A stretch of 64,000 bases of DNA from contig CAWAUM010000005.1 of assembly GCA_963785235.1 (NCBI GenBank), positions 544,001 through 608,000 of the forward strand, written 5' to 3'. The stretch is from an uncultured delta proteobacterium. GTDB taxonomy: Bacteria; Desulfobacterota; Desulfomonilia; UBA1062. Positions 1-64,000 of the stretch are shown piece by piece. The position numbers were made by a program, and so were the translations under genes. Within the stretch, counting starts at the first letter, position 1. Every line of letters starts with the position of its first letter. Under the pieces are notes generated by a model. That model was given only the letters and a program-made list of their open reading frames with translations, was not told where the DNA came from and did no database searches.

Positions 1-266
1 AGCTGCAGAATGTCATCGAACGGGCGGTCATCCTATCGAGAGGTCCTGAACTCCAGATACCACTGTTCCCCTCGGAACCCCAGGCAGTCGCTAAAGGGAC
101 CTTTGATGACCTGCCCACGCTTGATGAACTGCAGCATCGATATATCAGGCACGTCTTCGAATATACAAAGGGCAGGGTCAGCGGACCGGGCGGCGCAGCC
201 GACATCCTTGGAATGAAGCGCACGAGCCTTTATTCCCGCATGAGGGCGCTGGGCATGAAAAAATAG
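1..266 (+). CDS. 3' end of sigma54-dependent (NtrC/Fis-type) transcriptional activator, truncated by window edge
   Basis: Frame starting at 3 reads LQNVIERAVILSRG...GRVSGPGGAADILGMKRTSLYSRMRALGMKK* (end of AAA+ domain plus Fis HTH); not in the ORF track. Confidence 0.9.
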   Translation, partial: LQNVIERAVILSRGPELQIPLFPSEPQAVAKGTFDDLPTLDELQHRYIRHVFEYTKGRVSGPGGAADILGMKRTSLYSRMRALGMKK

Positions 267-270
267 GTTT

Positions 271-810
271 TCATGTCTTGTGAATCTTATTTAATGTATC
301 CTCGTCTTCAATGGGAACCCGGGTGGACTCGAGGAATCTGCTCACCATGTTGAAGTAGCTTATGCACAGGATGAGTTCTGTCGATTCCCGTACGCCGTAC
401 CGGTTGAGGACCTGCTCCAGAGTCTCGTCGCTGAGCCTTACGTTCCGGCTTATCTCGTCCGCTACTGTGCAAATCAGATTGTCTTCATCGCCAAGGGAAG
501 TCACCGGGTCTTCAGCCTCGATCTTTCCAATCTGCTCCTCAGTAACGCCGCATTGTTTCGCCATGGCAACGTGGTGAGTCCACTCGTATTTAGCGTTGGT
601 AACCCGTGCGACCCTGAGTACAGCTATTTCACGTTTCCGAGGATTAAACCGGCTCTCGAAAAGAATGGAGCGGGCAAAGGCGGCAAAGGTCATAAAACTG
701 GCCGGGGCGTTCGCTGCCATGCGGAAGACATTGAGCGGTATCGATTCGACCGCTTCCTTTATCCCGGGCGGTAGACTTCCAATCTCGGGGAGCGGTATAG
801 AAACACTCAT
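271..810 (-). CDS. Carboxymuconolactone decarboxylase / AhpD-like protein
   Basis: LNVFRMAANAP, REIAVLRVA...YEWTHH, YFNMVSR motifs. Confidence 0.8.
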   Translation of the reverse strand: MSVSIPLPEIGSLPPGIKEAVESIPLNVFRMAANAPASFMTFAAFARSILFESRFNPRKREIAVLRVARVTNAKYEWTHHVAMAKQCGVTEEQIGKIEAEDPVTSLGDEDNLICTVADEISRNVRLSDETLEQVLNRYGVRESTELILCISYFNMVSRFLESTRVPIEDEDTLNKIHKT

Positions 811-849
811 ATAGAGTTCTCCTTTCCTGTGTGATGATGGCTTCGTGTC

Positions 850-1686
850 TTAAATATGTTTGCCGAATATTCCTGCCAGCTGTTTGGCCTGATATATGGA
901 AAAGGTACGGCTTAACCTGTGCGTGAGGTCGCCCATGTAGGTTTCGGGACAGACCAGGAGCACTGCTGTATTCTTTTTCACTGCCGTCACCACCTTCTTC
1001 GCCACCCTGTCCGGCGTGTAGTTGCGCTTGGCGTAGAAGGTGTCGAGCTTCTTGGTGAAGTCTTCCCCGTCAGAGGAAGCCGAGTAAACCTTTATGCCGG
1101 ATACCGTGATGTTCGTTTTCACGACCCCAGGGCACACGGCCGTGACCCCGATGCCATGGAGAGCCGCTTCTGCCCGGAGTGTCTCGGAGAACCCCTCCAC
1201 TGCGAACTTGGTGCAGCAGTAGGCGGTCATGAGTGGAAGCGGCGCAAGGCCGGCTCCGGATGCCGTGTTCACGATGTGTCCGCCTCCGCCCTGAGCAATC
1301 ATGCGGGGATAGAAGTAGTGGCAGCCGTAGATGACACTCCACAGATTGACTCCCATGATCTTCTCCCAGGAATCCATGGGCAACTTCTCGAACTTTCCCG
1401 CTGTTGCTATTCCGGCATTGTTGCATAGGACATCGACCCTGCTCATCTTCTCATACACCTTGTCGCAGAGATCTTTCACCTGCTCTTTCTTCGACACATC
1501 CACCACCTGGGTATATACTGTCCTGCCTGTCCCTTCAAGTTCCTTCCTGACTTTTTCGAGACCCTGTGCGTTTATGTCTGCCAGGGCGAGTTTTGAACCC
1601 TCGGCTGCGAATGCACGTGCCATCTCGAGCCCGATACCACTTGCAGCTCCCGTGATCACCACTACCTTGCCGTTGAGATTCTTCAT
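850..1686 (-). CDS. SDR-family NAD(P)-dependent oxidoreductase
   Basis: TGAASGIG, NNAG, YCCTK (YxxxK). Confidence 0.95.
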   Translation of the reverse strand: MKNLNGKVVVITGAASGIGLEMARAFAAEGSKLALADINAQGLEKVRKELEGTGRTVYTQVVDVSKKEQVKDLCDKVYEKMSRVDVLCNNAGIATAGKFEKLPMDSWEKIMGVNLWSVIYGCHYFYPRMIAQGGGGHIVNTASGAGLAPLPLMTAYCCTKFAVEGFSETLRAEAALHGIGVTAVCPGVVKTNITVSGIKVYSASSDGEDFTKKLDTFYAKRNYTPDRVAKKVVTAVKKNTAVLLVCPETYMGDLTHRLSRTFSIYQAKQLAGIFGKHI

Positions 1687-1708
1687 ATGAATATTCCTCC
1701 TTGCACTT

Positions 1709-2359
1709 TTATGAGTTTCTACGCTCGGCCCTGAACCAGCCCGCGCCCAGAAAGATCACCAGCAGCAGCCCCCCGACCACGATGCGGAAATCAGGAAAAA
1801 CCAGCTCACTAGAGGTCGGTAGGAGGTTCAGTTCAGAGGCCATTAACTTGTAGGGCATGTACGGGACATACTTGGGGTCGGCCAGCAGGTCCAGGAAGGC
1901 TCGGCGGTCCCGATACCGCACCACGATCACCTCGTCCCAGTCATTCAGAGCGGGCTTGTATCCGAACAGGTTCTTGCCCTGGGGCTTCCCGAGATACACA
2001 GGATAGCTGCCCCGCTTGAACAGGAGGGGGATGGCGACATTTTCATAGATCTTGTTCGATTGTGCAGGGGTACCTTTGAAATCCGGCGTGCCGGGATAAT
2101 GCTGCACCTCGGGGAAGTTCCGCATGAGGTTGAGCATGAACACTGGCCTGCCGTCATCGCCCTCGGCCCAGGCCCTCAGGCGTTTGAGCGACTCAGCCTT
2201 TTCCGCCGGGGGGAAGGCGCTCTTTTCGAGGATCCCCATGTAGCGGCCGATCTCCTCCTGGCTGAGCTTCCCGGTGATGGGCGAATGCCAGAGCCAGAAG
2301 AAAATGAAGAAAAATATGAAAACTATCCCGAGCGCTGCTTCAAAACGATGCCTTTTCAT
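1709..2359 (-). CDS. Membrane-anchored protein with DUF1330-like domain
   Basis: N- and C-terminal TM helices; PVFMLNLMR and WDEVIVVRYRDRRAFL motifs. Confidence 0.6.
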   Translation of the reverse strand: MKRHRFEAALGIVFIFFFIFFWLWHSPITGKLSQEEIGRYMGILEKSAFPPAEKAESLKRLRAWAEGDDGRPVFMLNLMRNFPEVQHYPGTPDFKGTPAQSNKIYENVAIPLLFKRGSYPVYLGKPQGKNLFGYKPALNDWDEVIVVRYRDRRAFLDLLADPKYVPYMPYKLMASELNLLPTSSELVFPDFRIVVGGLLLVIFLGAGWFRAERRNS

Positions 2360-2389
2360 AGAGCCTCCTCTGGAAATGAATTTCGGCCA

Positions 2390-3229
2390 TCACAGTCGGT
2401 CGAGCACGAGCTTAATGGTCTTCTGGGTCACAAACGAATGGAGTGCACGGCTCACCCGATGCATATTGTCGTTGAAGAACTCGTCCGGGCCGATACGAAG
2501 GACCGCAGTGTTCTTCTTCACGGCCTTCACGATCTTCTCCGCCACGTAGTCGGGCTTCATGGCCGCCTTGATGTAGAATTGATCCAGCTTCTTTATGAGC
2601 TGGTCGGCCGAGGTGTGGGCAGTGCCCGAGAACACCTTGCCCGTCACCGTGATGTTCGTCTTGACGATGCCCGGGCACACGCACGTGACGTCGATGCCGT
2701 TCAGCGCGGCCTCGGCCCGGAGCGTCTCGGTGAATCCCACCACCCCGTGCTTCGTGGCGCAGTATGCCGACAGGAGCGGAGCAGGGTGAAGCCCCGCGCC
2801 CGAGGCTGTGTTCACGATGTGCCCGCCCCCGCCCTGCGCGATCATGCGAGGATAAAAGTAGTGGCAGCCGTAGATGACACTCCACAGGTTGATCGCCACG
2901 ATCTGCTCCCAGGATTCCAGGGTCCAGTCTTCGAATTTTCCCGCCCAGCCCACGCCGGCGTTGTTGCACAGGACATCGACCCGGCCCGCGGTCTCGTATA
3001 CATGATCGCAGAAGTCCTTTATCTGCTCCTTCTTCGTTACATCCAGAACATGGGTAGATACGGTGGAGCGAAGTGCCTCGAAATCCTGCCTCACGCCTTC
3101 CAGGGCGGCTGCATTGATATCAGCGAGCACGAGCTTCGCGCCTTCGCGTCCGAACGCCCGGGCCATCTCCAGCCCGATGCCGCTTGCCGCACCTGTGATC
3201 ACCACCACCTTGTCCTTCAGATCCTTCAT
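2390..3229 (-). CDS. SDR-family oxidoreductase, close paralog of 850-1686
   Basis: TGAASGIG, NNAG, YCATK; long stretches identical to 850-1686 (NLWSVIYGCHYFYPRMIAQGGGGHIVNTASGAGL). Confidence 0.95.
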   Translation of the reverse strand: MKDLKDKVVVITGAASGIGLEMARAFGREGAKLVLADINAAALEGVRQDFEALRSTVSTHVLDVTKKEQIKDFCDHVYETAGRVDVLCNNAGVGWAGKFEDWTLESWEQIVAINLWSVIYGCHYFYPRMIAQGGGGHIVNTASGAGLHPAPLLSAYCATKHGVVGFTETLRAEAALNGIDVTCVCPGIVKTNITVTGKVFSGTAHTSADQLIKKLDQFYIKAAMKPDYVAEKIVKAVKKNTAVLRIGPDEFFNDNMHRVSRALHSFVTQKTIKLVLDRL

Positions 3230-3272
3230 GACATTGTCTCCTTTCCTTGTCGTACTTCGGTTTTCGCCCGCG

Positions 3273-4097
3273 TCATAGGGAATTACCTAGATAGCCGACG
3301 AGCAGGGCGTTCAGGCGATCGGGCTGGTCCACCTGAATCCAGTGGGTCGAGTTGTCGATGCGCTCATATCTCCAGGGCGCGTCCACGTAGAGGGTGCTCA
3401 GTTTCATCTGATTCTCGGTTAGGAAATAATCGCCGTCGCTCCAGATGCCGAGCACCGGCACCTTCGCATGGCCGGTTTTTCCGAACAGCATGTGCACCAT
3501 GTTTGCACGGTACCAGTTGATGCCTGCACTGAGCCTGCCGGGCCGCCCCTTGTCATCCTTCCAGTTGACGAGTTCCGGATGGTTCTGCGAGAGCAGCTTC
3601 GCGAACGCCCAGTCGAAGGCCTTCGTGACGACATCCGGGATAACTGGGATCTGGAACGCAAAGGCATACCAGGAGCGGACCTTCTGCTCGAACCCACCTT
3701 TCCTGTAGGAAGTCGGGTGGCCCACAGACATGGCCACGTAGCGGTCTACGCGCTCGGGGTGCGCGAGAGCTACGTGCCAGCCCAGGATGGCTCCCCAGTC
3801 GTGACCGACGAGCCTTGCCTTTCCGATGCCCAAGCCGTCCATCAGGCCGATGACGTCATTTATAAGGATAGCCAGCTTGTAGTTGGCCCTGCCGGTGGGG
3901 GCTTCCGATTCGCCGCTTCCCCTCAGGTCGGGAACAATGACCCGGTACCCTGCCTGCACGAGCGCCGGGATCTGGTTGCGCCAGATGAGCGAGCTGTCCG
4001 GGAACCCGTGCAGTAGAATCACGTCAGGGCCTGCGCCCTCGACGATTACATTGAACCTGACGCCGTTGGCGACGATATTTCGTTCCATGAATCTCAT
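3273..4097 (-). CDS. Alpha/beta hydrolase, epoxide hydrolase/dehalogenase-like
   Basis: HGFPD, DLRGSGES, GHDWG (Asp nucleophile), NWYRA, C-terminal HW. Confidence 0.9.
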   Translation of the reverse strand: MRFMERNIVANGVRFNVIVEGAGPDVILLHGFPDSSLIWRNQIPALVQAGYRVIVPDLRGSGESEAPTGRANYKLAILINDVIGLMDGLGIGKARLVGHDWGAILGWHVALAHPERVDRYVAMSVGHPTSYRKGGFEQKVRSWYAFAFQIPVIPDVVTKAFDWAFAKLLSQNHPELVNWKDDKGRPGRLSAGINWYRANMVHMLFGKTGHAKVPVLGIWSDGDYFLTENQMKLSTLYVDAPWRYERIDNSTHWIQVDQPDRLNALLVGYLGNSL

Positions 4098-4179
4098 ATC
4101 AATCCCCCATGCTCATGCAGGTGGTACTGAGAGGCCCAGGCCCGGGGAGGCTGTCGCCAGACCCGAAGCCCCTCCTGGT

Positions 4180-5496
4180 TTACTGCCGCGCCTCAACCCT
4201 TTTCTTGTTCGCTTCCATCATTTCGACAAACCCGTCGATCCTCGTGGTAATGGGACCTTCGGCGTATGCCCTGGGATCGCAGTGGTCCGTGTTCAGTATC
4301 AGCACAGGTATGCCATGCTTCTTGACGATGGCATCGCGCAGGTCCTGGAGGCCCGTGCTCTGGGGCCTGCAGCTCTGGTTGGCGTGCAGGATGACGCCGT
4401 CGAGATCGAAGTCCACGATCATCTTGTCGAAGTACTCGATCCTGTCATCCAGGTTCATGGTGTACGGGACATGCATAAGCTCCCTGGCTATCTGGCGTAG
4501 GGTCTCCTTGACCGTGGCGGCAGCGGGCTTCTTGCGCAAGGCGAAGGATATGGTGTACGAATCGGCCACGACGTATGCGCCCCTCTCCGCCAGCGTCTTC
4601 CGGTAAAGTTCCACCTTGTGCCAGATGACGATGCCGTCCCAGGCGATCCGGAATTTCTCCCTGCCCGACTCGATGACCTGTTTGTCGCTGTAGCGCTCGT
4701 GCGCCATCTTGAGATGCTTGCGGTAAAACTTCAGCGCGTCGGCCTCGTTCCACTGGCACACGAGCGGCAGCATGAAAAGCTTGACCCACTCGAAGTAGCG
4801 GTTTGCCGGGAAGCGCTTGCGGTAGTCGTAAATCTCCGAGAACAGACGGCCCATCTCGTAGGACCTGTCGATGGTCCTCAGGAACTTCTGCTCATTGAAC
4901 TTCTTTCCCGTGTGCTGTTCGAGGAACCGGATGAGGTCCCACAGCTGCTCCTCCACGTAGTCGACGTACTCCTCTATCCGCTCCGGGGTCACACCGGCCA
5001 CGTTGCTCGGGACGTCCAGCCCGAAATGGGGCTTGCCGAATAACTTGGCCTCGCTCTCGAGCCACTTCATGTGGGTGTCGCACACTGGATTGGCAGAGAG
5101 GTACATGTCTGCCGGCTCGTAGCCGCCGAAGTCTTCAGGCCAGCCGAGGCGAGAGGCACCTACGCTTGTCTTCATGTAAGAGCACAGGTCCTTGCTCAAG
5201 CCCAGGCTCTCGGCGTGCTCGATGGAAGGGAGGGTGCACTCGGCCGCTCCGGTCAGGGCTGCGTACGCCTCCGGGTAGTAGGGAAACAGACCAAAGGCCC
5301 GGCCGAACTCCACCGGGAACCCGGCCGTATACGCCCCGGTCTTGACCCAGGGGAAGAGCTTCATGAGCTTGGTCCGGTTGATGTACTGCAGGATGATCTG
5401 GAACATGCGCGGGGTCAGGGGCTGCTTCAGGTACCCCTTTATGCCCTCGACGAGCATCTTCGGATGTTTCATTATGAATTGGGTTATTCTGATCAT
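4180..5496 (-). CDS. 2-hydroxyacyl-CoA dehydratase family (HgdA/FldB/BcrB-like) subunit
   Basis: PVEF...PEAY, DLCSYMK, NPVCD, HANQSCRP, TDHCDPR; start at ATG 5496 behind GGAGG. Confidence 0.9.
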   Translation of the reverse strand: MIRITQFIMKHPKMLVEGIKGYLKQPLTPRMFQIILQYINRTKLMKLFPWVKTGAYTAGFPVEFGRAFGLFPYYPEAYAALTGAAECTLPSIEHAESLGLSKDLCSYMKTSVGASRLGWPEDFGGYEPADMYLSANPVCDTHMKWLESEAKLFGKPHFGLDVPSNVAGVTPERIEEYVDYVEEQLWDLIRFLEQHTGKKFNEQKFLRTIDRSYEMGRLFSEIYDYRKRFPANRYFEWVKLFMLPLVCQWNEADALKFYRKHLKMAHERYSDKQVIESGREKFRIAWDGIVIWHKVELYRKTLAERGAYVVADSYTISFALRKKPAAATVKETLRQIARELMHVPYTMNLDDRIEYFDKMIVDFDLDGVILHANQSCRPQSTGLQDLRDAIVKKHGIPVLILNTDHCDPRAYAEGPITTRIDGFVEMMEANKKRVEARQ

Positions 5497-5510
5497 GGTA
5501 ATCCTCCTGA

Positions 5511-6566
5511 TTATATGATCTCTCGAAAGGTCTCGAGACGGCTGACGACCTGCTGATCGATGACAGGGGTATACTCCCGCTCTATGGTGATGACCTTGTA
5601 CCCGGCCTTCTTCACCTGGTCCGTCATGTACGGCAGATCGAGGAGGTGGGGCTCGCAGAACTTGAGGTTCTGGAATACCACGCCTTTGACTGGGGTCTCC
5701 CTGAGGCATGCGAGCAGGTAGTCGAGACGCGCCTCGAACGGAAGCCTCGTGGGCGGCTGGGGGATCTTGGAGTTGTACTCTACGAGCGCCTCCACGGGAT
5801 CGCCGGTCTCGGGGATCGACTGGGCATAGTATCGCTCCCCCAGGGACATGTCGTCGCGAACGCACCGCAACCCTGCGCTCTCGAGCACTTCCATCCATTC
5901 CGGATAGCTGATATCCGAGCCGGTCACCAGCACGGGCACCATGCCCGAAGGGAATTCCGGCCGCGCCTCCCAGTCCTTCAAGGTCGATTCCAGCTCCCTG
6001 ATGAGTTCGGGCTTCGGTGTCTGGATGCTCTTGCGCATGATCTGCTGATACTCGGGGTTCGGGATGTCCTTTTTCGAGCGGAGGGCCCCAAGCCCCCTCA
6101 GGAGGGCCTTTATCCTGTTCGACGTTCTGATGGCTTCGCCCAGCTTCTTATTTGAGATATCAATGTTGAAGGCCTTCTCGAGGTGGTCGATGAACCGCTT
6201 CAACTCGCGCACGTGGAACTTTCTCGCTGGCCCGTTATTGTTGGCCGGGGTGTTGATCCAGTACAGGAAGGGGGTCTCGACGTGGTATTTCCAGATGTCG
6301 AACTGGTTGTTCGTGGTGTCGCAGCCGTGGCAGAAGGCGATACCCGCCCACTCATTCGACTTCAGCATCCCTTCCGTCAGGGCGCTTCGCGAGAACGGGC
6401 AGATGTAGTTGTGCACGTACCGGTCAGCCAGGTCGGTTGACTCATGGACATCTCCCAGTATCTTGTAGGGAGTGAACCCTGCGGCCATGACGATCTCTTC
6501 CGGGAACTCATGCCCTGTGTCGTAGTAGGCGAATTTCCTCAGCTCATCATTTTTTTTCGAACCCAT
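5511..6566 (-). CDS. 2-hydroxyacyl-CoA dehydratase family (HgdB/FldC/BcrC-like) subunit
   Basis: PEEIVMAAG, YICPFSRS, HGCD, LKFCEPH, RLETFREII. Confidence 0.9.
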   Translation of the reverse strand: MGSKKNDELRKFAYYDTGHEFPEEIVMAAGFTPYKILGDVHESTDLADRYVHNYICPFSRSALTEGMLKSNEWAGIAFCHGCDTTNNQFDIWKYHVETPFLYWINTPANNNGPARKFHVRELKRFIDHLEKAFNIDISNKKLGEAIRTSNRIKALLRGLGALRSKKDIPNPEYQQIMRKSIQTPKPELIRELESTLKDWEARPEFPSGMVPVLVTGSDISYPEWMEVLESAGLRCVRDDMSLGERYYAQSIPETGDPVEALVEYNSKIPQPPTRLPFEARLDYLLACLRETPVKGVVFQNLKFCEPHLLDLPYMTDQVKKAGYKVITIEREYTPVIDQQVVSRLETFREII

Positions 6567-6583
6567 AGTAACCCTCCCTTGTG

Positions 6584-7861
6584 TTAGAACTTGTAGCCGA
6601 TAGTAGCGGCTATCAGGTGAGCCGGCACATCGAACTTGCCCGTTACTCTTCCTGCCGCCCCGTAATCTCCTGTCCCGTTGTCGTAGTCCCGCTCATCGGT
6701 CCAGAAGAGATAGTTGTACCCGAGGTCCAGCGAAATATTACCTGCCTTGTACCCACCGCCCAGGGCTACACGCCAGCGGTCGTTGGTGGGGGTGGTGGGC
6801 TCGAGGGTGTCGCTTGGTATCGGGTTTTCTGAATATTCGATCCCTGTCCTGAGAGAAAAGACATCGGTGAGTTTGTACGACGCCCCCAATCGGTAGGTCA
6901 GGGTATTGTCCCAGTTTTTCGGGGTCACGGATGTGGGCAGGTTGTCGAAATCAACTTTCATCTCGTCGATGTGCGACCACTGCACCCAGAGCACGTCAAA
7001 GTCCACAGCCAGCGGTCCCTTGACATAGGCAACGCCCGTATACAGCAGGGCGGGAAGCGTTATGACCAGACTGGCATCATCCTTAACGTTGCCTGCGCCT
7101 CCTGGAGTGCCCTTTATCGAGATATCACCGTCCAGTTCATGTCTCATGGCACTGCGATAGGACATGCCGAATTTCACATTGTCGTTCAGCCAGGCAAGGA
7201 CGCCAAGGTTGTATCCGTAGCTCACCTGATCATCGGCAGTGAGTTTCATATTGGCGTCAGGGTACACCGTTTCACCCACTACGACAGGCACCTTGCTCTC
7301 TAACTTAGCATCGGCCTTCTGAAGAACGAGCCCGCCGGAGAAGCTGATCTTCTGGTTGACGCGGTACGCCATCACCGGATTAAAAGAGACCGTGTTGATC
7401 TCTGCCATCGTACCACCGGATATGTATCGGCCCTCCCACCCGTCGGGCCAGTTCGTGGAAAGCCCGAAGTTGGCGAAGATCCCGAGCCCAAGGCTCAGCG
7501 AGTCGTTCAGCTTGTGCGTGGCAAACAGGCTGGGAATGTAAGCCTGGGTCGGCCGTGCAACGGTCTCCTGGCCGTCCGCTCCGAAGGCCGAGGTCCCGTT
7601 GCTCGTGAAGCTCGCATCAGAAATGTTCACGAAGGTGAGGCCCTGTGAGAGCTGGGTGCCATCGAGCTGCACGATGCCTGCCGGATTGTAGTAGACTGCC
7701 GAAGGGTTATCTGCCATGGCGGTGAACGCGTCGGCCATACCCGTTGCCTTGCCGTCCATGTGGTCTATGAAATACGCATTGCTGAAACCTTTCGACGGCA
7801 GCAGCAGCACCATGAAGATGAATCCACCTATGACCCATCCCCATTTCGTGATGTTTTTCAT
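6584..7861 (-). CDS. fadL: FadL/TodX outer-membrane channel for hydrophobic compounds
   Basis: Signal peptide, ADNPSAVYYNPAG, FGLST.W...W.GRY, C-terminal YKF; start ATG 7861 behind GGAGG. Confidence 0.9.
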   Translation of the reverse strand: MKNITKWGWVIGGFIFMVLLLPSKGFSNAYFIDHMDGKATGMADAFTAMADNPSAVYYNPAGIVQLDGTQLSQGLTFVNISDASFTSNGTSAFGADGQETVARPTQAYIPSLFATHKLNDSLSLGLGIFANFGLSTNWPDGWEGRYISGGTMAEINTVSFNPVMAYRVNQKISFSGGLVLQKADAKLESKVPVVVGETVYPDANMKLTADDQVSYGYNLGVLAWLNDNVKFGMSYRSAMRHELDGDISIKGTPGGAGNVKDDASLVITLPALLYTGVAYVKGPLAVDFDVLWVQWSHIDEMKVDFDNLPTSVTPKNWDNTLTYRLGASYKLTDVFSLRTGIEYSENPIPSDTLEPTTPTNDRWRVALGGGYKAGNISLDLGYNYLFWTDERDYDNGTGDYGAAGRVTGKFDVPAHLIAATIGYKF

Positions 7862-7898
7862 GCCCCTTTCCTCCTTCCAACTGTCTGATTTCAATCCC

Positions 7899-8666
7899 TT
7901 ATTCCCTGCCAGCCATGATGGCCGCCCCGATGGCACCGTTGACCTGGGCTGTCTCGGGCACGTCGAGCTTTATGCCAAGTTTTTTTTCCAGGGCGTTCCT
8001 GATGCCGATATTCTTTGCTACCCCACCTGTCATCACCACCGGTTTTACCACTCCTGTCCGGCCCATCATTGAGACCATGCGTGATGCTATGGAATCGTGG
8101 ATGCCCGCAATGATGTTCTCACGGGATTCGCCATTACTGATGAGCGAGATCACCTCGGACTCGGCGAAGACCGTGCACATGCTGCTGATCCGTACCGTGT
8201 TCTTTGCCTTGTTGGACATGGCCCCGAAATCATCCAGCGGAACCTCAAGGGCGCGGGCCATCACCTCGAGGAAACGCCCTGTCCCTGCGGAGCACTTGTC
8301 GTTCATGACAAAATCTACTATCGCTCCGCCTTCGTCCATGCGGATGAACTTGCTGTCCTGGCCCCCGATGTCGATGACCGATCGCACCTTTGGCAGGAAA
8401 TGTTTGGCGCCCTCTGCGTGACAGAGGATCTCGGTGATCTTCTTATGGGCGATGCTCACGTTGTTTCGGCCGTAGCCTGTAGATACAATGCGGTCCACGG
8501 ATGACTCCTTGAGCCCTAGCCCGCTCAGGGTCCGCTCGAGGATATCCCTCCATGCCTTCTCCGGATTGTATCCGGTAAAAGAAATGTCCGTACACAGGAT
8601 CCTTCCGCTCTCCATTACAGCCACCTTTGTTGTTATGGACCCTATATCAAGTCCCACAGTCAGCAT
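7899..8666 (-). CDS. ATP-dependent acyl-CoA dehydratase activator (HgdC/BcrA/D-type, ASKHA fold, 4Fe-4S)
   Basis: GLDIGSITTK, TGYGR, EILCH, DIGGQDSK, MNDKCSAGTGRFLE, CTVFAESE. Confidence 0.95.
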   Translation of the reverse strand: MLTVGLDIGSITTKVAVMESGRILCTDISFTGYNPEKAWRDILERTLSGLGLKESSVDRIVSTGYGRNNVSIAHKKITEILCHAEGAKHFLPKVRSVIDIGGQDSKFIRMDEGGAIVDFVMNDKCSAGTGRFLEVMARALEVPLDDFGAMSNKAKNTVRISSMCTVFAESEVISLISNGESRENIIAGIHDSIASRMVSMMGRTGVVKPVVMTGGVAKNIGIRNALEKKLGIKLDVPETAQVNGAIGAAIMAGRE

Positions 8667-8705
8667 GTCCGGACACTCCTTTAACCTTTAATCAAAAATA
8701 CATTA

Positions 8706-8721
8706 CTCAAGGTTCATGCCA
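8706..8721 (-). promoter_or_regulatory. sigma54 -24/-12 promoter for the activator-fadL-dehydratase operon
   Basis: Minus strand TGGCATGAACCTTGAG, 40 bp upstream of the 8666 start; divergent bEBP gene adjacent. Confidence 0.7.
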
Positions 8722-8739
8722 TGGCATTGATGATAGTAT

Positions 8740-8752
8740 AATCAATATGTTG
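8740..8752 (+). promoter_or_regulatory. IHF binding site
   Basis: AATCAATATGTTG matches WATCAANNNNTTR and lies between the sigma54 promoter and the putative UAS pair. Confidence 0.65.
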
Positions 8753-8770
8753 CATAATCTGGTTGTCATG

Positions 8771-8829
8771 TTCGCCATATATGGTAATTAAAATAAGTTA
8801 TATATTGCTTATTTCACCATATATGGCGT
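8771..8829. promoter_or_regulatory. Two palindromic upstream activator sequences (core CCATATATGG)
   Basis: TTCGCCATATATGGTAA (8771-8787) and TTCACCATATATGGCGT (8813-8829), 42 bp apart. Confidence 0.65.
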
Positions 8830-8858
8830 AATGATGATTTAATTTTGGGAGGTTGTTT

Positions 8859-10373
8859 ATGGCACTGCTGGAAAAGGAAGCGATCGAGATATTCAGCCAT
8901 AGTGTCTTCAACAGCCACGATCTAGAGCTCTCTATCAATGAGGTCTATAAATTCTTCAAAAGATATTTTCCCCTGGATTTCATGAACTTGCCCATCTACG
9001 ATGCCCAGCTCGGCACCTTGCGATATCGGGCGTTCGTTACAGACGAGGGGGTCATCCTTGCGGACGAGACCGTCAGGTTGTCCAAGGCCGCTCAGAAAGA
9101 AGCCCTAAAAGTCATTTCCCAGAAGGTCATTTCCTTTGGAGACTTTCAACGCCATTCCATCACCAGGGAAGTCGCAGCCCATCTGGGGATCGACGACAAC
9201 GGAGGGGCCAGCATCGCCCTTGTCATTGAGCTGGGACCGTCCCGCTATGGGGTGCTCGGCCTCGCCGCCTGGGGGGAAGATCCCTATAAGGGAATGCACC
9301 TCAAGCTTCTGGAAGAGCTTTACGAGCCCATTGCAAGTACCGTGCGGCACATCCTGTCCCAGCTCGAGATCATAAGTCTGAAACAGCGCCTCATCAGAGA
9401 AAACCAGGATATCAGGAAGCGCCTGATGGGACAGCGCTTTATCGGTGCTGTAACTGGTCTCAAAGAGGTCATGTCTCTGGTCGAGCAGTCCGCCCCTCTG
9501 GATGTCCCTGTGCTCATCATGGGAGAAACCGGGGTGGGCAAAGAGGTGGTTGCCAATGCCATCCATCATCTCTCGAAACGTTCCGACGGGCCCATGGTAA
9601 GCATCAACTGCGGCGCCATCCCCGACAATCTGCTCGACAGCGAGCTTTTCGGCCACGAGAAAGGGGCGTTTACCGGTGCCGACTCCTTGAAGCAGGGGTA
9701 TTTTGAGCAGGCCGATCGGGGCACTATCTTCATGGACGAGATTGGCGAGCTTACCTTGCAGGCCCAAGTAAAGCTGCTCAGGGTGCTGCAGGACATGACT
9801 TTCCATCGTGTAGGTGGAAAGAGGCCCATTTCGGTGGATGTACGGGTGGTCGCTGCCACAAACCGTGACCTCACGAACCTCATTACGAACCTGCAGTTCC
9901 GAAAGGACCTGTGGTTCAGGCTCAATGTCTTTCCCATCCATATCCCGCCCTTAAGGGAGCGCAAAATAGATATACCGGCCCTGGCTGAATACTTTATCAG
10001 GCGCCAGACCATCGAAATGAACCTTCCGTACAAGTCCCAATTCACTCCGGGTGCAATAGAACAACTGCAGGATTATGATTGGCCAGGGAATGTCAGGGAG
10101 TTGCAGAACATCATCGAGCGTGCGTTGATTATTAGCCGTGGAGAACCATTGTCGTTCCCGAGCCTTGTCGGTGTTCCCCGTGAAGAATATACCGTTGCTA
10201 TTCCTCAGGACCCAGTCCGCTACCTGACCTTGGATGAGATAATAGACAAATACATCAGGCAGACCCTTGTTTTAACAAAGGGCCGCATCTCGGGCAAGAG
10301 AGGTGCTGCAAATCTCCTAGGGATAAACCCGTCCACACTGAGAGCGCGAATGAAAAAACTTGGCATCCTATAA
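8859..10373 (+). CDS. sigma54-dependent enhancer-binding protein (GAF-like + AAA+ + Fis HTH)
   Basis: GETGVGKE, SELFGHEKGAFTGA, DEIGE, WPGNVRELQN, AANLLGINPSTL. Confidence 0.97.
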   Translation: MALLEKEAIEIFSHSVFNSHDLELSINEVYKFFKRYFPLDFMNLPIYDAQLGTLRYRAFVTDEGVILADETVRLSKAAQKEALKVISQKVISFGDFQRHSITREVAAHLGIDDNGGASIALVIELGPSRYGVLGLAAWGEDPYKGMHLKLLEELYEPIASTVRHILSQLEIISLKQRLIRENQDIRKRLMGQRFIGAVTGLKEVMSLVEQSAPLDVPVLIMGETGVGKEVVANAIHHLSKRSDGPMVSINCGAIPDNLLDSELFGHEKGAFTGADSLKQGYFEQADRGTIFMDEIGELTLQAQVKLLRVLQDMTFHRVGGKRPISVDVRVVAATNRDLTNLITNLQFRKDLWFRLNVFPIHIPPLRERKIDIPALAEYFIRRQTIEMNLPYKSQFTPGAIEQLQDYDWPGNVRELQNIIERALIISRGEPLSFPSLVGVPREEYTVAIPQDPVRYLTLDEIIDKYIRQTLVLTKGRISGKRGAANLLGINPSTLRARMKKLGIL

Positions 10374-10851
10374 AACGCTTACTCAAAAATGATCTGCTAA
10401 CCCCAAAATCAAATCATGAACCATAGATTATTCAACAGCATCAGCAGTTCTACCAGACCTGAGAAACTGATGAGTACATGCCATCAGGTTCGCTCTAGAT
10501 TGAACTGTCTGTTTGTGTAGGTAATATTTGCAAATCACCGGTTCTGGGACATTCTGAAACCACCCATCTTATTGCATAATCATAGCTTTAGCCAATACGA
10601 ATAGTTTTGATCAAATCAGTGGCATACAATGATACACGGTTGTACTTATATGGCTAATAATTACTGTCTCAACCTTCATCCGTTCGAGTAAAAGAGTTAC
10701 TGTGTATTTCCCTTAAGTCCTGGCCATTTGATTCTGTACGTCCTTACAGCTTAAAAAGAGTACAACATGTAATCTGTCAGAATTGTATAGGACCTGCTGT
10801 CAATAGGTTATGATCCGGATGTTAGCCTTCACATCATTTTAAAAACCTTAC

Positions 10852-11193
10852 ATGGCATCAAATGTGGTTGTCTCAAAAATATTATACATTATATTAATCA
10901 TCATCATCAGGACCATCGTCCCGATCATCAAGGCAGAATCTCCAGTTCCCGGAGGAGAAGACGAAAGCGGGCTGGGCGATATCCAGCAGAGCTTCTTCAT
11001 TTCGCCCGTGAAACCGGTGAACGGATGGAGCATGGAGTTTGGTCCTGTTTTCCTCTATCCATCGGCGAGAAATGATGCCTTGGGAACCGAGAAGTGGTGC
11101 GCTGGACCGACTGGTGATGTGCTGAGGCAGGAAAGCGGGTTCACCTACGGCCTGCTGGCCAATCATCTCTGGTCATTTGCCGGCACCGTATGA
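10852..11193 (+). pseudogene. Fragment of a sulfatase-associated outer-membrane beta-barrel ('transporter') gene
   Basis: GLGDIQQSFFISP...FGPVFLYPSA...LGTEKW.AGPT...YGLLANHLWSFAG; no signal peptide, truncated at both ends. Confidence 0.55.
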
Positions 11194-11218
11194 AACTAAC
11201 AAAAAAAAGGAGAAAGTT

Positions 11219-11901
11219 ATGAAGAAATCAATAAAAATGGCAGTTGTAACAATGATCTGTTTCGCTTTCGCAGTGTCGGTCACTTCCTGCGCATAGGTTC
11301 AGAAGAACTCGGGTTTCCTGGGTGATAATTAGGTGATAATTACAAGAAGTTGGAACCGGGACCAGAAGGCTCTCTTAAAATGCGATGGATCAAGCCAGGA
11401 TATGATTTTACAAAATACAACAAGGTGATGCTGGACAGTGTTGTGTTCTACTTTGCCCCTGATTCAGAGGATAAGGGCATCGACGCTAATGTGATGAAAG
11501 AGCTGACAGACTCCTTCAACACTGAGCTGGTGAATGCCTTGAAAGACAAGTACACTATCGTTAATGAGCCGGGCCCTGATGTCATTCGCTGGAGGATTGC
11601 GTTGACAGGCATCAAGCAGAGCAGGCTTATCATTAGTTGTTTCTCCTCAGTCATGCCCCCCGCGCTGGCAGCCAATCCCGTAACCAAAGTCACCACAGGG
11701 GCATGGATCGGCTCAGGCGCAACAGGTGCGGAGTCGATGGTGCTCGACAGCATGACCAATGAGGTTATCGGCCTTGGCCAGGATGAACAGATTGCAGGGT
11801 TCACGGAAAGGTTCAGCACGTACGGGTCGGCTAATGAGGCCTTCAAGTTCTGGGCAACCAGAATGAGGGCTATAATGGACGTAGTTCAGACTAAGAAGTA
11901 G
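11219..11901 (+). pseudogene. DUF3313-like lipoprotein, disrupted
   Basis: RBS + MKKSIKM...VTSC lipobox; TAG at 11294-11296; tandem 11-bp duplication GGTGATAATTA (11321-11342) shifts frame; SGFLG and KYNKVMLDSV motifs. Confidence 0.7.
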
Positions 11902-11988
11902 TACGACGAGTGGTTTTACTAAAGATACGGGTTGAAAAGGTGGTGGCTGGTAGTTTAATATATTCAACAATGGGGAAAGGAGTGTGCA

Positions 11989-13833
11989 ATGGAGACCATG
12001 CTGCAGCGCTTGATGCGCGCCATAGTTAGGAAACCAGTAAACCTGAGTCGGTTGCTGAGAACACTGGGTATCATCGGCATGGTCGCCGTGCTCGCCGCGC
12101 CTGTTATCGCCTCCGCTGCAGATGCATCCCGACGGCCGAACATTGTCATCATCTTGGGCGATGACATGGGGTACTCAGACATGGGCTCGTTCGGCAGCGA
12201 AATCAAAACACCGAACCTCGACTCGCTGGCGAGCGACGGTGTGCGCTTTACAAACTTCTACACGCACGCCACCTGCTCGCCAACTCGGTCCATGCTGCTG
12301 AGCGGCGTCGATACCCACCTGAACGGCCTGGGCAACATGGATGAGTGGACCGCGCCCAACCAGTGGGGCGTTGACGGCTACGAGGGCAATCTCAACGACA
12401 AGGTGGTCACGCTGCCGCAGCTGCTCAAGGATGCCGGCTATCACACCTATATGGTGGGCAAGTGGCACTTGGGTAAAAAACCCGAACAGATCCCGGCAGC
12501 GCGCGGGTTCGAGCGCGACTTTTCGCTGCTCGACGGTGCGGGCAGCTACTGGGACATGACGAATTTCACCGCCGCGGCGCCGCAGTCGGTCTACACCGAA
12601 GACGGGCGCTATCTGACGAAGCTTCCCGAGGACTACTACGCGACAAAGACCTACACGGATAAGCTGATCGGATACATCGACGCCAACCATAGCGATGGCA
12701 AACCCTTCTTCGCCTATGTCTCCCACCAGGCGCCGCACGATCCGCTGCACATGCCGCAGGAGTGGCGCACCCGCCACATCGGCGAGTATGACAAGGGCTG
12801 GGACGCGGTGAGGGAGGAGCGGCTGAAGAAAGAGATAGAGCTCGGCATCATCCCCAAAGGCACGCAGCTCTCCGAGCGGATGTGGTTCCTGCCCGATCCC
12901 ATCGTGCTCGCCCCGGGGCCCAGGGCGGTCCTCGGAAAGAAGATGGAGCTCTACGCCGGCATGATGGAGAACCTCGACTTCCACGTGGGCCGGCTCATCG
13001 ACCATCTCAAGAAGATCGGCGAGTACGAGAACACAATCTTCATCATCTTCGGCGACAACGGCGCCGAAGGCACGGACCTCTTCAAAATGATCGCGGGTTC
13101 GCCCGGCACGCGCGACTTCCTCTTCGCAGCCATGAAGTGGTCGCAGACCCATCCTAACGCGTGGGGCGATCACGACACGTACGTTGGCTATGGCCCGATG
13201 TGGGCGCAGGTGTCCATGACGCCCTTCAGCCAGTACAAGGGGTGGATGGGTGAAGGCGGCATCAGGAACGCGCTCATCGTCAGCGGTCCGGCAGTCAACC
13301 GGACCAAAGGGAGCATCAACCACGGGCTCATGCACGTGGGCGACATCATGCCCACGCTGCTCGAGATCGCCGGCGCCAGCTACCCGAAAACCCGCGACGG
13401 GCACGAGCTTCCCAGCCTCTACGGCAAATCCTGGGTTCCCATGCTCTCGGGCAAGGCGGATTCGCCACGGACGGCGCAGGACTACCTGGCCTGGGAAATC
13501 TTCGGAAACCGTGCAGTCATCCAGGGAGGGTGGAAGATCCGCTGCGAGTATAAGCCGTTCGGCAAGGGGGTATGGGAGCTGTACAACATAGCGGCCGATC
13601 CCTCCGAGAAAAAGGACCTTGCCGCCGAGCAGCCCGAAAAGGTGAAGGAGATGATCAAGCTCTGGGACCGCTACGTCCAGGCGAACAACGTGATCCTGCC
13701 GAGCCGCTCCATGTTCGAAACCCTGGAAGACGCTCTTCCGCCGCGCGTCCCGGTCGAGCCCGGCTACCCGCCGCTACTCTACAAGAAGCAGTTCGTGCCG
13801 CCCGAGAACATGATGGCTGATCCCAAACCTTGA
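11989..13833 (+). CDS. Exported arylsulfatase (Cys-type formylglycine sulfatase)
   Basis: RPNIVIILGDDMG, CSPTRSMLLSG (CxPxR), GKWHLG, APHDP, DNG; signal peptide. Confidence 0.95.
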   Translation: METMLQRLMRAIVRKPVNLSRLLRTLGIIGMVAVLAAPVIASAADASRRPNIVIILGDDMGYSDMGSFGSEIKTPNLDSLASDGVRFTNFYTHATCSPTRSMLLSGVDTHLNGLGNMDEWTAPNQWGVDGYEGNLNDKVVTLPQLLKDAGYHTYMVGKWHLGKKPEQIPAARGFERDFSLLDGAGSYWDMTNFTAAAPQSVYTEDGRYLTKLPEDYYATKTYTDKLIGYIDANHSDGKPFFAYVSHQAPHDPLHMPQEWRTRHIGEYDKGWDAVREERLKKEIELGIIPKGTQLSERMWFLPDPIVLAPGPRAVLGKKMELYAGMMENLDFHVGRLIDHLKKIGEYENTIFIIFGDNGAEGTDLFKMIAGSPGTRDFLFAAMKWSQTHPNAWGDHDTYVGYGPMWAQVSMTPFSQYKGWMGEGGIRNALIVSGPAVNRTKGSINHGLMHVGDIMPTLLEIAGASYPKTRDGHELPSLYGKSWVPMLSGKADSPRTAQDYLAWEIFGNRAVIQGGWKIRCEYKPFGKGVWELYNIAADPSEKKDLAAEQPEKVKEMIKLWDRYVQANNVILPSRSMFETLEDALPPRVPVEPGYPPLLYKKQFVPPENMMADPKP

Positions 13834-13877
13834 GCGTTATGACGATCCGAGAATTAATCTGGAAGGATGGAGATCTC

Positions 13878-14876
13878 ATGAAAGACAACGGAGGTCGGAT
13901 GAAATCGGTTGCTTGGTTGCAGATGGTCGCCTTAACGATGTTCGCCACGGGCTTGCTCTGCCCTCCACAGGCTCTGGCCCAGCTGCCGGCGCGCTTCTAC
14001 TGGAAGACTCTTACGTATGCGAAGGCGGCGCCTCTCGTCTACGAGTCGTTGAGCGGCAACACGAACCCTTTCGATCCCGCCCATACCATTACGCCGGATG
14101 CGAATTTTGACGCAACCATGGCCATGGCGTGTTTTGCGCAGACCTTCTCCCTGTTCGATCGCGCGGCCATGGGTGTGCTCATCATGCCCATGGGGCGTAT
14201 TTCGGGCGAGGTCACCGTGGCCGGCCAGACGGCAAAACAATCGACCAGGGGGTTCGGCGACCCGATGCTCGAGTTCGACATCAATGTCCTCGGCCCTCAG
14301 GCACAGAAAGGCATCCCCGATGTCGTGCGCTATGAACCGGGATTGTCCGTCGACCTGCTCGTTGACCTGGCGCTGCCGATCGGAGAGTACGACAACGACC
14401 AGCCCCTGAATATCGGGCAGCACAGATGGTATGGACGCCTGGGCTTGCCCATCGTCTTGCAGCTCGGCCCATGGGTGCCGGGCCGGCGAACGACCCTGGA
14501 ATTCCTGCCTGCCGTATGGTTATTCGGAAACAATAACGACTATGTCGGGCAGACCATGGAGACCGATCCGATGTTCCAACTGGACGCTCACTTGTCACGC
14601 GACTTCACCGAAAGTTTCTGGGGAGCGATCGACGCCACCTGGTACACCGGCGGCAAAGCGACCATCGCCGGTGTCGAGGGGGATAAGGTCAACAACATCG
14701 GCCTGGGGCTCACGCTCGGGTACAACATCAACGACAACCTGAACCTCACCTTCGGCTACATGTCGACCATTAACGACAACTCTCCCACGGACCTTCGCAT
14801 GGACAAGTTCATGATCACGTTCGTGTACGGGTGGCACCCAATTATTGAAGGCATGCGACGCCTGAAGAGCGAGTAG
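13878..14876 (+). CDS. Outer-membrane 'transporter' (SphA / MetA-pathway phenol degradation-like beta-barrel)
   Basis: Signal peptide, GFGDP, PIGEYD...NIGQHRW, alternating beta-strand pattern. Confidence 0.75.
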   Translation: MKDNGGRMKSVAWLQMVALTMFATGLLCPPQALAQLPARFYWKTLTYAKAAPLVYESLSGNTNPFDPAHTITPDANFDATMAMACFAQTFSLFDRAAMGVLIMPMGRISGEVTVAGQTAKQSTRGFGDPMLEFDINVLGPQAQKGIPDVVRYEPGLSVDLLVDLALPIGEYDNDQPLNIGQHRWYGRLGLPIVLQLGPWVPGRRTTLEFLPAVWLFGNNNDYVGQTMETDPMFQLDAHLSRDFTESFWGAIDATWYTGGKATIAGVEGDKVNNIGLGLTLGYNINDNLNLTFGYMSTINDNSPTDLRMDKFMITFVYGWHPIIEGMRRLKSE

Positions 14877-14964
14877 CATTCATTACTAGCTCAGGCACAA
14901 TGGTCGAAGAGGTTCAAGGGCTAACCTTGGTATTTCTGCAACGGCTTCGTGAAGGTGTTGGTAA

Positions 14965-17343
14965 ATGAAAAGGCTTTCCCTGTTTCTCGGTGTTGTCCTG
15001 CTTGTCAGCTTGATTCTGGTAAATGGCCTTCCCGGCCAGAGCCCCATCGCCCAGAACCTCTCAGGTGGGACGAAGATGCCCAATCAATCCGACTATGCCG
15101 GCTCTGCAAGCTGCATCAAGTGCCACGAGAAGTTCTACAAGCTCTGGTCCACCTCCTTTCACGGCCTGGCCATGCAGCCCTACTCGGCAACGCTCGCCAA
15201 GGAAAATCTCACCCCCCAGGCAAAGGACATCGTTATCGGCAAGTACCGCTACCGCATGGATGTCTCGCCCGAGGGCGGGTTCATGACGGAGAGGGGCCCG
15301 AAAGGGACAAGGACCTACACAATAGAGCATGTGATGGGTGGAAAGAACGTCTTCTACTTTCTCACAACCCTCGGGAAGGGGCGGCTGCAGACTCTGCCTG
15401 TGGCTTACGACACGAACCGCAAGGAGTGGCTCGACACTGCTGCAAGCAGCCTCCGCCACATCCCGGATCAGAGGGCAGAAGCGCCCTTTCACTGGAAAGA
15501 TCCCGAATACACGTTCAACTCCCAATGCTACAGCTGCCACGTGAGCCAGCTTTCGACCAACTACGACCCGAAAACGGACGTTTATCGGACCGTCTGGCGC
15601 GAGCCTGGGATCAACTGCGAGGCCTGCCATGGGCCCAGTGAAGAGCACAATCGGGTCAGCGCTGAAGCCCCGAAGGGGACGGTCCCGGCGGATCTCAAGA
15701 TCATCAGCTGGAAAAAATTCACGCCGGCCCAGAAAAACGACTCCTGCGCCCCCTGTCACGCCAAGATGGTTCCAATTACGAATATCTTCATGCCGGGAGA
15801 CAGGTTCTCCGATCATCACGATCTCATAGCCCTGGAGAACCTTGACTACTACCCCGATGGCCGGGACCTGGGGGAGAATTTCACCTATACGACATGGCTC
15901 ATGAGCCCCTGTGTGAAGTCCGGCAAGCTCGATTGTCTCCACTGCCACACGTCGAGCGGGCGCTACCGTTTCAAGGCAAAGGAAAAACTCAATAACGACT
16001 GTTTACCATGCCATGAGTCCCGCGTGAAGAACTCCCCAGCACACACGAATCACCCACAGGAATCCCCGGGGAACCGCTGTGTATCGTGCCACATGCCAAT
16101 GACAGAGTTTGCGAGGATGAAGCGGAGCGACCACTCTCTGTTGCCGCCGGTGCCGGCATCCACGATTGCTTTCAAGTCCCCCAATGCCTGCAATAACTGC
16201 CACACCGATAAGGACGCCAAGTGGGCCGATGAAAACGTCCGCAAGTGGCGAACACGCGATTACCAGGCCCCTTTTCTGCACCGAGCAGGGCTTGTGGATG
16301 CGGCGAGGAAACGAGACTGGTCGAAACTGTCCGACATAGATACCTTTCTCAAAAGCAAAGACCGTGACGAGATCTTCGCAGCATCGCTCATCCGGCTCTT
16401 GCATCCCTGCCCGCGCCAGGAAAAATGGCCGATAATCCTTGAGGCCATGAACGATCCATCTCCTCTGGTCCGTTCAGCGGCCGCAGAAGCACTATCGGAA
16501 TACCTGTCAGGCAAGGCATATCAGGCTCTGGTCAAAGCCACGGGGGACGAGTACCGGATCGTCCGTATCCGGGCAGCGGCGGCTTTGGCAGGCTTTCCCA
16601 AGGCTGAGATCGGGGAAGCGGACCGAAAGAACGTGGATAGAGCGCTGCAAGAATATATAAATTCACTTATGATCCGGTCGGACCACTGGAGCTCCTACTA
16701 CAACATGGGGAACTACTTACTTAGAGCCGGATACCCACAGCAGGCCCTGGCATCATACGGCGTAGCAACGCAGCGCGACCCGCGCACGCCCGTTCCCCTG
16801 GTCAACATGTCAATGGCCTACGCCCAACTGGCAGATGAGCAAAACGCCGAAAAATCTCTCCGCAAAGCGCTGAAGCTCGATCACCGCAATGCAGCGGCAC
16901 ACTTGAACCTGGGACTACTGTTGGCGCAGCAGAAGAAGATCAAGGAGGCGGAGGAACACCTCCGCCTCGCATGTAAATATGATCCCCAGATGGCAGAGGC
17001 GTCATATAATCTTGGTGTCCTCCTTGGGAAGGATCACCCATTGGAATCGTTGAAAATGCTCCGGAAGGCCTACGAGATCAGCCCAAATCCAAAATACGGC
17101 TATACGCTTGCTTATTTCGAGAGCCATGTGGGAAACTCAGCGGAGGCAGTCTTCATCCTCCGGAAGGTCATCACGACAAAACCTGCCATGGCCGATCCTT
17201 ATCTCTTGCTGGGCAAAATATACGAGTCGGACGGCAAGCGGATCGATGCTGCCCGGGTTTACGAGGAGGCTGCAGATAACGAAAACCTTGCTAGGAATGA
17301 ACGCAGCTTATTCGGGCGGAAAAGCAAACTGATGAAGCAGTAA
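14965..17343 (+). CDS. Octaheme c-type cytochrome with HEAT and TPR repeats
   Basis: Eight CxxCH motifs (CIKCH, CYSCH, CEACH, CAPCH, CLHCH, CLPCH, CVSCH, CNNCH); DPSPLVRSAAA HEAT repeat; C-terminal TPRs; signal peptide. Confidence 0.9.
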   Translation: MKRLSLFLGVVLLVSLILVNGLPGQSPIAQNLSGGTKMPNQSDYAGSASCIKCHEKFYKLWSTSFHGLAMQPYSATLAKENLTPQAKDIVIGKYRYRMDVSPEGGFMTERGPKGTRTYTIEHVMGGKNVFYFLTTLGKGRLQTLPVAYDTNRKEWLDTAASSLRHIPDQRAEAPFHWKDPEYTFNSQCYSCHVSQLSTNYDPKTDVYRTVWREPGINCEACHGPSEEHNRVSAEAPKGTVPADLKIISWKKFTPAQKNDSCAPCHAKMVPITNIFMPGDRFSDHHDLIALENLDYYPDGRDLGENFTYTTWLMSPCVKSGKLDCLHCHTSSGRYRFKAKEKLNNDCLPCHESRVKNSPAHTNHPQESPGNRCVSCHMPMTEFARMKRSDHSLLPPVPASTIAFKSPNACNNCHTDKDAKWADENVRKWRTRDYQAPFLHRAGLVDAARKRDWSKLSDIDTFLKSKDRDEIFAASLIRLLHPCPRQEKWPIILEAMNDPSPLVRSAAAEALSEYLSGKAYQALVKATGDEYRIVRIRAAAALAGFPKAEIGEADRKNVDRALQEYINSLMIRSDHWSSYYNMGNYLLRAGYPQQALASYGVATQRDPRTPVPLVNMSMAYAQLADEQNAEKSLRKALKLDHRNAAAHLNLGLLLAQQKKIKEAEEHLRLACKYDPQMAEASYNLGVLLGKDHPLESLKMLRKAYEISPNPKYGYTLAYFESHVGNSAEAVFILRKVITTKPAMADPYLLLGKIYESDGKRIDAARVYEEAADNENLARNERSLFGRKSKLMKQ

Positions 17344-17366
17344 GAGCCCGTGTGATACTTTGTCCC

Positions 17367-17438
17367 AAGATGACCCAGTCCCAAATAGAAGTGGCCAAGA
17401 AACTGGCAAATAAGTGGAACCTCAATAATGAGACATAG
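17367..17438 (+). pseudogene. C-terminal remnant of a Sel1-repeat protein
   Basis: KMTQSQIEVAKKLANKW resembles the MTPxQIxxAxxLAxxW tail typical of Sel1 proteins. Confidence 0.4.
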
Positions 17439-17731
17439 CTGGCTGGCGCCATGAATATTCCAGAACAGTCATACGGAATAGAGTATATCCATGAAATAAG
17501 GCTAACCCTCCAAAAGTTGGACCCTCCTGCATATTCATCGGGAAAGATAATGTGTCAGAGACAACGAACTGAGTTGATATTTCAAAACCATAGAGTACAT
17601 GCCAGGGATGACGCTTTGGTATGAAGCGACAAGTTTCATATGTTTCAACACAAGATCATCAGTATCTAAAGATTTTAAAACCAAGATTAATTTGAATAAT
17701 CTTAGATAATTGCAAACTGTTGATCGTGGCA

Positions 17732-19592
17732 GAGACCGTTGAAAAAGCTGTTTTTGAAACGAAAGATTTCCCGGTACTTTGGTTAGTTGGTTAGTGTACT
17801 ACCGATAGTCGCAGATTTTGGGTTTTATCGGACCATTCTTTGGTTTCTTATCTCAACCTTCATATCTTTCTCTTCATGCAAAGCCATAATTAGCTATCTT
17901 TCCGATGTTGTGTACCATGCAGTACAGCAACCACTGGATATTCACCTTGATCTTGCCCCTTACTGTGAACCGATCAAGCCGTTTGTGGGTGCGGATATTT
18001 GCGAACACCGGCTCTACTATGGCCATCCTCTGTGGGTAGATCCTGCGTCCCTTCTCACTCTCGATCTTCTCTATCATAAGCTTGGTGAGGTTAATACCAT
18101 CCGAGCCGATGGGAATGTTCAAGGTCTTTGGTCCACGGCCATTGCCATATATGCACTTACCTCTTAACATACAACCGCTGCAGTCCTGTTCTTGTGCACC
18201 ATATATTCGATAGAGCGTACCAGTACAGCGATGGCTCTTTACCTTAAGACCTAGTTTTTTGCCGTTGGGGCATTCGTACTGATCGCTCTCCTCATCATAG
18301 TGGAAATCCTCCAATGCATAATGGGTCCTGATCGAGCGCCCCTTCCTTCCCTTAAACCGAGGATCTCTTGTACGGAATCTCTTATCAGGTATGTAGGCAT
18401 CCATCCCTTCATCCATACACTTCTGGATATTCGCTTTGCTGTGATAGCCGCTGTCAGCAGCGAACATCGCCCCATTGAAGTAATCCCCGGGAAGACCTAT
18501 CTCCTCCACGTTTTCCTTGGCCCCATCCACCATCGGAGGAACAAGGTCATTATCATGGCCAGTACCGAATGCCTCCGCATGTACGATCACCTGTGTCTTG
18601 GAGTCCACTAGCGCTTGACCGTTATATCCCTGGATTGTCCCATTGGATGTCACCATTTTCGAAGACTCGTTGTCTGTGATATTGCTCTTGATCTCCTTTC
18701 CATTCACCCCGAGACGCTCCCCGTTCTCCTTAAGCCATGCCTCGATACGATCAGCCTGCTTCTTCAGTTTTTCGATCTGTCTGCATCGGTAGGAACGATT
18801 ATCAGGGGGAGTTGAATCATCATCTTCCTTCCGGTCTTCCTCTTCCTGTTCTGTCAGCAGTTCATTCACCTTCTCTTCGAGCTTCTGACGCTTCGCCCGT
18901 AACTCAGAAACCGTCCTGCTCCACTGCGGAGATGCATTGCATGATAGCTTGCACCCGTCCAATGCGAAGAACGTTCCCCCGAGTAGCTTCATCTCTTCGC
19001 AAACAAGCAGTACATCCCGAAACAGCGGCAGAATCTCATCCTTCATGGAACTCACGAATGTGGAGATCGTGCTGTGGTCAGGGTACTGCCCGCAAGAAAG
19101 CGCCATGAATACTACATTCTCATGGCAGGCCTGTTCGATCTTCCTCGATGATGTCAGACCCCGTGAATACCCCAGCAATATCACCTTAAGCAGTATCCGT
19201 GGATCGTATGCACGCCGTCCTGTCTCATCATTCCTGTATTTTTCATCGAACAGGCTCATGTCCATACGCTCATCCACAAGCGTGTAAATCGCATACTCCA
19301 GACTCCCGGGCATGATCTGTTCCTTCAACCCTACCGGTATCAGCATGTCCTGTGCGTATGTGTAAGGTTTATACTTTGCCATGGTACCCTCTCGCTTCAG
19401 GAATAGGGAGATTCAGAAAGAAATCTTTCCCGTTAAGACAATAACCTTATATCACATAATATATTGATAATAAAGATCTAATTTACTTTTTTATGAAATA
19501 ATTGATCTGTTTAGGTCTTCTGAACTCGGATTCTTTTTTAAATAAATGATCTGCTTCTATCCTTTGCGTTAGGAGGCTTTTTCAACAGTTTC
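17732..19592 (-). mobile_element. IS1182-family insertion sequence
   Basis: TIRs GAGACCGTTGAAAAAGC (17732-17748) / GCTTTTTCAACAGTTTC (19576-19592), 15/17 identical; flanked by GCA direct repeat. Confidence 0.9.
17874..19382 (-). CDS. IS1182-family DDE transposase
   Basis: GRRAYDPRILLK, SSRKIE, PDHSTI, ALDG, GYNGQ, ADSGY, VEPVFANI. Confidence 0.95.
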   Translation of the reverse strand: MAKYKPYTYAQDMLIPVGLKEQIMPGSLEYAIYTLVDERMDMSLFDEKYRNDETGRRAYDPRILLKVILLGYSRGLTSSRKIEQACHENVVFMALSCGQYPDHSTISTFVSSMKDEILPLFRDVLLVCEEMKLLGGTFFALDGCKLSCNASPQWSRTVSELRAKRQKLEEKVNELLTEQEEEDRKEDDDSTPPDNRSYRCRQIEKLKKQADRIEAWLKENGERLGVNGKEIKSNITDNESSKMVTSNGTIQGYNGQALVDSKTQVIVHAEAFGTGHDNDLVPPMVDGAKENVEEIGLPGDYFNGAMFAADSGYHSKANIQKCMDEGMDAYIPDKRFRTRDPRFKGRKGRSIRTHYALEDFHYDEESDQYECPNGKKLGLKVKSHRCTGTLYRIYGAQEQDCSGCMLRGKCIYGNGRGPKTLNIPIGSDGINLTKLMIEKIESEKGRRIYPQRMAIVEPVFANIRTHKRLDRFTVRGKIKVNIQWLLYCMVHNIGKIANYGFA

Positions 19593-19779
19593 GCACGTAA
19601 TCTCCAGTTTCTCAGGGCTTAAGGGACCGATGATTCTATTTCAGAATCAACCCTGTAATTCCTTTTTTTTATGACTTGACAGGGGAGAGGACCATTATTA
19701 ATGGTAAACCATATTGTGCATATTGTGGGGGATGGGAAAATACCCCTGCGTCCTTTTTGTGCAATATTGGAGGGTTCCT

Positions 19780-20688
19780 ATGACAGACAATGGAAATCTC
19801 CTGCCGGCATGCGCTGGCGGTCACATACCCACGGATCCGGATCTACTGGTTATTCGCTGGTTGGGAACAGCCAATATTGAACTCTCGTATCAGGGGCAGA
19901 TCATTCTTGTGAATGCCTTTATCGATCGCGGTCCCCGGCACTTTTCCATCGGTATCCTATCAGAGCAAATCCAGCAACTAGATGCCATTGTCATCGGTCA
20001 TGGACATTACGATCACATATCCGATGCCGCCGCTGTCACCATGAAAACCGGGGCAAGCGTTTTTGCGCCGCCATTTGCCCGGGAAAAAATCCTCTCCCAG
20101 GGAGTATCACCGGATCAAATCAACCTGGTCACGGACGGCGGTATTTACTCATTCAACGGTTTCAAGGTCCAGGCCGTCCTTGCCCAACATTGCGAATTCC
20201 CATCCTACATAGGTAAAATATGTGACGCCTATAATGAAGCTATTCCGCCAACCGCCGAGGTCGCGGCCCTGGAAGAAACGATCATGTTAAAGGGGGCATG
20301 GGACCCGGATATTATCACCCAGGGGACCTTTGCGTATCTTTTCACCTTCGACAGCGGCTACCGCGTCATTATTCGCGATAGCGCCGGTCCTATCACCAAT
20401 TCCGAACGGGCACTCATGGAGCAGATCAAGGGAACTGACATCGCAATGGTCGCCTATCAAGCACAGGTCTTTGCCCAGAAACAGATTCCGGAAACACTCC
20501 CCCTAGTGAAGCTGTACAATCCAAAGACATACATCCCAATCCATCATGACGCGCTGGTACCATGGGCCCTTGATATGGGGGTGGGTTCATTGTTCATGGC
20601 CATACGGGATGAATTGCCCGCAACGAAATCGCTCTTTCCATTATATCTTGAACCCATCAGCTTCAACATACTAACCAATGGCATTTGA
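19780..20688 (+). CDS. MBL-fold metallo-hydrolase
   Basis: IRWLGTA, HGHYDH, PIHHD; ATG 19780 behind GGAGG. Confidence 0.85.
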   Translation: MTDNGNLLPACAGGHIPTDPDLLVIRWLGTANIELSYQGQIILVNAFIDRGPRHFSIGILSEQIQQLDAIVIGHGHYDHISDAAAVTMKTGASVFAPPFAREKILSQGVSPDQINLVTDGGIYSFNGFKVQAVLAQHCEFPSYIGKICDAYNEAIPPTAEVAALEETIMLKGAWDPDIITQGTFAYLFTFDSGYRVIIRDSAGPITNSERALMEQIKGTDIAMVAYQAQVFAQKQIPETLPLVKLYNPKTYIPIHHDALVPWALDMGVGSLFMAIRDELPATKSLFPLYLEPISFNILTNGI

Positions 20689-20876
20689 ATTTGAAGGCTG
20701 ATGTTTAAAAAATCCTAAGAAACTGATGAGTTCGCGTTAGAGACAATAATCGGAGTTTGGACTTTGAAACCATATCTGGCCGAAGGTGGTTGCATTCCTC
20801 CTTGTTGACCTGTATATCAATATCAGTTCAAGCCCCGCTCGGCATCCTTGCCGAGTGGTGTTCTGACCTCCTTTAC

Positions 20877-20910
20877 GCCGGGTTGCGCCAATGCTTCCCG
20901 GTCTTTTTTT
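20877..20910 (+). terminator. Putative intrinsic terminator
   Basis: GCCGGG...CCCGGT stem followed by C and T7. Confidence 0.45.
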
Positions 20911-20969
20911 ATGACATACGTTTAAACGTATATCTTGATTTGAGTGTAAATGTGTGCAAGTATGTGTGT

Positions 20970-21128
20970 ATGACAGATACAAAAAGAATCCCGTTCACTA
21001 CTACGTTAAACAAAGACCTTATCAAGAAATTGAAGTTGTTAGCAGTAGAGAGGGAAACTGCTGTCAACGTGCTTATCGAAGAGGCTGTGAATCAATACCT
21101 TGAGAAGCCTACCAAGAAGCCTAAATAG
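20970..21128 (+). CDS. Ribbon-helix-helix (CopG-like) DNA-binding protein, 52 aa
   Basis: RIPFTTTLNKDLIKKLKLLAVERETAVNVLIEEAVNQYL; real start is internal to the listed ORF 20757-21128. Confidence 0.75.
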   Translation: MTDTKRIPFTTTLNKDLIKKLKLLAVERETAVNVLIEEAVNQYLEKPTKKPK

Positions 21129-21171
21129 ACCGTATAAAATCGCTGTAGGTACATAGTAATAGGAGAGCTTC

Positions 21172-21324
21172 ATGACGGTTAAAATATTTCATTCCAATCT
21201 TGATAACTTAGAATCAGATGCTCAGGAATGGCTTTGTGCAAACCCAAACATAAAAATCCATTTCATAACTCAATCGCAATCTGATTCTGGTAGAATGGTT
21301 CTTACAATTTTCTACACGAATTGA
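21172..21324 (+). CDS. Small hypothetical protein, 50 aa (not in ORF track)
   Basis: AGGAGAG RBS; MTVKIFHSNLDNLESDAQEWLCANPNIKIHFITQSQSDSGRMVLTIFYTN*; hairpin follows. Confidence 0.6.
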   Translation: MTVKIFHSNLDNLESDAQEWLCANPNIKIHFITQSQSDSGRMVLTIFYTN

Positions 21325-21353
21325 GGGGGACAGTCATAAAGGCTGCCCCTCTT
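21323..21353. terminator. Hairpin after the 50-aa ORF
   Basis: GAGGGGGACAGTC-ATAAA-GGCTGCCCCTC imperfect stem. Confidence 0.4.
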
Positions 21354-21385
21354 CATGCAAATGTATTAGAGATTTCTGCGATAAC

Positions 21386-22060
21386 GTGCGCCACGAAGGC
21401 GCGAAGAGGTAGCCTAAAGGGCTACATTGGAGCAGCCATGCTGCATGGAAGATGAGGGGAGGCCCCTCGGGATCGGGTTACAGGATCAGATCTCAAACCG
21501 CCTGGCGCTGCGTGGGGATAAGATCCCAGGTGGTGAGCGGTCCAGGAAAAGGCGAGGCAAGACCTTGTCAGGTGAGGACCAGGAAGGCGAACGAGAGTGA
21601 ACCACTGATGAGCTGTCGAAAAGATACAGACGTCATCGAAACCGGGCTTTGTTATCGGGTCCGGGACAGAGTCTGGGGGGAACCTGTTTACTGCCCAGAT
21701 GGTGGCCGGCAGAAAGGTGGCGCGAGCCTGGTACAGGCTTTCATGCGGAACGTGGGAACCTGGCGCTCTGATGCTAAGGGAGAAGTCGAAGTGGAGGCCC
21801 CATGAAGACGAGAGTACCGATGCAGAGCGCAGGGGCGGATCAGCCCGTAGTAGTGAAGAAACTTCTGTAATGGAAGTGGAGCGAAGGGGCTGAGCTGTCC
21901 AACCTTATTTATGAGTCAACCAGCAATGGGAGGAGCTTATGGATAAGGCAAAGTCGTTTGGTATAATACCTGCGACTGGACAGTAGGAGCCGGATGAGGT
22001 GAGAGTCTCACGTCCGGTTCTGTGAGGGCGTGGGGGTGCGATTCCCCTGCGCTACTCGAC
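21386..22060 (+). ncRNA. ORF-less group II intron (IIB, bacterial class D-like)
   Basis: 5' GTGCG; domain V GAGCCGGATGAGGTGAGAGTCTCACGTCCGGTTC; domain VI ending CTACTCGAC; EBS1 GTTATCG (21651-21657) complementary to IBS1 CGATAAC (21379-21385). Confidence 0.92.
21939..21986 (+). pseudogene. Vestige of the intron reverse transcriptase/maturase ORF (MDKAKSFGIIPATGQ*)
   Basis: GGAGGAG RBS, IEP-like start MDKAKSF joined in frame to a short tail that stops immediately before domain V. Confidence 0.75.
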
Positions 22061-22169
22061 TTTCTCGTTTCGAAATACCTTAAAACCGAAGATACGTGGA
22101 TTTAATCTATGTTCCTTATTCCGACCCATACTTACGTACAGCGACCTCAGGGCTGGTCATTAGCCTGTA

Positions 22170-22358
22170 CTAAGTTATTATATCTACCTTGTCACTCTTT
22201 ACTGCCTCTGCTGTTTTATCAGTGGGTTTTTCTAGACTTTTCTGCATGAGGATTACCATTAATTCGGCACTTGTTGGCAAAGCTCTGATTTTCTCCCCAG
22301 CAGACGGCAGAGTGTTACTTCTTATATTCAGGTTCGCAGTTATATCATTTATGTTCAT
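22170..22358 (-). CDS. Small hypothetical protein
   Basis: AGGAGAG RBS before ATG 22358; C-terminal KVDII; TCCGATAA (sigma28 -10-like) upstream. Confidence 0.5.
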   Translation of the reverse strand: MNINDITANLNIRSNTLPSAGEKIRALPTSAELMVILMQKSLEKPTDKTAEAVKSDKVDIIT

Positions 22359-22516
22359 AGCGGCTCTCCTTGGCCTCATGTTCTTTAAATGATAACAACT
22401 AAATGTCTTATCGGATGTTTGTCAATTATAATAATACATTAATTAATAATTTATAATGCTCAATAAAGAGGAACTATCTCACACTAAAATCGATAAATTA
22501 TCAATTGTTGAGGTTT

Positions 22517-22543
22517 TAAGTTATAGAACTGATTTTCCGATAG
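22517..22543 (+). promoter_or_regulatory. Candidate sigma28 (FliA) promoter for the STAS gene
   Basis: TAAG-N15-TCCGATAG versus consensus TAAA-N15-GCCGATAA. Confidence 0.4.
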
Positions 22544-22583
22544 TATTTTACATAAGATCAATTGAATTATTTTAGGGGGGCAT

Positions 22584-22889
22584 ATGCAATTGAAGTCAAA
22601 GAAAAGAGGAGATACTCTTTTTATTAAAATCATCGGTGCCATTGATACCCTTGCAGCAGAAAACCTGAGATTTGAACTTAGGGAGATCCTACTACAAAAC
22701 CCTCAAAAAGTAGTATTGGATCTCAAGAAGGTTCCAACTATGGGATCATTAGGCATCGGCAAGATACTCATGTTCTTTAAAAGTCTTGATAGCTCTAAGG
22801 CAAGTTTCGAGATTAAAGGAATCCATGAAAATCTTTATCCATTTTTCAAATCAGTTAAACTTGACAAGCTTTTCCCCATTTCTCAATAA
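22584..22889 (+). CDS. STAS domain anti-sigma factor antagonist
   Basis: GAIDTLAA, VVLDLKKVPTMGSLGIG, ~100 aa. Confidence 0.85.
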   Translation: MQLKSKKRGDTLFIKIIGAIDTLAAENLRFELREILLQNPQKVVLDLKKVPTMGSLGIGKILMFFKSLDSSKASFEIKGIHENLYPFFKSVKLDKLFPISQ

Positions 22890-23020
22890 GGAGCAAGCAG
22901 CAAAGGGGAATATACATACCCGAAGTGTAAATTTCGTGTCAGATGTCATGGCATAAGTTGCAATTTTAGGTACGCAAATCTCATCAAGAGATATCACGTT
23001 CGACAGGTCAATAATAATTG

Positions 23021-24199
23021 CTATGCAGATATCAACCTGTTCAGTTTATCTGATTCTGCATGAGAAAATTCCATAGCCACTCCAATGCCAGAGGATCTAA
23101 CAACACGTCCTTGCACCCACACTGGTCTCTCTGATTTACTGATATCCAAATTTGCATTCACATAGGTTCCTTCATCGAGGGCCAAATTCGTATCTACATA
23201 TATTCCACCCAGACTAATATTTACTGCATGCCCTAATTCATAATATTGTGCATTCCTGCTACAAGGAATGTTCACCGCAACACCCATAGCAGCTTCTGCT
23301 CGCTTGTGTACCCTTCGAGTTTCCTGTTTGACCGGAAACCATTTTTCTTTGTATTCTGACATAACCTTTTTCACTCTATCAGAGGTCCTGATATTCCGGA
23401 TAGTTGGTGGGTTTGGTCGCTGAGGCATTGTTATCAAAACCTGATTCAGCCAATCCGAACTGTACTCGGCTATTTCATTCCAACCCGGTTCACCAATAAC
23501 CCAGTGGGTGTGATTTGAAAATTCTTTAAAAGTGGTAACTGCGTTATACTTATCTGCAACTCTTCGGACAACTGATGAAGGAGTGAGTTTATCTTGCCCT
23601 CCTGAGATAACGAGTGTAGGGCACGTGATCTTTGCCGAATCAACACTGGAAACACTTTTTCGATCCAAAAGCCAATAACCGATTTCGAATGCAGCCCTGC
23701 CGGATTCAGGTACCAATTTTTCATAAATCTCTTTCCGCTCCTCAACAGGAATTAATTGCATCGTGGCATACACTGCTTCATTAAATGTCGGCAGTATTGG
23801 CTTCCGCCAGAATCCCGGTCTCGTCATTGAACTCCAGAAGCTTTTTATTACAGATGCTCTCAAGGCAATTATCCCTTTTGGTGAAGCTGGTGTAAGAAGC
23901 ACTAGCGCTTTTGCTAAACCCCTGCTTCCAAGCATTTGCGCAAGAAGACCCCCCATGGAATGCCCCATGAGAATAGGTTTTTGATCAAGCTTATAGATTT
24001 CCTTTTCAAGGTCCTCTACATAATCGAACAGACTCGTTGTACCTACTTGATTGTTAGGGTCATCCTTGTATTTTTTATTGTGATATCTGAGGTTAGGAGT
24101 AATGCAGTGATACCCTTTTGATTCAAAGAACCTCTTATAATTGTCCCATACCCAATCTCCACACCACATTCCATGGATCATCATTATATGCTCGCTCAT
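23021..24199 (-). CDS. Alpha/beta hydrolase fused to a C-terminal PilZ domain
   Basis: IHGMW, GHSMGG, QDK, HTHW; then RRVHKR (RxxxR), NISLGG (NxSxxG), GRVVRS, GVAMEF. Confidence 0.85.
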   Translation of the reverse strand: MSEHIMMIHGMWCGDWVWDNYKRFFESKGYHCITPNLRYHNKKYKDDPNNQVGTTSLFDYVEDLEKEIYKLDQKPILMGHSMGGLLAQMLGSRGLAKALVLLTPASPKGIIALRASVIKSFWSSMTRPGFWRKPILPTFNEAVYATMQLIPVEERKEIYEKLVPESGRAAFEIGYWLLDRKSVSSVDSAKITCPTLVISGGQDKLTPSSVVRRVADKYNAVTTFKEFSNHTHWVIGEPGWNEIAEYSSDWLNQVLITMPQRPNPPTIRNIRTSDRVKKVMSEYKEKWFPVKQETRRVHKRAEAAMGVAVNIPCSRNAQYYELGHAVNISLGGIYVDTNLALDEGTYVNANLDISKSERPVWVQGRVVRSSGIGVAMEFSHAESDKLNRLISA

Positions 24200-24446
24200 T
24201 ATGAACCTCCATATTGATGATTCAAATAATAGTGTTGTTTCACAAATTATCAATAGGTTAATTATAAGTATCTTATGGAAGACTCGTGACAGGCGATCCT
24301 ATAATGAAAAAGATGACATTGTGCTATTGTTATATTATAGAGATGCTAATGCTCAAACCCAGTAAGAGCCATTCTTCATGAACTTAGCTTATTAATAAGG
24401 GACTGAGCATGATAATACGTGGTTTGGTAAATACGAGGAGGGAATC

Positions 24447-24722
24447 ATGACAAAATCGGAGTTGGTTGATGTAGTTGCTAATAAGGCGGGACTACCAAAA
24501 GCAAAGGTCTTAAATGCAATCGATGCACTTACAGATGCGATCCAAGGCGCACTCAAGAAAGGTGATAAGGTTACTCTGATAGGCTTCGGTACCTTCGATG
24601 TGGCTAAAAGAGCTGCACGTACAGGTATGAATCCCCGTACAAAAGAGAAGATAAAGATCAAGGCCAGTAAGGCTCCTCGTTTCAAGGCAGGACAAGCATT
24701 CAAAGCTGTGGTGAATAAGTAG
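24447..24722 (+). CDS. hup: DNA-binding protein HU
   Basis: MTKSELV, LIGFGTF, RAARTGMNPRT, PRFKAG. Confidence 0.97.
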   Translation: MTKSELVDVVANKAGLPKAKVLNAIDALTDAIQGALKKGDKVTLIGFGTFDVAKRAARTGMNPRTKEKIKIKASKAPRFKAGQAFKAVVNK

Positions 24723-24760
24723 GAGCAATTTTTGGGACATGTTTACATAAGGGGAAGATC

Positions 24761-25150
24761 ATGGAATTAAATAAAGCAAAAGATTTCTGCAATCGATGGT
24801 TACCTGCTTGGACAGGCAACCGACCTGAATTTCTTATCTCATTCTACGCTGATGATGCCTTTTATTCAGATCCGTTCATTCCTAAAGGAGTTAAAGGTAA
24901 AGAGCAGATCTTAGCTTATTTTAGAAACTTCGTAAGCTTTTATCCCAGCTGGGAGTATGAGTACGTTGAGATATTTCCCACAGAAAATGGATTCACATTA
25001 AAATGGAAAGTGTCTCTTCCTTTTGAAAACGGCACTGTTGTTGATTATGGTTTAGATATTGTTGAAGTATCGAATGATAAGATAATACGTAATGAAGTAT
25101 ATTTTGATACTGCTCGTCTTCTGAAAGCTATAAAGAAGAACCAATCTTAA
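24761..25150 (+). CDS. SnoaL/NTF2-like protein
   Basis: FYADDAFYSDP, G.D.VEV...KI.RNEVYFD. Confidence 0.8.
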   Translation: MELNKAKDFCNRWLPAWTGNRPEFLISFYADDAFYSDPFIPKGVKGKEQILAYFRNFVSFYPSWEYEYVEIFPTENGFTLKWKVSLPFENGTVVDYGLDIVEVSNDKIIRNEVYFDTARLLKAIKKNQS

Positions 25151-25155
25151 ATGAG

Positions 25156-25482
25156 ATGAAGCATCATAGCACTATTTTTGCAGGAGCTGATCTTGGGAAC
25201 CGATACAAGTGTTTTAAGTGTGGCACCAAGTTTTATGACCTAAGCAGACCAGAACCCCTCTGCCCTTCCTGTGCAGTCAATCAAAACGATGATGAGGCAA
25301 AGGTTTTGCACAAACGGAAGAAAAGACGTAAGTCCTCTTCTTTCGTAAGTACAGATCATGCCATCACTGCTCCAGAAGATAGTGATGATGTGATCGAAGT
25401 TGTTAGTGAAGTTGATGCTGAATATGCTGTGGATGCTGATGACAATGACCTTGATGAGCAAACAGATACAGATGATGAATAG
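25156..25482 (+). CDS. FYDLN-acid domain protein (TIGR02300-like Zn ribbon with acidic tail)
   Basis: DLGNRYKCFKCGTKFYDL..PEPLCPSC, D/E-rich C-terminus. Confidence 0.85.
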   Translation: MKHHSTIFAGADLGNRYKCFKCGTKFYDLSRPEPLCPSCAVNQNDDEAKVLHKRKKRRKSSSFVSTDHAITAPEDSDDVIEVVSEVDAEYAVDADDNDLDEQTDTDDE

Positions 25483-25531
25483 TGATTAAGTAATATAGTA
25501 TAAAAAAGAGTTATATTTTTGGGGTAGGCTG

Positions 25532-25783
25532 TTGAGGACGGACGATAAAGAAACAAAAAAAATGTACCTTACGATGGCTGATTTAAGCACCATTGGAATC
25601 TCTGTGATTCTGTCCCTTGTCGTGTGTCTGGGCTTTGGCATCTATCTGGACAGTCACTTTGGTACCTACCCTATCTTCACCGTTATTCTCATGTTACTGG
25701 GTATCCTTTCAGGATTCTGGATCATGTACAAGAATTACATGAAATTCTTCGACAAAAGCAAATCCGATGGTTCCAAGAAGTGA
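25532..25783 (+). CDS. AtpZ/AtpI-family (ATPase gene 1) membrane protein, orphan
   Basis: Two TM helices around GIYLDSHFGTYPIFT, LGILSGF. Confidence 0.8.
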   Translation: MRTDDKETKKMYLTMADLSTIGISVILSLVVCLGFGIYLDSHFGTYPIFTVILMLLGILSGFWIMYKNYMKFFDKSKSDGSKK

Positions 25784-25864
25784 AGTATAGAACTGAGTTG
25801 GAATTTTCAAAACCATAGATAAGATGCCATTCTCAAAAGTTTCTTTCTACAGAATCGGTTGAAT

Positions 25865-26719
25865 CTACATGCTCACTTGTTCATGGCTTTTATCATTTTC
25901 CTGATCCGCTTTCATCCGCCTTTTCACCTTTTCGGTATTTGTTTTCGTCAACCCTACTAGCCGCGCAGTCGCATCAAACAGTCGTGGGAACAAGACGTTA
26001 ACCAACATGAACGGCTTGTACGGAATGCTGCTGACAATAACTCGACTTTTGTATTTCAAGGTACATTTAATAACCTTGTCAGCAACATTCCTGCTTGTAC
26101 AAGACCCAATAATAGCGGGATATTTTACACCCATATTATAAATCATACCGGTATCGCTCACTGCCCCTGGACTAACCGAAGAGACTTTAACGCCTGTTTT
26201 GTGCAACTCCTGGCGCAGCGCATCAGTCCATGAATCAATTCCGCCTTTAGATGCATCATAAATACTGTTGTAAATCTCAGGTGCTCTGCCATCCGGTGAG
26301 CTGATATTGATGATGTGCCCCTTTTCCCTTTTGAGCATGCCAGGGAGTAGCAATCGGGTCAGTTCCATGGGCGCAATCAGATTCACTGAAAGAATGGATG
26401 TAAAGTCCTCCCGTTGATACTTTGTAAAGAAGCAATATTTTTCCAAACCCGCATTATTCACTAAAACATCTACATGGGGTGCCAGCTTATAGATCTTTTC
26501 AGCCAAGTCTTCTATTTCCACAGTCTTTGCAAGATCAAACGGTATGGCATGTACTTTGCCACCTAGAGTTTCAACCTGCTCACATGTTTTTTTAAGCCCA
26601 TCTGCCGATCGTGCGATCAGAATTAGATTTGCATTTTTCTTGGCAAATTCTTCGGCAATGGCAACCCCAATACCTCTGCTTGCACCTGTAATGACGACCC
26701 ATGAATTATTTAAATTCAT
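25865..26719 (-). CDS. SDR-family oxidoreductase
   Basis: TGASRGIG, NNAG, YDASK. Confidence 0.92.
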   Translation of the reverse strand: MNLNNSWVVITGASRGIGVAIAEEFAKKNANLILIARSADGLKKTCEQVETLGGKVHAIPFDLAKTVEIEDLAEKIYKLAPHVDVLVNNAGLEKYCFFTKYQREDFTSILSVNLIAPMELTRLLLPGMLKREKGHIINISSPDGRAPEIYNSIYDASKGGIDSWTDALRQELHKTGVKVSSVSPGAVSDTGMIYNMGVKYPAIIGSCTSRNVADKVIKCTLKYKSRVIVSSIPYKPFMLVNVLFPRLFDATARLVGLTKTNTEKVKRRMKADQENDKSHEQVSM

Positions 26720-27201
26720 TTCATCCTCCTCATCAGGCTTTAAAATGAATACTAAGTCTTAATAGATGAAATAAGATTCCACGGGAATATCATCAGTTTA
26801 TGATCTTCATAAAGATAATCAAACAATAATTGATAATAGATCATTAAATAGTATTTATTGAATAACAAAATGACTATTGTCTTTGCCTTATGATAATGCT
26901 TCAGACTTGATAGAAGTCAATAGGTGTTGATAATAATTTCCGTATACATAGACTGAAGCTTTCGTTATGCGTGGTCAGTAATGAACCGGATCTAGGCATA
27001 GATAACATCAGCAGATCATCATTTTTAGGGCATTTACAAAACGCCCATCTATCGCAGTACTCATCGGTTCGAGTAAAGCGGTGATTTTGAGTTATAATCT
27101 TTGGTGGACATCACGAATGGTAACAGCGTGATGTATGGCACCCATGTTTTAAAAATCGTAACATCTTACACAAAATTTCCGATGAATCTGATCCTGATGA
27201 G

Positions 27202-27579
27202 TGTCGAGATGTTTTACAATCACTGGATAAAATAGATCATGAGGAACTCAAAGATATTATTAATCTCATCTGACTCATCTGAGTTCTAAACTGTCGGTCA
27301 ATTTTACAAATTATCCAGCACATCCTCCCAAAATATTGCCAGATGTTAATAAAATAAGACAGTTACATTGGTTGGAATAATACATGCCAGAATTTCATTC
27401 AAGAAACAACAAGCCTATGAGGATGAGCCAATGAAAGAAAGGAACCATAGAGGTCAGTTCCTGATAGTAAATAAAGTCTCAAACTGTCGATAAATTTTAC
27501 AGCGCACACCATAAGAAATCATTAGTAAAATAAGCATAATATACTGAGTCATAAATTTGAGCTGTCGGTTTGCTTAACA
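27202..27579 (+). promoter_or_regulatory. Four TGTCG-N9-ACA (TGT-N11-ACA) activator boxes upstream of the PEP-CTERM gene
   Basis: 27202-27218, 27292-27308, 27485-27501, 27563-27579; three end in TTTTACA. Confidence 0.65.
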
Positions 27580-27643
27580 TTTCGTCAACATCATTTTGCC
27601 CACTTATGATAAATAACCTTTAAATTATAAAGGTTATTGAATG

Positions 27644-27659
27644 TGGCATGATTTATGAA
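27644..27659 (+). promoter_or_regulatory. sigma54 promoter candidate for the PEP-CTERM gene
   Basis: TGGCATGATTTATGAA, ~65 bp downstream of the last TGT-N11-ACA box. Confidence 0.55.
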
Positions 27660-27885
27660 TAAAAATATTTTCTATGAATTGTATCGAGATACATCAGAAC
27701 TGCTTTTTCGTGGCAAATCAATCACGAGTATCTCTTTTAAAAAATGTAGAGATGAGGCCAGTGATGAGGTATCCGCTGAAATTAAGCCAGGTTCACTCCC
27801 GGTAGGTAGAATGTTACGATCATACCGGGAGTTCAATCTTCTGTAAATCAATGAAGATCACTATTAATATAAGGAGGTTCGATAC

Positions 27886-28569
27886 ATGAAAAAAATGTTA
27901 GAGGTTTTTCTGATAATCTTTCTTGTCGTGGGTGTTGCAATGCCTGCATCTGCCAACCTCATACAGAATGCAAGCTTTGAGAATTGGAATAGCAGTAGTG
28001 ATTTCACAAACTGGAATGAATACGGGGGTGTTGGAGTAGATTCGGGGGGTCTTGCCCGTACTGGCAGCTACGCAGCATATCTTTTGGATCCTGATGAGAT
28101 TTCTGATAACAGCGGCGTTGTTTCCGACAAATTCAACATCACTGAAATGGGCACATACCAGTATGGTGCATGGTTTCGTTATTTAACCCTAGATGATCCT
28201 ACAGTCGAGTACAACAACGACAGAACTGGGGTTACAACCAATATCTACTTTTCTGCTGGTGGTGCTACGTATCCAAATTTAATCTACGATATCTCAGGTG
28301 CTCCAGGGATGTCCTGGACAGACATAGGTTGGGGATATTTAAGTAATTGGATTTTCATGGGGGGAACTTTTGAAGTCTCTCAGGCGATCCTCAATGGAGA
28401 GCTGAATATCTACCTGCAGAACTGGGATCCTTTACTTTCTGTTGTCATTGTTGATGATGCCATAGTTGAAAGAATTCCTGATGCACCAGTTCCTGAACCA
28501 GCCACAATGCTTCTGCTGGGTACAGGAATCATTGGGATTGCAGGGTTCAGAAGGAGGTTTAGGAAGTAG
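27886..28569 (+). CDS. PEP-CTERM sorting-domain surface protein
   Basis: Signal peptide (PASA/NLIQNASFE), C-terminal VPEPATMLLLGTGIIGIAGFRRRFRK. Confidence 0.93.
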   Translation: MKKMLEVFLIIFLVVGVAMPASANLIQNASFENWNSSSDFTNWNEYGGVGVDSGGLARTGSYAAYLLDPDEISDNSGVVSDKFNITEMGTYQYGAWFRYLTLDDPTVEYNNDRTGVTTNIYFSAGGATYPNLIYDISGAPGMSWTDIGWGYLSNWIFMGGTFEVSQAILNGELNIYLQNWDPLLSVVIVDDAIVERIPDAPVPEPATMLLLGTGIIGIAGFRRRFRK

Positions 28570-28590
28570 AGTTCACCTAAATGATGTGAG

Positions 28591-28622
28591 AAAGGCAGGG
28601 TCAGTCAAAGCCCTGCCTTTTT
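28591..28622 (+). terminator. Intrinsic terminator
   Basis: AAAGGCAGGG-N10-CCCTGCCTTT followed by T tract. Confidence 0.75.
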
Positions 28623-28904
28623 ATTTCATACCCAGGAAATTCAATAGTGTTGATTCCTGCGAAACAATCTTGACACCACCAAAACCAAAGATTATGTCTC
28701 GAAAGCTATGAAGATATTGATTGCCGATAAAGTGTAACTTTCGTGCCACAGGACACGGTCTGATATGAAGGGCCTTGCAGCATATGTTCCGAACCAAGAT
28801 CATCGGTTTTTGGCCATTGCGAAAGCACCAACTTATCACAGGGATCTATGGTTCAGAATCTGATATTTGGACCAACAATTATTTGGAGATCATAGCTATG
28901 GAGT

Positions 28905-29162
28905 CTATCGTTGTTTTTGCCTCCAATAGCTGTTGTAATGCGTAGGGCAACTGCATACTTTACTGAAGCCAATACTTGCTCGATACGGACATTCTTCATT
29001 TATTTTAGATTTCAAGAATAAGACATAAGGTCCATTAGCATAGCTAACTTCACACATCTCACGTTCGCCACACTTGCCAGATTCAAGGCAGGAGAATTCG
29101 TGTTGACACTTCGTTGTTAGGGTTAAGATCTCTTTAGGGACATAGATAGACATATTTACCAT
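28905..29162 (-). CDS. Small Cys-rich hypothetical protein
   Basis: Seven Cys (CQHEFSC, C....C, CPY, CSCP); AAGGGGG RBS. Confidence 0.55.
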   Translation of the reverse strand: MVNMSIYVPKEILTLTTKCQHEFSCLESGKCGEREMCEVSYANGPYVLFLKSKINEECPYRASIGFSKVCSCPTHYNSYWRQKQR

Positions 29163-29616
29163 CCCCCTTTTCTTACTTTTCTCTGTTAAGTATTATCTTT
29201 AAAACACCAGGTAAAACCAATCCGGCAAATTTGCCTCCCTTCATTTATAATTTTGACATAAACCTTCTGAATCTAGGGGTTCATAGTGGTGTAATGAAAA
29301 CAAAAAGGCATACAAGGAATCATTCAAAAGAGACACTCAATAGCATCAACAAAGAATCTATATGCAAATAATTAGACTTCTTAAAAATACTCGGTCACCA
29401 TGAAAATCAATAGCAAGGGTTGAAATAAAATACGAAAGTATAGCCATAGGGAGAACCATAGATTTCGCGCCAGGATCGGTACTTTATCCTCTAGCCTGAA
29501 AGGCATAGATCTCGTTACAGATCCAATACACACTCATTAGAAGCGCTCTAGCCAAAAAAACTAAGTTCTTTTAGATTGTGAACCGCATTTCCTCAAATTC
29601 CATCTATTAAGTAAGC

Positions 29617-29958
29617 ATGAGGAAAATACTGTTAGTAAGTGATGATAAACGCACCCAGCTACTTCTCAATGAAGAGTTTGAAGATGGGTATCAAGTATTG
29701 ACTGTGTCTAATAGGAAAGAAGCGCTTTCCCTATTAGCAAAAAATTCTAAAAAGCCAGACCTCGTTATCCTTGATCTCAGCGTACCTGAAAAAAGTAGGA
29801 TTGATACTCTTGGCCATATATTAAAGCAAAAGTTTAAATTACCCGTGATTATATTTCCAGCTTATAGCATCTTTAGGAAAGACACATTGAGAACAGAAAT
29901 TGATACATACAGGGTTAGATCTTCAGATATTTCGGCGCTAAGAAAAAAAGGTCCATGA
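29617..29958 (+). CDS. Degenerate single-domain response regulator receiver
   Basis: KILLVSDD, PDLVILDL, LPVIIF; conserved Thr/Ser and Lys positions altered. Confidence 0.7.
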   Translation: MRKILLVSDDKRTQLLLNEEFEDGYQVLTVSNRKEALSLLAKNSKKPDLVILDLSVPEKSRIDTLGHILKQKFKLPVIIFPAYSIFRKDTLRTEIDTYRVRSSDISALRKKGP

Positions 29959-30339
29959 CCTGATATAGAGCTGAAGTGTAGATCATGTGTCATACCTGAC
30001 ACTCATATCTGGCCTGATTTCATTATAGATTATATTTTGAGATTATCTGTTTTCAGTCCTTACAAAAGTGTCCGTCTATCGCAGGGATCAACGCTATAGG
30101 CAAACCGATGATTATGGTTAAAAGCATTCAGTAATCAGAAACCACTGTTCATGGCAGAGACTGTTGCCCATTAAAAGGTTCTGTCAATGAGAAAATAGTT
30201 CTCCCATTACAAGAGCCGTTATCTCTTGCAGAGTTTACCATTGCGCCAGCACGGACGATTCTCCTTCTCTCCGATCTCGCATCAGTTATTTCTTTTTCTT
30301 GGTTACGATTCATTTATCCTGAACCGCACCAGTCACCCA

Positions 30340-30660
30340 TCGGGATCAAGGTTGCCAGGTATGGCTGTTGCGAAGCGGAGAGACATAAGGAATCTCGGAG
30401 CGAAGAAACAGCCATACCTGCGTAACCCCTGGCCTGATATCCAGGCCCCAGAAAATCGTCTGTTCCCTGGTATGTCCAACTTATTTCTCAAAACCCTTGG
30501 CTCTATGTCCAAACTCGTATGGTTCATATCAGAGGCGGATCAGAAAGTGATTATCCTTCCCTGCTGAATAATCTTAAATTTAGAGGCATAGGGTGGTGGA
30601 TCAATCAAAAAACAGTGGTTGTCGGCCAACAGTCTCCCCGAACTCACCACCCCAGCCATT
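30340..30660 (-). ncRNA. Predicted bridge/seek RNA of the IS110 element (boundaries approximate)
   Basis: GGGUGGUG...CACCACCC stem enclosing matches to both target flanks; 30356-30420 contains matches to the donor junction. Confidence 0.65.
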
Positions 30661-31686
30661 CTATGAGAACAAGGCCTCCTCCTTGAAAGGAACCTGATCT
30701 CTCATGATGTAATAGCAAGCACGGGAAAGCTTGTTTGCCAGTGCCTTCCTCGCAATAATAGGATTCGTTTCCCGTGACTTGCGCTGATAGTACGCATTTG
30801 CCCGTTCACTGTAGATTCTGGAAAAATTACTAGCTTCCATAAATGCCCAGGCCAGATACTTGTTCCCGTTCTTTTTGTTGCCAACCCCTTTCTTCTTTCC
30901 ATTGCTGGTGTGCACACTGGAGACACACCTGCAGTACGAGGAAAAATTGCCAACACTAGGGAATCGGGATATATTCCCTACCTCCAGCATGATGGTCATC
31001 GCCAGGATATCTCCGATACCGATGACAGTAAGCAGATTCTCAAACCCAGAGCGTATCTTTAAAACCTTCCGCACTGCCTTTTCTATGCTCGTTATGTGGT
31101 GGCCCAGGAAATCAACGATGTTCGTACTCACCTTCCCAGAGAACAACAGATGTTCGTCGGTGAAGATCTTCTTCAAATCATCAGGGCACAGCTTCTTGAT
31201 CCCTGCTCCATTTATTCGCATCCCCGTGTTCCGTTCAATCATTGATTGGCATGAGAGGAGATTGGCTGTCCTGTGCCGCATCAAAAACGCTCTCTTCCTC
31301 AGCAGATCTCTTACCGGTCTGTCTTCCTTGGGGTAGATGTACCCTTCTGGTAGAATACCAAGGATCAGAAGTTGAGCTAGCCAGAATGCATCATGACGGT
31401 CGTCTTTATACTTGATCCCTTCATATTGTTTGATCGCTGACGGATTCGCTAAATGTAAGCAACCATATCCCGCTTCCATCAACCCGTCGACCAGCCAGTA
31501 CCAGTTGTATGTGCTCTCAACAACGATCCCCTTCACCTCATCATGGTAAGGCTCCAACGCCTGTAGTATCTCACCAAGGTCATTATTGTGCCTATTCTGG
31601 TAAACCCTTCTTTTCGATTCACCTTCCATGATTCCCATGTATGTGTTCCTTGAATGCAGATCCAACCCAACATACAGCTCTCCCAT
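30661..31686 (-). CDS. IS110-family DEDD recombinase
   Basis: VGLDLHS, VVESTYNWYW, KDDRHDA, GIG, RF.S...F.SY, TSNGKKKG, LANKLSR. Confidence 0.95.
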   Translation of the reverse strand: MGELYVGLDLHSRNTYMGIMEGESKRRVYQNRHNNDLGEILQALEPYHDEVKGIVVESTYNWYWLVDGLMEAGYGCLHLANPSAIKQYEGIKYKDDRHDAFWLAQLLILGILPEGYIYPKEDRPVRDLLRKRAFLMRHRTANLLSCQSMIERNTGMRINGAGIKKLCPDDLKKIFTDEHLLFSGKVSTNIVDFLGHHITSIEKAVRKVLKIRSGFENLLTVIGIGDILAMTIMLEVGNISRFPSVGNFSSYCRCVSSVHTSNGKKKGVGNKKNGNKYLAWAFMEASNFSRIYSERANAYYQRKSRETNPIIARKALANKLSRACYYIMRDQVPFKEEALFS

Positions 31687-31975
31687 AAGATGCCTCCTCT
31701 TTCTTTTTATCCGTTAACGGCTCTTATGATTTGTAGAGTGAACCTTTTAGATGGCTATCAAAAAACCTTCACAGGATGGAACGTGATAAAAATCGACATC
31801 ATAGAATGCTCTACGATGGAAGATCTTTTATCGGGGCTTGTGTTTTGATGGTTTAAATTTGGTGGTTTTTGAGATCGCCGGACTTTTTCAACAGACTCGC
31901 ATGTAACATATATTCATACTGTAAATTATCTATACTAATACCCATTGTGTTTATGAGTATGTCTTGAGTATTCCA

Positions 31976-32647
31976 TTAAAGCAGCATGAAAGGGCTCATG
32001 GGCAACCATTTTTTCTTCCATCCATCAGAGGCGATCTGTTTAGTCAAAGCTGGAGGTATCTTTTTTGAAATAACAGCCCTTTCTGCAGGAGGAAGGTTAT
32101 ATAAGAGGAAAGGAACCACAAGATAATCCGGTACTGCGTGCTTGTGGATATATTCATTGAAGATTCTGCTAAGCCTTGTCTGTTCTCCATATCCGATTGC
32201 CATATCTATTTTGTCAGTGGTGAAATACTTTTCTTCAACCTCTATATGAGGATGCCATTTCTCTTTAGTGTCACCCAATTTTCTATTTAAGACTCCAAGG
32301 TGTTCTCCAAAGCTCCTACTTGACATCGGTTCTTCCATGGTTTTCACAATGCTATCAAGGTCATTCATCATATCCTGATGCTGCGTTCTCAGCATATCAA
32401 ATGGTACTTCAGGCATTCTGTATTTCAGATATGGATATACGATCTTGTCTTCGAGATGATGGTGACCGTTCATTACTGAGATGAGGCTTTTCACATAACT
32501 GATAAATCCCCTGTTTTTTGATTCATTGATATGTCTTGCCAGGCTGGAAGAATGACTGTATCCAAGAGCAACATAGAGACCTCGTGTAATCACAGAATGG
32601 ATACGGATCAGGTCTTTTCCGATATCTGGTGTGTCACTAATGAACAT
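31976..32647 (-). CDS. Hemerythrin/HHE cation-binding domain protein
   Basis: RIHSVITRGL, HHHLED, QH, HIEVEE. Confidence 0.75.
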   Translation of the reverse strand: MFISDTPDIGKDLIRIHSVITRGLYVALGYSHSSSLARHINESKNRGFISYVKSLISVMNGHHHLEDKIVYPYLKYRMPEVPFDMLRTQHQDMMNDLDSIVKTMEEPMSSRSFGEHLGVLNRKLGDTKEKWHPHIEVEEKYFTTDKIDMAIGYGEQTRLSRIFNEYIHKHAVPDYLVVPFLLYNLPPAERAVISKKIPPALTKQIASDGWKKKWLPMSPFMLL

Positions 32648-32657
32648 ACTCTCTCCT

Positions 32658-32999
32658 TCATTCAGTTCTATCAACCTGTTCATTACTTAATAAGATCTTG
32701 GTAACCCGCATCAGTGACATTTTTGATTTTACAGCACTATTAAGCACCTCATATTCATGCCTACTTATAGGTCTGATCCTATCTTTTATCTGAAATTGGT
32801 TTGTACGAAAGCAGTACGGACAGGTTACATCGACTGCTGTAATGTCATAGCTCAATCCCGCCCCTTCCTTCTGTAGATAAGACATGCCATTGGATGGGAT
32901 AGTGGAGGAGTTGAATGACTCGACTGGAATGATTTCGTTGCATCCAGGATAACGACATTTGAAAACATGATAATTGCGATTATTTTCAATACTATTCAT
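32658..32999 (-). CDS. Zn-ribbon hypothetical protein
   Basis: CRYPGC ... CPYC; poly-G RBS before ATG 32999. Confidence 0.55.
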   Translation of the reverse strand: MNSIENNRNYHVFKCRYPGCNEIIPVESFNSSTIPSNGMSYLQKEGAGLSYDITAVDVTCPYCFRTNQFQIKDRIRPISRHEYEVLNSAVKSKMSLMRVTKILLSNEQVDRTE

Positions 33000-33068
33000 A
33001 ACCCCCCCCCTTCTGTGTGTTGAAGGCCCAGTAACCATCTTTTTAACCTTCCAGTTTCACCGACAGTA

Positions 33069-33125
33069 TTCAATAGGTGTGCCAGCCACCTCTATTTATT
33101 CAGAATTAATGATATCAACATATTA
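33069..33125 (-). promoter_or_regulatory. sigma54 promoter plus IHF site for the Zn-ribbon/hemerythrin pair
   Basis: Minus strand TGGCACACCTATTGAA (33084-33069); TATCAACATATTA (33113-33125) fits WATCAANNNNTTR. Confidence 0.6.
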
Positions 33126-33372
33126 GAGGAGTCCAGAATAAACTGTGGTCCTGGACTATGAAGTTTTTGTCTTGTCGCATAGGATTGATCCTGTGATTCA
33201 GGAAAGCCAGACTGTTCTCTTCAGGCTTATGACGATAAGTGAGCACTTCTTAAGGAACACATATTAGATCAATTCAACTTGCTTGGGGTCATCATTTTAA
33301 TACTAATGAAATCTAAGTATATTTCGTATTCTGTGGTTTGATCTTTATTGCGGAATATCATGATAAAAATGA

Positions 33373-33753
33373 TTAGCAGGCTAATACGCTCTGAATAGCT
33401 TCTGCTAATTCGGATCTTGAAAATGGCTTAGGCAGGAATCTCTGAACGCCTATCCCTTCACTGTCAAGTTCCTGCAAAACCTCTTCCGAGCCAGAACAGA
33501 GTATCACAGGTATGTCTTCCCGTATCTTGCGTGCAAGGGTCACAAGCTCATGTCCTTTTAACCCAGGCATGAATTGATCAGTGATAATAATATGAAATTT
33601 ATCCGGTTCTTCACGAAATAAATTGATTGCTTCATCTGGGTTGATGGTAGAGGTCACATTGTAACCAAGATGTTCAAGAAGCCGACTGATACTTCGCAGG
33701 TCTGACCAGTTATCATCTACAAGTAAGATATGCTTCGTTCGTAGTCCGTTCAT
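33373..33753 (-). CDS. Single-domain response regulator
   Basis: ILLVDD, IITDQFMP, ILCSG, LPKPF. Confidence 0.92.
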   Translation of the reverse strand: MNGLRTKHILLVDDNWSDLRSISRLLEHLGYNVTSTINPDEAINLFREEPDKFHIIITDQFMPGLKGHELVTLARKIREDIPVILCSGSEEVLQELDSEGIGVQRFLPKPFSRSELAEAIQSVLAC

Positions 33754-33775
33754 TTGGAAATATTATGTTAAGTTT

Positions 33776-36700
33776 CTAACTCAAAGAATCAAGGTGTAAT
33801 GGGAAAAATATCTCGAACCGGGTTCCCTTTCCTACCTCGCTATATACCAGCATGGAGCTTTGGGAATTCTTGACAACTGAATAAACGATAGCAAGGCCCA
33901 GCCCGGTGCCTTCTGCTTTCCTCGTCGTAAAGAATGGATCGAATATGTCCCCCATAATCTCCGGTTTAATCCCAGACCCAGTATCGCTGACAGTGAGCTT
34001 CATGTACTTTCCAGGATTAAGATCATTGCCAATGGCGGGAGTCGCTTGTGTAATCTCAGTCTCATCGAGCGACACATCCAGAGTCCCACCCTTGCGACTC
34101 ATAGCCTGTGCTGCATTTGTGCAGAGATTGAGAACCAGTTGATTGATCTGAGTTGAATCAGCATTTACCAGATAGCCATTCATAGTTATATCGTCATGAA
34201 GATTGATATTGGGTGAGAGCGTTTGCTTGACAAGTTTCAAGGCTTTATGGACAACCTGACTAATTGGAATGGGCTTGAGTATCGGATTCAGGCTTGAGCC
34301 GAAAGACTTGATCTGCTTGATTAGGGTTCTACCAAGCTGTGCTGCATCGATTATCTGATCAAGATACTCCCTCTCTTGTGTCCCTGCTGGAAGCTTATCT
34401 GATATCATCTCTGAGTTGAGGAGTATCGGCTGGAGTATGTTATTCAGATCATGGGCTATACCCCCTGCCAACTTGCCCAGGGCTTCCATTCTCTGGGCTT
34501 GTATAAGCTGGACCTCAAGCCTATTCCTTTCTTCTTCAGAATGTAAACGTTCAATCATTTCCTTATGAAGTTGTAAGTTCGTATCTTCTAGTTCATTTGT
34601 TCGTTGCATAATTAGTTCTTCCAGGTGCTCACGGTAACTTTTCAAATCCTCCTCAGCCTGCTTGCGTTTGGTGATGTCTGTAAGCATGGATAGAGTACCT
34701 TTGAAATGACCTTCAGAGTCATACATGGGTATGGCATTGGATATCACCCATAGAATGGAACCATTTTTCTGATGAAGCTTAAATTCTTCATGTGTTCCTT
34801 TCCCTGCTTTCAGTTTTTCTCTGACCTTTAGTGCAAGTCGTTCTTGATCCTCATCTAAAAATTCTGATGGGGCTCTGCCAATCATTTCCTCTATTGTACA
34901 ACCAAGCATATCTGCCATTCTCTGATTAATTAATATGGTTTTCCTCTCAGTATCTGTGATCCAGATACCTTCGTTTGCAGTCTCTACAATTGTGCGGTAC
35001 TTTTCCTCGCTCTCACGGAGTGCCTCTCCAGTCTGTATCAGCTCAGTGACATTCCTAAAATACCCGATCAGGCCATCGATCTGGCCCTGCGCATCAAATT
35101 TTGGAATATACGATCCGTTGAAAAATTGTTGGCCTCCTTGGGTAGAAGACACAGGCATCTCCAGATGTATAGATTTGCCTGTCTCCAGGACCTGTCGCTT
35201 GATTTTTGTGAGGGATTCCGCATCTTTCTTCGTTAAGATATCAAAATCGGTTTTACCTATCATATCCTGTTCCGACAGACCCAGTTGAGGATTTACTACA
35301 AATGTATAGCGCAATTCACGGTCCTGTAACATGATATGGTCAGGGGTACTGGATGTGATCGCCTTGAACCGCTCCTCGCTCTCCCGCAAGGACTCCTCTG
35401 CTTGCTTGCGTTCGGTGATGTCCATGAATATAACAGCAAACTGGCCCTGTATCGGGCGATAGGCATAGACATCATAGTGTCTCTTGAGCACTGGAGAATA
35501 GTTGTCGAATTGAACTGGATTACCCGTTAGGGCTACCTTGCCATAGATTTGTAACCACTTGGGGTCATCATTGGGTAAGATATCATTATGTCTTTGGCCT
35601 ACGACCTTCTCTCGTTTAAGGCCAGTCTGTTGTTCAAATGCTGGATTGATCTCCAGAAAGCGCCAATCGCAGGGATGGCCCTGGTCATCCAGGATGATCT
35701 CATGCAAGGCGAAGCCTTCGGTCATTCCGGTGAATAACGACTGATACTGTTCTTTACTCTGCAGTAACGCCTCCTCGGATTGCTTACGTTCAGTGACGTC
35801 CCGGATAATGATCTGAACAGCAGGCTCACCCTGTAAATTTACAATGCTGCCTACGGTCTCAACCGGAGTTACTCGGCCGTCCAAGCTCATCATCCTGGTT
35901 TCCCGCAATGGAACTCTCTGTTCCACCAGTGCCAGTTGCATCCGGGCTTTTATTGCATCACGGTCATCAGGATGAATTAAGTCAGGAACCGTTTTAGCCT
36001 GAAGTTGTTCGAGCGAATCTGCGCCGTACATTTTTAGAGCAACAGAATTTGCATAGAGAAATCTTCCATTACGGTGAACGATAACACCATCCGGTGATGA
36101 CTCTACGAGTGACCGATAGCGTGCTTCACTTTCACGGAGCGCCTTCTCCAGTGGCAAAATCCAGGTACCACTTTGTCTTACTGAAGAGATTGTGGCAATC
36201 AATAGGTACACTCCACCAAGATACTGTGAAAATCTACTGGTCCAGTTCAAAGGACTACCGAATTTTGTTTGCAATGAGACACCTAAAAGACCAACTACTA
36301 TCAACCCAAAGCCTAAAGTACACCAATAATAAAAATTCGACTTGCTTGATCCATAGTTAAACCTCAGTAAAATGGCAGAAGCTGTGAATAACCCCGCAGT
36401 GGTCCACAGGGTCAGAAGGTTGTATATAGTTGCGCCATGGCCATCAATAAAAAAAACCGGCAGCAGTTCATTGCGGACTGCCATTACGAAGATAGACTCG
36501 ATCACCATGATTCCAAGATAAAAAGTCAGCAAAACGGGCCATCCGGACCTCAGTCTCCACGGTTTAACTGACCCTCCCTCAAGGGCGCTGATCGTGATGC
36601 AGAGTCCTGCTAGGAATGCAGATAGATTGTAAACAGTAACCGTCCAGTTTGGACCGGGTTTACCAAGGGGCAGGGCTCCAAGCGCTCCACCCAAACCCAA

Positions 36701-37000
36701 GGCCAGCATTCCACAACCAAACAGAAGGAAAAAACTGGTATGAGTTCCTAAATAGCTCCTTGCTGCCAACAAAGACACGAGGAATGTGATTATTGTCAGG
36801 AAGGTAATATTCAGGACTTTAAGAAGGTTGGGAGGATTCCAGACAACTTCTATAGGAATGAAGGCTAAGGCTATGATAGTGATAAAAAAAATAACTACAG
36901 GCAGCCAGGCTATGCTTTGGATTAAACTTGTGAGAGATTGTGATGAATGAGATACTTGAGAGTCTCTGGCCTTTGCTTCTCGCCGATCGACCCCAATCAT
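33776..37000 (-). CDS. Membrane-bound sensor histidine kinase with four PAS domains
   Basis: Multi-TM N-terminus; four PAS starts (SSPDG, GMTEG, STPDH, TANEG); AHDLNN, NLCTNA, DTGSG, FDPFFTT, GTGLGL. Confidence 0.95.
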   Translation of the reverse strand: MIGVDRREAKARDSQVSHSSQSLTSLIQSIAWLPVVIFFITIIALAFIPIEVVWNPPNLLKVLNITFLTIITFLVSLLAARSYLGTHTSFFLLFGCGMLALGLGGALGALPLGKPGPNWTVTVYNLSAFLAGLCITISALEGGSVKPWRLRSGWPVLLTFYLGIMVIESIFVMAVRNELLPVFFIDGHGATIYNLLTLWTTAGLFTASAILLRFNYGSSKSNFYYWCTLGFGLIVVGLLGVSLQTKFGSPLNWTSRFSQYLGGVYLLIATISSVRQSGTWILPLEKALRESEARYRSLVESSPDGVIVHRNGRFLYANSVALKMYGADSLEQLQAKTVPDLIHPDDRDAIKARMQLALVEQRVPLRETRMMSLDGRVTPVETVGSIVNLQGEPAVQIIIRDVTERKQSEEALLQSKEQYQSLFTGMTEGFALHEIILDDQGHPCDWRFLEINPAFEQQTGLKREKVVGQRHNDILPNDDPKWLQIYGKVALTGNPVQFDNYSPVLKRHYDVYAYRPIQGQFAVIFMDITERKQAEESLRESEERFKAITSSTPDHIMLQDRELRYTFVVNPQLGLSEQDMIGKTDFDILTKKDAESLTKIKRQVLETGKSIHLEMPVSSTQGGQQFFNGSYIPKFDAQGQIDGLIGYFRNVTELIQTGEALRESEEKYRTIVETANEGIWITDTERKTILINQRMADMLGCTIEEMIGRAPSEFLDEDQERLALKVREKLKAGKGTHEEFKLHQKNGSILWVISNAIPMYDSEGHFKGTLSMLTDITKRKQAEEDLKSYREHLEELIMQRTNELEDTNLQLHKEMIERLHSEEERNRLEVQLIQAQRMEALGKLAGGIAHDLNNILQPILLNSEMISDKLPAGTQEREYLDQIIDAAQLGRTLIKQIKSFGSSLNPILKPIPISQVVHKALKLVKQTLSPNINLHDDITMNGYLVNADSTQINQLVLNLCTNAAQAMSRKGGTLDVSLDETEITQATPAIGNDLNPGKYMKLTVSDTGSGIKPEIMGDIFDPFFTTRKAEGTGLGLAIVYSVVKNSQSSMLVYSEVGKGTRFEIFFPLHLDSLS

Positions 37001-37428
37001 GATGGCCTCTCCCCCCTACATTTGAAAGCAACTATTTGGTCAAAGTATAATACATATTATACCATATGAAGCTAAAGGACAAATATCAAGATGTTAGCTA
37101 AATAAAGTCGATGAATAATAGGCGGCCTTACCTCCTTAAAAACTTTTTCTCAAAACAGAGACCATGCAATAAGATGGGTGGTTCTAGAATGTCCCAGGAC
37201 CAATGATCTACAAATAGAATCAACGGTTCCACGAGTTTTGAGAAACTGATGAGTTCGTGCCAGGTGCAACGCTTTTTGATTATTGAATATTTGTAACCAT
37301 AATCTTCACCTATTTTCAATAGCCATGGCAAGAATCTCCCGACTCATAAATATTTGATCAATCTGGAGCATTACATAGGTCATGAAAGGTCATTTTTCTT
37401 GTAATATTTCATTGCTAATATTTTCAAA

Positions 37429-37502
37429 ATAGTTACGCTTTTGACTTTACAAGCCCCTAGGTATGTTATATAGTTACGCTAATAGTTAATACCGTAACTA
37501 TA
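37429..37502. repeat. ATAGTTACG boxes over the recombinase promoter
   Basis: ATAGTTACGCT at 37429 and 37470 (direct) and CGTAACTAT at 37493 (inverted); TTGACT at 37441. Confidence 0.6.
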
Positions 37503-37522
37503 ACGTGTTTTGGAGGTGCTTT

Positions 37523-38122
37523 GTGACTGCAAATAAATCACCAGCAAATAAGGGTAAAAAATATCCCCCGGAAGTCCTCTCTCCGGACGAGATCACTGTG
37601 CTACTAAAGACCCCTTCCAATAGGGCACCTACAGGAATCCGTAATCGAGCATTGCTTTATCTTGGTTACAGGGCAGGACTCAGATTATCAGAAGCCCTAG
37701 CTCTTTACCCCAAGGATGTAGAGACCGACACAGGCATTGTCCATATTCTTCACGGCAAAGGAGGCAAGGCCCGTACTGTAGGCCTTCCCCCAGATGCCTG
37801 CATGGCTCTTGATCGATGGCTTGATAAGAGGACAAAGCTGAAGCTCAGCAACAAGGTGCCTATCTTCTGTACCCTGGATGGCGAGCCTATCAGTGATTCA
37901 TATGTGAGGGCATTGATGAAGAGACTGCAGGAACGTGGAGGAATAGACAAGAGGGTTCACTTCCATGGTCTACGACACACTTGTGCTTGGGAACTTGCCA
38001 AACAGGGTGTACCCATGCCTATAATCCAGAAGGCTCTTGGGCATACATCCTTGCAGACTACGGACAGATATCTAAGTCATGTAGCACCCCATGATGTTAT
38101 TGATGTAATGAGAAACAGATAG
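37523..38122 (+). CDS. Minimal tyrosine recombinase (catalytic domain only, ~200 aa)
   Basis: RNRALL, GLRLSE, GKGGKAR, HGLRH, LGH, TTDRY. Confidence 0.93.
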   Translation: MTANKSPANKGKKYPPEVLSPDEITVLLKTPSNRAPTGIRNRALLYLGYRAGLRLSEALALYPKDVETDTGIVHILHGKGGKARTVGLPPDACMALDRWLDKRTKLKLSNKVPIFCTLDGEPISDSYVRALMKRLQERGGIDKRVHFHGLRHTCAWELAKQGVPMPIIQKALGHTSLQTTDRYLSHVAPHDVIDVMRNR

Positions 38123-38144
38123 CTATCCTGATGAGAGGGAAAGA

Positions 38145-38348
38145 ATGATTGGATTGAGATCTACTGATGGTGATCGGTCATTTCAGGTTTATGATGATGA
38201 CATGCTTATTGGTCATATCCAGTTGCAGAGTGGTATGACAGGAGAGAAATATTTTGCATCGGTTGATAAGGATGGAGAAGAGGTTACAGCTGGGAAGGAG
38301 TTTAACAGCCCTAACGATGCTCTCAAGTGGATTGAGAACCAAAGATAA
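38145..38348 (+). CDS. Small hypothetical protein, paralog A
   Basis: GAGAGGG RBS; about 39/68 identical to 38794-39000 by manual alignment. Confidence 0.75.
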   Translation: MIGLRSTDGDRSFQVYDDDMLIGHIQLQSGMTGEKYFASVDKDGEEVTAGKEFNSPNDALKWIENQR

Positions 38349-38550
38349 GACACTACCTACCCCACCTTTATTGTTAATCCATCTCTTACTGGTGACAATG
38401 ATTAATGAGATGGCTTCATGAGACTCTTAAAGCCTGGATAATCGTCACAGCAATATAGCAAGATCTTTGTGTCATCAATGGGTCGTTTGATGAGACATGC
38501 AGTGTGGGGCTTCACATCGTCAAGAAGTTACTGAAAGTTGTGATGCCGGA

Positions 38551-38680
38551 GGTTCTGTCAGTTTTGGCAGTGCTCATTATCTCTGTGGGGACATATACAA
38601 GGTTTGAGAAGTTCAATCCACTTACCCTGCAACAATACCTCCTGATCTCTTATGTATGAACTGTCAAAACTGCCAAAACC
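38551..38680. repeat. 21-bp imperfect inverted repeat
   Basis: GGTTCTGTCAGTTTTGGCAGT (38551-38571) vs ACTGTCAAAACTGCCAAAACC (38660-38680), 18/21. Confidence 0.7.
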
Positions 38681-38793
38681 TGAGAGACAGCATGCATCAA
38701 GATGGAGTATACTGGCTCTCTGTGTTCAGATATGTTAATATTCTAATGGCAATATGATCTGTAGGAGCTTCTTATACCTAAGGATAAAAACAA

Positions 38794-39000
38794 ATGATCG
38801 CATTGAGATCTTATGCAAGTGATGGTTCGGTGTTTCAAGTCTACAATGATGACGAGCTCATTGGCCATATCCGCAGGCAAAGCAGCTTGCACGGCGATAA
38901 ATATATGGCATCAATTGATATGAATGGTGAAGAAAAGAGCACTGGTAAGATATTTGATAGTCCTGATGAGGCTCTTCGCTGGATTGAGATAAAGCGATAA
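38794..39000 (+). CDS. Small hypothetical protein, paralog B
   Basis: Shares FQVY.DD.LIGHI, KY.AS.D..GEE, F.SP..AL.WIE with 38145-38348. Confidence 0.75.
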   Translation: MIALRSYASDGSVFQVYNDDELIGHIRRQSSLHGDKYMASIDMNGEEKSTGKIFDSPDEALRWIEIKR

Positions 39001-39242
39001 ATCTTTTCTCTAGGCAACTTGATACCAGGGTCTGAGTAAAGATTATGGTTTCAAATGTTCAGTAATCATAAACCATTGCAGATAACGAAATCTATGGTTT
39101 TGAAAATCCCAACTCAGTTCGTTGCCTTTGACACAGGATCAACGAGTTATTAGCGATATTTTTTCAATAGTATTTCGTAACTTGCCATTCATACTGTACA
39201 GGAATAAGCTGTCGATAACGCAGCATATATGGAGGTGGTTTC

Positions 39243-40013
39243 ATGAAGATTCAACATGTCCGAAATGCATGCATGATCATTCATTACAATGAGCATAGAA
39301 TTTTAGTAGATCCCTGCCTCAACTCAAAAGGCAGCTTGCCGCCATATACCCTTTTTCGTAAGAGGCCTAGGCTTAACCCCATTGTTGATTTACCCCCGAA
39401 TGCGGAATCCATGTTGTCTAAAATAACATCCGGACTTATTACACATTGCCGTTATGGACATTTTGATCATCTTGATAAATCAGGAATTCGCCTGTTGGCG
39501 CAAAAACAAGTCCCTGTATATTGTAACTCCCTTGATGAACCGTCTCTGAGGCGACGCCACCTCAATACAATGCCCCTTACAATGAATCAGAGAAGTCAAT
39601 TCCTCACGGGAAGTATTACCACCTTTCCTACTGCACATGGACACGGTTTAGAAGGTGTACTCATGAGACCCGGAGCAGGATATTTAATTGAACTGCCAGG
39701 GGATAAATCTATTTATATCAGTGGTGATACTGTTATGACTCAAACTGTCAAGCATGTACTCAATGACCTTCGGCCTGATATTTCCATATTAAATGCAGGA
39801 ACAGCAATCCTTGATTTTGGAAGACCCATTCTTATGCCGCTCAATGAGCAGTTGGATTTTATAAGAACCGCACCAGGTAAGGTCATTGCCGTGCATCTGG
39901 ATGCTTTTAATCATTGTTTAACAACTCGTGATATACTCAGAGATGCTGTTTCAAAAGAAGGGTTGTCCAGCAAAGTGATGATCCCGGAAGATGGAGAATT
40001 AATAGAGTTATAA
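39243..40013 (+). CDS. MBL-fold metallo-hydrolase
   Basis: RNAC, LVDP, THCRYGHFDH, YISGDT, AVHLDAFNHC. Confidence 0.9.
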   Translation: MKIQHVRNACMIIHYNEHRILVDPCLNSKGSLPPYTLFRKRPRLNPIVDLPPNAESMLSKITSGLITHCRYGHFDHLDKSGIRLLAQKQVPVYCNSLDEPSLRRRHLNTMPLTMNQRSQFLTGSITTFPTAHGHGLEGVLMRPGAGYLIELPGDKSIYISGDTVMTQTVKHVLNDLRPDISILNAGTAILDFGRPILMPLNEQLDFIRTAPGKVIAVHLDAFNHCLTTRDILRDAVSKEGLSSKVMIPEDGELIEL

Positions 40014-40274
40014 ACTTGGCTATCAAAGTACTCCAACGGACGTGGTGGTGGCGCATAGTTGAGATTTGGCTTCACCCCATATGACTATCTCTTCGATTTC
40101 ATCTTGGTTTTGAGATGGCCGAAAACCGATGGTCTTGGTTTCAGATCTATGGTATTCAGGCTACAAGCTCAAAGTGTCAGCTCTGACATGAACTCATCTG
40201 TTTTTAAGGCCTCGTGGAACCAGCTATTTTTATTGCATAATCAATGGCTCATGATCTGAGTTTGGCGTCAGCAA

Positions 40275-40312
40275 TTTATCAAATTAATCATCTTGGACAG
40301 CACGACCATCTT
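40275..40312 (+). pseudogene. Possible IS4-type transposase scrap
   Basis: Reads KLIILDSTTI, resembling the first DDE aspartate motif; very short. Confidence 0.3.
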
Positions 40313-40536
40313 TGTGCGCACGTAAAAATTGATGTGCTCAACCAGATTTAATCTACTAAACCGGGCGTCTGGCCCAGACGATCCCGCGCGATTCGCTGAA
40401 CTGGCTGATGGTCATAGAACATCCCTTCTAATGATATGGACGTCTTGCCATACCCCTTTCCCCGCATAACGGCCATGATCTTAGCCGTCATGGTTGTTCG
40501 ATCCCCTTCCGGGTTTCCTGCGCGTAGCGGACTCAC

Positions 40537-41533
40537 CTAGATAGCCCTGTTCCTTCCCCTACCGAAGAAGTTCCTCACCTGCTCGGCAAAAGTCTCATAG
40601 GTCTCTTTCGTGGTATATCTGAATGTGTAGCCGGCATCCTTTATCTTCTTGTTGCCGGCGAGCCATGGATATCTCATGAGCGCCATGGGACCGCTCGGGA
40701 ACTCAGTCAGGAAAGAAAGATTCATCTTCCAGGCCAGGTCGGTGGCGGGGCTCAAGAGGAACGGCGGAAGAGGCAGATAGATCCCCCTGGTCATGGCGAC
40801 CATCTCCTTGAAGGTCATGGTGTCGTCCCCGGCGAGGTTGAAGGCTCCGTTCAGGTTGTTGCTCAGAAGAAAATAGATGCTGTCGGCCACATCGTCCTCA
40901 TGGACAAACTGGAATGGCTTCATGTCGCTTGGGAGCATGACGATCTTCTTCATCAGGTGTCTGCCCAGAGGGTTTTTGTAGAAATGAGGGCCGCAGACAA
41001 AGCATGGCCTGATCACCGTGTAGTTCACCTCGGGATGTTTTTTACCTGAATTCCTTCACGATGGTGTTTTCAAGCAATGCCTTGTTCTTCCCGTACGATA
41101 AATCATCGTTGCCCCTTAAGGGGAGGTCTTCCGTAAGCAGTGCGGGATTGTCCCTGTGACTGCCATATGCCGTGGTTGAAGACATCTGCATGACATTCTT
41201 GATGCCGAGCTTTTCGCATGCATTATGAAAATTGATGGTGCCTTTCAGATCGATGTCATCAAGAAGGTTGTTATCATGAATAACGCTTATCACGAAGGCT
41301 GCATGGACTGCCCAGTCGATCTTGTACCTGGACATGACCGGGGTCATGTCATCGCGCACATCGTGCTTGATAAAGATCATCTTGTCCCGGTGGCAGGGGG
41401 GGTCAAAGATATCGATGCCGATGATTTCCCCGATGTCCTCCCGGCTGCTGAAGCGCTCCACGATCCTCTGCCCGACGTAGCCGGACACGCCAGTTATGAA
41501 TACGTTCTTCTTTTCTTTTCGTTGCTCACACAT
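40537..41533 (-). pseudogene. NAD-dependent epimerase/dehydratase split by a 1-nt insertion
   Basis: ITGVSGYVG, SSTTAYG, YGKNK in 41042-41533; extra base at 41044 makes TAA; continues IRPCFVCG, QFVHEDD, FNLAG. Confidence 0.85.
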
Positions 41534-41610
41534 GATATTCCTACCTCCGGTTCACTGTTTATGCTGCTCATCTCAATCTTCCAGCCGAAGCCTCATTTTC
41601 TTAGAGCTTT

Positions 41611-42467
41611 CTAACTGGTCCTCATTCTCACAATGGGCTTGACCACAAATTTAGGGAGGTATTCCGAGAGCCTGTGGGCGAGGAATTTACCACCATGTTC
41701 GAGAGATCGTGGGGCAGATATTTGACGATACCCAAGTGAGTGATCTTGTTCAGTAGCCCGGGCACATACCGGGGTTTACCTTTCAGGAAGGCCGGAAAAG
41801 CCCCTTTGAGCATTTCATCCACATGCAGGTAACTGGTGAGAATGGGGATGAAATCCAGGGGTATGCCCGCATCCTCCATGAGCGCCGTCCGGGTAAAGAG
41901 CGGGTTTATAGCTGAAATAACAACCCTGCTCCTTCGGGGAAGCTCCATCCGCATGGCCTCTGTGAAACTCTGCGTATATGCCTTGGTAGCAGCATATACG
42001 GACATCATGCGAACCGGCTGGAAGCAGGATGCCGAGGAAACGTTCAGTATGGCCCCTTCATTCCGCTCGATCATTTTGGGTAGGAAAAGCCTGCTCAGCT
42101 TCGTATATGCGATGACGTTGAGCAGAATCATCCTTTCCAGTTTGTCCATGGGCATGTCGGCTGTCTGGCCGAACCAGCAGATCCCCGCATTGTTCACCAG
42201 GGTATGGATTTCCCCGACAGATGCAATAACCTCTGCATGGAGCTTTTCCGGTCCATCGGGGGAGGTGAGGTCACCTTAGAAGGTCCAGACAGTAATGCCG
42301 TAGTCCTTCCGAAGTTCTTCTGCCAAACCCTCCAGCCGGTCTTTCTCCCCGGGAAGATCGGCCAGAACCAGATGCGCTCCTTCACGGGCGAAGCACAGGG
42401 ACAAACCCTTGCCGATGCCCATGGAAGAGCCGGTTATGAGCACTCTCTTTCCTTTATAGCTGATCAT
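41611..42467 (-). pseudogene. SDR oxidoreductase with in-frame stop and probable 3' frameshift
   Basis: TGSSMGIG; TAA at 42276-42278 then same frame GDLT...LVNNAG, YAATK; alternative frame near 41685 ends at TAG 41611. Confidence 0.85.
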
Positions 42468-42544
42468 AGTTCTTCTCCTTATTTGATCTCTGAGTCGCTA
42501 TGGCATCGCAAGTCCATGAGCTGCCCGGGAGGGCATACAATTTC

Positions 42545-42973
42545 TTATGCCTCCCTCTGAACTGTACCCTTAGCAACGTCCTTGGTCTTCACTAGGAAGA
42601 GTGCGTAAAGGATCGAGAATACGAAATCACCCAAACAAAGGAGCATCGCGAGAAGGGTAATGATCTTTTTGGGGAAATAGAAGAGCGCCGTGATGAAAAC
42701 TGCCATCTTGCCTAGGATACCCATCCATACGATCCCCCTGTTCTTTTCAGGGTCTTGGGAGACAAAATAATAGCCGATGCCATAAACGAAGATGAGAGCC
42801 CAGGCCAGCCTGAGAGCAAAGGTTGTGGCCCCATAGGTGATCACGGTTTTGAAACCGAAGACGAGCTTGTTTATGAACCCAGGCAGCAACAGGGCGCTGC
42901 CACCGATAGACAGGTTCCAGAGGGCGCCGATCAGAAACAGTTTCGAGTATTTTTCTTTTGTCAGCTGGTCCAT
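42545..42973 (-). CDS. Four-TM hypothetical membrane protein
   Basis: ALWNL, YGIGYY...P.KNR.IV.MG..GK; hydrophobic helices; AGGAG RBS. Confidence 0.75.
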   Translation of the reverse strand: MDQLTKEKYSKLFLIGALWNLSIGGSALLLPGFINKLVFGFKTVITYGATTFALRLAWALIFVYGIGYYFVSQDPEKNRGIVWMGILGKMAVFITALFYFPKKIITLLAMLLCLGDFVFSILYALFLVKTKDVAKGTVQREA

Positions 42974-43092
42974 GATAATCTCCTTTGATTGTTATTTCAT
43001 GGTCCTGTATGATCTTACCTTCACCATACCTGCCTTCACTGATGAAGTTCCTCTTATTCGTAATGAGCTCAATAGTCGCCAGCTAACTATTT

Positions 43093-44331
43093 TCAAACCT
43101 TCTCGAGGATATGAATGGTCATGGCTGCCTCTTCCACACCTAGATTCCCGCCTCCATTTTCCGTCAATCCAATGCGGGCTCCCTCGACCTGCCGTTTCCC
43201 AGCCTCTCCCCGGAGCTGCTCCACAACTTCGTGAATCTGAGCCAGGCCCGACGCACCGATGGGATGTCCTCTGCACTCCAGCCCGCCGCTGGTGTTTACC
43301 GGGATCCTGCCGCCCAGGGTTGTCACCCCGGTCTCCGCCAGTATCCCACCCTCACCGATGGGACAGAAGCCCATAGCCTCACACTGGTGAAGTTCCCCAT
43401 AGGCGGTCGCATCGTGAAGTTCCGCCAGATCGATGTCTTGCGGTCCTAACCCAGATATTTTATATGCCTTCTTGGAAAGTCGTTCTCCTATGTCCACACC
43501 ATCAAGGCCCCTGTTTGTACCAGAACCCAACACCGATGCCCTGATCCTGACGGGTCTTGCATCTTTAAGTTTCTTGAGGAAGCCCTTGGAGCAGATGATG
43601 GCTGCAGCGGCACCGTCCCCCACAGGAGCGCACATGGGCACCGTAAGAGGATACGTGACCGGACGTGCATTCATGACCTCATCCACGCTCATAGTCTCCT
43701 GGTACTGGGCCTTTGGATTCAGCGAGCCGTGGAAGTGGTTCTTGGAACAGATAATAGCAAGTTGTTTCTTGGTGGACCCATATTTCTTCATGTGCCACCT
43801 GGCACCCATGGCATAGGCATCCATGAAAATACTCCTGCCCTCACCTGGGGGTGTCTCGCCGTCTGGAACCTTAAAATCAAGATTTTTTGTGATTTCCTGA
43901 AACATGTTGATCTGCTTCTCAAAGTTCTCGACATCCATGCAGGTGGCATAAGAGCTTAGAGAAAGAGCCTTATTGGGATGAGTGATCTTCTCGGATCCAA
44001 GGGCAAGCACCACATCGTACATTCCTGCTCTGATGGCGGTATACCCCAGATGCATGGCCGTCGAGGCCCCAGCACACGCATTCTCGCAGTTGACGATAGG
44101 TATGCCCATCATCCCGGTGTCCCACAGCATAACTTCACCGCGTATGGAGTGCTGGTTGGAGAACATACCCCAGAACGTATTGGATACAAAAGCAGCCTGG
44201 ACTGCATCTTTCTTCAATCCAGCGTCATTCAGGACAAGCTCCAAGGCCTCCTTGGCCATGCCTCTGACCGATCCGTCGAGGTACTTGCCGAACCGGATCA
44301 TCCCAACTCCAATGATGTATACATCATTCAT
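43093..44331 (-). CDS. Thiolase family protein (SCP-x type)
   Basis: NCENACAGAS, KNHFHG, DGAAA, ELHDA, NTSGGL...GHPIGASG. Confidence 0.93.
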   Translation of the reverse strand: MNDVYIIGVGMIRFGKYLDGSVRGMAKEALELVLNDAGLKKDAVQAAFVSNTFWGMFSNQHSIRGEVMLWDTGMMGIPIVNCENACAGASTAMHLGYTAIRAGMYDVVLALGSEKITHPNKALSLSSYATCMDVENFEKQINMFQEITKNLDFKVPDGETPPGEGRSIFMDAYAMGARWHMKKYGSTKKQLAIICSKNHFHGSLNPKAQYQETMSVDEVMNARPVTYPLTVPMCAPVGDGAAAAIICSKGFLKKLKDARPVRIRASVLGSGTNRGLDGVDIGERLSKKAYKISGLGPQDIDLAELHDATAYGELHQCEAMGFCPIGEGGILAETGVTTLGGRIPVNTSGGLECRGHPIGASGLAQIHEVVEQLRGEAGKRQVEGARIGLTENGGGNLGVEEAAMTIHILEKV

Positions 44332-44475
44332 TCTCTTGCTCCTTTCAGTGCTTTTGTCTCCTTGGTTCTATTTGCTCCGAGCATCTAACTAATAAATGCA
44401 TGGGTTTCTACCCCCATGCGAACCATGGAGGACACATGCCTTATATGCCGCCACCCCGTCAGATTTCCTATGTCT

Positions 44476-46074
44476 TTAAAGCCTGTAGACGTTCGGGGCA
44501 TCTTTGCGGAATTCATCCTTCAAGATGCGGTCGAGATTTTTTTCTGATGCCGATTTTGGAATCTCGTCTACCACCTGGATAAATGACGGTATTGAGTTCT
44601 TTTCAAGAGATGCTGACAGGGTCTTGGAGATCTTTTTTAAATCCAGTGTTTGACCAGGGACTGGGACAACAGCAGCGACGATATCGCTCTCTCCCGGTGC
44701 ACCGGATTCTGCCGGAATCCCGTAAACGCACACGTCAGTTACTTCGGGCAGGTCTGCCAGAGCCTTTTCCACATACTCGGGCATGATGAAATCTCCGTGG
44801 CGCCTTAAGCCTCCGCCTTCCCTGAAGTCAAAGAAAAGCCACCCTTCCTTATCCTTGTGACACATGTCTCCCGACCTCAAGACACCGCCCCGGGTTTTCT
44901 CCTCGGACGCCTTTGCCTTGCCTAGGTATTCAACTTCAGCCTTGCCCTGTTTCGGGACGACGATAAGTTCACCGATTTCACCGGGTTCGCACTCGGAATC
45001 GTCCTGGTGGACAATCTTAATATCCATGACCCCTTCTATGGGCTTCCCGAAAGAACCGATGGGTCCGACGCCCGGAGGATTATGTGCAAACCCTCCTTCC
45101 ACTGCGGCATACCACTCATGGATCTTCACGTTGAACCGCTTTTCAAAATCCACCCAGATACTGAGTGGTGTTCCTGCACTGATAACCTTGCGGACTGGGT
45201 TATCTGCGTCATCAGGCTTCCTAGGCTCGCTATAGAGGCCCATCATCATGCCGCCCAGCAACGAGAACGTGGTACAGCCGTGCTTCCGGCATATATCCCA
45301 CAGCCTGCTCTTGGTGAACTTCCTACTGATGACCGAGGGGATTGAGAGCATAATGGAGGGCACCATGGTTACGGCCTGGGCGTTCCCATGGGTAAGGGAA
45401 AGGCCGGTGTAAAGTTTGTCGTCGCTATTGTACTGCCAGATCATCTCCGCCAACAGCTTGAACATGGGCCAGCGGTTGGCCTTGATGACAACACCCTTGG
45501 GGTCTCCGGTGGTACCTGATGTGTAAATAACCTCAAAGGCGGTGTTTATATCTCTGTTCCTGTCGTCAAACAATTGCACTTCAGGGCCTTTCAAAATCTC
45601 GTTCAGGGATGGGTATTGGGGCTGGAAAGGTTTTTCAAAACCCTCTTTGTAAACGACCCCGAGAACCTTCACTCCGGGCAGCCCATCAAGTGCCTTCTCA
45701 ACATCCGGGGTAAACTCATTGGTAAAGATGATACCCTTGGAATTGGAATCCTTGATCTGGTAGCTCAGCTTGCTACCCTTTGACCGTGGGTCTATGGGAA
45801 CCACGACAGAACCGATCAGAGATGCAGCAAGCAGGGTATAGAGAAATTCCGGATGGTTGCGCATGACTAGACTAAACCGGTCTCCTTTTCCGATTCCCGC
45901 ATCCTTAAGCACCTTTGCTACCTTGCAGCCGTTCAGGAACAGATCACCATAGGTGACAACCTCTTCAGCAAAGTTTTCTCCGTTTTCAAAAATTGTTATA
46001 GGATAATCAGGCATCTTTTCAAACTTCGCTACGACTTCATCTGAAAACAGTCCGGCTACAAAATCTCCAGACAT
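44476..46074 (-). CDS. Acyl-CoA ligase (CaiC-like AMP-binding protein)
   Basis: YTSGTTGDPKG, WYAAVEG, RSGD, IPKSASEK. Confidence 0.93.
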   Translation of the reverse strand: MSGDFVAGLFSDEVVAKFEKMPDYPITIFENGENFAEEVVTYGDLFLNGCKVAKVLKDAGIGKGDRFSLVMRNHPEFLYTLLAASLIGSVVVPIDPRSKGSKLSYQIKDSNSKGIIFTNEFTPDVEKALDGLPGVKVLGVVYKEGFEKPFQPQYPSLNEILKGPEVQLFDDRNRDINTAFEVIYTSGTTGDPKGVVIKANRWPMFKLLAEMIWQYNSDDKLYTGLSLTHGNAQAVTMVPSIMLSIPSVISRKFTKSRLWDICRKHGCTTFSLLGGMMMGLYSEPRKPDDADNPVRKVISAGTPLSIWVDFEKRFNVKIHEWYAAVEGGFAHNPPGVGPIGSFGKPIEGVMDIKIVHQDDSECEPGEIGELIVVPKQGKAEVEYLGKAKASEEKTRGGVLRSGDMCHKDKEGWLFFDFREGGGLRRHGDFIMPEYVEKALADLPEVTDVCVYGIPAESGAPGESDIVAAVVPVPGQTLDLKKISKTLSASLEKNSIPSFIQVVDEIPKSASEKNLDRILKDEFRKDAPNVYRL

Positions 46075-46253
46075 AATCCCTCCTTTTCATCTAGCTATTT
46101 TACAGACCCATGTTGAATGTACGATCAACCATCCAGGCCATCATTTTCATTTGTTTCGGTATGTCCCTCTCCTTCGACCCATTCTCCCTTTAGGGCCTAG
46201 CAATCCCAGGCCCCGAAGGGAGGGAATCCATCATGCGTAGTTGTTGAGAGCTC

Positions 46254-47501
46254 TTAATAGGTCCGTGGATAGGTCTCGATAATTTTATGCCCAGCAGCGA
46301 TGGCCAGGGTATCATTGGAGCCGTCCTCGATCAGTGTCGCCCGTGCATCCCTAAACAGCTTCTCGATGAGGTACTCCTTGGTCAGGCCATTCCCCCCGAA
46401 GATCTGGATAGCATCGTGGGTGTTCTGGAAGGCTGCATCGGTTCCTGTGACCTTAGCCATGATCGAGTATTCCTCAGCCGGGGTTGAGGTGTTCTGGTTG
46501 TAACCAAAGGCTGCCCGGGCCAAAAGGCGGCTCATTTCGACCCTGCGGAGCATGTGGAAAAGAGCCATCTTGACGTGGGTATACTCAATGAGCGGCTTGC
46601 CGCCCTGTATACGCTCTTTTGCGTAAGCAAGAGCCTCATCAAAGGCTGCCCGAGCGATGCCGGTACCTAAATTTGCCATAAAAGCGGTGGTTGCGGAAAG
46701 GACTATCTCAAGCATCGGTTCAAAGGAATCCGGGTCTGCAATCATATAGTTCTTGGGTATGCGCACATTATCAAAGTAGATCTCGCCCTGGTTCAGGTCT
46801 CGCTGGCCCATCTTGTTGAGCGGTTTCCCTTTGGCCACTCCGGGAAGAGTCAAGGGCACAATGAAAATCCCGCTGCCGGCATGTCCCATGGATTGATCAA
46901 CCATGGCAAACAACGCACAGTGAGTAGCGATCGTCGCTCCAGATACCCATGCGGACTTCTGACCGTTGATTACCCATTCGTCTTTCACCAATTTCGCCGT
47001 AATATTGGATTTAATCTTTGGATCTCTGAAGCTGGGGTATCCAGCCATTAAGGTATCAGAGCCATGATCAGGTTCAGTGATGCCCCAACAGCCCCTGATG
47101 CTTGCATCCGTGCATTCGCAGTAGGGAACGAGGATGTCATTGATCATGTCGTCTTCCGGGACAAGAGCTGCCGCAAACGCGTGAAAAGATGCAACTCCAA
47201 GTTGAACGGTAAGGCCGCTACTTCCCCAAGCCAGCTCTTCAATTATTATCGATTGCTGAAGGGTTGTTGCACCCAGGCCTCCATACGTATCCGGCAGAAG
47301 TATGGTGTGATATTTCAGCTCATAGGCCTTTTTCATGAAATCCCAAAAGGGCGATCCAGGGGCAATGACCTCTTCCGGGGTCATTTCATCAAGTTTTTTG
47401 GCAATGGGGCGCATCACCTCTTTAGCAAATTTGTGGGTGGCCTCTTTTATGGCAATATCTTCATCGCTGAGATTAAAATCCAGATCTAAATAATTACTCA
47501 T
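46254..47501 (-). CDS. Acyl-CoA dehydrogenase
   Basis: ITEPDHGSD, INGQKSAWVS, KMGQR, AIQIFGGNG, EKLFRDAR, IEDGSN. Confidence 0.95.
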   Translation of the reverse strand: MSNYLDLDFNLSDEDIAIKEATHKFAKEVMRPIAKKLDEMTPEEVIAPGSPFWDFMKKAYELKYHTILLPDTYGGLGATTLQQSIIIEELAWGSSGLTVQLGVASFHAFAAALVPEDDMINDILVPYCECTDASIRGCWGITEPDHGSDTLMAGYPSFRDPKIKSNITAKLVKDEWVINGQKSAWVSGATIATHCALFAMVDQSMGHAGSGIFIVPLTLPGVAKGKPLNKMGQRDLNQGEIYFDNVRIPKNYMIADPDSFEPMLEIVLSATTAFMANLGTGIARAAFDEALAYAKERIQGGKPLIEYTHVKMALFHMLRRVEMSRLLARAAFGYNQNTSTPAEEYSIMAKVTGTDAAFQNTHDAIQIFGGNGLTKEYLIEKLFRDARATLIEDGSNDTLAIAAGHKIIETYPRTY

Positions 47502-47529
47502 GCTTACCTCCCTTTTATTGAGAAATAAC

Positions 47530-48366
47530 CTATTTTTTCTTTTTATATCGGGCTTCTATCTGAGCGGAATATTTTACACAGATCTCAGGTATCTGCTCAA
47601 ATAAGATCTTATCCATTGCATCCATCACTGCTTCGGAAAATCCAACATTCATGAACTCAGGCGGAGCCCACCAGTCATCCTTGGTCTTGTACATGGGGTT
47701 GCCTCCGCCCGCGAAGCCTGCGAACATGGTGGGCACGCTGCGGACCATGTCTGCCTTGTCCATTTCATAGCTCATGACCTTCTTTGTCTCTTCCCGGCTG
47801 TAATAGACCATGTCTCTGGCAGGTCCCAGTGCCAGGCCGAGTTTTACATTCGAATTGGGCAGGTAGCCCAGTGCCCCGAGTGCGAAACCTACCGACCCCA
47901 TGATTCGGTTGTCGACCTTGTACTGCCAGGCCGAAGCGCAGGCCCAGTCGCAGGCAATGGCACAATCGAGTAACTTCCAGTTGCAGCAGGGACCTCCCAA
48001 TTGGCCTCCGCCTGAGGTCTCTTTGGCATAGGCATTGAATTCTTTGCAGGTATTGAATCCGCATGCACCGCAGTTCCATGCCAGGTCGGAACGGTCGAGC
48101 TTTCCGCCGATGGCAATGATGATCGGTGACTCCCCTTTCTTGAGGCAGTTATTTATGGTCTCGTAATCCCACTGCACATACCGCATGAGGCCTGCCACCG
48201 GGGCCATTACCTCCAGGATAGGCTTCAGGTCTTCTCCCCAGATGATTTCGGCCTCGATCTCCGTCTTACCGGTAATTTGAGGGGCCTTGTGGATTGCCAA
48301 GACAATACTCTTGGCAACTTCTAGGATATGCTCCTGGAGGTATTCTTTACCAATTAGATGTCCCAT
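47530..48366 (-). CDS. DUF2148-type Fe-S protein
   Basis: KAP, NCGACGFNTC, GPCC, VDNRIM.SVG. Confidence 0.75.
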   Translation of the reverse strand: MGHLIGKEYLQEHILEVAKSIVLAIHKAPQITGKTEIEAEIIWGEDLKPILEVMAPVAGLMRYVQWDYETINNCLKKGESPIIIAIGGKLDRSDLAWNCGACGFNTCKEFNAYAKETSGGGQLGGPCCNWKLLDCAIACDWACASAWQYKVDNRIMGSVGFALGALGYLPNSNVKLGLALGPARDMVYYSREETKKVMSYEMDKADMVRSVPTMFAGFAGGGNPMYKTKDDWWAPPEFMNVGFSEAVMDAMDKILFEQIPEICVKYSAQIEARYKKKK

Positions 48367-49166
48367 TATTCGTCCTCCTTACCGGTCTTTTTTACCTTGG
48401 GGATCCATTTCCGGTAATCGAACCCGCGTATAATCCGAGCTGTCGAGTACATCTTACGTGCGCTATCCAGGACCTTATCCATATTGATCAGGTGATAGTC
48501 CACATTAACATCCACGTAGGGGTTCTTAGCTTTGGCTGCCACCGGTATGCCAACGACCATGCCAGAATTGGGGCAGTAGCCCAATTTCTGACCAGCGATC
48601 CCAATGCTGGCAAAGGGCCTTGCATCAACCATCAAGGTGTTTGCCGTCCACAGTGCACTGCCCACTGCATAACCCATGTCATCGACACGAGCCGAACAGA
48701 GCGGCCCATTGATCATGCGGGGCGAAGAACGGTCCGTAATATCAACCAGACCATACCTTTGTTTCTTCTTGTCATAGAAATACCCACAGTCCAGTGTCCC
48801 GCCGCATAAGCCGCAACCTGCATCCAATGGGGTTTCATGACACCGGGTGTTACCGATGAGAATGATCACGTCTGAGTCCCTAACCATTACCGCCTCATAA
48901 AGGAAGGGCTCCTCCCAGTTTTTATTGGTGTGGGCGATCTCTTCCACCTTGCGTGCCAGTGCCTCCAGTTCAGCCTGTCCGTAAATCAGGTGGGTTTCGA
49001 TCTGGGGCACACCACCGGCAAAAGGAGCAGTCATGGCGGAATTGATCATCAACCGGGCGGCTTCAAGCACGCCTTTTTTTCTACGAATGTCCTGGGGCGA
49101 CCAGAACGGCCAGTCGCTGATGAATTCTTCTCCCTCAAAATTGAGGTCTTCAACATATTTTTTCAT
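48366..49166 (-). CDS. DUF2148-type Fe-S protein, paralog
   Basis: TAPFAGG, CGLCG...C, GPLC, DMGYAVGSA, VDAR, GIPV....KNPY. Confidence 0.75.
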   Translation of the reverse strand: MKKYVEDLNFEGEEFISDWPFWSPQDIRRKKGVLEAARLMINSAMTAPFAGGVPQIETHLIYGQAELEALARKVEEIAHTNKNWEEPFLYEAVMVRDSDVIILIGNTRCHETPLDAGCGLCGGTLDCGYFYDKKKQRYGLVDITDRSSPRMINGPLCSARVDDMGYAVGSALWTANTLMVDARPFASIGIAGQKLGYCPNSGMVVGIPVAAKAKNPYVDVNVDYHLINMDKVLDSARKMYSTARIIRGFDYRKWIPKVKKTGKEDE

Positions 49167-49295
49167 CCCAATTCCCCTTTCACTAAGCTGCCTCTTTTCA
49201 GTTTGAAAACATCGGCAGCAATGTCTCTATTTGCAGAAGCCCCCCTTGTATAGGCGACTCTGCTCATAGTATCCTTATGGGTCTGCCCTGGAGAT

Positions 49296-49688
49296 TCACA
49301 TGGGCAGCTTGTATTTTTTAGCAATATCAGGATATTTCTTAAAGACAGGGCTAAGGAAGGGAAGGATCTTCAGTACCTTGGGAATCGGGCCTTTGGATTT
49401 GATTTTCTTCGTAGCAAGGGCAACAGGGAGGCTGATCTGCTTAAGCCAATACTTATGGGCAGTATCTCCGGAAAGCTCCATGGAGATAATGCCGGCCTTG
49501 TCTGCATCTTTTCCGGTTATAACACCGTCGGGACCGACCCAAATAAACCCTTCTGGCTCTTTCATGATGAACTTGATCGTTACTTCGTACTCCTTCAGTT
49601 TAGAGGCTAGCTCTGTTTCCTTGAGGGCATACTGAAAAACCTCCCCTAGGGCTTGGTACATTTCATCTGCATTCTTGAAAACCGACAT
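49296..49688 (-). CDS. SCP2 sterol/lipid-binding domain protein
   Basis: DTAHKYW....LPVALATKKIKSKGPI; AGGAGG RBS. Confidence 0.75.
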   Translation of the reverse strand: MSVFKNADEMYQALGEVFQYALKETELASKLKEYEVTIKFIMKEPEGFIWVGPDGVITGKDADKAGIISMELSGDTAHKYWLKQISLPVALATKKIKSKGPIPKVLKILPFLSPVFKKYPDIAKKYKLPM

Positions 49689-49794
49689 GACATCCTCCTT
49701 TTTTGTAGTGGATTGTTATTTTAACGGAAACTTTGACATCCGCTTGAACCCCCACGTCATTTTTTTGCAAAGCAAATCTATCAAGTCAGCATAT

Positions 49795-49863
49795 CATCTT
49801 GTTGGAGGACATCTTGTTGGAGGACATCTTGTTGGGTTACATCTTGTTGTAGAACATCTTGTT
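49795..49863. repeat. Five tandem 15-bp units with invariant CATCTTGTT
   Basis: Units start at 49795, 49810, 49825, 49840, 49855. Confidence 0.95.
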
Positions 49864-49886
49864 ATATTATATATTTCGTTTTATAA

Positions 49887-49902
49887 AGCAATGAGTGTGC
49901 CA
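49887..49902 (-). promoter_or_regulatory. sigma54 promoter of the SCP2-DUF2148-ACAD operon
   Basis: Minus strand TGGCACACTCATTGCT matches TGGCAC-N5-TTGC exactly. Confidence 0.85.
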
Positions 49903-50157
49903 GATTTACAAGGATATTATTTAGTTAATGATTTCAAAGTTATGAAAATAAAAGCGATCATTGTATACTCGTGCCGGTCACTTGAGATGCACATGATATT
50001 TGCAGGACTGCAAATGAAACAGGAAGAAAATCGACAAAGAAACGCAATATCAGTCTATTGGATAATTCGCATCAGTGCGAATCATTGGCACGGATGCAAA
50101 ACCATCATGTGAGAAGCTTGCTTTTCTTCTATAAAGAGTGGATAGATCGAGGCCGGA

Positions 50158-50466
50158 GACCTCAACGAATTCCTCATCAAGAACCCTACCGCCACATTCT
50201 TCGTAAGGGTTGAGGGAACATCCATGATCGATGCTGGGATTCACCCTGGAGATATACTGATCGTGGATAAATCTCTTGATCCGTTACCCAACAATATTGT
50301 GATTGCCGTGATTGGTGGAGAATTCTTGGTGAAGCGGCTGATTACTGAATGTGGCGTGAAGTACCTAGTGCCGGATAATCCTGCATTTGAGAGGATTGAG
50401 TTGCGGGAAGGTGATCAGGTCTAAGTTTGGGGTGTGGTTGTGTGGGTGGTGCATAAGTTGAGATAG
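50158..50466 (+). pseudogene. umuD: UmuD/LexA S24 peptidase remnant
   Basis: DLNEFLIKNPTATFFVRVEGTSMIDAGI...VKRL...PDNP; N-terminus missing; TAA at 50422 followed in frame by VWGVV. Confidence 0.85.
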
Positions 50467-50505
50467 GATAGGGTTCTTGTTGTAAGAGAATGGCTTAAAT
50501 ACAAT

Positions 50506-50550
50506 TGCTCCTGGCAAGGATCGAACTTGCGACACCAGGATTAGGAATCT
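50506..50550 (-). other. 3' half of tRNA-Arg(CCT), att-site-like remnant
   Basis: Minus strand GATTCCTAATCC anticodon arm, GCAAG-TTCGATC-CTTGC T arm, acceptor 3' strand; no D arm. Confidence 0.65.
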
Positions 50551-50670
50551 TCTCGATGTTTCTAGTAAGTCAGATTATTTAATAAGGAATGGGGGCTATG
50601 TGGGGGCAGTTTCGATAACCTCATCTTATTGGTAATAATAGAATCATCATAGAATGGCTTAATTACTTGA

Positions 50671-50742
50671 AGCCAGCGCGGGGGGTCGAACCCCGGACCT
50701 GCTGATTACGAATCAGCTGCTCTACCACTGAGCTACGCTGGC
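50671..50742 (-). tRNA. tRNA-Thr(CGT)
   Basis: GCCAGCGTAGCTCAGTGGTAGAGCAGCTGATTCGTAATCAGCAGGTCCGGGGTTCGACCCCCCGCGCTGGCT cloverleaf; CCA not encoded. Confidence 0.97.
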
Positions 50743-50840
50743 ACAGGTGATGTTTTTTGCATACACATTGGGGAGTTGTCAATGATTTAGGAGCTGTCGG
50801 CTGTCAATTGTCGACAAAGAAACTGATAGCTGAAATCTCT

Positions 50841-51576
<736 letters not shown>

Positions 51577-51587
<11 letters not shown>

Positions 51588-52389
51588 TGATCTTTTCCTC
51601 CATGATGCTGATGAGCTTCGAGAAGAACAGGGTGATCATGAGGTATACAAGCGCCACCATGGTATAGGTCTCAAAATAGGCAAAACTCTGGGCCGCATAC
51701 TCACGGCCCCTGCGCAGCAGGTCGGCTACGGCCAGGATGGACACGAGCGAGGAGTCTTTCAGCAGGGCTACGAATTCGTTGCCTACAGGAGGCAAGATGG
51801 TCTTGACCGCCTGCGGCAGGATGACATGGTACATGGACTGCGCAGGTGTCATACCCAGAGAGCGCGCTGCCTCGGTCTGCCCCTTGGGGATGGACTGGAT
51901 GCCTGCCCGGAAGATCTCGCCCATGTAAGCCCCGTAACAGATGGACATGGCCAGCACGGCACTCGGCAAAGGCGGCATCTGGATGATGCGGCCCAACGCA
52001 AAGTAGATATAAAAAAGCTGTACCAGCAGCGGGATGCCCCTGATCACCTCAACATACAGCGAAGCGATGCCGTTGATTATCGGGTTTTTGGAGATCCTGC
52101 CGAGTCCGGTGAACAAACCGATCACGAGCGCAAGGAGTATGGACATCACTGTCACCTCGAAGGTGATCAGGATACCGTCCGGCACGAACTGGATGATCTC
52201 GAGGTATGCCCCCCTTTTTACGAAAACAAGGAAGGCAATGATAGCAATGGAACCGAAGAAGGCAACCCGCCACGCGGTGAAGAGGCCGACATCCTCTTTT
52301 GAGGGGATGGCGGCCCCGTCTCCAACGTCTATTAATACCTTCTTGGGTACTTCTATCTTTTTCTTCTTTTTGAAGCCTATCTCAGCCAC
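51577..52389 (-). CDS. Amino acid ABC transporter permease
   Basis: [27 protein letters not shown]. Confidence 0.95.
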
Positions 52390-53141
52390 TTCTTTTCAAT
52401 CTCTTTGTCTAAGCCTTTTTTCTGTACTGCCTTGATGCCTTTGTTGAGAAGGTCGAGCAACTGCTTGTCGCCCTTTTTAACAACGATCCCGTACTGTTCC
52501 TTGGTGAAAGGCTCGCCAACGATCATGAACTTGGCCTTGTACTCTGCCCTCTGCAATGCATAGTCAGCTGCAACAGGCGTGTCGCACACTACGCCTTCGA
52601 TCCTGCCCGCAGCCATATCTTCAAAGGCCAGGCCGATCTCGTCATAGCTCTTGAGCTCAACGGCTTTGTCTTTCTGCACTTCCATGGCTCCGGTGGTGCC
52701 TATCTGTGCCCCTATCTTTTTGCCTTTCAGGTCAGCGACCTTCTTAACGCCCTTTGTGGTCTTGGGGACTACAAGCACCTGACCTGCATTGATGTAAGGC
52801 AAAGAAAAGTCGTACTTCTTCTTGCGCTCATCCGTAATGGTGACCGAGGAGATGATGGCGTTATACTTGCCAAGTTCAAGTCCGCCAAATATGCCGTCCC
52901 AGGCGGTATTCTTGAACTCCACCTTGAATCCTGCCTCTTTGGCTACGGCATTCATGAAGTCTATGTCAAACCCGACGATATTTTTATTCGCATCGAGTAT
53001 CTCCATAGGAGGCCAGGTGGCATCTGTTGCCACAACAATAGTTTTCACCGGGGCCGCTGACCAGAGAACAGATGGTGCAACTGCCACAACTAACAACCCG
53101 AGAACAAAACACACTGCGACGGTAAGACTGAGGCGCCTCAT
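52377..53141 (-). CDS. Basic amino acid ABC transporter substrate-binding protein
   Basis: Signal peptide, DATWPPME, GFDID, TITDERKK, QIGTTG. Confidence 0.95.
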   Translation of the reverse strand: MRRLSLTVAVCFVLGLLVVAVAPSVLWSAAPVKTIVVATDATWPPMEILDANKNIVGFDIDFMNAVAKEAGFKVEFKNTAWDGIFGGLELGKYNAIISSVTITDERKKKYDFSLPYINAGQVLVVPKTTKGVKKVADLKGKKIGAQIGTTGAMEVQKDKAVELKSYDEIGLAFEDMAAGRIEGVVCDTPVAADYALQRAEYKAKFMIVGEPFTKEQYGIVVKKGDKQLLDLLNKGIKAVQKKGLDKEIEKKWLR

Positions 53142-53344
53142 AGTTTTTCCCCCTCACATAATTTTTGGTTCGCTTGCAGTAGCTAGAAAATTACTATTCT
53201 TAGTGAGTACCATAAAATAAAGATAACGTCCATAGCCTTACAAAAGACTTTCCATGCATTTGACTTGACATCTTAACTCTGAGGTCATATTCTTCCAGCA
53301 TTAAATGTATTTATGTATCCCTTTCAAGGAGTTAGTTGGGAAAC

Positions 53345-54019
53345 ATGGCAAAAACATCAGATAAAAGAAGAGAAGCGACAAAGGAAAAGATCATTGAGGC
53401 TGCCTGTGAGCTTTTCAGCAAATACGGATATCATAACACCCAGGTCATGGACATCGTCAAGGCTGTGGGCATGTCTGCCGGCACCTTTTATAACCACTTC
53501 AAAGACAAGCGTGATCTATTCGAGCATATCACCATAGAAAGCCTGGAGACCTTGCGTGTTACGGTCAAGAACCTCCGTGACCCCGTAGACATCTGGAACC
53601 CCGAGGCAAGGGCCATTATCCTCCAAGCGACATTCAACGCTGTTTTTGACTATGTTGACAGCAATCCCCAGCAGATACTCATGCTCCTGCGCGTCAGCTT
53701 CGGCGTGGATGAGGAGCTGGACAGCAGTGTATGGGATTACTTCCGGGGCTTTGCCCAGGACGCAGGTGAAGATATCCAGCGCTGGAGTGATGAGGGGGTC
53801 ATCGAGGGAATAGACCCCATGCTCTTCGGAACTGCTGCCAGTGGTATGACCCTTCAATTGGTCCATGCGTATCTTGTTGAGAAGAGGCTCACGCGCGAGC
53901 AGATCATTCCAAACCTTATCAAGATGATCCTGGCCATGTTTGAGGCTTATCTGACCGAAGATGGAAGGAAGGCCCTGGAAATCACACGGCAGCAGAACGC
54001 CAATGCCTCTTTAGCTTAA
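53345..54019 (+). CDS. TetR/AcrR family regulator
   Basis: IIEAACELFSKYGYHNT..DIVKAVGMSAGTFYNHFKDK. Confidence 0.95.
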   Translation: MAKTSDKRREATKEKIIEAACELFSKYGYHNTQVMDIVKAVGMSAGTFYNHFKDKRDLFEHITIESLETLRVTVKNLRDPVDIWNPEARAIILQATFNAVFDYVDSNPQQILMLLRVSFGVDEELDSSVWDYFRGFAQDAGEDIQRWSDEGVIEGIDPMLFGTAASGMTLQLVHAYLVEKRLTREQIIPNLIKMILAMFEAYLTEDGRKALEITRQQNANASLA

Positions 54020-54104
54020 GTGTAATCTTATTGAAATTTCTATTTTGAATAGATCCAACACCTGGAAACACAATCTTCGTAAAATAATTTATTTTTTACT
54101 TCCC

Positions 54105-54150
54105 TTGACAAACGAGTAATGATAATTACTATTCAGGATAGTGAATCTTC
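54105..54150 (+). promoter_or_regulatory. sigma70-type promoter overlapped by a palindrome (candidate TetR operator)
   Basis: TTGACA at 54105; AGTAAT-GATA-ATTACT at 54115-54130. Confidence 0.5.
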
Positions 54151-54346
54151 ATTACCGGTGGTCACCTTTTCCAACTTCTCCACCGAGTAAAAGGTAAGTC
54201 ACTGTTTATTTGATTGATCTTAAAGAGGCACCTGGTTGCCTCAGGGAGGGTTTTGTGCGGGGACATAGCCGTTCTGCCATTTTTTTCCGTGAGCAAACCA
54301 CCCAAGCAAATACTACCTTATCGCAGCATCACTACGTGGAGGAACT

Positions 54347-55588
54347 ATGAGCAGGAGTGTGGATGACCTTTTTGTGTATCCGGGGCAGGCAATTGATGAA
54401 GAAAGCGCCAGCGTAATCCGCCTTGTCAGGCAGTGGGCTGACAAAGAGATCATCTCCAAGCGGATGGAATACCGGGAGAACTACGACAAGCTCTTCGAAG
54501 AAAAAAGAAAGAAGCTTAACCTTGACATTGGCCTCCAGAAACTTGTTATACCTGCGGATCTCGGTGGTTTTGGGTGGAACAGCCTTTCCAATGTACCGGG
54601 GATGCTCTCCATCCTTACCGAGATCGGCAGGGCCGATGCTGCACTCGGTGTGCTCTCTGCAGCAACATACACTGCACTTGCCATGATCGGCATGGAACAC
54701 CGCCCTAACAAGAAGCTTGCCTCTGCAATTGCCCTTACTTATTCCGGCAGTACTATCAGAACCCCCTGCCCTATTCTTCCCGGGCCCGGTATTGCAGGTA
54801 CCACGCATCCATTATTCAAAGGCAGGGCAATCCTTGCCGAGGCAAAGGAAGCAAAGGATGGATATATCATCAGTGGCACCAGCCTCAGGCCTCTGTTTGC
54901 CGGCGCCATGGCCGATCTCTACTGTGTCGTGTGTGACGGAAAAAAGGGCAAGCCCTGCATCGCCTTTGTCCCGGCGGATGCACCAGGGGTAACACGGAAC
55001 TCACCGCTTCTGACAACCGGTCTGAATGCCTGCATAAACACAGATGTTACCTTCCATGAAGTTAAAGTCCCCAGGGATAACGTCATGGAAGAAGACGGCC
55101 TTGTAGAGGAGTTCTATATCTGGCTCAACCTGTTCCTGGGCGGTGTAAGCGTTGGTGCTGCTCTTAACTTCTTCGAGCTGATCTGTGACTGGGGAGATAC
55201 ACGGGTAATCAAGGGCGGCACCTCCCTGAAGGAAAATCCCCTGTGCGCATCAGTACTGGCAGATGTTGCTGAGGAGATTGCAGTGGCTAAGCTGCTGCTC
55301 TTCGACCTTGCGCGGATCATTTCCAGGCCGGAAGATATGTCAGCCGGCAGCATAACAAGGACCTTCACCTTTGCCGAGATGATTGGAAGCCGGGCTCAAC
55401 AGGGCATTCTTCGTGCCATGAACCGCGGCCTGGAGCTCATGGGTTCGGCCGGCTACTCCAAGGAGTGGCACGTGGAAAAACACTGGAGGGACGTGAAGAC
55501 CATACAGTCCGTACTCTGCGGCGTCGGAGCCGAGGCCCCGGTGAAGATGGACACTGCCCGATTCTTTTACAACTGCTCTGAGATCTAG
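54347..55588 (+). CDS. Divergent acyl-CoA dehydrogenase-family protein
   Basis: EIGRADA, LMGSAGYSKEWHVEKHWRDVK; lacks TEP..GSD. Confidence 0.85.
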   Translation: MSRSVDDLFVYPGQAIDEESASVIRLVRQWADKEIISKRMEYRENYDKLFEEKRKKLNLDIGLQKLVIPADLGGFGWNSLSNVPGMLSILTEIGRADAALGVLSAATYTALAMIGMEHRPNKKLASAIALTYSGSTIRTPCPILPGPGIAGTTHPLFKGRAILAEAKEAKDGYIISGTSLRPLFAGAMADLYCVVCDGKKGKPCIAFVPADAPGVTRNSPLLTTGLNACINTDVTFHEVKVPRDNVMEEDGLVEEFYIWLNLFLGGVSVGAALNFFELICDWGDTRVIKGGTSLKENPLCASVLADVAEEIAVAKLLLFDLARIISRPEDMSAGSITRTFTFAEMIGSRAQQGILRAMNRGLELMGSAGYSKEWHVEKHWRDVKTIQSVLCGVGAEAPVKMDTARFFYNCSEI

Positions 55589-55598
55589 GGAGGAAATC

Positions 55599-56875
55599 AT
55601 GAACCATTTTGATGAATTTTCACGCCCCGAGGAATACATATCCCCCTTTGACAAGCACTTCAGACGGGTCATCAGAAAAACCCTCGATGAATGCGTCATG
55701 CCCCATCGCCGCAAGTTCGACGAGGACTGGAAAGACCACCACCTCATCGAACCGGCATTTGATAAGTTGATGGGCGAGATCGGCCTGCAGAAGGGCCTCT
55801 TTCCCCTGGAATACGGCGGGTGGGGATTGGCCAAGTCCGATTATATCTTCAGGTTTGGATATCATGGCCTGCGAAGAACTGGGCAGGGCCGATACCGGCA
55901 TGGCAGTAGCCCTTGGGGTAACCTTCTGGCCGCTGCTCGTCATCATCGGTTGAACCCTATGTGAACGAGCGTCTCCTTGCCGAATTCGCGCCCATGTTCT
56001 GCAACACCAGAAAGGCGGTCTTTGCAGCCAATGCCATGACAGAACCCCAGGGCGGGGCTGATATTGAAAACCTTGGCCTGCTGGGGGGCAGGACCATCCG
56101 CACCACGGCCCGGCTTGAAGGTGATGAGTGGGTGATCAACGGCCACAAGCTCTGGCCCACCAACTCGGGCGGAGTGTCCAAGCTCTTCGGCGTTCCATGT
56201 ACAACCAAGCTTGGCTCCAGCGACCCTAAGGATTTTGCCTTTATCTTTGTGCCTGCCGACCTGCCGGGTGTTACCCAGGGCGGGCCCTATGAAAAGGCGG
56301 GCATGGCTGCGGACAAGAACGGCGACATCTGGTTCGAGGATGTACGGGTCCCCAGCTGGTACCGAGCCCACGGACCGGGAAAGGATGCCGAGGCCTTCTA
56401 CCAGCTCATTTCCTTCGGACAGGTCATGAGCATGGCCTTCCTCACCGGCGCCATGCTGAACCTGTATGAGCGGCTCTATGAATTTGTGTCCACGCGCACC
56501 TACAATAACCGTCCGCTCAAGGAAAACGACGCCATCGCCGCCATTATCGGCCGCATTGCAGGCGATATCGATATCTGCAGGATCCTGGGATATGAGGCGG
56601 CCATGATCGGAGACCGCAGGAACAAGCCATATGGCAGACCCCTTGTCTCGGAAGACCTGGTGGGAAGAATCCGTAACATGAAAGACTTCGTGTCCGACCG
56701 TGCAGTGGATTGCTTCGGCAAGGCCATGGATGTGCTGGGCCTTTATGGGGCTGACCGCGATTGGGACATTGAAAAGCACTGGCGGGATATCAAGATTATA
56801 CAACTATGGATGGGCGGCAAGCAGCTCTGCCAGATGGAGTCTGCCCGTTATTTCTTCAACTGCAAAACGTTGTAA
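55599..56875 (+). pseudogene. Acyl-CoA dehydrogenase with two apparent frameshifts (~55850, ~55948), possibly sequencing errors
   Basis: FPLEYGG; middle frame CEELGRADTGMAVALG; then MTEPQGGAD, INGHKLW, IEKHWRD. Confidence 0.8.
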
Positions 56876-56885
56876 GGGAGCGGTC

Positions 56886-57317
56886 ATGGAAGAAAGATCG
56901 AACATGGGTTATATCGAAACCAGGAGCCGTATCTTAGATGAGCTGCTTGAAAAGACGGCCTTCAAGGATAGCCTGCGCCTCTTTCTGAAAAACATCGACC
57001 CGAACAGCTGCGTTGAACTCGTACGCACATTGCTTGGCAAGGATATCGAGGTCCCACTGGCCTTGACAGGGGCCCTGCCTGTTATTGCAAACTGCTTCAT
57101 CAGGGCAGGTCATGAGCTCATCGTCCAGGTCCGGGATAAATTCTCGCCTGAGCTGCTTGCCAGCTTAGTAGAATCACTCCTGGACGAGATCGACAAGGAT
57201 ACACTGGCACAGCTGATCGCAGAAAGCAGGGCACTGGGCAATGATCTGGCCCCGGTCTTCCTTGCAGCATGGAAGGTGGTCGAACACAAGACAGCCCAGT
57301 CCCGGGAGGACGTATAA
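56886..57317 (+). CDS. Hypothetical all-helical protein
   Basis: GGGAG RBS; resembles next ORF (FKD.LR..L...DP....VRTL.G.D.E). Confidence 0.75.
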   Translation: MEERSNMGYIETRSRILDELLEKTAFKDSLRLFLKNIDPNSCVELVRTLLGKDIEVPLALTGALPVIANCFIRAGHELIVQVRDKFSPELLASLVESLLDEIDKDTLAQLIAESRALGNDLAPVFLAAWKVVEHKTAQSREDV

Positions 57318-57967
57318 TGCAGAGCGAACCTTTTATCCAGCACAACTCCGGCATCATAAAAGCCCTCATGCGTTCACCACTGTTCAAGGACATCCTCAGG
57401 ACAAACCTGAACGAGATGGACCCGAAATCAGGCGGCTCTGCAATCAGGACTCTCATGGGCGAAGACCCGGAGGTATTCTTCGGCCTCGTCAGCTCGCTGC
57501 CGACGTTTATAAACAACCTCATGAAGGCCTCTACCGAACTCGCCATCCAGCTTAAAGACAAGTATCCACCCGAGATGCTCAAATCATTCCTCATGAGCCT
57601 GGCCGAGGATATCGACAAGGATGCAGCCAGACAATGCGGCAAGGCATGGACGGAGCTTCTCTCTTCCCTGTGGGGTGCATCACCTGAGATCAGGCAGGCT
57701 GCAACAGGTTTCATCCTCTCTTCGGGCCCCAAGATAAAGGCAGGGGCCATCAACGGCCTTGCACGGTTCGTCAACACAGTAACCCGTAGCAATCCGCAGA
57801 CCTTCAGCACCTTCATCGCTTCAGTGCTCAGGAACATCGATGGCCCGGAGGTCAGCAAGGCAACCCTTACCCTGACCGGGGCATTCCTTGACCAGAAGTG
57901 GCATCTCGCCTCGTGGGTATGGCAGCTCGTAAAAGGCAGGGTTCGCAAAAGATTGAACAAGCTGTAG
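57317..57967 (+). CDS. Hypothetical all-helical protein, paralog of 56886-57317
   Basis: TAATG coupling, GGAGG RBS; FKDILRTNL..MDP....IRTLMGEDPEV. Confidence 0.75.
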   Translation: MQSEPFIQHNSGIIKALMRSPLFKDILRTNLNEMDPKSGGSAIRTLMGEDPEVFFGLVSSLPTFINNLMKASTELAIQLKDKYPPEMLKSFLMSLAEDIDKDAARQCGKAWTELLSSLWGASPEIRQAATGFILSSGPKIKAGAINGLARFVNTVTRSNPQTFSTFIASVLRNIDGPEVSKATLTLTGAFLDQKWHLASWVWQLVKGRVRKRLNKL

Positions 57968-58052
57968 GAGTGGCTTTAGCCGCGATGGAGAAAATCACAG
58001 AGACGGCTTAAAGCTGCCGCCTTTACCGATCGCGCCTGAAGGCGCTCCTACA
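57963..58052. repeat. Inverted pair of GTAG-type REP elements
   Basis: TGTAGGAGTGGCTTTAGCCGCGAT ... ATCGCGCCTGAAGGCGCTCCTACA. Confidence 0.7.
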
Positions 58053-58095
58053 CAATAAAGAGTGATCGGCGCAGCAAAAAGTGATCGGCGAGGAA

Positions 58096-58770
58096 ATGAA
58101 AAAGATGGCTAGTCTTATAGAGAAAAAACGACAGTACACACGGGACATGATCATCGAGGCGGCTGAGGAGCTTTTCAGCCAGCACGGATACCACAACACC
58201 CAGATCATGGACATCGTCAAGTCCGTGGGCATGTCGGCCGGAACATTCTATAATTACTTCAAGGATAAGCGAGACCTGTTCGAGCAGATCACCAGCCATA
58301 ACCTGGAGGAACTCCGCTTCCGCATCAAAAAACTCAGGGAGCCGGTAAACATCTGGGACCATGGTGACAGGGTGGACAAGCTCAACCAGAGCTATGGCGC
58401 TTACTTCGACTACATAACCACACACCGCCAGCAGTTTCTCATGGTGCTCCGCGGCAGCTTCGGTGTGGACGAAGAAATGGACAACACCATCTGGAAACAT
58501 TACAGCGACATCGCCTTGGACCTTGCCGAAGACATTCAGAACTGGCTGGATATGGGCGTCATAGAAGGCGTCGATCCGGTTACCATGGCCTATGCCGTGG
58601 TGGGCATGACCATGCATCTCGGCCATAGCTTCCTCATGGAGGAAAAATTCACCCGTGAAAAGGCGATTGCTACCCTGACCACCATGAGCCATCTCATGTT
58701 CGAAACCCATATGACCCAGGCAGGAAGAAAGGCCCTTGAAGATCTGCAGAAAAACAAAACGGAGGTTTAA
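58096..58770 (+). CDS. TetR/AcrR family regulator, paralog of 53345-54019
   Basis: GYHNTQIMDIVKSVGMSAGTFYNYFKDKRDLFE. Confidence 0.95.
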   Translation: MKKMASLIEKKRQYTRDMIIEAAEELFSQHGYHNTQIMDIVKSVGMSAGTFYNYFKDKRDLFEQITSHNLEELRFRIKKLREPVNIWDHGDRVDKLNQSYGAYFDYITTHRQQFLMVLRGSFGVDEEMDNTIWKHYSDIALDLAEDIQNWLDMGVIEGVDPVTMAYAVVGMTMHLGHSFLMEEKFTREKAIATLTTMSHLMFETHMTQAGRKALEDLQKNKTEV

Positions 58771-58773
58771 GGG

Positions 58774-60006
58774 ATGAAGAACACTGACCATCAGGCGGCC
58801 TGCAATCAGGCCCTGGCCCGCATCATCGGCAGGAGCATAAGATCGTCGGGCTCCAGGACATTGATTGCCGAGATTGTGAAGGAATCCATCGGCAACTGGG
58901 CCAAAGACAGCAATTTGAAGAAAAAGATTGCTGCCCCTGCCCTGTGGGTAGCCTCCAGGCTGGGTAAACCGGGAACGGACGGACAGGATGCAGGCACGGC
59001 AGCCGATATGGGGACCCTCCTGACCGAACTGGCCCGGAAGGTCAATGTAGCTCGAAAAGTTGACCAGCCATGCCAGACCGGTACGAATGGAGCATCCATC
59101 GACGCCTTCCTCAGAAACACCGATTTTGGCGAGATCCTTGAGATGGTGGAAGGGGCCGATCCCCATGTGATCGAGGGCATCCGCACCTTCAATGAACAGC
59201 TCTGGAAGTACCCGGCAAAGGTAGGTTCACTGGCTATGGCCGCCAATGCGCTCCTCAACACCTCCATCAAAGCCACCTGTGAAGCCCTGAAGCCCATCGA
59301 CGAACAGTTCAGCCCGGATCTCCTGGCAGACCTCCTGCTTTCGACCGTGAGGGAAATCAAAGGAGCGAATGTGGCCATGCTCGTCAATACCGTGTGCGAG
59401 CTCATCAGGAGGATCCACACCGGCAGCCTCCGGCTGGGCAAAGGTGGCAGGCCGCTATTTCAGATGTATCTCGCCGGCCTCCTGAATGACTGCTTCCCCG
59501 TGATAAAACCCGACCTTCTGAAAAAGGCCCGGATCGCGCTGGCCGAGGACACAGAGGCCTATGCCAATGCCCTGTCGGATGCAATGAAAGCCAATCCCTC
59601 CATTCTCCTGTCTATCCTGTCCTCCATGGGCGCGGTCAGAAGCTCCCGGGCACGGGCACTGTCCAGGAAGCTCAGGTCCGTGGAAGAGGCCGATCAGGCT
59701 GGACTGGATGCTGCCGTGTCCGAAAGCGTGTCGGATTTCGACACCTATGAGGTTGCCGGGCTGATAAATACCGCATGCAGCGTTCTGGAAAGGATCCATC
59801 AGGCCAGGCCGGATATCATGACCAGCCTGGCAGGCGGAATCGTGGATTCTGTGGATACGGAACAGGTAAAACGGATCTGCGCATGGCTGATCCCGGACCT
59901 GGTGGATGCCATCAGACCCCTTGTCCCGGTCATCATGCCGGAAATCATCAGAGGGCTTCATGATCTAACCAGCCCCCTGTACGCTGCCGCAGGGGGTGAG
60001 CAATGA
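58774..60006 (+). CDS. Hypothetical all-helical protein
   Basis: 410-aa ORF tightly coupled to neighbours; TDFGE, LWKYPAKV, IHTGS..LG. Confidence 0.75.
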   Translation: MKNTDHQAACNQALARIIGRSIRSSGSRTLIAEIVKESIGNWAKDSNLKKKIAAPALWVASRLGKPGTDGQDAGTAADMGTLLTELARKVNVARKVDQPCQTGTNGASIDAFLRNTDFGEILEMVEGADPHVIEGIRTFNEQLWKYPAKVGSLAMAANALLNTSIKATCEALKPIDEQFSPDLLADLLLSTVREIKGANVAMLVNTVCELIRRIHTGSLRLGKGGRPLFQMYLAGLLNDCFPVIKPDLLKKARIALAEDTEAYANALSDAMKANPSILLSILSSMGAVRSSRARALSRKLRSVEEADQAGLDAAVSESVSDFDTYEVAGLINTACSVLERIHQARPDIMTSLAGGIVDSVDTEQVKRICAWLIPDLVDAIRPLVPVIMPEIIRGLHDLTSPLYAAAGGEQ

Positions 60007-61136
60007 TCGATGTCATGAAAGAGATTGCAGGCACCCTGCACAATAGTTTTGTCAGAGAGTGGAAAGAGGCCGGCGGCAAGGTCGTGGGATACTCGTGCAC
60101 CTTCATCCCCGAGGAAATCCTCCATGCGGCAGGGGTTCTGCCCTTCAGGCTGCGCGGTATCGGAACGACTTCGCTGTCCATCGGGGATTCCTACTATGGA
60201 GCGGTGAACTGCAGCGTGCCCAAGTGCATCCTACAGCTTGCCGGCCAGGGATCATACAATTTCCTCGACGGCTCCATCATCACGAACGGCTGCGACTCCA
60301 TGCGCAGGCTCGATGAGTGCTGGCGGACCGCAGGCAAGGACTATCCCGGCACATTGCCGGACTACCACGAATATTTCGCTGTCCCCCACAAGTCGGTGGA
60401 TTACAGTGTGGATTTTTATGAAGAAGAGCTGAGAAGAATGATTGGAACCCTTGAAAATCATTTCAAGGTCAAAATTTCAGACCAGGCCCTGAAAAAGTCC
60501 ATCAAACTCTACAATACCGTGAGGAAGACACTCCGGAAGCTCGACGAGCTGAGATACCGCAGTGATGTGGCCATCTCGGGCGAAGACGCCATGGCTGTAC
60601 TCATCGCTGCCCACGCGATCCCACCAGAGCGGTTCATGGGCTTGCTCGAAGAGATCATAGAAAAGCTCAAAGCAGCTACCTCCCTGTCGGATGGGAAGAA
60701 ACGCCTCATGCTCATGGGGAGCGCCAGCGATGACCTTGATTTCATCAGGGTCATCGAGGATTCGGGGGCCATCGTGGTGGCGGATACCGTGTGCTTCGGT
60801 TCGCGCACATACAGCTCCCTTGTGGATGAGAAAGCAGACCCGGTCCACGCGTTATCTGCCCACTACCTGAACAACAGCATCTGCCCCCGCATGCTTGGGT
60901 ATTACAAGAGCAGAAATGCATTCGTCACCGCTTTGATCAAGAAGGCAAAGGTTGACGGCGTCATCCTGCAGAACGTGCGCTTCTGCGACCTCCACGGCTC
61001 GGAAAACAGCATCTTCGAGCGGGACTTCGAGGCTCAAGGAATCCCCTGTCTGAAGCTGGAACGGGAGTACGGACCCCTTTCCGAGACCGGCAGGATAAGG
61101 ATGCGCATCGATGCGTTCATGGAGAGAATATCGTGA
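60003..61136 (+). CDS. 2-hydroxyacyl-CoA dehydratase / BcrC-like subunit
   Basis: GYSCTFIPEEILHAAG, NGCDSMRR, CPRM, RFCDLHG, RIDAFME. Confidence 0.92.
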   Translation: MIDVMKEIAGTLHNSFVREWKEAGGKVVGYSCTFIPEEILHAAGVLPFRLRGIGTTSLSIGDSYYGAVNCSVPKCILQLAGQGSYNFLDGSIITNGCDSMRRLDECWRTAGKDYPGTLPDYHEYFAVPHKSVDYSVDFYEEELRRMIGTLENHFKVKISDQALKKSIKLYNTVRKTLRKLDELRYRSDVAISGEDAMAVLIAAHAIPPERFMGLLEEIIEKLKAATSLSDGKKRLMLMGSASDDLDFIRVIEDSGAIVVADTVCFGSRTYSSLVDEKADPVHALSAHYLNNSICPRMLGYYKSRNAFVTALIKKAKVDGVILQNVRFCDLHGSENSIFERDFEAQGIPCLKLEREYGPLSETGRIRMRIDAFMERIS

Positions 61137-61215
61137 GGACTGATGAAATTGCACGACCCCCTCTTCCCAATCCTCTCCCTCAAGGGCCGAGGAAGTTTAG
61201 ATCCAGGAGGTTTTC

Positions 61216-61455
61216 ATGTGTGAAGTAAATAAGATCGAGGTTGCAATGGAAGTGCTGGGCGAAATTGCCATGGACGACAGCAGGATGCTGGCGGAAAGAC
61301 AGCGGGCCATCGATGCGCTCACCCTCTTCAAGGAATCATTGAAGATGCTGGAGCACATCGCCCGCAAAACTGAACTGGACGTCCTGAAGCAGCGTGCCGG
61401 GCTCTATATCCAGCGCATAAAAGCCGGGGCGCATATCAGCATGTCGGGAGTGTGA
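61216..61455 (+). CDS. Small hypothetical protein (HEAT-like helix pair)
   Basis: AGGAGG RBS; 79 aa between operon genes. Confidence 0.65.
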   Translation: MCEVNKIEVAMEVLGEIAMDDSRMLAERQRAIDALTLFKESLKMLEHIARKTELDVLKQRAGLYIQRIKAGAHISMSGV

Positions 61456-61468
61456 GAAAGGGGTCGCC

Positions 61469-62875
61469 ATGAAAAGAGAAACGAAAGAATATAACTTCGA
61501 CTGGATGCTCTGGTCCATGCTCGTCTCGGGGAGCAAGGTCATGGACGGGACGAGGAAGGAATACGATGCCCTTCTCCGTCTCATACCCCATTTCAGGGAC
61601 GTCATCGATCTCCTCTTAAAGCAGGGGGAGACCGGCAAGCTCTTCATGAAGATGAGCGCAGAGTATCTCGATGACATCAAGACCGTGCACGAGAAGGGGA
61701 AGAAGCTCTGCTTCGGCACATTCGTTGCCTCCAAAGCCTTGTACTATGCCTTTGAGAACGTGGTGCCTGTATGGGCCGAGATCATGACCGTGCTGGCCAC
61801 CATGATTTTCAGGAAGGGAACAGCTGAATACATGGACTTCTGCTGCGAGGCAGGGTTCACCGAGACATCGTGCTCCGCCCAGCGCGGATCGGTAGGCGCC
61901 TACCTGGCAGGCCTTGCGGAACGTCCGGATTTCCTCATCTGTGGGGCGTCCGGCATCTGTGATACCAATGCCAATGCCATGCAGTTCATGTCCTCATACC
62001 TCGATATCCCGCTCTTCCAGCTCACCTTCCCCTCAAAGCTGACTGGCAGGGATATCGACGAATACCAGCGCAAGGATTACCGGGCATTGATCTCCTTTAT
62101 AGAAGAGCAGACAGGCTCTCGCCTGGACGAGAACAGACTCAGGTCAGTGCTTGAGGAGCACAAGCGGCAGGACACGATCATCAGCGAGATCTATGACCTG
62201 GTGAGGCTCAAGCCCTGCCCCATGCCGCCCATTTTCAACCTGTTCCTGTATGCAGGGAAGCTCCATATGCCGGGGAGAAAATCCTTCACAACCGTGCTCG
62301 AATCCATGCTGGCAGACGTGCGCAGGAATGCACAGGCAGGCAGGGCCGGGACCTCTTCCGGAAAGGAACGGGCACGGCTCCTCATGTGCTACATAGACCA
62401 TTACACCACGGACGGCCGCTTCTGGCAATGGGTCGACGCTCAGGATATCAGCCTCATGCCCACGCTCATCTTCACCTTCTTCAACAAGGGCGTAAACTAC
62501 GCTGAAGGCCGAGAAGACCAGACCTATGAGATCGATACCTCCACCATGGACACCATGCTCGACTCGCTGGCGGACATTAACTCGCACATGCCCATGGTCA
62601 AGCAGCTCAGGGGCCCGTATGACGCCGCAGGCCAATGGCGGGAGGACCTTTTCTTCATGACCAGGATCATGCAGCCCGATCTGGCGGTCTACCTCGGCAG
62701 CATGGGATGCCGTAACAGTTATGGGGTAAACAAGCTTATCGAGCGCGATGCCGAACGATCCGGCCTGCCCACCCTGCTCCTGTTCGCCGATGCCTTTGAC
62801 GACAGGGTCGCCTCCTGGGATTTCTGCATGGACAAGATGAACGAGTTCATGCACGTGAGGGGGATCCTTGCATGA
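61469..62875 (+). CDS. 2-hydroxyacyl-CoA dehydratase / BcrB-like subunit
   Basis: TSCSAQRG, GICD, GSMGCRN, DAFDDR. Confidence 0.85.
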   Translation: MKRETKEYNFDWMLWSMLVSGSKVMDGTRKEYDALLRLIPHFRDVIDLLLKQGETGKLFMKMSAEYLDDIKTVHEKGKKLCFGTFVASKALYYAFENVVPVWAEIMTVLATMIFRKGTAEYMDFCCEAGFTETSCSAQRGSVGAYLAGLAERPDFLICGASGICDTNANAMQFMSSYLDIPLFQLTFPSKLTGRDIDEYQRKDYRALISFIEEQTGSRLDENRLRSVLEEHKRQDTIISEIYDLVRLKPCPMPPIFNLFLYAGKLHMPGRKSFTTVLESMLADVRRNAQAGRAGTSSGKERARLLMCYIDHYTTDGRFWQWVDAQDISLMPTLIFTFFNKGVNYAEGREDQTYEIDTSTMDTMLDSLADINSHMPMVKQLRGPYDAAGQWREDLFFMTRIMQPDLAVYLGSMGCRNSYGVNKLIERDAERSGLPTLLLFADAFDDRVASWDFCMDKMNEFMHVRGILA

Positions 62876-63654
62876 TAACAGCTGGCTGCGATGTCGGTTC
62901 ACTTACCACCAAGGCAGTTATCCTGAACGAGTCTCGGATACTCGGCCAGGCACTCATCAAGTCGACCTTCGATCCTGAAATATCGGCTGCCGAGGTTATG
63001 GAAAAAGCTCTTGCTTCAGCCCGGCTCACCATGGGCGATATCGGTTTCTGCGTGGGAACGGGATACGGCAGGGAGCGTATCGGCTTCGTAAAGAAGACCT
63101 TTTCCGAGATCACCTGCCATGCAAAGGGCGTCCACTTCCTGCACCCGTCCATCCGCACCATCATCGACGTGGGCGGCCAGGACTGCAAGGCAATTCGCCT
63201 GGATGCAAAAGGCGAGATCGAGAAATTCATCACCAACGACAAGTGCGCCTCCGGCACCGGCAGGTTCCTGGAGGTCATGGCTAAGCTCCTGGGCGTGGAC
63301 CTTGAAGACCTGGGCAGAATTTCCGGCCAGGCAGCAGCCCCCATCACCCTTGCGGGGGCATGTACGGTATGGGCCCAGGCCGAGGTAGTAGTGCACCTCA
63401 ACACAGGCAGGCCCAAGGCCGATGTGGCCGCCGGCATCAACGAGGCCATGGCATCACGTATCGCCATCCTGGCCAAGGCCGTGGGGATCGAGAAGGATGT
63501 ATGCATGTCAGGCGGCGTGGCAAAGAATGCGGGGGTGATGGCAGCCATGGAAAAGCAGCTGGACCTCCCCATACGCAGGCTCAAGGTTGACCCCCAGCTG
63601 ATGGGAGCCCTGGGCGCTGCGGTGATCGCCCGAGAAAAGGCAGGGGGAAAATGA
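62872..63654 (+). CDS. Acyl-CoA dehydratase activator (ATPase)
   Basis: GCDVGSLTTK, TGYGR, EITCH, DVGGQD, NDKCASGTGRFLE, CTVWAQAE. Confidence 0.95.
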   Translation: MITAGCDVGSLTTKAVILNESRILGQALIKSTFDPEISAAEVMEKALASARLTMGDIGFCVGTGYGRERIGFVKKTFSEITCHAKGVHFLHPSIRTIIDVGGQDCKAIRLDAKGEIEKFITNDKCASGTGRFLEVMAKLLGVDLEDLGRISGQAAAPITLAGACTVWAQAEVVVHLNTGRPKADVAAGINEAMASRIAILAKAVGIEKDVCMSGGVAKNAGVMAAMEKQLDLPIRRLKVDPQLMGALGAAVIAREKAGGK

Positions 63655-64000
63655 TGCTGACAGCAGGATGCGACATCGGATCTTTGAGCGCCAAGGCAGT
63701 GATCATGGACGGTGAAAATATTATCGCCTCCCATGTTATTTTTGCAAAACCCGAACCGGAAGAGTCTGCCCATGCGGTCATGAGCAGCGCCCTGGACAAG
63801 GCCGGGCTGTCCATGGAAGACATCACCTATTGTGTGGGAACCGGCTATGGCAGGAATGCTATCCCCTTTGCCCAGGTAGCGGAGTCGGAGATCACCTGCC
63901 ATGGGAAAGGCGGCCCAGTGGCTCAATCCCCAGGTCCGCATGGTGATAGACATAGGCGGCCAGGACGCCAAGGCCATCAGGGTCGATGAAACCGGCAAGG
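63651..64000 (+). CDS. Second dehydratase activator, partial; apparent 1-nt insertion near 63912
   Basis: GCDIGSLSAK, TGYGR, EITCHGKG; shifted frame continues AQWLNP..RMVIDIGGQDAKAI. Confidence 0.85.

Follow-up and report, generated by a model that had tools for sequence, protein, structure and literature searches.

What are the short sequence junctions that punctuate the gene modules of this genome, and which machinery produced them? The window, a 64,000-nt stretch of the genome, contains a strain-specific, low-GC flexible region (the island) in which a first-pass annotation had noticed an asymmetric site of ~33 bp with shuffled halves and had proposed a new site-specific gene-capture array. 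We find that the motif is the shared junction of lineage-specific mosaic interspersed intergenic repeats. With a probability of roughly 0.55, we favor the reading that the junction family resembles the intergenic mosaic elements of Neisseria (NIMEs, built of dRS3 and RS units) and serves as the target of IS110 recombinases.

To count the sites, a 35-nt scoring matrix was trained on 20 sites, every one outside the window; matches of at least 16 bits were taken as strong sites, and three mononucleotide shuffles served as background. The 3.91-Mb genome contains 56 strong matches compared with a mean of 4.0 in the shuffles, and the 30.1-kb island contains 8 compared with 0.43 expected under an even spread. 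The remaining 33.9 kb of the window gave no match even down to 8 bits, in agreement with the earlier impression that the motif is absent there. Junctions together with insertion sequences are ~19-fold denser in the 30-kb stretch than the genome average. All 10 left halves initially listed were found in place, 8 of them reaching 16 bits and those at 20720 and 22923 being weak. The motif is nevertheless not confined to the island, because ~48 further strong sites exist in the rest of the genome; the idea of an island site of ~33 bp holds for the enrichment, but not for the confinement or for the size of the repeat units, which measure 40-170 nt, with composite loci of up to ~330 nt.

The junction consists of a left arm RAKTTYCRTGCCA, an N4 spacer, and a right arm TGRCRCTCWGR, and its center is an imperfect palindrome, GYGYCA-N4-TGRCRC. 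Spacers differ between sites. The units around it fall into left types A, A2, B, and C and right types R1-R7, and the change between left and right types is sharp at TGCCA-N4. Both right-half types described at first are present, CA-N4-CAACG at 17553, 37258, and 39129-39133(-), and CA-N4-TGACRC at 17600, 29988, and 40184-40188(-). Approximate regex classing, with one known misclassification, recovered 15 of the 24 possible combinations of 4 named left and 6 named right types over the 56 sites. The shuffling of halves across an asymmetric junction is real, and it is genome-wide. The island holds 3 of the 6 genome copies of AAACTGATGAGT, all 3 copies of GAACTGAGTTG, and 7 of the 35 copies of AACCATAGA. 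Parts of the loci match one another in both orientations.

The island is bracketed by two inverted copies of a B-type unit (10402-10483 and 40184-40267; nhmmer E 1.3e-7), and its sites sit 7-90 nt past stop codons. Its features are as follows.

8853-10373: sigma-54 activator gene; the first island site starts 29 nt after its stop.
10402-10483, plus strand: B-type left unit with core TGCCA at 10479-10483, the first island site (site 10464, 32.8 bits).
10484-10613, plus strand: R2-type right unit, with copies 79-90% identical at C3:503.8 kb, C7:301.6 kb, and C7:304.2 kb.
17553-17604, plus strand: cores TGTCA (17553-17557) and TGCCA (17600-17604) around a 42-nt A2 unit (CAACGAACTGAGTTG...AAAACCATAGAG) (site 17585, 32.2 bits).
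17609-17731, plus strand: R1-type right unit with an inverted core TGGCA (17727-17731) at its end; many genome copies, with an uninterrupted version at C1:402.3 kb.
17732-19592, minus strand: IS1182-family insertion sequence inside a core (NCBIfam NF033551, 312 bits), with terminal inverted repeats; inserted after CGTGC, with a probable 3-bp duplication GCA.
19593-19649, minus strand: B-type left half severed by the IS1182 insertion.
20720-20739, plus strand: weak, degenerate site with a B-type left half and core CGTTA (8.7 bits).
22923-22941, plus strand: weak C-type site 34 nt past the STAS gene (12.6 bits); the gene and this left half are duplicated at C5:160.2-160.6 kb, with an R1 unit next to them.
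25790-25844, plus strand: A2-type left unit with core TGCCA at 25825-25829, lacking a repeated right unit (site 25810, 19.3 bits).
26965-27070, plus strand: R3-type right unit whose left half is truncated.
28730-28889, plus strand: C-type left half, core at 28744-28748, and R1-type unit (27.7 bits; up to 21 genome matches).
29453-29472, plus strand: site with core CGCCA (20.8 bits).
29974-30156, plus strand: C-type left half, core at 29988-29992, and R4/R6 unit of ~165 nt that closes in an inverted core TGGCA at 30152-30156 (18.9 bits).
30157-31758, minus strand: IS110-family element at a core, with its transposase at 30661-31686.
31759-31790, minus strand: left-half remnant beside the IS110 element.
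37164-37309, plus strand: B-type left unit, core TGCCA at 37258-37262, and R6 unit at 37265-37309 (site 37243, 29.4 bits).
37523-38122, plus strand: small tyrosine recombinase of 199 aa, catalytic domain only (Pfam Phage_integrase, 1e-39).
39036-39133, minus strand: inverted R6 unit (39036-39080), degenerate core (39081-39085), A2 unit, and core TGACA (39129-39133).
40092-40267, minus strand: R7 unit, core TGACA (40184-40188), and B-type left unit, the last island site (site 40203, 24.5 bits).

Beyond the island, nhmmer detected ~55 intergenic repeat loci in the genome, clustered in several flexible regions with 5-14 loci per cluster; 53 of 55 overlap no ORF of at least 80 aa. Within the genus, 7 of the 14 other genomes carry the repeats; 37 genomes from 13 other genera of the family had none. 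With the same junction recurring at so many loci around gene-less units, and in half of the other genus genomes, the notion of a new, island-specific gene-capture array is not supported. The orientation of the sites showed no clear replication-strand bias (41 of 72 agree with GC skew). A search for palindromic "empty" targets, YRTGYCA N0-10 TGRCAYR, returned 12 chance-like matches, including the weak island site 22923. No clean insertion polymorphism was seen at C13:164 kb, where all 3.6 kb are specific to the strain.

The insertion sequences link the junction to an enzyme family. Seven copies of IS110-family elements were examined, 5 in the related genome G002, a degenerate one in G000:C12, and the one in the window, and all 7 lie in the junction, sharing one insertion position (YRTG|CCA) and one orientation. 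One side is flanked by a left half ending in YRTG, the other by CCA-N4 and an R1- or R6-type unit; GTG is common to both junctions, and the insertions have neither terminal inverted repeats nor long duplications. The transposase in the window carries the Pfam domains DEDD_Tnp_IS110 (PF01548) and Transposase_20 (PF02371) and scores 162 bits against NCBIfam NF033542 (cut-off 140), named "IS110 family RNA-guided transposase", while the G002 copies keep an intact 341-aa ORF. Moreover, both IS1182 copies, in the window and at C13:34.8-36.5 kb, are inserted after CGTGC of a core. At least some of the sites mark site-specific integration, and this part of the earlier interpretation is retained without the island-specific capture array.

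Traces of the same process may be present in the repeats themselves. The 9-mer ATAATCATC constitutes the first 9 nt of the IS110 element and is found in 21 A-type units, where it directly follows a left-half-like TAGATT... stretch, mirroring the real IS110 insertions; the genome contains 88 occurrences compared with ~28 expected. This signature was seen only in A-type units, none of them in the island. Among the genus genomes, the IS110 clade is present in all 4 others with at least 9 repeat hits (G002, G003, G004, and G011), in 0 of 3 with 1-2 hits, and in 0 of 7 without hits; the carriers are relatives, and the co-occurrence is therefore not independent evidence. Blastn-short comparison of IS110 ends with repeat units revealed no similarity other than that of the window element to its own flank. 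Each copy had 0-3 exact 8-mers in common between the IS interior and the target or donor sequences, compared with ~1.9 in shuffles, and guide-RNA complementarity is therefore not supported by this measure, which split short guides would escape. Rfam gave no match for an IS110 non-coding (bridge) RNA at E up to 1.

Comparison with relatives showed that breaks of synteny coincide with the site; this applies to relatives 92-95% identical and, more broadly, to those 87-95% identical. Homology to G011:C7 starts at window position 37251, placing the break (37251-37258) at the core, and another stretch of 92% homology to the same contig ends at 25844, the end of a right arm. Homology to G002:C17 stops at 39083, where G002 keeps an intact core, and C3:119745 is a further break against G011 at a site. 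Metagenome contigs from runs X2 and X3 diverge after 37262 and at 40185. A single inversion-type joint in run X1, from 27005 to 39085, was given no weight, because its shorter side comprises 33 letters and lies in repeat sequence. Uncovered stretches and the small shares of runs X2-X20 have no bearing on habitat or absence. G004 lacks the island; there, genes orthologous to window 42.6-49.5 kb come after the orthologue of the activator.

We also compared the junction with known recombination sites. The first-pass annotation had judged the motif unlike attC, dif, REP, and CRISPR, and folding, Rfam, Y1_Tnp-flank, and dif searches bear this out. Seven elements folded as DNA were no better than shuffles (z -1.06 to +0.43), which rejects an attC-like hairpin; two wider windows, with z -0.26 and -2.09, were no better either. 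The genome has its own integron integrase (C12:115398-116384; TIGR02249, 464 bits) with its own attC array, whose true attC sites are classical, GC-rich, and without resemblance to the junction. It is the only integron integrase in the genome and lies on another contig than the island. An nhmmer search with 5 true attC sites found no match in the window; a crude RYYYAAC...GTTRRRY scanner was dropped as too strict, being blank even at the true integron. In a search for dif, an 11-6-11 site with a conserved XerD arm, the sole dif-like site was C5:398700 (...GTTATGTTAAAT), unlike the junction. Rfam matched a group II intron and a tRNA and assigned no family to the sites. The two Y1_Tnp genes of the genome (C11:76.1 kb and C1:221.8 kb) have no member of the repeat family within 1.9-2 kb around them, which speaks against a REP/RAYT system, and the junction differs from CRISPR. 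The stacked ends of a Tn7/Mu-like element, once offered as an option, are contradicted by the 93% complete genome, which has no rve/TnsB/MuA-type transposase: PF00665 gave no match, whereas 6 of the 14 reference genomes in the control search had one.

The small tyrosine recombinase of the island is probably cargo. It scores 79.5 bits against the integron integrase profile TIGR02249 (cut-off 265), and relatives of ~200-215 aa form over 2000 clusters. Apart from G011 (93%) and G003 (79%, cut short), no genome had an orthologue. Inverted repeats flanking its distant homologues were not above control at 44 metagenome loci. The suggested co-occurrence of motif and recombinase failed, as the enzyme does not co-vary with the repeats, and a shufflon or invertase system was rejected on these grounds.

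Could the junctions nonetheless be crossover sites of a true site-specific cassette system? The enzyme would be another recombinase or IS110 recombinases acting on two target-like sites; a segment between co-oriented sites would leave as a circle with one hybrid site and reinsert elsewhere, so that halves would be shuffled and gene modules reassorted. The hybrid left/right combinations seen are those expected from exchange at a fixed core, and co-orientation is strong at some places, with 7 of 8 strong island sites, 5 of 5 at C12:0-11 kb, and 6 of 6 at C13:26-37 kb. In addition, G002 and G011 hold the island genes singly, at scattered places; in G000 and G011 the recombinase module keeps the same right side but has a different left partner, switching exactly at the core (likewise 39083 against G002); and X2 and X3 contigs ~98% identical to 39444-40185, the MBL-fold gene module, diverge at 40185. 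A 2026 preprint bearing the title [quoted passage not shown] would be in keeping with such a system. On the other hand, most sites bound gene-less units of 40-170 nt, the spacers vary, which is unfavorable for tyrosine-type exchange, the orientation relative to the upstream gene is merely 35 of 55 loci genome-wide, and the small recombinase is missing from G002 and G004 despite 13-14 or more repeat hits there. The modules are not conserved as site-bounded cassettes either: no site was found in the examined flanks of three other MBL-fold copies, paralogues or orthologues (G000:C12, G002:C5, and G011:C454), which speaks against a site-bounded cassette of this gene; in G011, the far end of the recombinase module carries no site, and the start of the AtpI-like module falls inside a gene. 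We regard such a system as doubtful overall, and it is similarly unlikely that the junctions form a second cassette system, independent of the integron, that exchanges anything from 40-nt units to multi-gene modules as circles. If it were true, its enzyme could be IS110-type RNA-guided recombinases and the island a natural array from bridge-type recombination.

It is also unlikely that the units are ordinary MITEs moved by a DDE transposase, for example an IS1182-family enzyme, the core being two abutted TG...CA ends. Units such as 29997-30156 start with TGAC and end with TGGCA, the loci match in both orientations as noted above, all are intergenic with many at contig ends, and the IS1182 terminal repeat (GAAACTGTTGAAAAAGC) resembles a ATCAACGGTT-type motif recurring in units. 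However, the units lack target-site duplications (29992-30156 lies between TACC and GAGA) and clear outer ends, as similarity continues from unit to unit. The genome also lacks TnpB as well as an rve-type transposase, and at C1:456.5 kb G002 carries an unrelated replacement of ~190 nt instead of a clean empty site. Furthermore, all combinations retain the palindromic core, something that independent abutted ends would not require. It is very improbable that the junction is a non-mobile protein-binding or RNA element kept for a function in the cell, for example a site for a nucleoid or regulatory protein or a REP-like 3'-end transcript element. The spacing of the half-sites GYGYCA and TGRCRC by one helical turn and the position of the loci, 44 of 55 facing at least one gene 3' end, would suit such a role, but neither the folding nor the Rfam results given above do, and strong clustering in flexible regions, with presence in only half of the genus, is unlike a housekeeping operator.

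The reading of mosaic repeats targeted by IS110 recombinases runs as follows. IS110/IS1111-type elements of the genus would use the junction as a specific insertion target, entering between YRTG and CCA in one orientation and leaving a fresh ...GTG|CCA junction at the 3' end. Full-length and miniature elements of this kind may have inserted time and again, then decayed and recombined at their common core, and in this way given rise to the chains of units and to the shuffled combinations of left and right types. We infer this step from IS110 insertion to the entire mosaic; single-orientation insertion does not by itself explain the inverted site pairs 29988/30152, 37258/39081, and 10479/40184. 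The locus could serve as a natural case for studying where the targets of RNA-guided recombinases come from, how their number grows, and how they mold flexible parts of a genome, and for asking whether these enzymes rearrange the host DNA lying between targets as well. For annotators, the junctions account for the contig breaks and the mosaic islands of these genomes.

Several known systems share parts of this architecture. BIMEs are built on REP palindromes linked to RAYT transposases; like BIME and BOX elements, the repeats here are modular, intergenic, and composed of a few alternative motifs in varying combinations, but both Y1 transposase genes of this genome lack a flanking repeat. Integron attC sites, imperfect palindromes of 55-140 nt that fold as hairpins and have R''/R' boxes, are likewise co-oriented after the stops of unrelated genes in a flexible region, and hybrids are expected from their exchange, whereas the junction lacks the attC hairpin and mostly flanks gene-less units. 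IS621 targets REP, and lineage-specific repeats as landing sites of IS110-type elements are known in a few cultured bacteria. [quoted passage not shown] IS621/ISPpu10 and the present elements agree in that all copies lie in one conserved intergenic repeat at a fixed position and orientation, lack terminal inverted repeats, and encode an IS110-family transposase. Unlike REP targets, the junction is not a stable GC-rich hairpin, and alternative flanking units surround it in a mosaic.

[quoted passage not shown] The junction sequence itself is unrelated (GYGYCA-N4-TGRCRC with longer asymmetric arms, and no dRS3), the phylum is another, and ~55 loci stand against hundreds in NIMEs. The enzyme by which phages act on dRS3 is a member of the IS110 family, and to our knowledge mosaic arrays of this type have been described only in Neisseria. 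The likeness extends to a short inverted-repeat junction between many unit families in intergenic arrays (at least 4 left and at least 6 right families here, an analogy and not a homology), to insertion sequences inside arrays that coincide with variable neighboring genes, and to a junction that serves as an integration site for a transposase or recombinase. An unrelated sequence in an uncultured lineage would thereby display a Neisseria-type mosaic architecture.

Sensitive self-comparison and nhmmer searches with 13 island seeds revealed that every junction site is embedded in longer repeated sequence, and nhmmer located ~55 repeat loci across the source genome (G000; 3.91 Mb in 13 contigs, C1 to C13, GC 0.50-0.54). 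Many of these loci form clusters, frequently at contig ends:

C13:26-72 kb, 11 repeat loci
C12:0-11 kb, 5 repeat loci
C12:293-295 kb, C3:501-504 kb, C7:299-304 kb, C8 and C9:11-17 kb, further clusters

Overlap with ORFs of at least 80 aa is absent at 53 of the 55 loci, and the upstream gene has the same orientation as the repeat at 35. The genes in the clusters outside the island are ordinary regulatory and metabolic ones, and no recurrent mobility gene was found among them.

When the loci were aligned in register, the left units (types A, A2, B, and C) shared the end ...RAKTTYCRTGCCA, and the right units (R1-R7) started four bases after it with TGRCRCTCWGR or with variants of this sequence, CAACG among them. 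Between copies of different types, the likeness breaks off exactly at the junction. The proposal of the first-pass annotation that the two halves of the site are shuffled is borne out, as 15 of 24 possible combinations (4 left and 6 right types, approximate classing) occur among the 56 strong sites. Cores border units on both sides; window 17553-17604, for example, contains two cores that enclose a single A2 unit of 42 nt. The repeats are thus chains of short units, with the junction as punctuation.

A 35-nt matrix trained on 20 sites, all outside the window, gave 56 matches genome-wide at a threshold of 16 bits, compared with 4.0 in shuffled sequence, which places the proposed motif clearly beyond the shuffled control. 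At this threshold, the island (window ~10.4-40.3 kb) contains 8 sites, 7 of them on the plus strand, an enrichment of ~19-fold, and the other 33.9 kb of the window contain none, in agreement with the first reading by eye. All ten left half-sites listed at that stage were found again; eight are strong (16 bits or more), whereas those at 20720 and 22923 are weak. The motif is enriched in the island but not exclusive to it, given the 56 sites in the genome. Site orientation agreed with GC skew in 41/72 cases and does not follow the replication strand.

Insertion sequences lie within the junction. The ends of a ~1.57-kb IS110-family element were set by aligning six copies, five from G002, another genome of the genus, and one degenerate copy from C12 of the source genome. 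At their 3' side, the six copies have ~280 nt that are non-coding. In site orientation, one flank is always a left half ending in YRTG (types A2, A, and B), and the other is CCA-N4 and then a unit of R1 or R6 type. The element starts with ATAATCATC and ends with ...AATGGGTG, so that both junctions share GTG and a fresh ...GTG|CCA junction is present at the 3' end. The IS110 element of the window is more distant (60% protein identity) and is arranged in the same way: the conserved sequence of its end starts 8 nt away from the 30152-30156 core, and the remnant of a left half lies at 31759-31790. All 7 IS110 copies examined are therefore in the site. The window gene is intact (341 aa). The C12 copy (C12:145319-146875; fetched locus L167, 1719-3275) contains no 200-aa ORF and is a decayed copy, since its transposase match has two TGA stops and one TAG stop. 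In two IS1182 insertions, the element follows CGTGC of a core, and C1:402.3 kb has an uninterrupted version. In 21 A-type units, ATAATCATC immediately follows a left-half-like stretch, as in the real insertions; the sequence suggests that the A-type unit, at least, may be a miniature derivative of an IS110-type element. The genomes of the genus in which the IS110 clade occurs are exactly the ones with many repeats, an association that is not independent because the genomes carrying both are related.

The window spans C5:544001-608000, and across its 22-40 kb stretch GC drops to 0.37-0.47. The related genome G004 joins its orthologue of the sigma-54 activator gene (window 8853-10373) directly to orthologues of window 42.6-49.5 kb, which identifies 10.4-40.3 kb as a strain-specific island. 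Its genes are a mixed assortment:

DUF3313 protein, sulfatase, outer-membrane protein, multihaem/TPR protein
IS1182-family transposase, two MBL-fold proteins, RHH protein, STAS protein
hydrolase-PilZ fusion, HU, SnoaL, FYDLN and AtpI-like proteins
short-chain dehydrogenase, PEP-CTERM protein, response regulators
IS110-family transposase, hemerythrin, PAS histidine kinase, 199-aa tyrosine recombinase
21371-22089, ORF-less group II intron (Rfam RF01999, 104 bits; RF00029, 63 bits)

The intron has a 97% identical copy at C12:293.3-294.0 kb, immediately adjoining a repeat locus, and at least 8 copies in G002 (92-94%). Inverted B-type units of ~82 nt (10402-10483 and 40184-40267) bracket the whole island with their cores facing inward. 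At the right edge (40537-41533), two adjacent 163-aa ORFs lie on the minus strand; one corresponds to the N-terminal half of an NAD-dependent epimerase, and the pair suggests a split or truncated gene. In the related genome G005 (C147, fetched locus L013, 3354-3470), a pair of junction sites scoring 12.1 and 26.5 bits lies just 3' of the orthologous activator gene, in the opposite orientation to the window and with different neighbours; G004 has no junction site at the corresponding position. The 3' flank of this gene may be a recurrent hot spot.

Within the genus, a 162-nt repeat query matched 7 of 14 other genomes; in 13 other genera of the family, it matched none of 37 genomes. In the species-level genome collection, the exact 24-letter R1 pattern occurred in only three records, two titled uncultured delta proteobacterium and the third an archaeal-bin contig of 2.3 kb. 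G011 and G002, which share DNA with the source genome at 91-95% identity, carry the island genes at single, dispersed locations. The junction coincides with the end of a shared block in four instances:

window 37251-38252 and G011:C7, R6 unit and recombinase kept on the right side, left half different, switch exactly at TTCGTGCCA
window 38793-39083 and G002:C17, core intact in G002 and degenerate in the window
C3:119.7 kb and G011, R1 unit and right flank retained, left half and left flank different
window 25375-25844 and G011, 92% block stopping where the right arm ends

Breakpoints between relatives thus coincide with the motif at these four ends, but several module ends lie away from sites. 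No site lies near any of three further MBL-fold gene copies, and at C1:456.5 kb G002 carries an unrelated replacement of ~190 nt rather than an empty site. Five metagenome contigs from two runs diverge after window 37262 (assembled contigs, which drop rare variants), and contigs ~98% identical to the MBL-fold module diverge at 40185, inside the core 40184-40188. Any sharp mosaic junction would produce branching of this kind, which is not independent proof of recombination here.

Exchange of gene-sized modules mediated by the junctions would accord with the shared orientation of sites in a cluster and with the exact swaps at window 37258 and 39083; site-bounded gene modules are lacking elsewhere, however, and we consider this explanation unlikely. 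A dedicated enzyme was sought in the 199-aa tyrosine recombinase, which is intact, single-copy in the source genome (one C-terminal fragment lies beside a repeat at C13:68.2 kb) and flanked by inverted R6 units (37265-37309 and 39036-39080). Its family, which is very large, consists of ~200-215-aa proteins comprising only the catalytic domain. The suggested co-occurrence with the motif failed for this recombinase: orthologues are confined to G011 and, shortened, G003, and are absent from the repeat-rich G002 and G004. Flanking inverted repeats were found above control at 0 of 44 metagenome homologue loci. Since orthologues do not track the repeats and homologues lack such flanks, the recombinase is probably not the dedicated enzyme and looks like cargo. 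Upstream of its gene (37420-37505), ATAGTTACGC occurs twice directly and once inverted (CGTAACTAT), resembling a putative operator. Two paralogous ORFs of 67-68 aa without a Pfam family lie 3' of the recombinase gene:

38145-38348, first ORF
38794-39000, second ORF, 67% identical to the first in DNA

A third copy is at C10:128.0-128.2 kb, and in G002:C17 one copy accompanies an R6 unit.

Known kinds of element were also compared. Hairpin folding of the repeat elements was no better than for shuffled sequence, and Rfam contained no family for the sites. The genome does possess a classical chromosomal integron with at least 6 co-oriented cassettes, including an MBL-fold protein, a class D beta-lactamase-like protein and toxin-antitoxin pairs:

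C12:115398-121000 (fetched locus L034, 4395-10000), integron outside the window, integrase at C12:115.4-116.4 kb (TIGR02249, 464 bits)
C12:9.1 kb, C12:43.5-44.3 kb, C13:33.9 kb, C13:55.1 kb, C8:27.4 kb, C1:83.2 kb, C7:181.3 kb and C9:54.4 kb, stray attC-like sites

Some stray sites fall within junction-repeat clusters, and the window contains none. The integron's GC-rich attC sites are wholly unlike the junction, both Y1 transposase genes lack a flanking repeat (RAYT/REP), and the sole good dif-like sequence (C5:398700, ...CGATAATATATGTTATGTTAAAT), a candidate chromosome dimer resolution site, also differs; the first impression that the motif is none of attC, dif or REP therefore stands. The genome encodes no TnpB, and no rve-type transposase, which removes the Tn7/Mu-like ends that had been offered as an alternative.

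We favour, with a probability of roughly 0.55, a system of mosaic repeats in which the junction serves IS110 recombinases as their target. What is demonstrated comprises the junction itself, the mosaic of units, the clustering of the loci, the insertions of IS110 and IS1182, and the synteny breaks coinciding with the junction; the mosaic would have arisen through recurrent insertion, miniaturisation, decay and core exchange. Against the completeness of this reading, likeness to IS110 ends is not detectable in most units, a search for IS110 guide complementarity to the junction did not demonstrate any, and the inverted site pairs are not accounted for.

The architecture resembles that of the intergenic mosaic elements of Neisseria (NIMEs), described in PMC1797815 as many families of 50-150-bp units separated by a short inverted-repeat junction, in arrays that also contain insertion sequences, with variable neighbouring genes and a junction used by a phage transposase/recombinase. 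The restriction of IS110 insertion to a conserved intergenic repeat recalls ISPpu10, an IS110 element that, according to 10.64898/2026.03.19.712850, inserts only in one such repeat. Combining NIME-like architecture with ISPpu10-like targeting, the present repeats are read as a new, unrelated example of such systems.

Follow-up and report, generated by a model that had tools for sequence, protein, structure and literature searches.

An IS1111-group element within a terminal repeat of an IS1182-derived MITE, and its predicted guide RNA

Within the window, by which we mean the whole 64,000-nucleotide stretch of DNA that was analysed, an insertion sequence assigned to the IS1111 group interrupts one of the terminal inverted repeats of a MITE that descends from an IS1182-family element, and it very probably arrived there by RNA-guided site-specific recombination. 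The principle of RNA guidance was already known and is left unchanged by this element, which adds a natural example to it. For the less studied IS1111 branch, a single genome here contains the recombinase, the predicted guide RNA, the target and an uninterrupted copy of that target, and one IS family is seen to parasitise another, IS1182 with its MITEs, at the ends. Coordinates are given in Table 1.

Table 1. Positions in the window of the IS1111-group element, its predicted RNA segments and the IS1182-related sequences
Feature	Position	Strand	Basis or remark
IS1111-group element body, 1,592 bp	30167..31758	-	Family junction layout, same-type insertions L008 and L146, reconstruction against partner repeats
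Dinucleotides flanking the element	30165-30166; 31759-31760		TG on +, CA in element orientation; CA on +, TG in element orientation
Left end	31740..31758	-	ATAGC extension and subterminal inverted repeat CCATCTAAAAGGTTC
Right end	30167..30187	-	TTGACA (-35-like, 30187-30182) and subterminal inverted repeat GAACCTTTTAATGGG (30181-30167)
Recombinase gene, 341 aa	30661..31686	-	Pfam, NCBIfam, family profile against IS621
Target-binding loop RNA	30588..30657	-	Predicted; directly after the recombinase stop codon
Outer stem of target loop	30653-30645 / 30599-30591	-	
5' arm of target loop, GAGACUGU	30636-30629	-	Followed by UG (30628-30627)
Inner hairpin of target loop	30630-30618	-	
3' arm of target loop, GUUUUU	30613-30608	-	Followed by UG (30607-30606) and AU (30605-30604)
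Second conserved stem-enclosed loop	30463..30536	-	Built like the target loop; 3' arm AAGGGUUUUG (30498-30489) similar to left flank
Clade-specific hairpin	30356..30420	-	14-bp outer stem
Candidate right-end guide, AUGGGUGAC	30332..30340	-	Inside a block conserved across genera
Outer part of interrupted left terminal repeat of the MITE	30157..30166	+	GAGACTGT and TG
Remaining MITE	31759..31898	+	Inner left repeat, body, right repeat (31880-31898)
Intact IS1182-family element, unoccupied	17732..19592	-	12 kb away; related end repeats 17732-17750 and 19574-19592
IS1182 transposase frame, open, 512 aa	17889-19364	-	311.9 bits, cut-off 270

In the recombinase, an N-terminal DEDD RuvC-like domain and a C-terminal Tnp domain, the combination that defines IS110 recombinases, were both found, with Pfam scores of 38 bits for PF01548 (cut-off 29) and 52.4 bits for PF02371 (cut-off 21.3), and the protein reached 162.2 bits with NCBIfam model NF033542 (cut-off 140). 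The reading frame is intact and the catalytic residues D9, E57, D96, D99 and S261 are all present, the first four being invariant or nearly so across 28 relatives. When the single protein was compared with the PDB by phmmer no match was obtained and the family profile was required, which matched the IS621 structure 8wt6 at an E value of 1.7e-16, with S261 aligned to S241 of IS621, and matched the ISCro4 structure as well. Pfam, NCBIfam and the family profile therefore agree with an initial annotation of this DNA, which had recognized an IS110/IS1111-type recombinase. The non-coding stretch 3' of the gene, from the stop at 30661 to the right end at 30167, amounts to about 494-500 nt, compared with 72 nt upstream of the start, and IS1111 elements are characterized by a long non-coding region 3' of the gene according to the accessible part of PMC11187229. 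Both ends carry subterminal inverted repeats, for which a length of 7-17 bp is given for IS1111 elements in the accessible part of PMC11208160, and 341 aa fits in length the 330-350 aa of the IS1111 group. The element, of the IS110 family by its recombinase domains, is assigned to the IS1111 group on gene and non-coding layout, end repeats and protein length.

The target is a terminal inverted repeat of a MITE of 146 bp that derives from an IS1182-family element. The end repeats of this MITE are shared with a locus (L136) where they lie 1,846 bp apart and where the transposase scores 302.7 bits with NF033551 (cut-off 270); as expected for IS1182 members, a transposase above the NF033551 cut-off is bounded by the shared end repeats there and by related ones in the intact element in the window. 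Of 52 genomes, 18 contained uninterrupted repeats of the form G(A/G)CTGT(C/T)(A/G)AAAAAC, 50 sites in all, the uninterrupted target copies seen being of the GTYR type, and one copy in this genome (G000:C12:337) reads GAGACTGTTGAAAAACCTC. The central claim of the initial annotation, a guide aimed at an IS1182 terminal inverted repeat, therefore holds.

The same annotation had described a guide-RNA loop 3' of the gene that could be read directly against the flanks. Its stem GGGUGGUG/CACCACCC (30652-30645 / 30598-30591), GAGACU (30636-30631) and GUUUUUUGAU (30613-30604) are indeed present on the minus strand. The 5' arm GAGACUGU complements the right flank, and the 3' arm GUUUUU with its UG is identical to the left flank. 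The two arms thus match opposite strands of the target, with the top-strand match in the 5' position, an order described for seekRNAs in the accessible part of PMC11187229. In the 3' arm, which had been presented as a 10/10 match to the flank, six flank bases do match; the rest consists of the conserved UG and a conserved AU that equals bases 1-2 of the element. The annotation had suggested folding and covariation analysis among homologs, and in such an analysis RNAalifold found compensatory changes in all eight of the eight stem pairs. In a count of structure pairs, 86.7% of cells were paired as compared to 70.4% after shuffling, with 165 double changes versus 58 (0 of 500 shuffles); in slid controls 34-53% were paired.

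When loop arms were compared with the flanks of their own locus, loci with failed anchors being left out before counting, the discovery set gave 54 and 43 unique pairs and guide-flank scores of 6.33 versus 4.47 of 14 positions and of 7.56 versus 5.17, with 0 of 10000 permutations in each case, figures that overstate independence because the relatives are kin. Similarly, the validation set, drawn from independent metagenomes, gave 47 and 47 unique pairs and scores of 7.09 versus 4.62 and of 7.91 versus 5.64 (again 0 of 10000 permutations each, and with the same reservation). Clearly, both guide arms change together with both flanks in about 160 relatives, beyond chance. An Rfam scan of 29000-33000 with E values up to 1 returned as its sole match a below-threshold snoR41 outside the element, and among the 24 sequencing runs listed there was no RNA run containing the element.

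We infer the production of the RNA, its binding by the recombinase, the geometry of pairing and the order of strand exchange as follows. The RNA encoded just 3' of the recombinase gene would fold into a stem around two guide arms. The right half of the target, (CA)ACAGTCTC, would pair through its top strand with the 5' arm GAGACUGU(UG), and the left half, GTTTTT plus core, through its bottom strand with the 3' arm GUUUUU(UG); the AU after the 3' arm might act like a handshake guide through its match to the element's own first two bases. The separate conserved segment AUGGGUGAC would read the right end together with the core and two bases of the flank, and the DEDD/Ser recombinase would exchange strands at the dinucleotide, which is TG in nearly all relatives. 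Joining of the ends in a circle would leave 16-17 bp between TTGACA and a -10-like hexamer, forming a promoter that appears degenerate in this copy, and the copy in the window may be barely active.

TTGAC was found in the right ends of 77 of 78 relatives, and joined ends of the form TTGAC(A/G/C)-N17-GATAAT in 47 of the 78. In the window the joined-end promoter is weak, with GATAGC or ATAGCC in place of GATAAT. The family model predicts a circle junction reading AATGGG, then TG or CA, then ATAGCCATC; in DNA contigs of other samples (X1-X4), which gave fragments only, no circle junction, empty site or contig spanning the element was seen. These degenerate ends bear on whether the element still moves. 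That it was once RNA-guided and is now an immobile fossil, its guide matches merely recording the last insertion, is possible but doubtful: there is a single full copy in this genome, near-perfect targets are left free in the same genome and in the window, sister genomes carry solo and truncated copies of the element type, and the left-end bases ATAAT, the -10 of relatives, are replaced by ATAGC here and by ATACC in L008. Against immobility speak the intact reading frame with five of five catalytic residues, the relative L008/L036, which is 86% identical, likewise intact and has kept stem, guides and ends, and near-identical pieces in contigs of other samples, one of them with a different flank beginning at 30157. 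When metagenomes were scanned for sequences closer to the window copy, the best reached 66% protein identity, so the clade formed by the window copy and L008 was not enlarged.

The crossover point was placed with the help of the family. TG occurs at the same register in 92 of 103 right and 87 of 91 left junctions, and the relative L008/L036 lies inside another MITE end, where homology ends at the target. Rejoined by the family model, L008 equals its partner repeat at 18 of 19 positions, and the window copy agrees at 14 of 19, as compared to 11 of 19 with the placement of the initial annotation. Of the three insertions of this type, two have CA following the right end and one has CG, the latter being a solo right end (L146) that reads AATGGG, CG, ACAGTCTC, and the left dinucleotide is TG in both copies where it was seen. 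These unlike dinucleotides leave no direct repeat, and the crossover point consequently rests on analogy with relatives and uninterrupted repeats, which support a position four bases from that proposed initially.

The initial annotation, whose quoted letters GAGACTGTTGCCCATT (from 30157) and ATGGCTATCAAAAAAC (from 31751) are present, had placed a CT core (AG in element orientation) at the ends of an element spanning 30163-31756, with a target GAGA-CT-ATCAAAAAAC, a circle junction ATGG-CT-GTTGC and two donor guides at 30361-30371 and 30408-30416. We consider this anatomy very improbable, although in the window copy AG alone recurs at the two junctions, GCAACAGCCA is kept in L008, and ATGGCTGTTGC at 30361-30371 (plus strand) equals the predicted junction at 11 of 11 bases, for which our own arithmetic gives an expectation of about 2e-4 (one 11-mer, 500 nt, both strands). 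That match is partly explained, five of its bases belonging to a clade-conserved CGCAAC motif and six matching the left end. In L008 the left junction carries AC and the right one AG, which leaves AG unrepeated; relatives with unrelated targets share the TGAT that precedes the supposed left end, and CAAC (CGAC in L146) exactly continues the uninterrupted IS1182 repeat. CGCAAC is also kept in relatives whose right junction is GGGTGAC, and the proposed junction, read by eye from the right end, has no -10 at 16-17 bp from TTGACA. The empty site that this anatomy predicts, GAGACTATCAAAAAAC, was not found as a repeat in 52 genomes, where the motif G(A/G)CTATCAAAAAAC occurs at two places, the element's own junction and an unrelated site. 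As for the donor loop proposed at 30361-30419, both guides pair with each other, AUGGCUGUU and GCAACAGCCAU being the two strands of one 14-bp stem. Family alignment, two same-type insertions and uninterrupted repeats thus shift core and element ends by four bases, and the circle junction derived from the misplaced core loses its support. The flanks of other copies, which the annotation had wished to see checked, place L008 and L146 in the same repeat, with the crossover four bases away. Overall, its observations were partly confirmed and its interpretation is partly supported. That the protein alone chooses the target, the loop-flank matches being due to chance or hitch-hiking, has nothing specific in its favour and is extremely improbable, as both arms covary with both flanks in two separate sets and related IS1111 members were experimentally proven to be RNA-guided according to the accessible part of Siddiquee 2024 (PMC11187229).

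On the donor side of the RNA-guided element, AUGGGUGAC has the same sense as the last five right-end bases, the core and the first two flank bases; in 103 rows with 55 unique pairs, flank base 1 matched at 0.87 versus 0.29 (0 of 10000 permutations). Sequence comparison therefore supports AUGGGUGAC as a putative family-wide donor-side guide with a two-base extension into the flank. A family-wide left-end guide was not found, exact matches of at least 7 bases between the non-coding region and the own left end being inconsistently placed. The second loop was considered as a donor loop and rejected, as its arms match neither the right nor the left end and follow target flanks weakly; its 3' arm was related to the left junction in 79 unique pairs (0 of 10000 permutations), and the effect of its 5' arm was weak.

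A combined interpretation, which we put forward tentatively and hold to be rather unlikely as a whole, is that the fixed UG at the core slot of every guide allows unlike cores and that the long 3' RNA comprises three guide parts. UG could pair with TG, CG or CA in Watson-Crick or G-U/G-T fashion, and a donor with a TG core might recombine with IS1182 repeats having CA or CG cores, leaving unlike dinucleotides at the junctions. The three parts would be the target loop, the looser second target-like loop and the right-end guide with its two-base handshake. If true, this would provide a function for the 'long seekRNA', a point left open by Siddiquee et al. in the accessible part of PMC11187229.

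The element resembles the IS1111 seekRNA elements ISEc11, ISPa11, ISKpn4 and ISPst6, as described in the accessible part of PMC11187229, in its downstream non-coding region, subterminal inverted repeats, recombinase of about 340 aa, joined ends forming a promoter and short stem-loop RNA, here predicted, in which the match to the top strand comes first, 5' of that to the bottom strand. It differs from them in a recombinase that is not close to any named member checked, in having an IS1182-type end repeat as target, and in a long non-coding region where, by comparison, a right-end guide and a further target-like loop are predicted. With the IS621 bridge RNA system (PMC11208160, PMC11208158) it shares a DEDD plus Ser recombinase, the profile match to 8wt6, two arms per loop that read opposite strands, a two-base core and two-base handshake-like extensions after the core. 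Unlike in IS621, the RNA lies 3' of the gene with reversed guide order, the core reads TG where IS621 has CT, a conserved UG being present in the RNA, and the donor side does not consist of a simple second internal loop. Among the literature matches listed, none concerned, by title or abstract, IS110 elements targeting IS1182 inverted repeats, or IS1111 donor recognition from 2025 onwards. Partridge and Hall are said to have described, in 2003, that IS4321 and IS5075 of the IS1111 family target the terminal repeats of Tn21-family transposons. The present element would similarly prefer to insert into another mobile element's terminal inverted repeat, its host being an IS1182-derived MITE instead of a Tn3-family transposon.

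The roughly 160 relatives yield testable rules for the clade, namely a TG core with 8 + 5-6 guide bases on its sides, a fixed UG, two-base handshake-like extensions and a right-end guide, and the element type in the window flags a tolerance of unlike cores. The clade-specific hairpin has a folding energy of -31 kcal/mol (z -6.8), and its AUGGCU/AGCCAU part corresponds to bases 3-8 of the left end.

The recombinase encoded by the element (see Table) scored 162 bits with NF033542 (cut-off 140). A PDB search with this single sequence gave no match; a profile of 28 relatives matched the PDB recombinases IS621 (E 1.7e-16) and ISCro4 (1.5e-15), and in the profile alignment D9, E57, D96 and D99 are retained and S261 lies opposite the IS621 nucleophile S241. 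Non-coding sequence extends for 72 nt upstream and 494 nt downstream of the gene, and subterminal inverted repeats (CCATCTAAAAGGTTC and GAACCTTTTAATGGG) are found at the element ends. This layout and these repeats agree with the marks of the IS1111 group in the available portions of Siddiquee et al. 2024 (PMC11187229) and Durrant et al. 2024 (PMC11208160). The element is a new member of this already known RNA-guided kind; its closest named relative is a Desulfomonilia MAG, and the window's genome contains one full copy. A second IS1111-type element (L002, 67% DNA identity) is located on another contig of the same genome (G000:C12:143884-147735); tblastn split its frame into two overlapping pieces and therefore its gene is probably broken and the element degenerate.

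Table. Coordinates of features discussed in the text
Feature	Positions	Strand	Properties
Intact IS1182-family element	17732-19592		transposase frame open for 512 aa; NF033551 311.9 bits
Element body	30167-31758 plus one dinucleotide	minus	family junctions and rejoining
Recombinase gene	30661-31686	minus	341 aa; PF01548 + PF02371, NF033542
Second stem-enclosed loop	30536-30463		family-wide conservation
Hairpin	30356-30420		14-bp perfect outer stem; -31 kcal/mol, z -6.8
9-mer AUGGGUGAC	30340-30332		inside block 97% conserved across genera

Homologous loci were collected from 52 genomes of the same order and as 80 genome-contig and 80 metagenome-contig loci. In nearly all of them the stop codon is followed by 75-90 nt of common build, consisting of a stem, GA(A/G)CC, a variable 5' arm, a G(G/U)UGG hairpin AACC(A), a variable 3' arm ending in UG, AUUGG, and stem again. 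RNAalifold revealed compensatory changes for 8/8 outer-stem pairs, and in 68 sequences 86.7% of the cells were paired (70.4% in shuffles) with 165 double changes (58 in shuffles), values reached in 0/500 shuffles; slid controls paired at 34-53%. These data show that the outer stem is maintained by compensatory change and that the target loop is real.

Both arms were anchored on invariant columns and scored against each element's own junctions. For the 5' arm and the reverse complement of the right junction, matches out of 14 were 6.33 for cognate and 4.47 for non-cognate combinations in the genome set (54 unique pairs) and 7.09 and 4.62 in the metagenome set (47 unique pairs). Similarly, for the 3' arm and the left junction, values of 7.56 and 5.17 (genomes, 43 unique pairs) or 7.91 and 5.64 (metagenomes, 47 unique pairs) were obtained; each difference was reached in 0/10000 permutations, a figure that overstates independence since the relatives are kin. 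The informative positions are the core-adjacent 8 bases for the 5' arm and 5 bases for the 3' arm, and the arm order, with the top-strand match 5', is that published for IS1111 members in the available part of PMC11187229. Rows with anchor failure were left out before counting, irrespective of scores: L019, L062, L067, L082, L087, L095 and L101 (loop not recognisable), L016 and L036 (duplicates of L028 and L008), L043, L052, L086, L090, L112 and L179 (doubtful right-end motif match or tandem copy), L063, L093 and L099 (left-end match not a true end), and L184, L219 and L222 (loop misaligned). For L106, L108 and L111 the left register was moved one base because of one extra base in their left end. 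Two loci, L085 and L094, have a tandem pair of target-type loops downstream of the gene, and the guide arms of the two loops differ (in L085, ..UAUUGGGGU / AAGACGUG, then ..CAAUGGGGU / AAGACUUG), which may constitute a natural two-guide array; the right flank of L085 is better fitted by the second loop.

All strings quoted in the initial annotation were located where it had stated; its element ends (30163-31756) and CT core were revised. The family register reads flank-TG-ATAAT.. on the left in 87/91 rows and ..AATGGG-TG-flank on the right in 92/103 rows, the remaining right junctions being CG (5), CA (2), TA (2) and GT (2). In the window copy the left junction is GGTTTTT-TG-ATAGCC and the right junction AATGGG-CA-ACAGTCTC; for its 86% relative L008 the two are GGAGTTTTT-TG-ATACCC and AATGGG-CA-ACAGCCTC. 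When rejoined at the family-based points, L008 is identical to the partner repeat of its MITE, the small IS1182-derived element that it interrupts, at 18/19 positions, and the window copy to its partner repeat (31880-31898) at 14/19, compared to 11/19 with the earlier ends. An uninterrupted repeat copy in the same genome (G000:C12:337) reads GAGACTGTTGAAAAACCTC. A scan of the 52 genomes located the empty-site motif deduced earlier at 2 places, namely this junction and a site in G017:C4 that is neither end repeat nor IS junction, against 50 places in 18 genomes for the real repeat motif. Junction registers, rejoining and motif counts together argue for the element boundaries given in the Table, 4 bases off those first proposed and equal in length. 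The core, empty site and circle junction of the initial annotation are not supported. A 260-nt left-end fragment in G036:C23 (L011/L147, 90% identical) differs in its left end (ATATCC), and the sequence flanking it on the left is unrelated.

TTGAC is present in the right end of 77/78 relatives, and joined ends give TTGAC(A/G/C)-N17-GATAAT in 47/78; the corresponding hexamer of the window copy is GATAGC with a spacing of 16 bp or ATAGCC with one of 17 bp. Prosseda 2006 reportedly deals with a junction promoter of this IS family. The motifs across the joined ends of the relatives fit the junction promoter known for the IS1111 family from the available part of PMC11187229.

With family-based ends, the 5' arm of the window copy is GAGACUGU, 8 bases, plus UG opposite CA. 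In the 3' arm, for which a 10/10 match had been claimed, six flank bases (GUUUUU) plus UG stood; the final AU belongs to the conserved AUUGG scaffold. This AU equals the element's own first two bases, which resembles the IS621 handshake guides in the available portions of PMC11208158 and PMC13626964. The dinucleotide 3' of AATGGG is variable, since it is CA in the window copy and in L008 and CG in L146, an isolated 34-nt right end of the same type as the window copy (G035:C14:318300-318700) that reads AATGGG-CG-ACAGTCTC and adjoins the tip of an IS1182 repeat. This dinucleotide and the ACAG(T/C)CTC after it extend the IS1182-type repeat as it stands in uninterrupted copies, ..TTTTT-C(G/A)-ACAG(T/C)CTC in the same orientation. 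Identical cores would not leave TG at the left junction and CA or CG at the right one. The fixed UG of both arms could pair with TG, CG or CA, given G-U/G-T pairs, with two G-T pairs in a TG/CA heteroduplex; from the unlike dinucleotides at three insertions we infer that unlike cores may be tolerated through this pairing.

The window copy is flanked on the right by a 146-bp MITE whose terminal inverted repeats are about 19 bp long. Several genomes of the genus contain this MITE, and the terminal repeat was found with ≤2 mismatches in 23/52 genomes. In one of these genomes (G009), two such repeats 1,846 bp apart bound a 493-aa transposase with DUF772, DDE_Tnp_1_6 and DDE_Tnp_1 domains and an NF033551 (IS1182) score of 302.7 bits (cut-off 270). 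Such a transposase with like end repeats, together with the loop-flank covariation, bears out the initial proposal of an RNA-guided IS aimed at an IS1182 terminal repeat. Whereas the left repeat of the MITE is interrupted by the window copy, L008 interrupts the right repeat of another MITE, so that the two insertions are independent; relative to the repeat, both are oriented alike. Among the sequencing runs listed, no RNA run contained the element, and contigs of other samples covered it in fragments. One such contig, in which the exact match begins at 30157 after an unlike flank, is consistent with another insertion into the same repeat. IS4321/IS5075 of the IS1111 family reportedly offer a precedent for aiming at the terminal repeat of another element; among the literature matches listed, no report of IS1182 repeats as an IS1111-family target was found. 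The intact IS1182-family element of the window, with end repeats GAGACCGTTGAAAAAG.. and GAAACTGTTGAAAAAG.. one base per arm off the guides' ideal target, is not occupied by an IS1111-type element. In G045:C142 (L139), an L009-type copy is flanked by a tandem repeat of its own target, GAGACC-TG-ACCCCGGG, and therefore an unoccupied site stands beside the occupied one.

In the second loop, the 3' arm tracks the left flank (79 unique pairs, 6.59 vs 5.28, 0/10000 permutations; core-adjacent base 0.91 vs 0.32) and the 5' arm weakly tracks the right flank (4.83 vs 4.17 of 14, 0/10000); compared with the element's ends, its arms gave no match. The hairpin previously taken as donor loop is confined to the nearest clade (window copy, L008, L009, L010 and L014). 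Its two supposed donor guides are not supported, as they are opposite strands of one 14-bp stem and CGCAAC is retained in the clade whatever the right junction. The AGCCAU/AUGGCU part equals bases 3-8 of the left end, and its one variable position agrees with the left end in 3/4 types (C, U, U against G, A, A/T; L008 disagrees), a weak hint at a left-end guide. In 103 rows, which give 55 unique pairs, the 9-mer at the position of AUGGGUGAC has the sequence of the last five right-end bases followed by the core and two flank bases; these two flank positions match at 0.87 vs 0.29 and 0.89 vs 0.70 (0/10000 permutations). We read this 9-mer as a putative right-end guide that includes a 2-base handshake; that of the window copy departs from the right junction at the core only (UG vs CA).

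A weak plant snoR41 match (Rfam) at 31988-32083 (-), which lies in a bacterial coding region and scored 29.1 bits against a gathering score of 40 (E 0.03), was taken as chance. A second repeat family (..GATGATTATGG..AATCAGAAACC..GGCATG..) adjoins the MITE at 30060-30145 and recurs in the same genome at C5:159185, C9:11600, C9:11801, C13:48925 and C3:499808. It is the insertion site of L012, an element with a 60% identical recombinase, whose guide arm UAACAUG matches the repeat.
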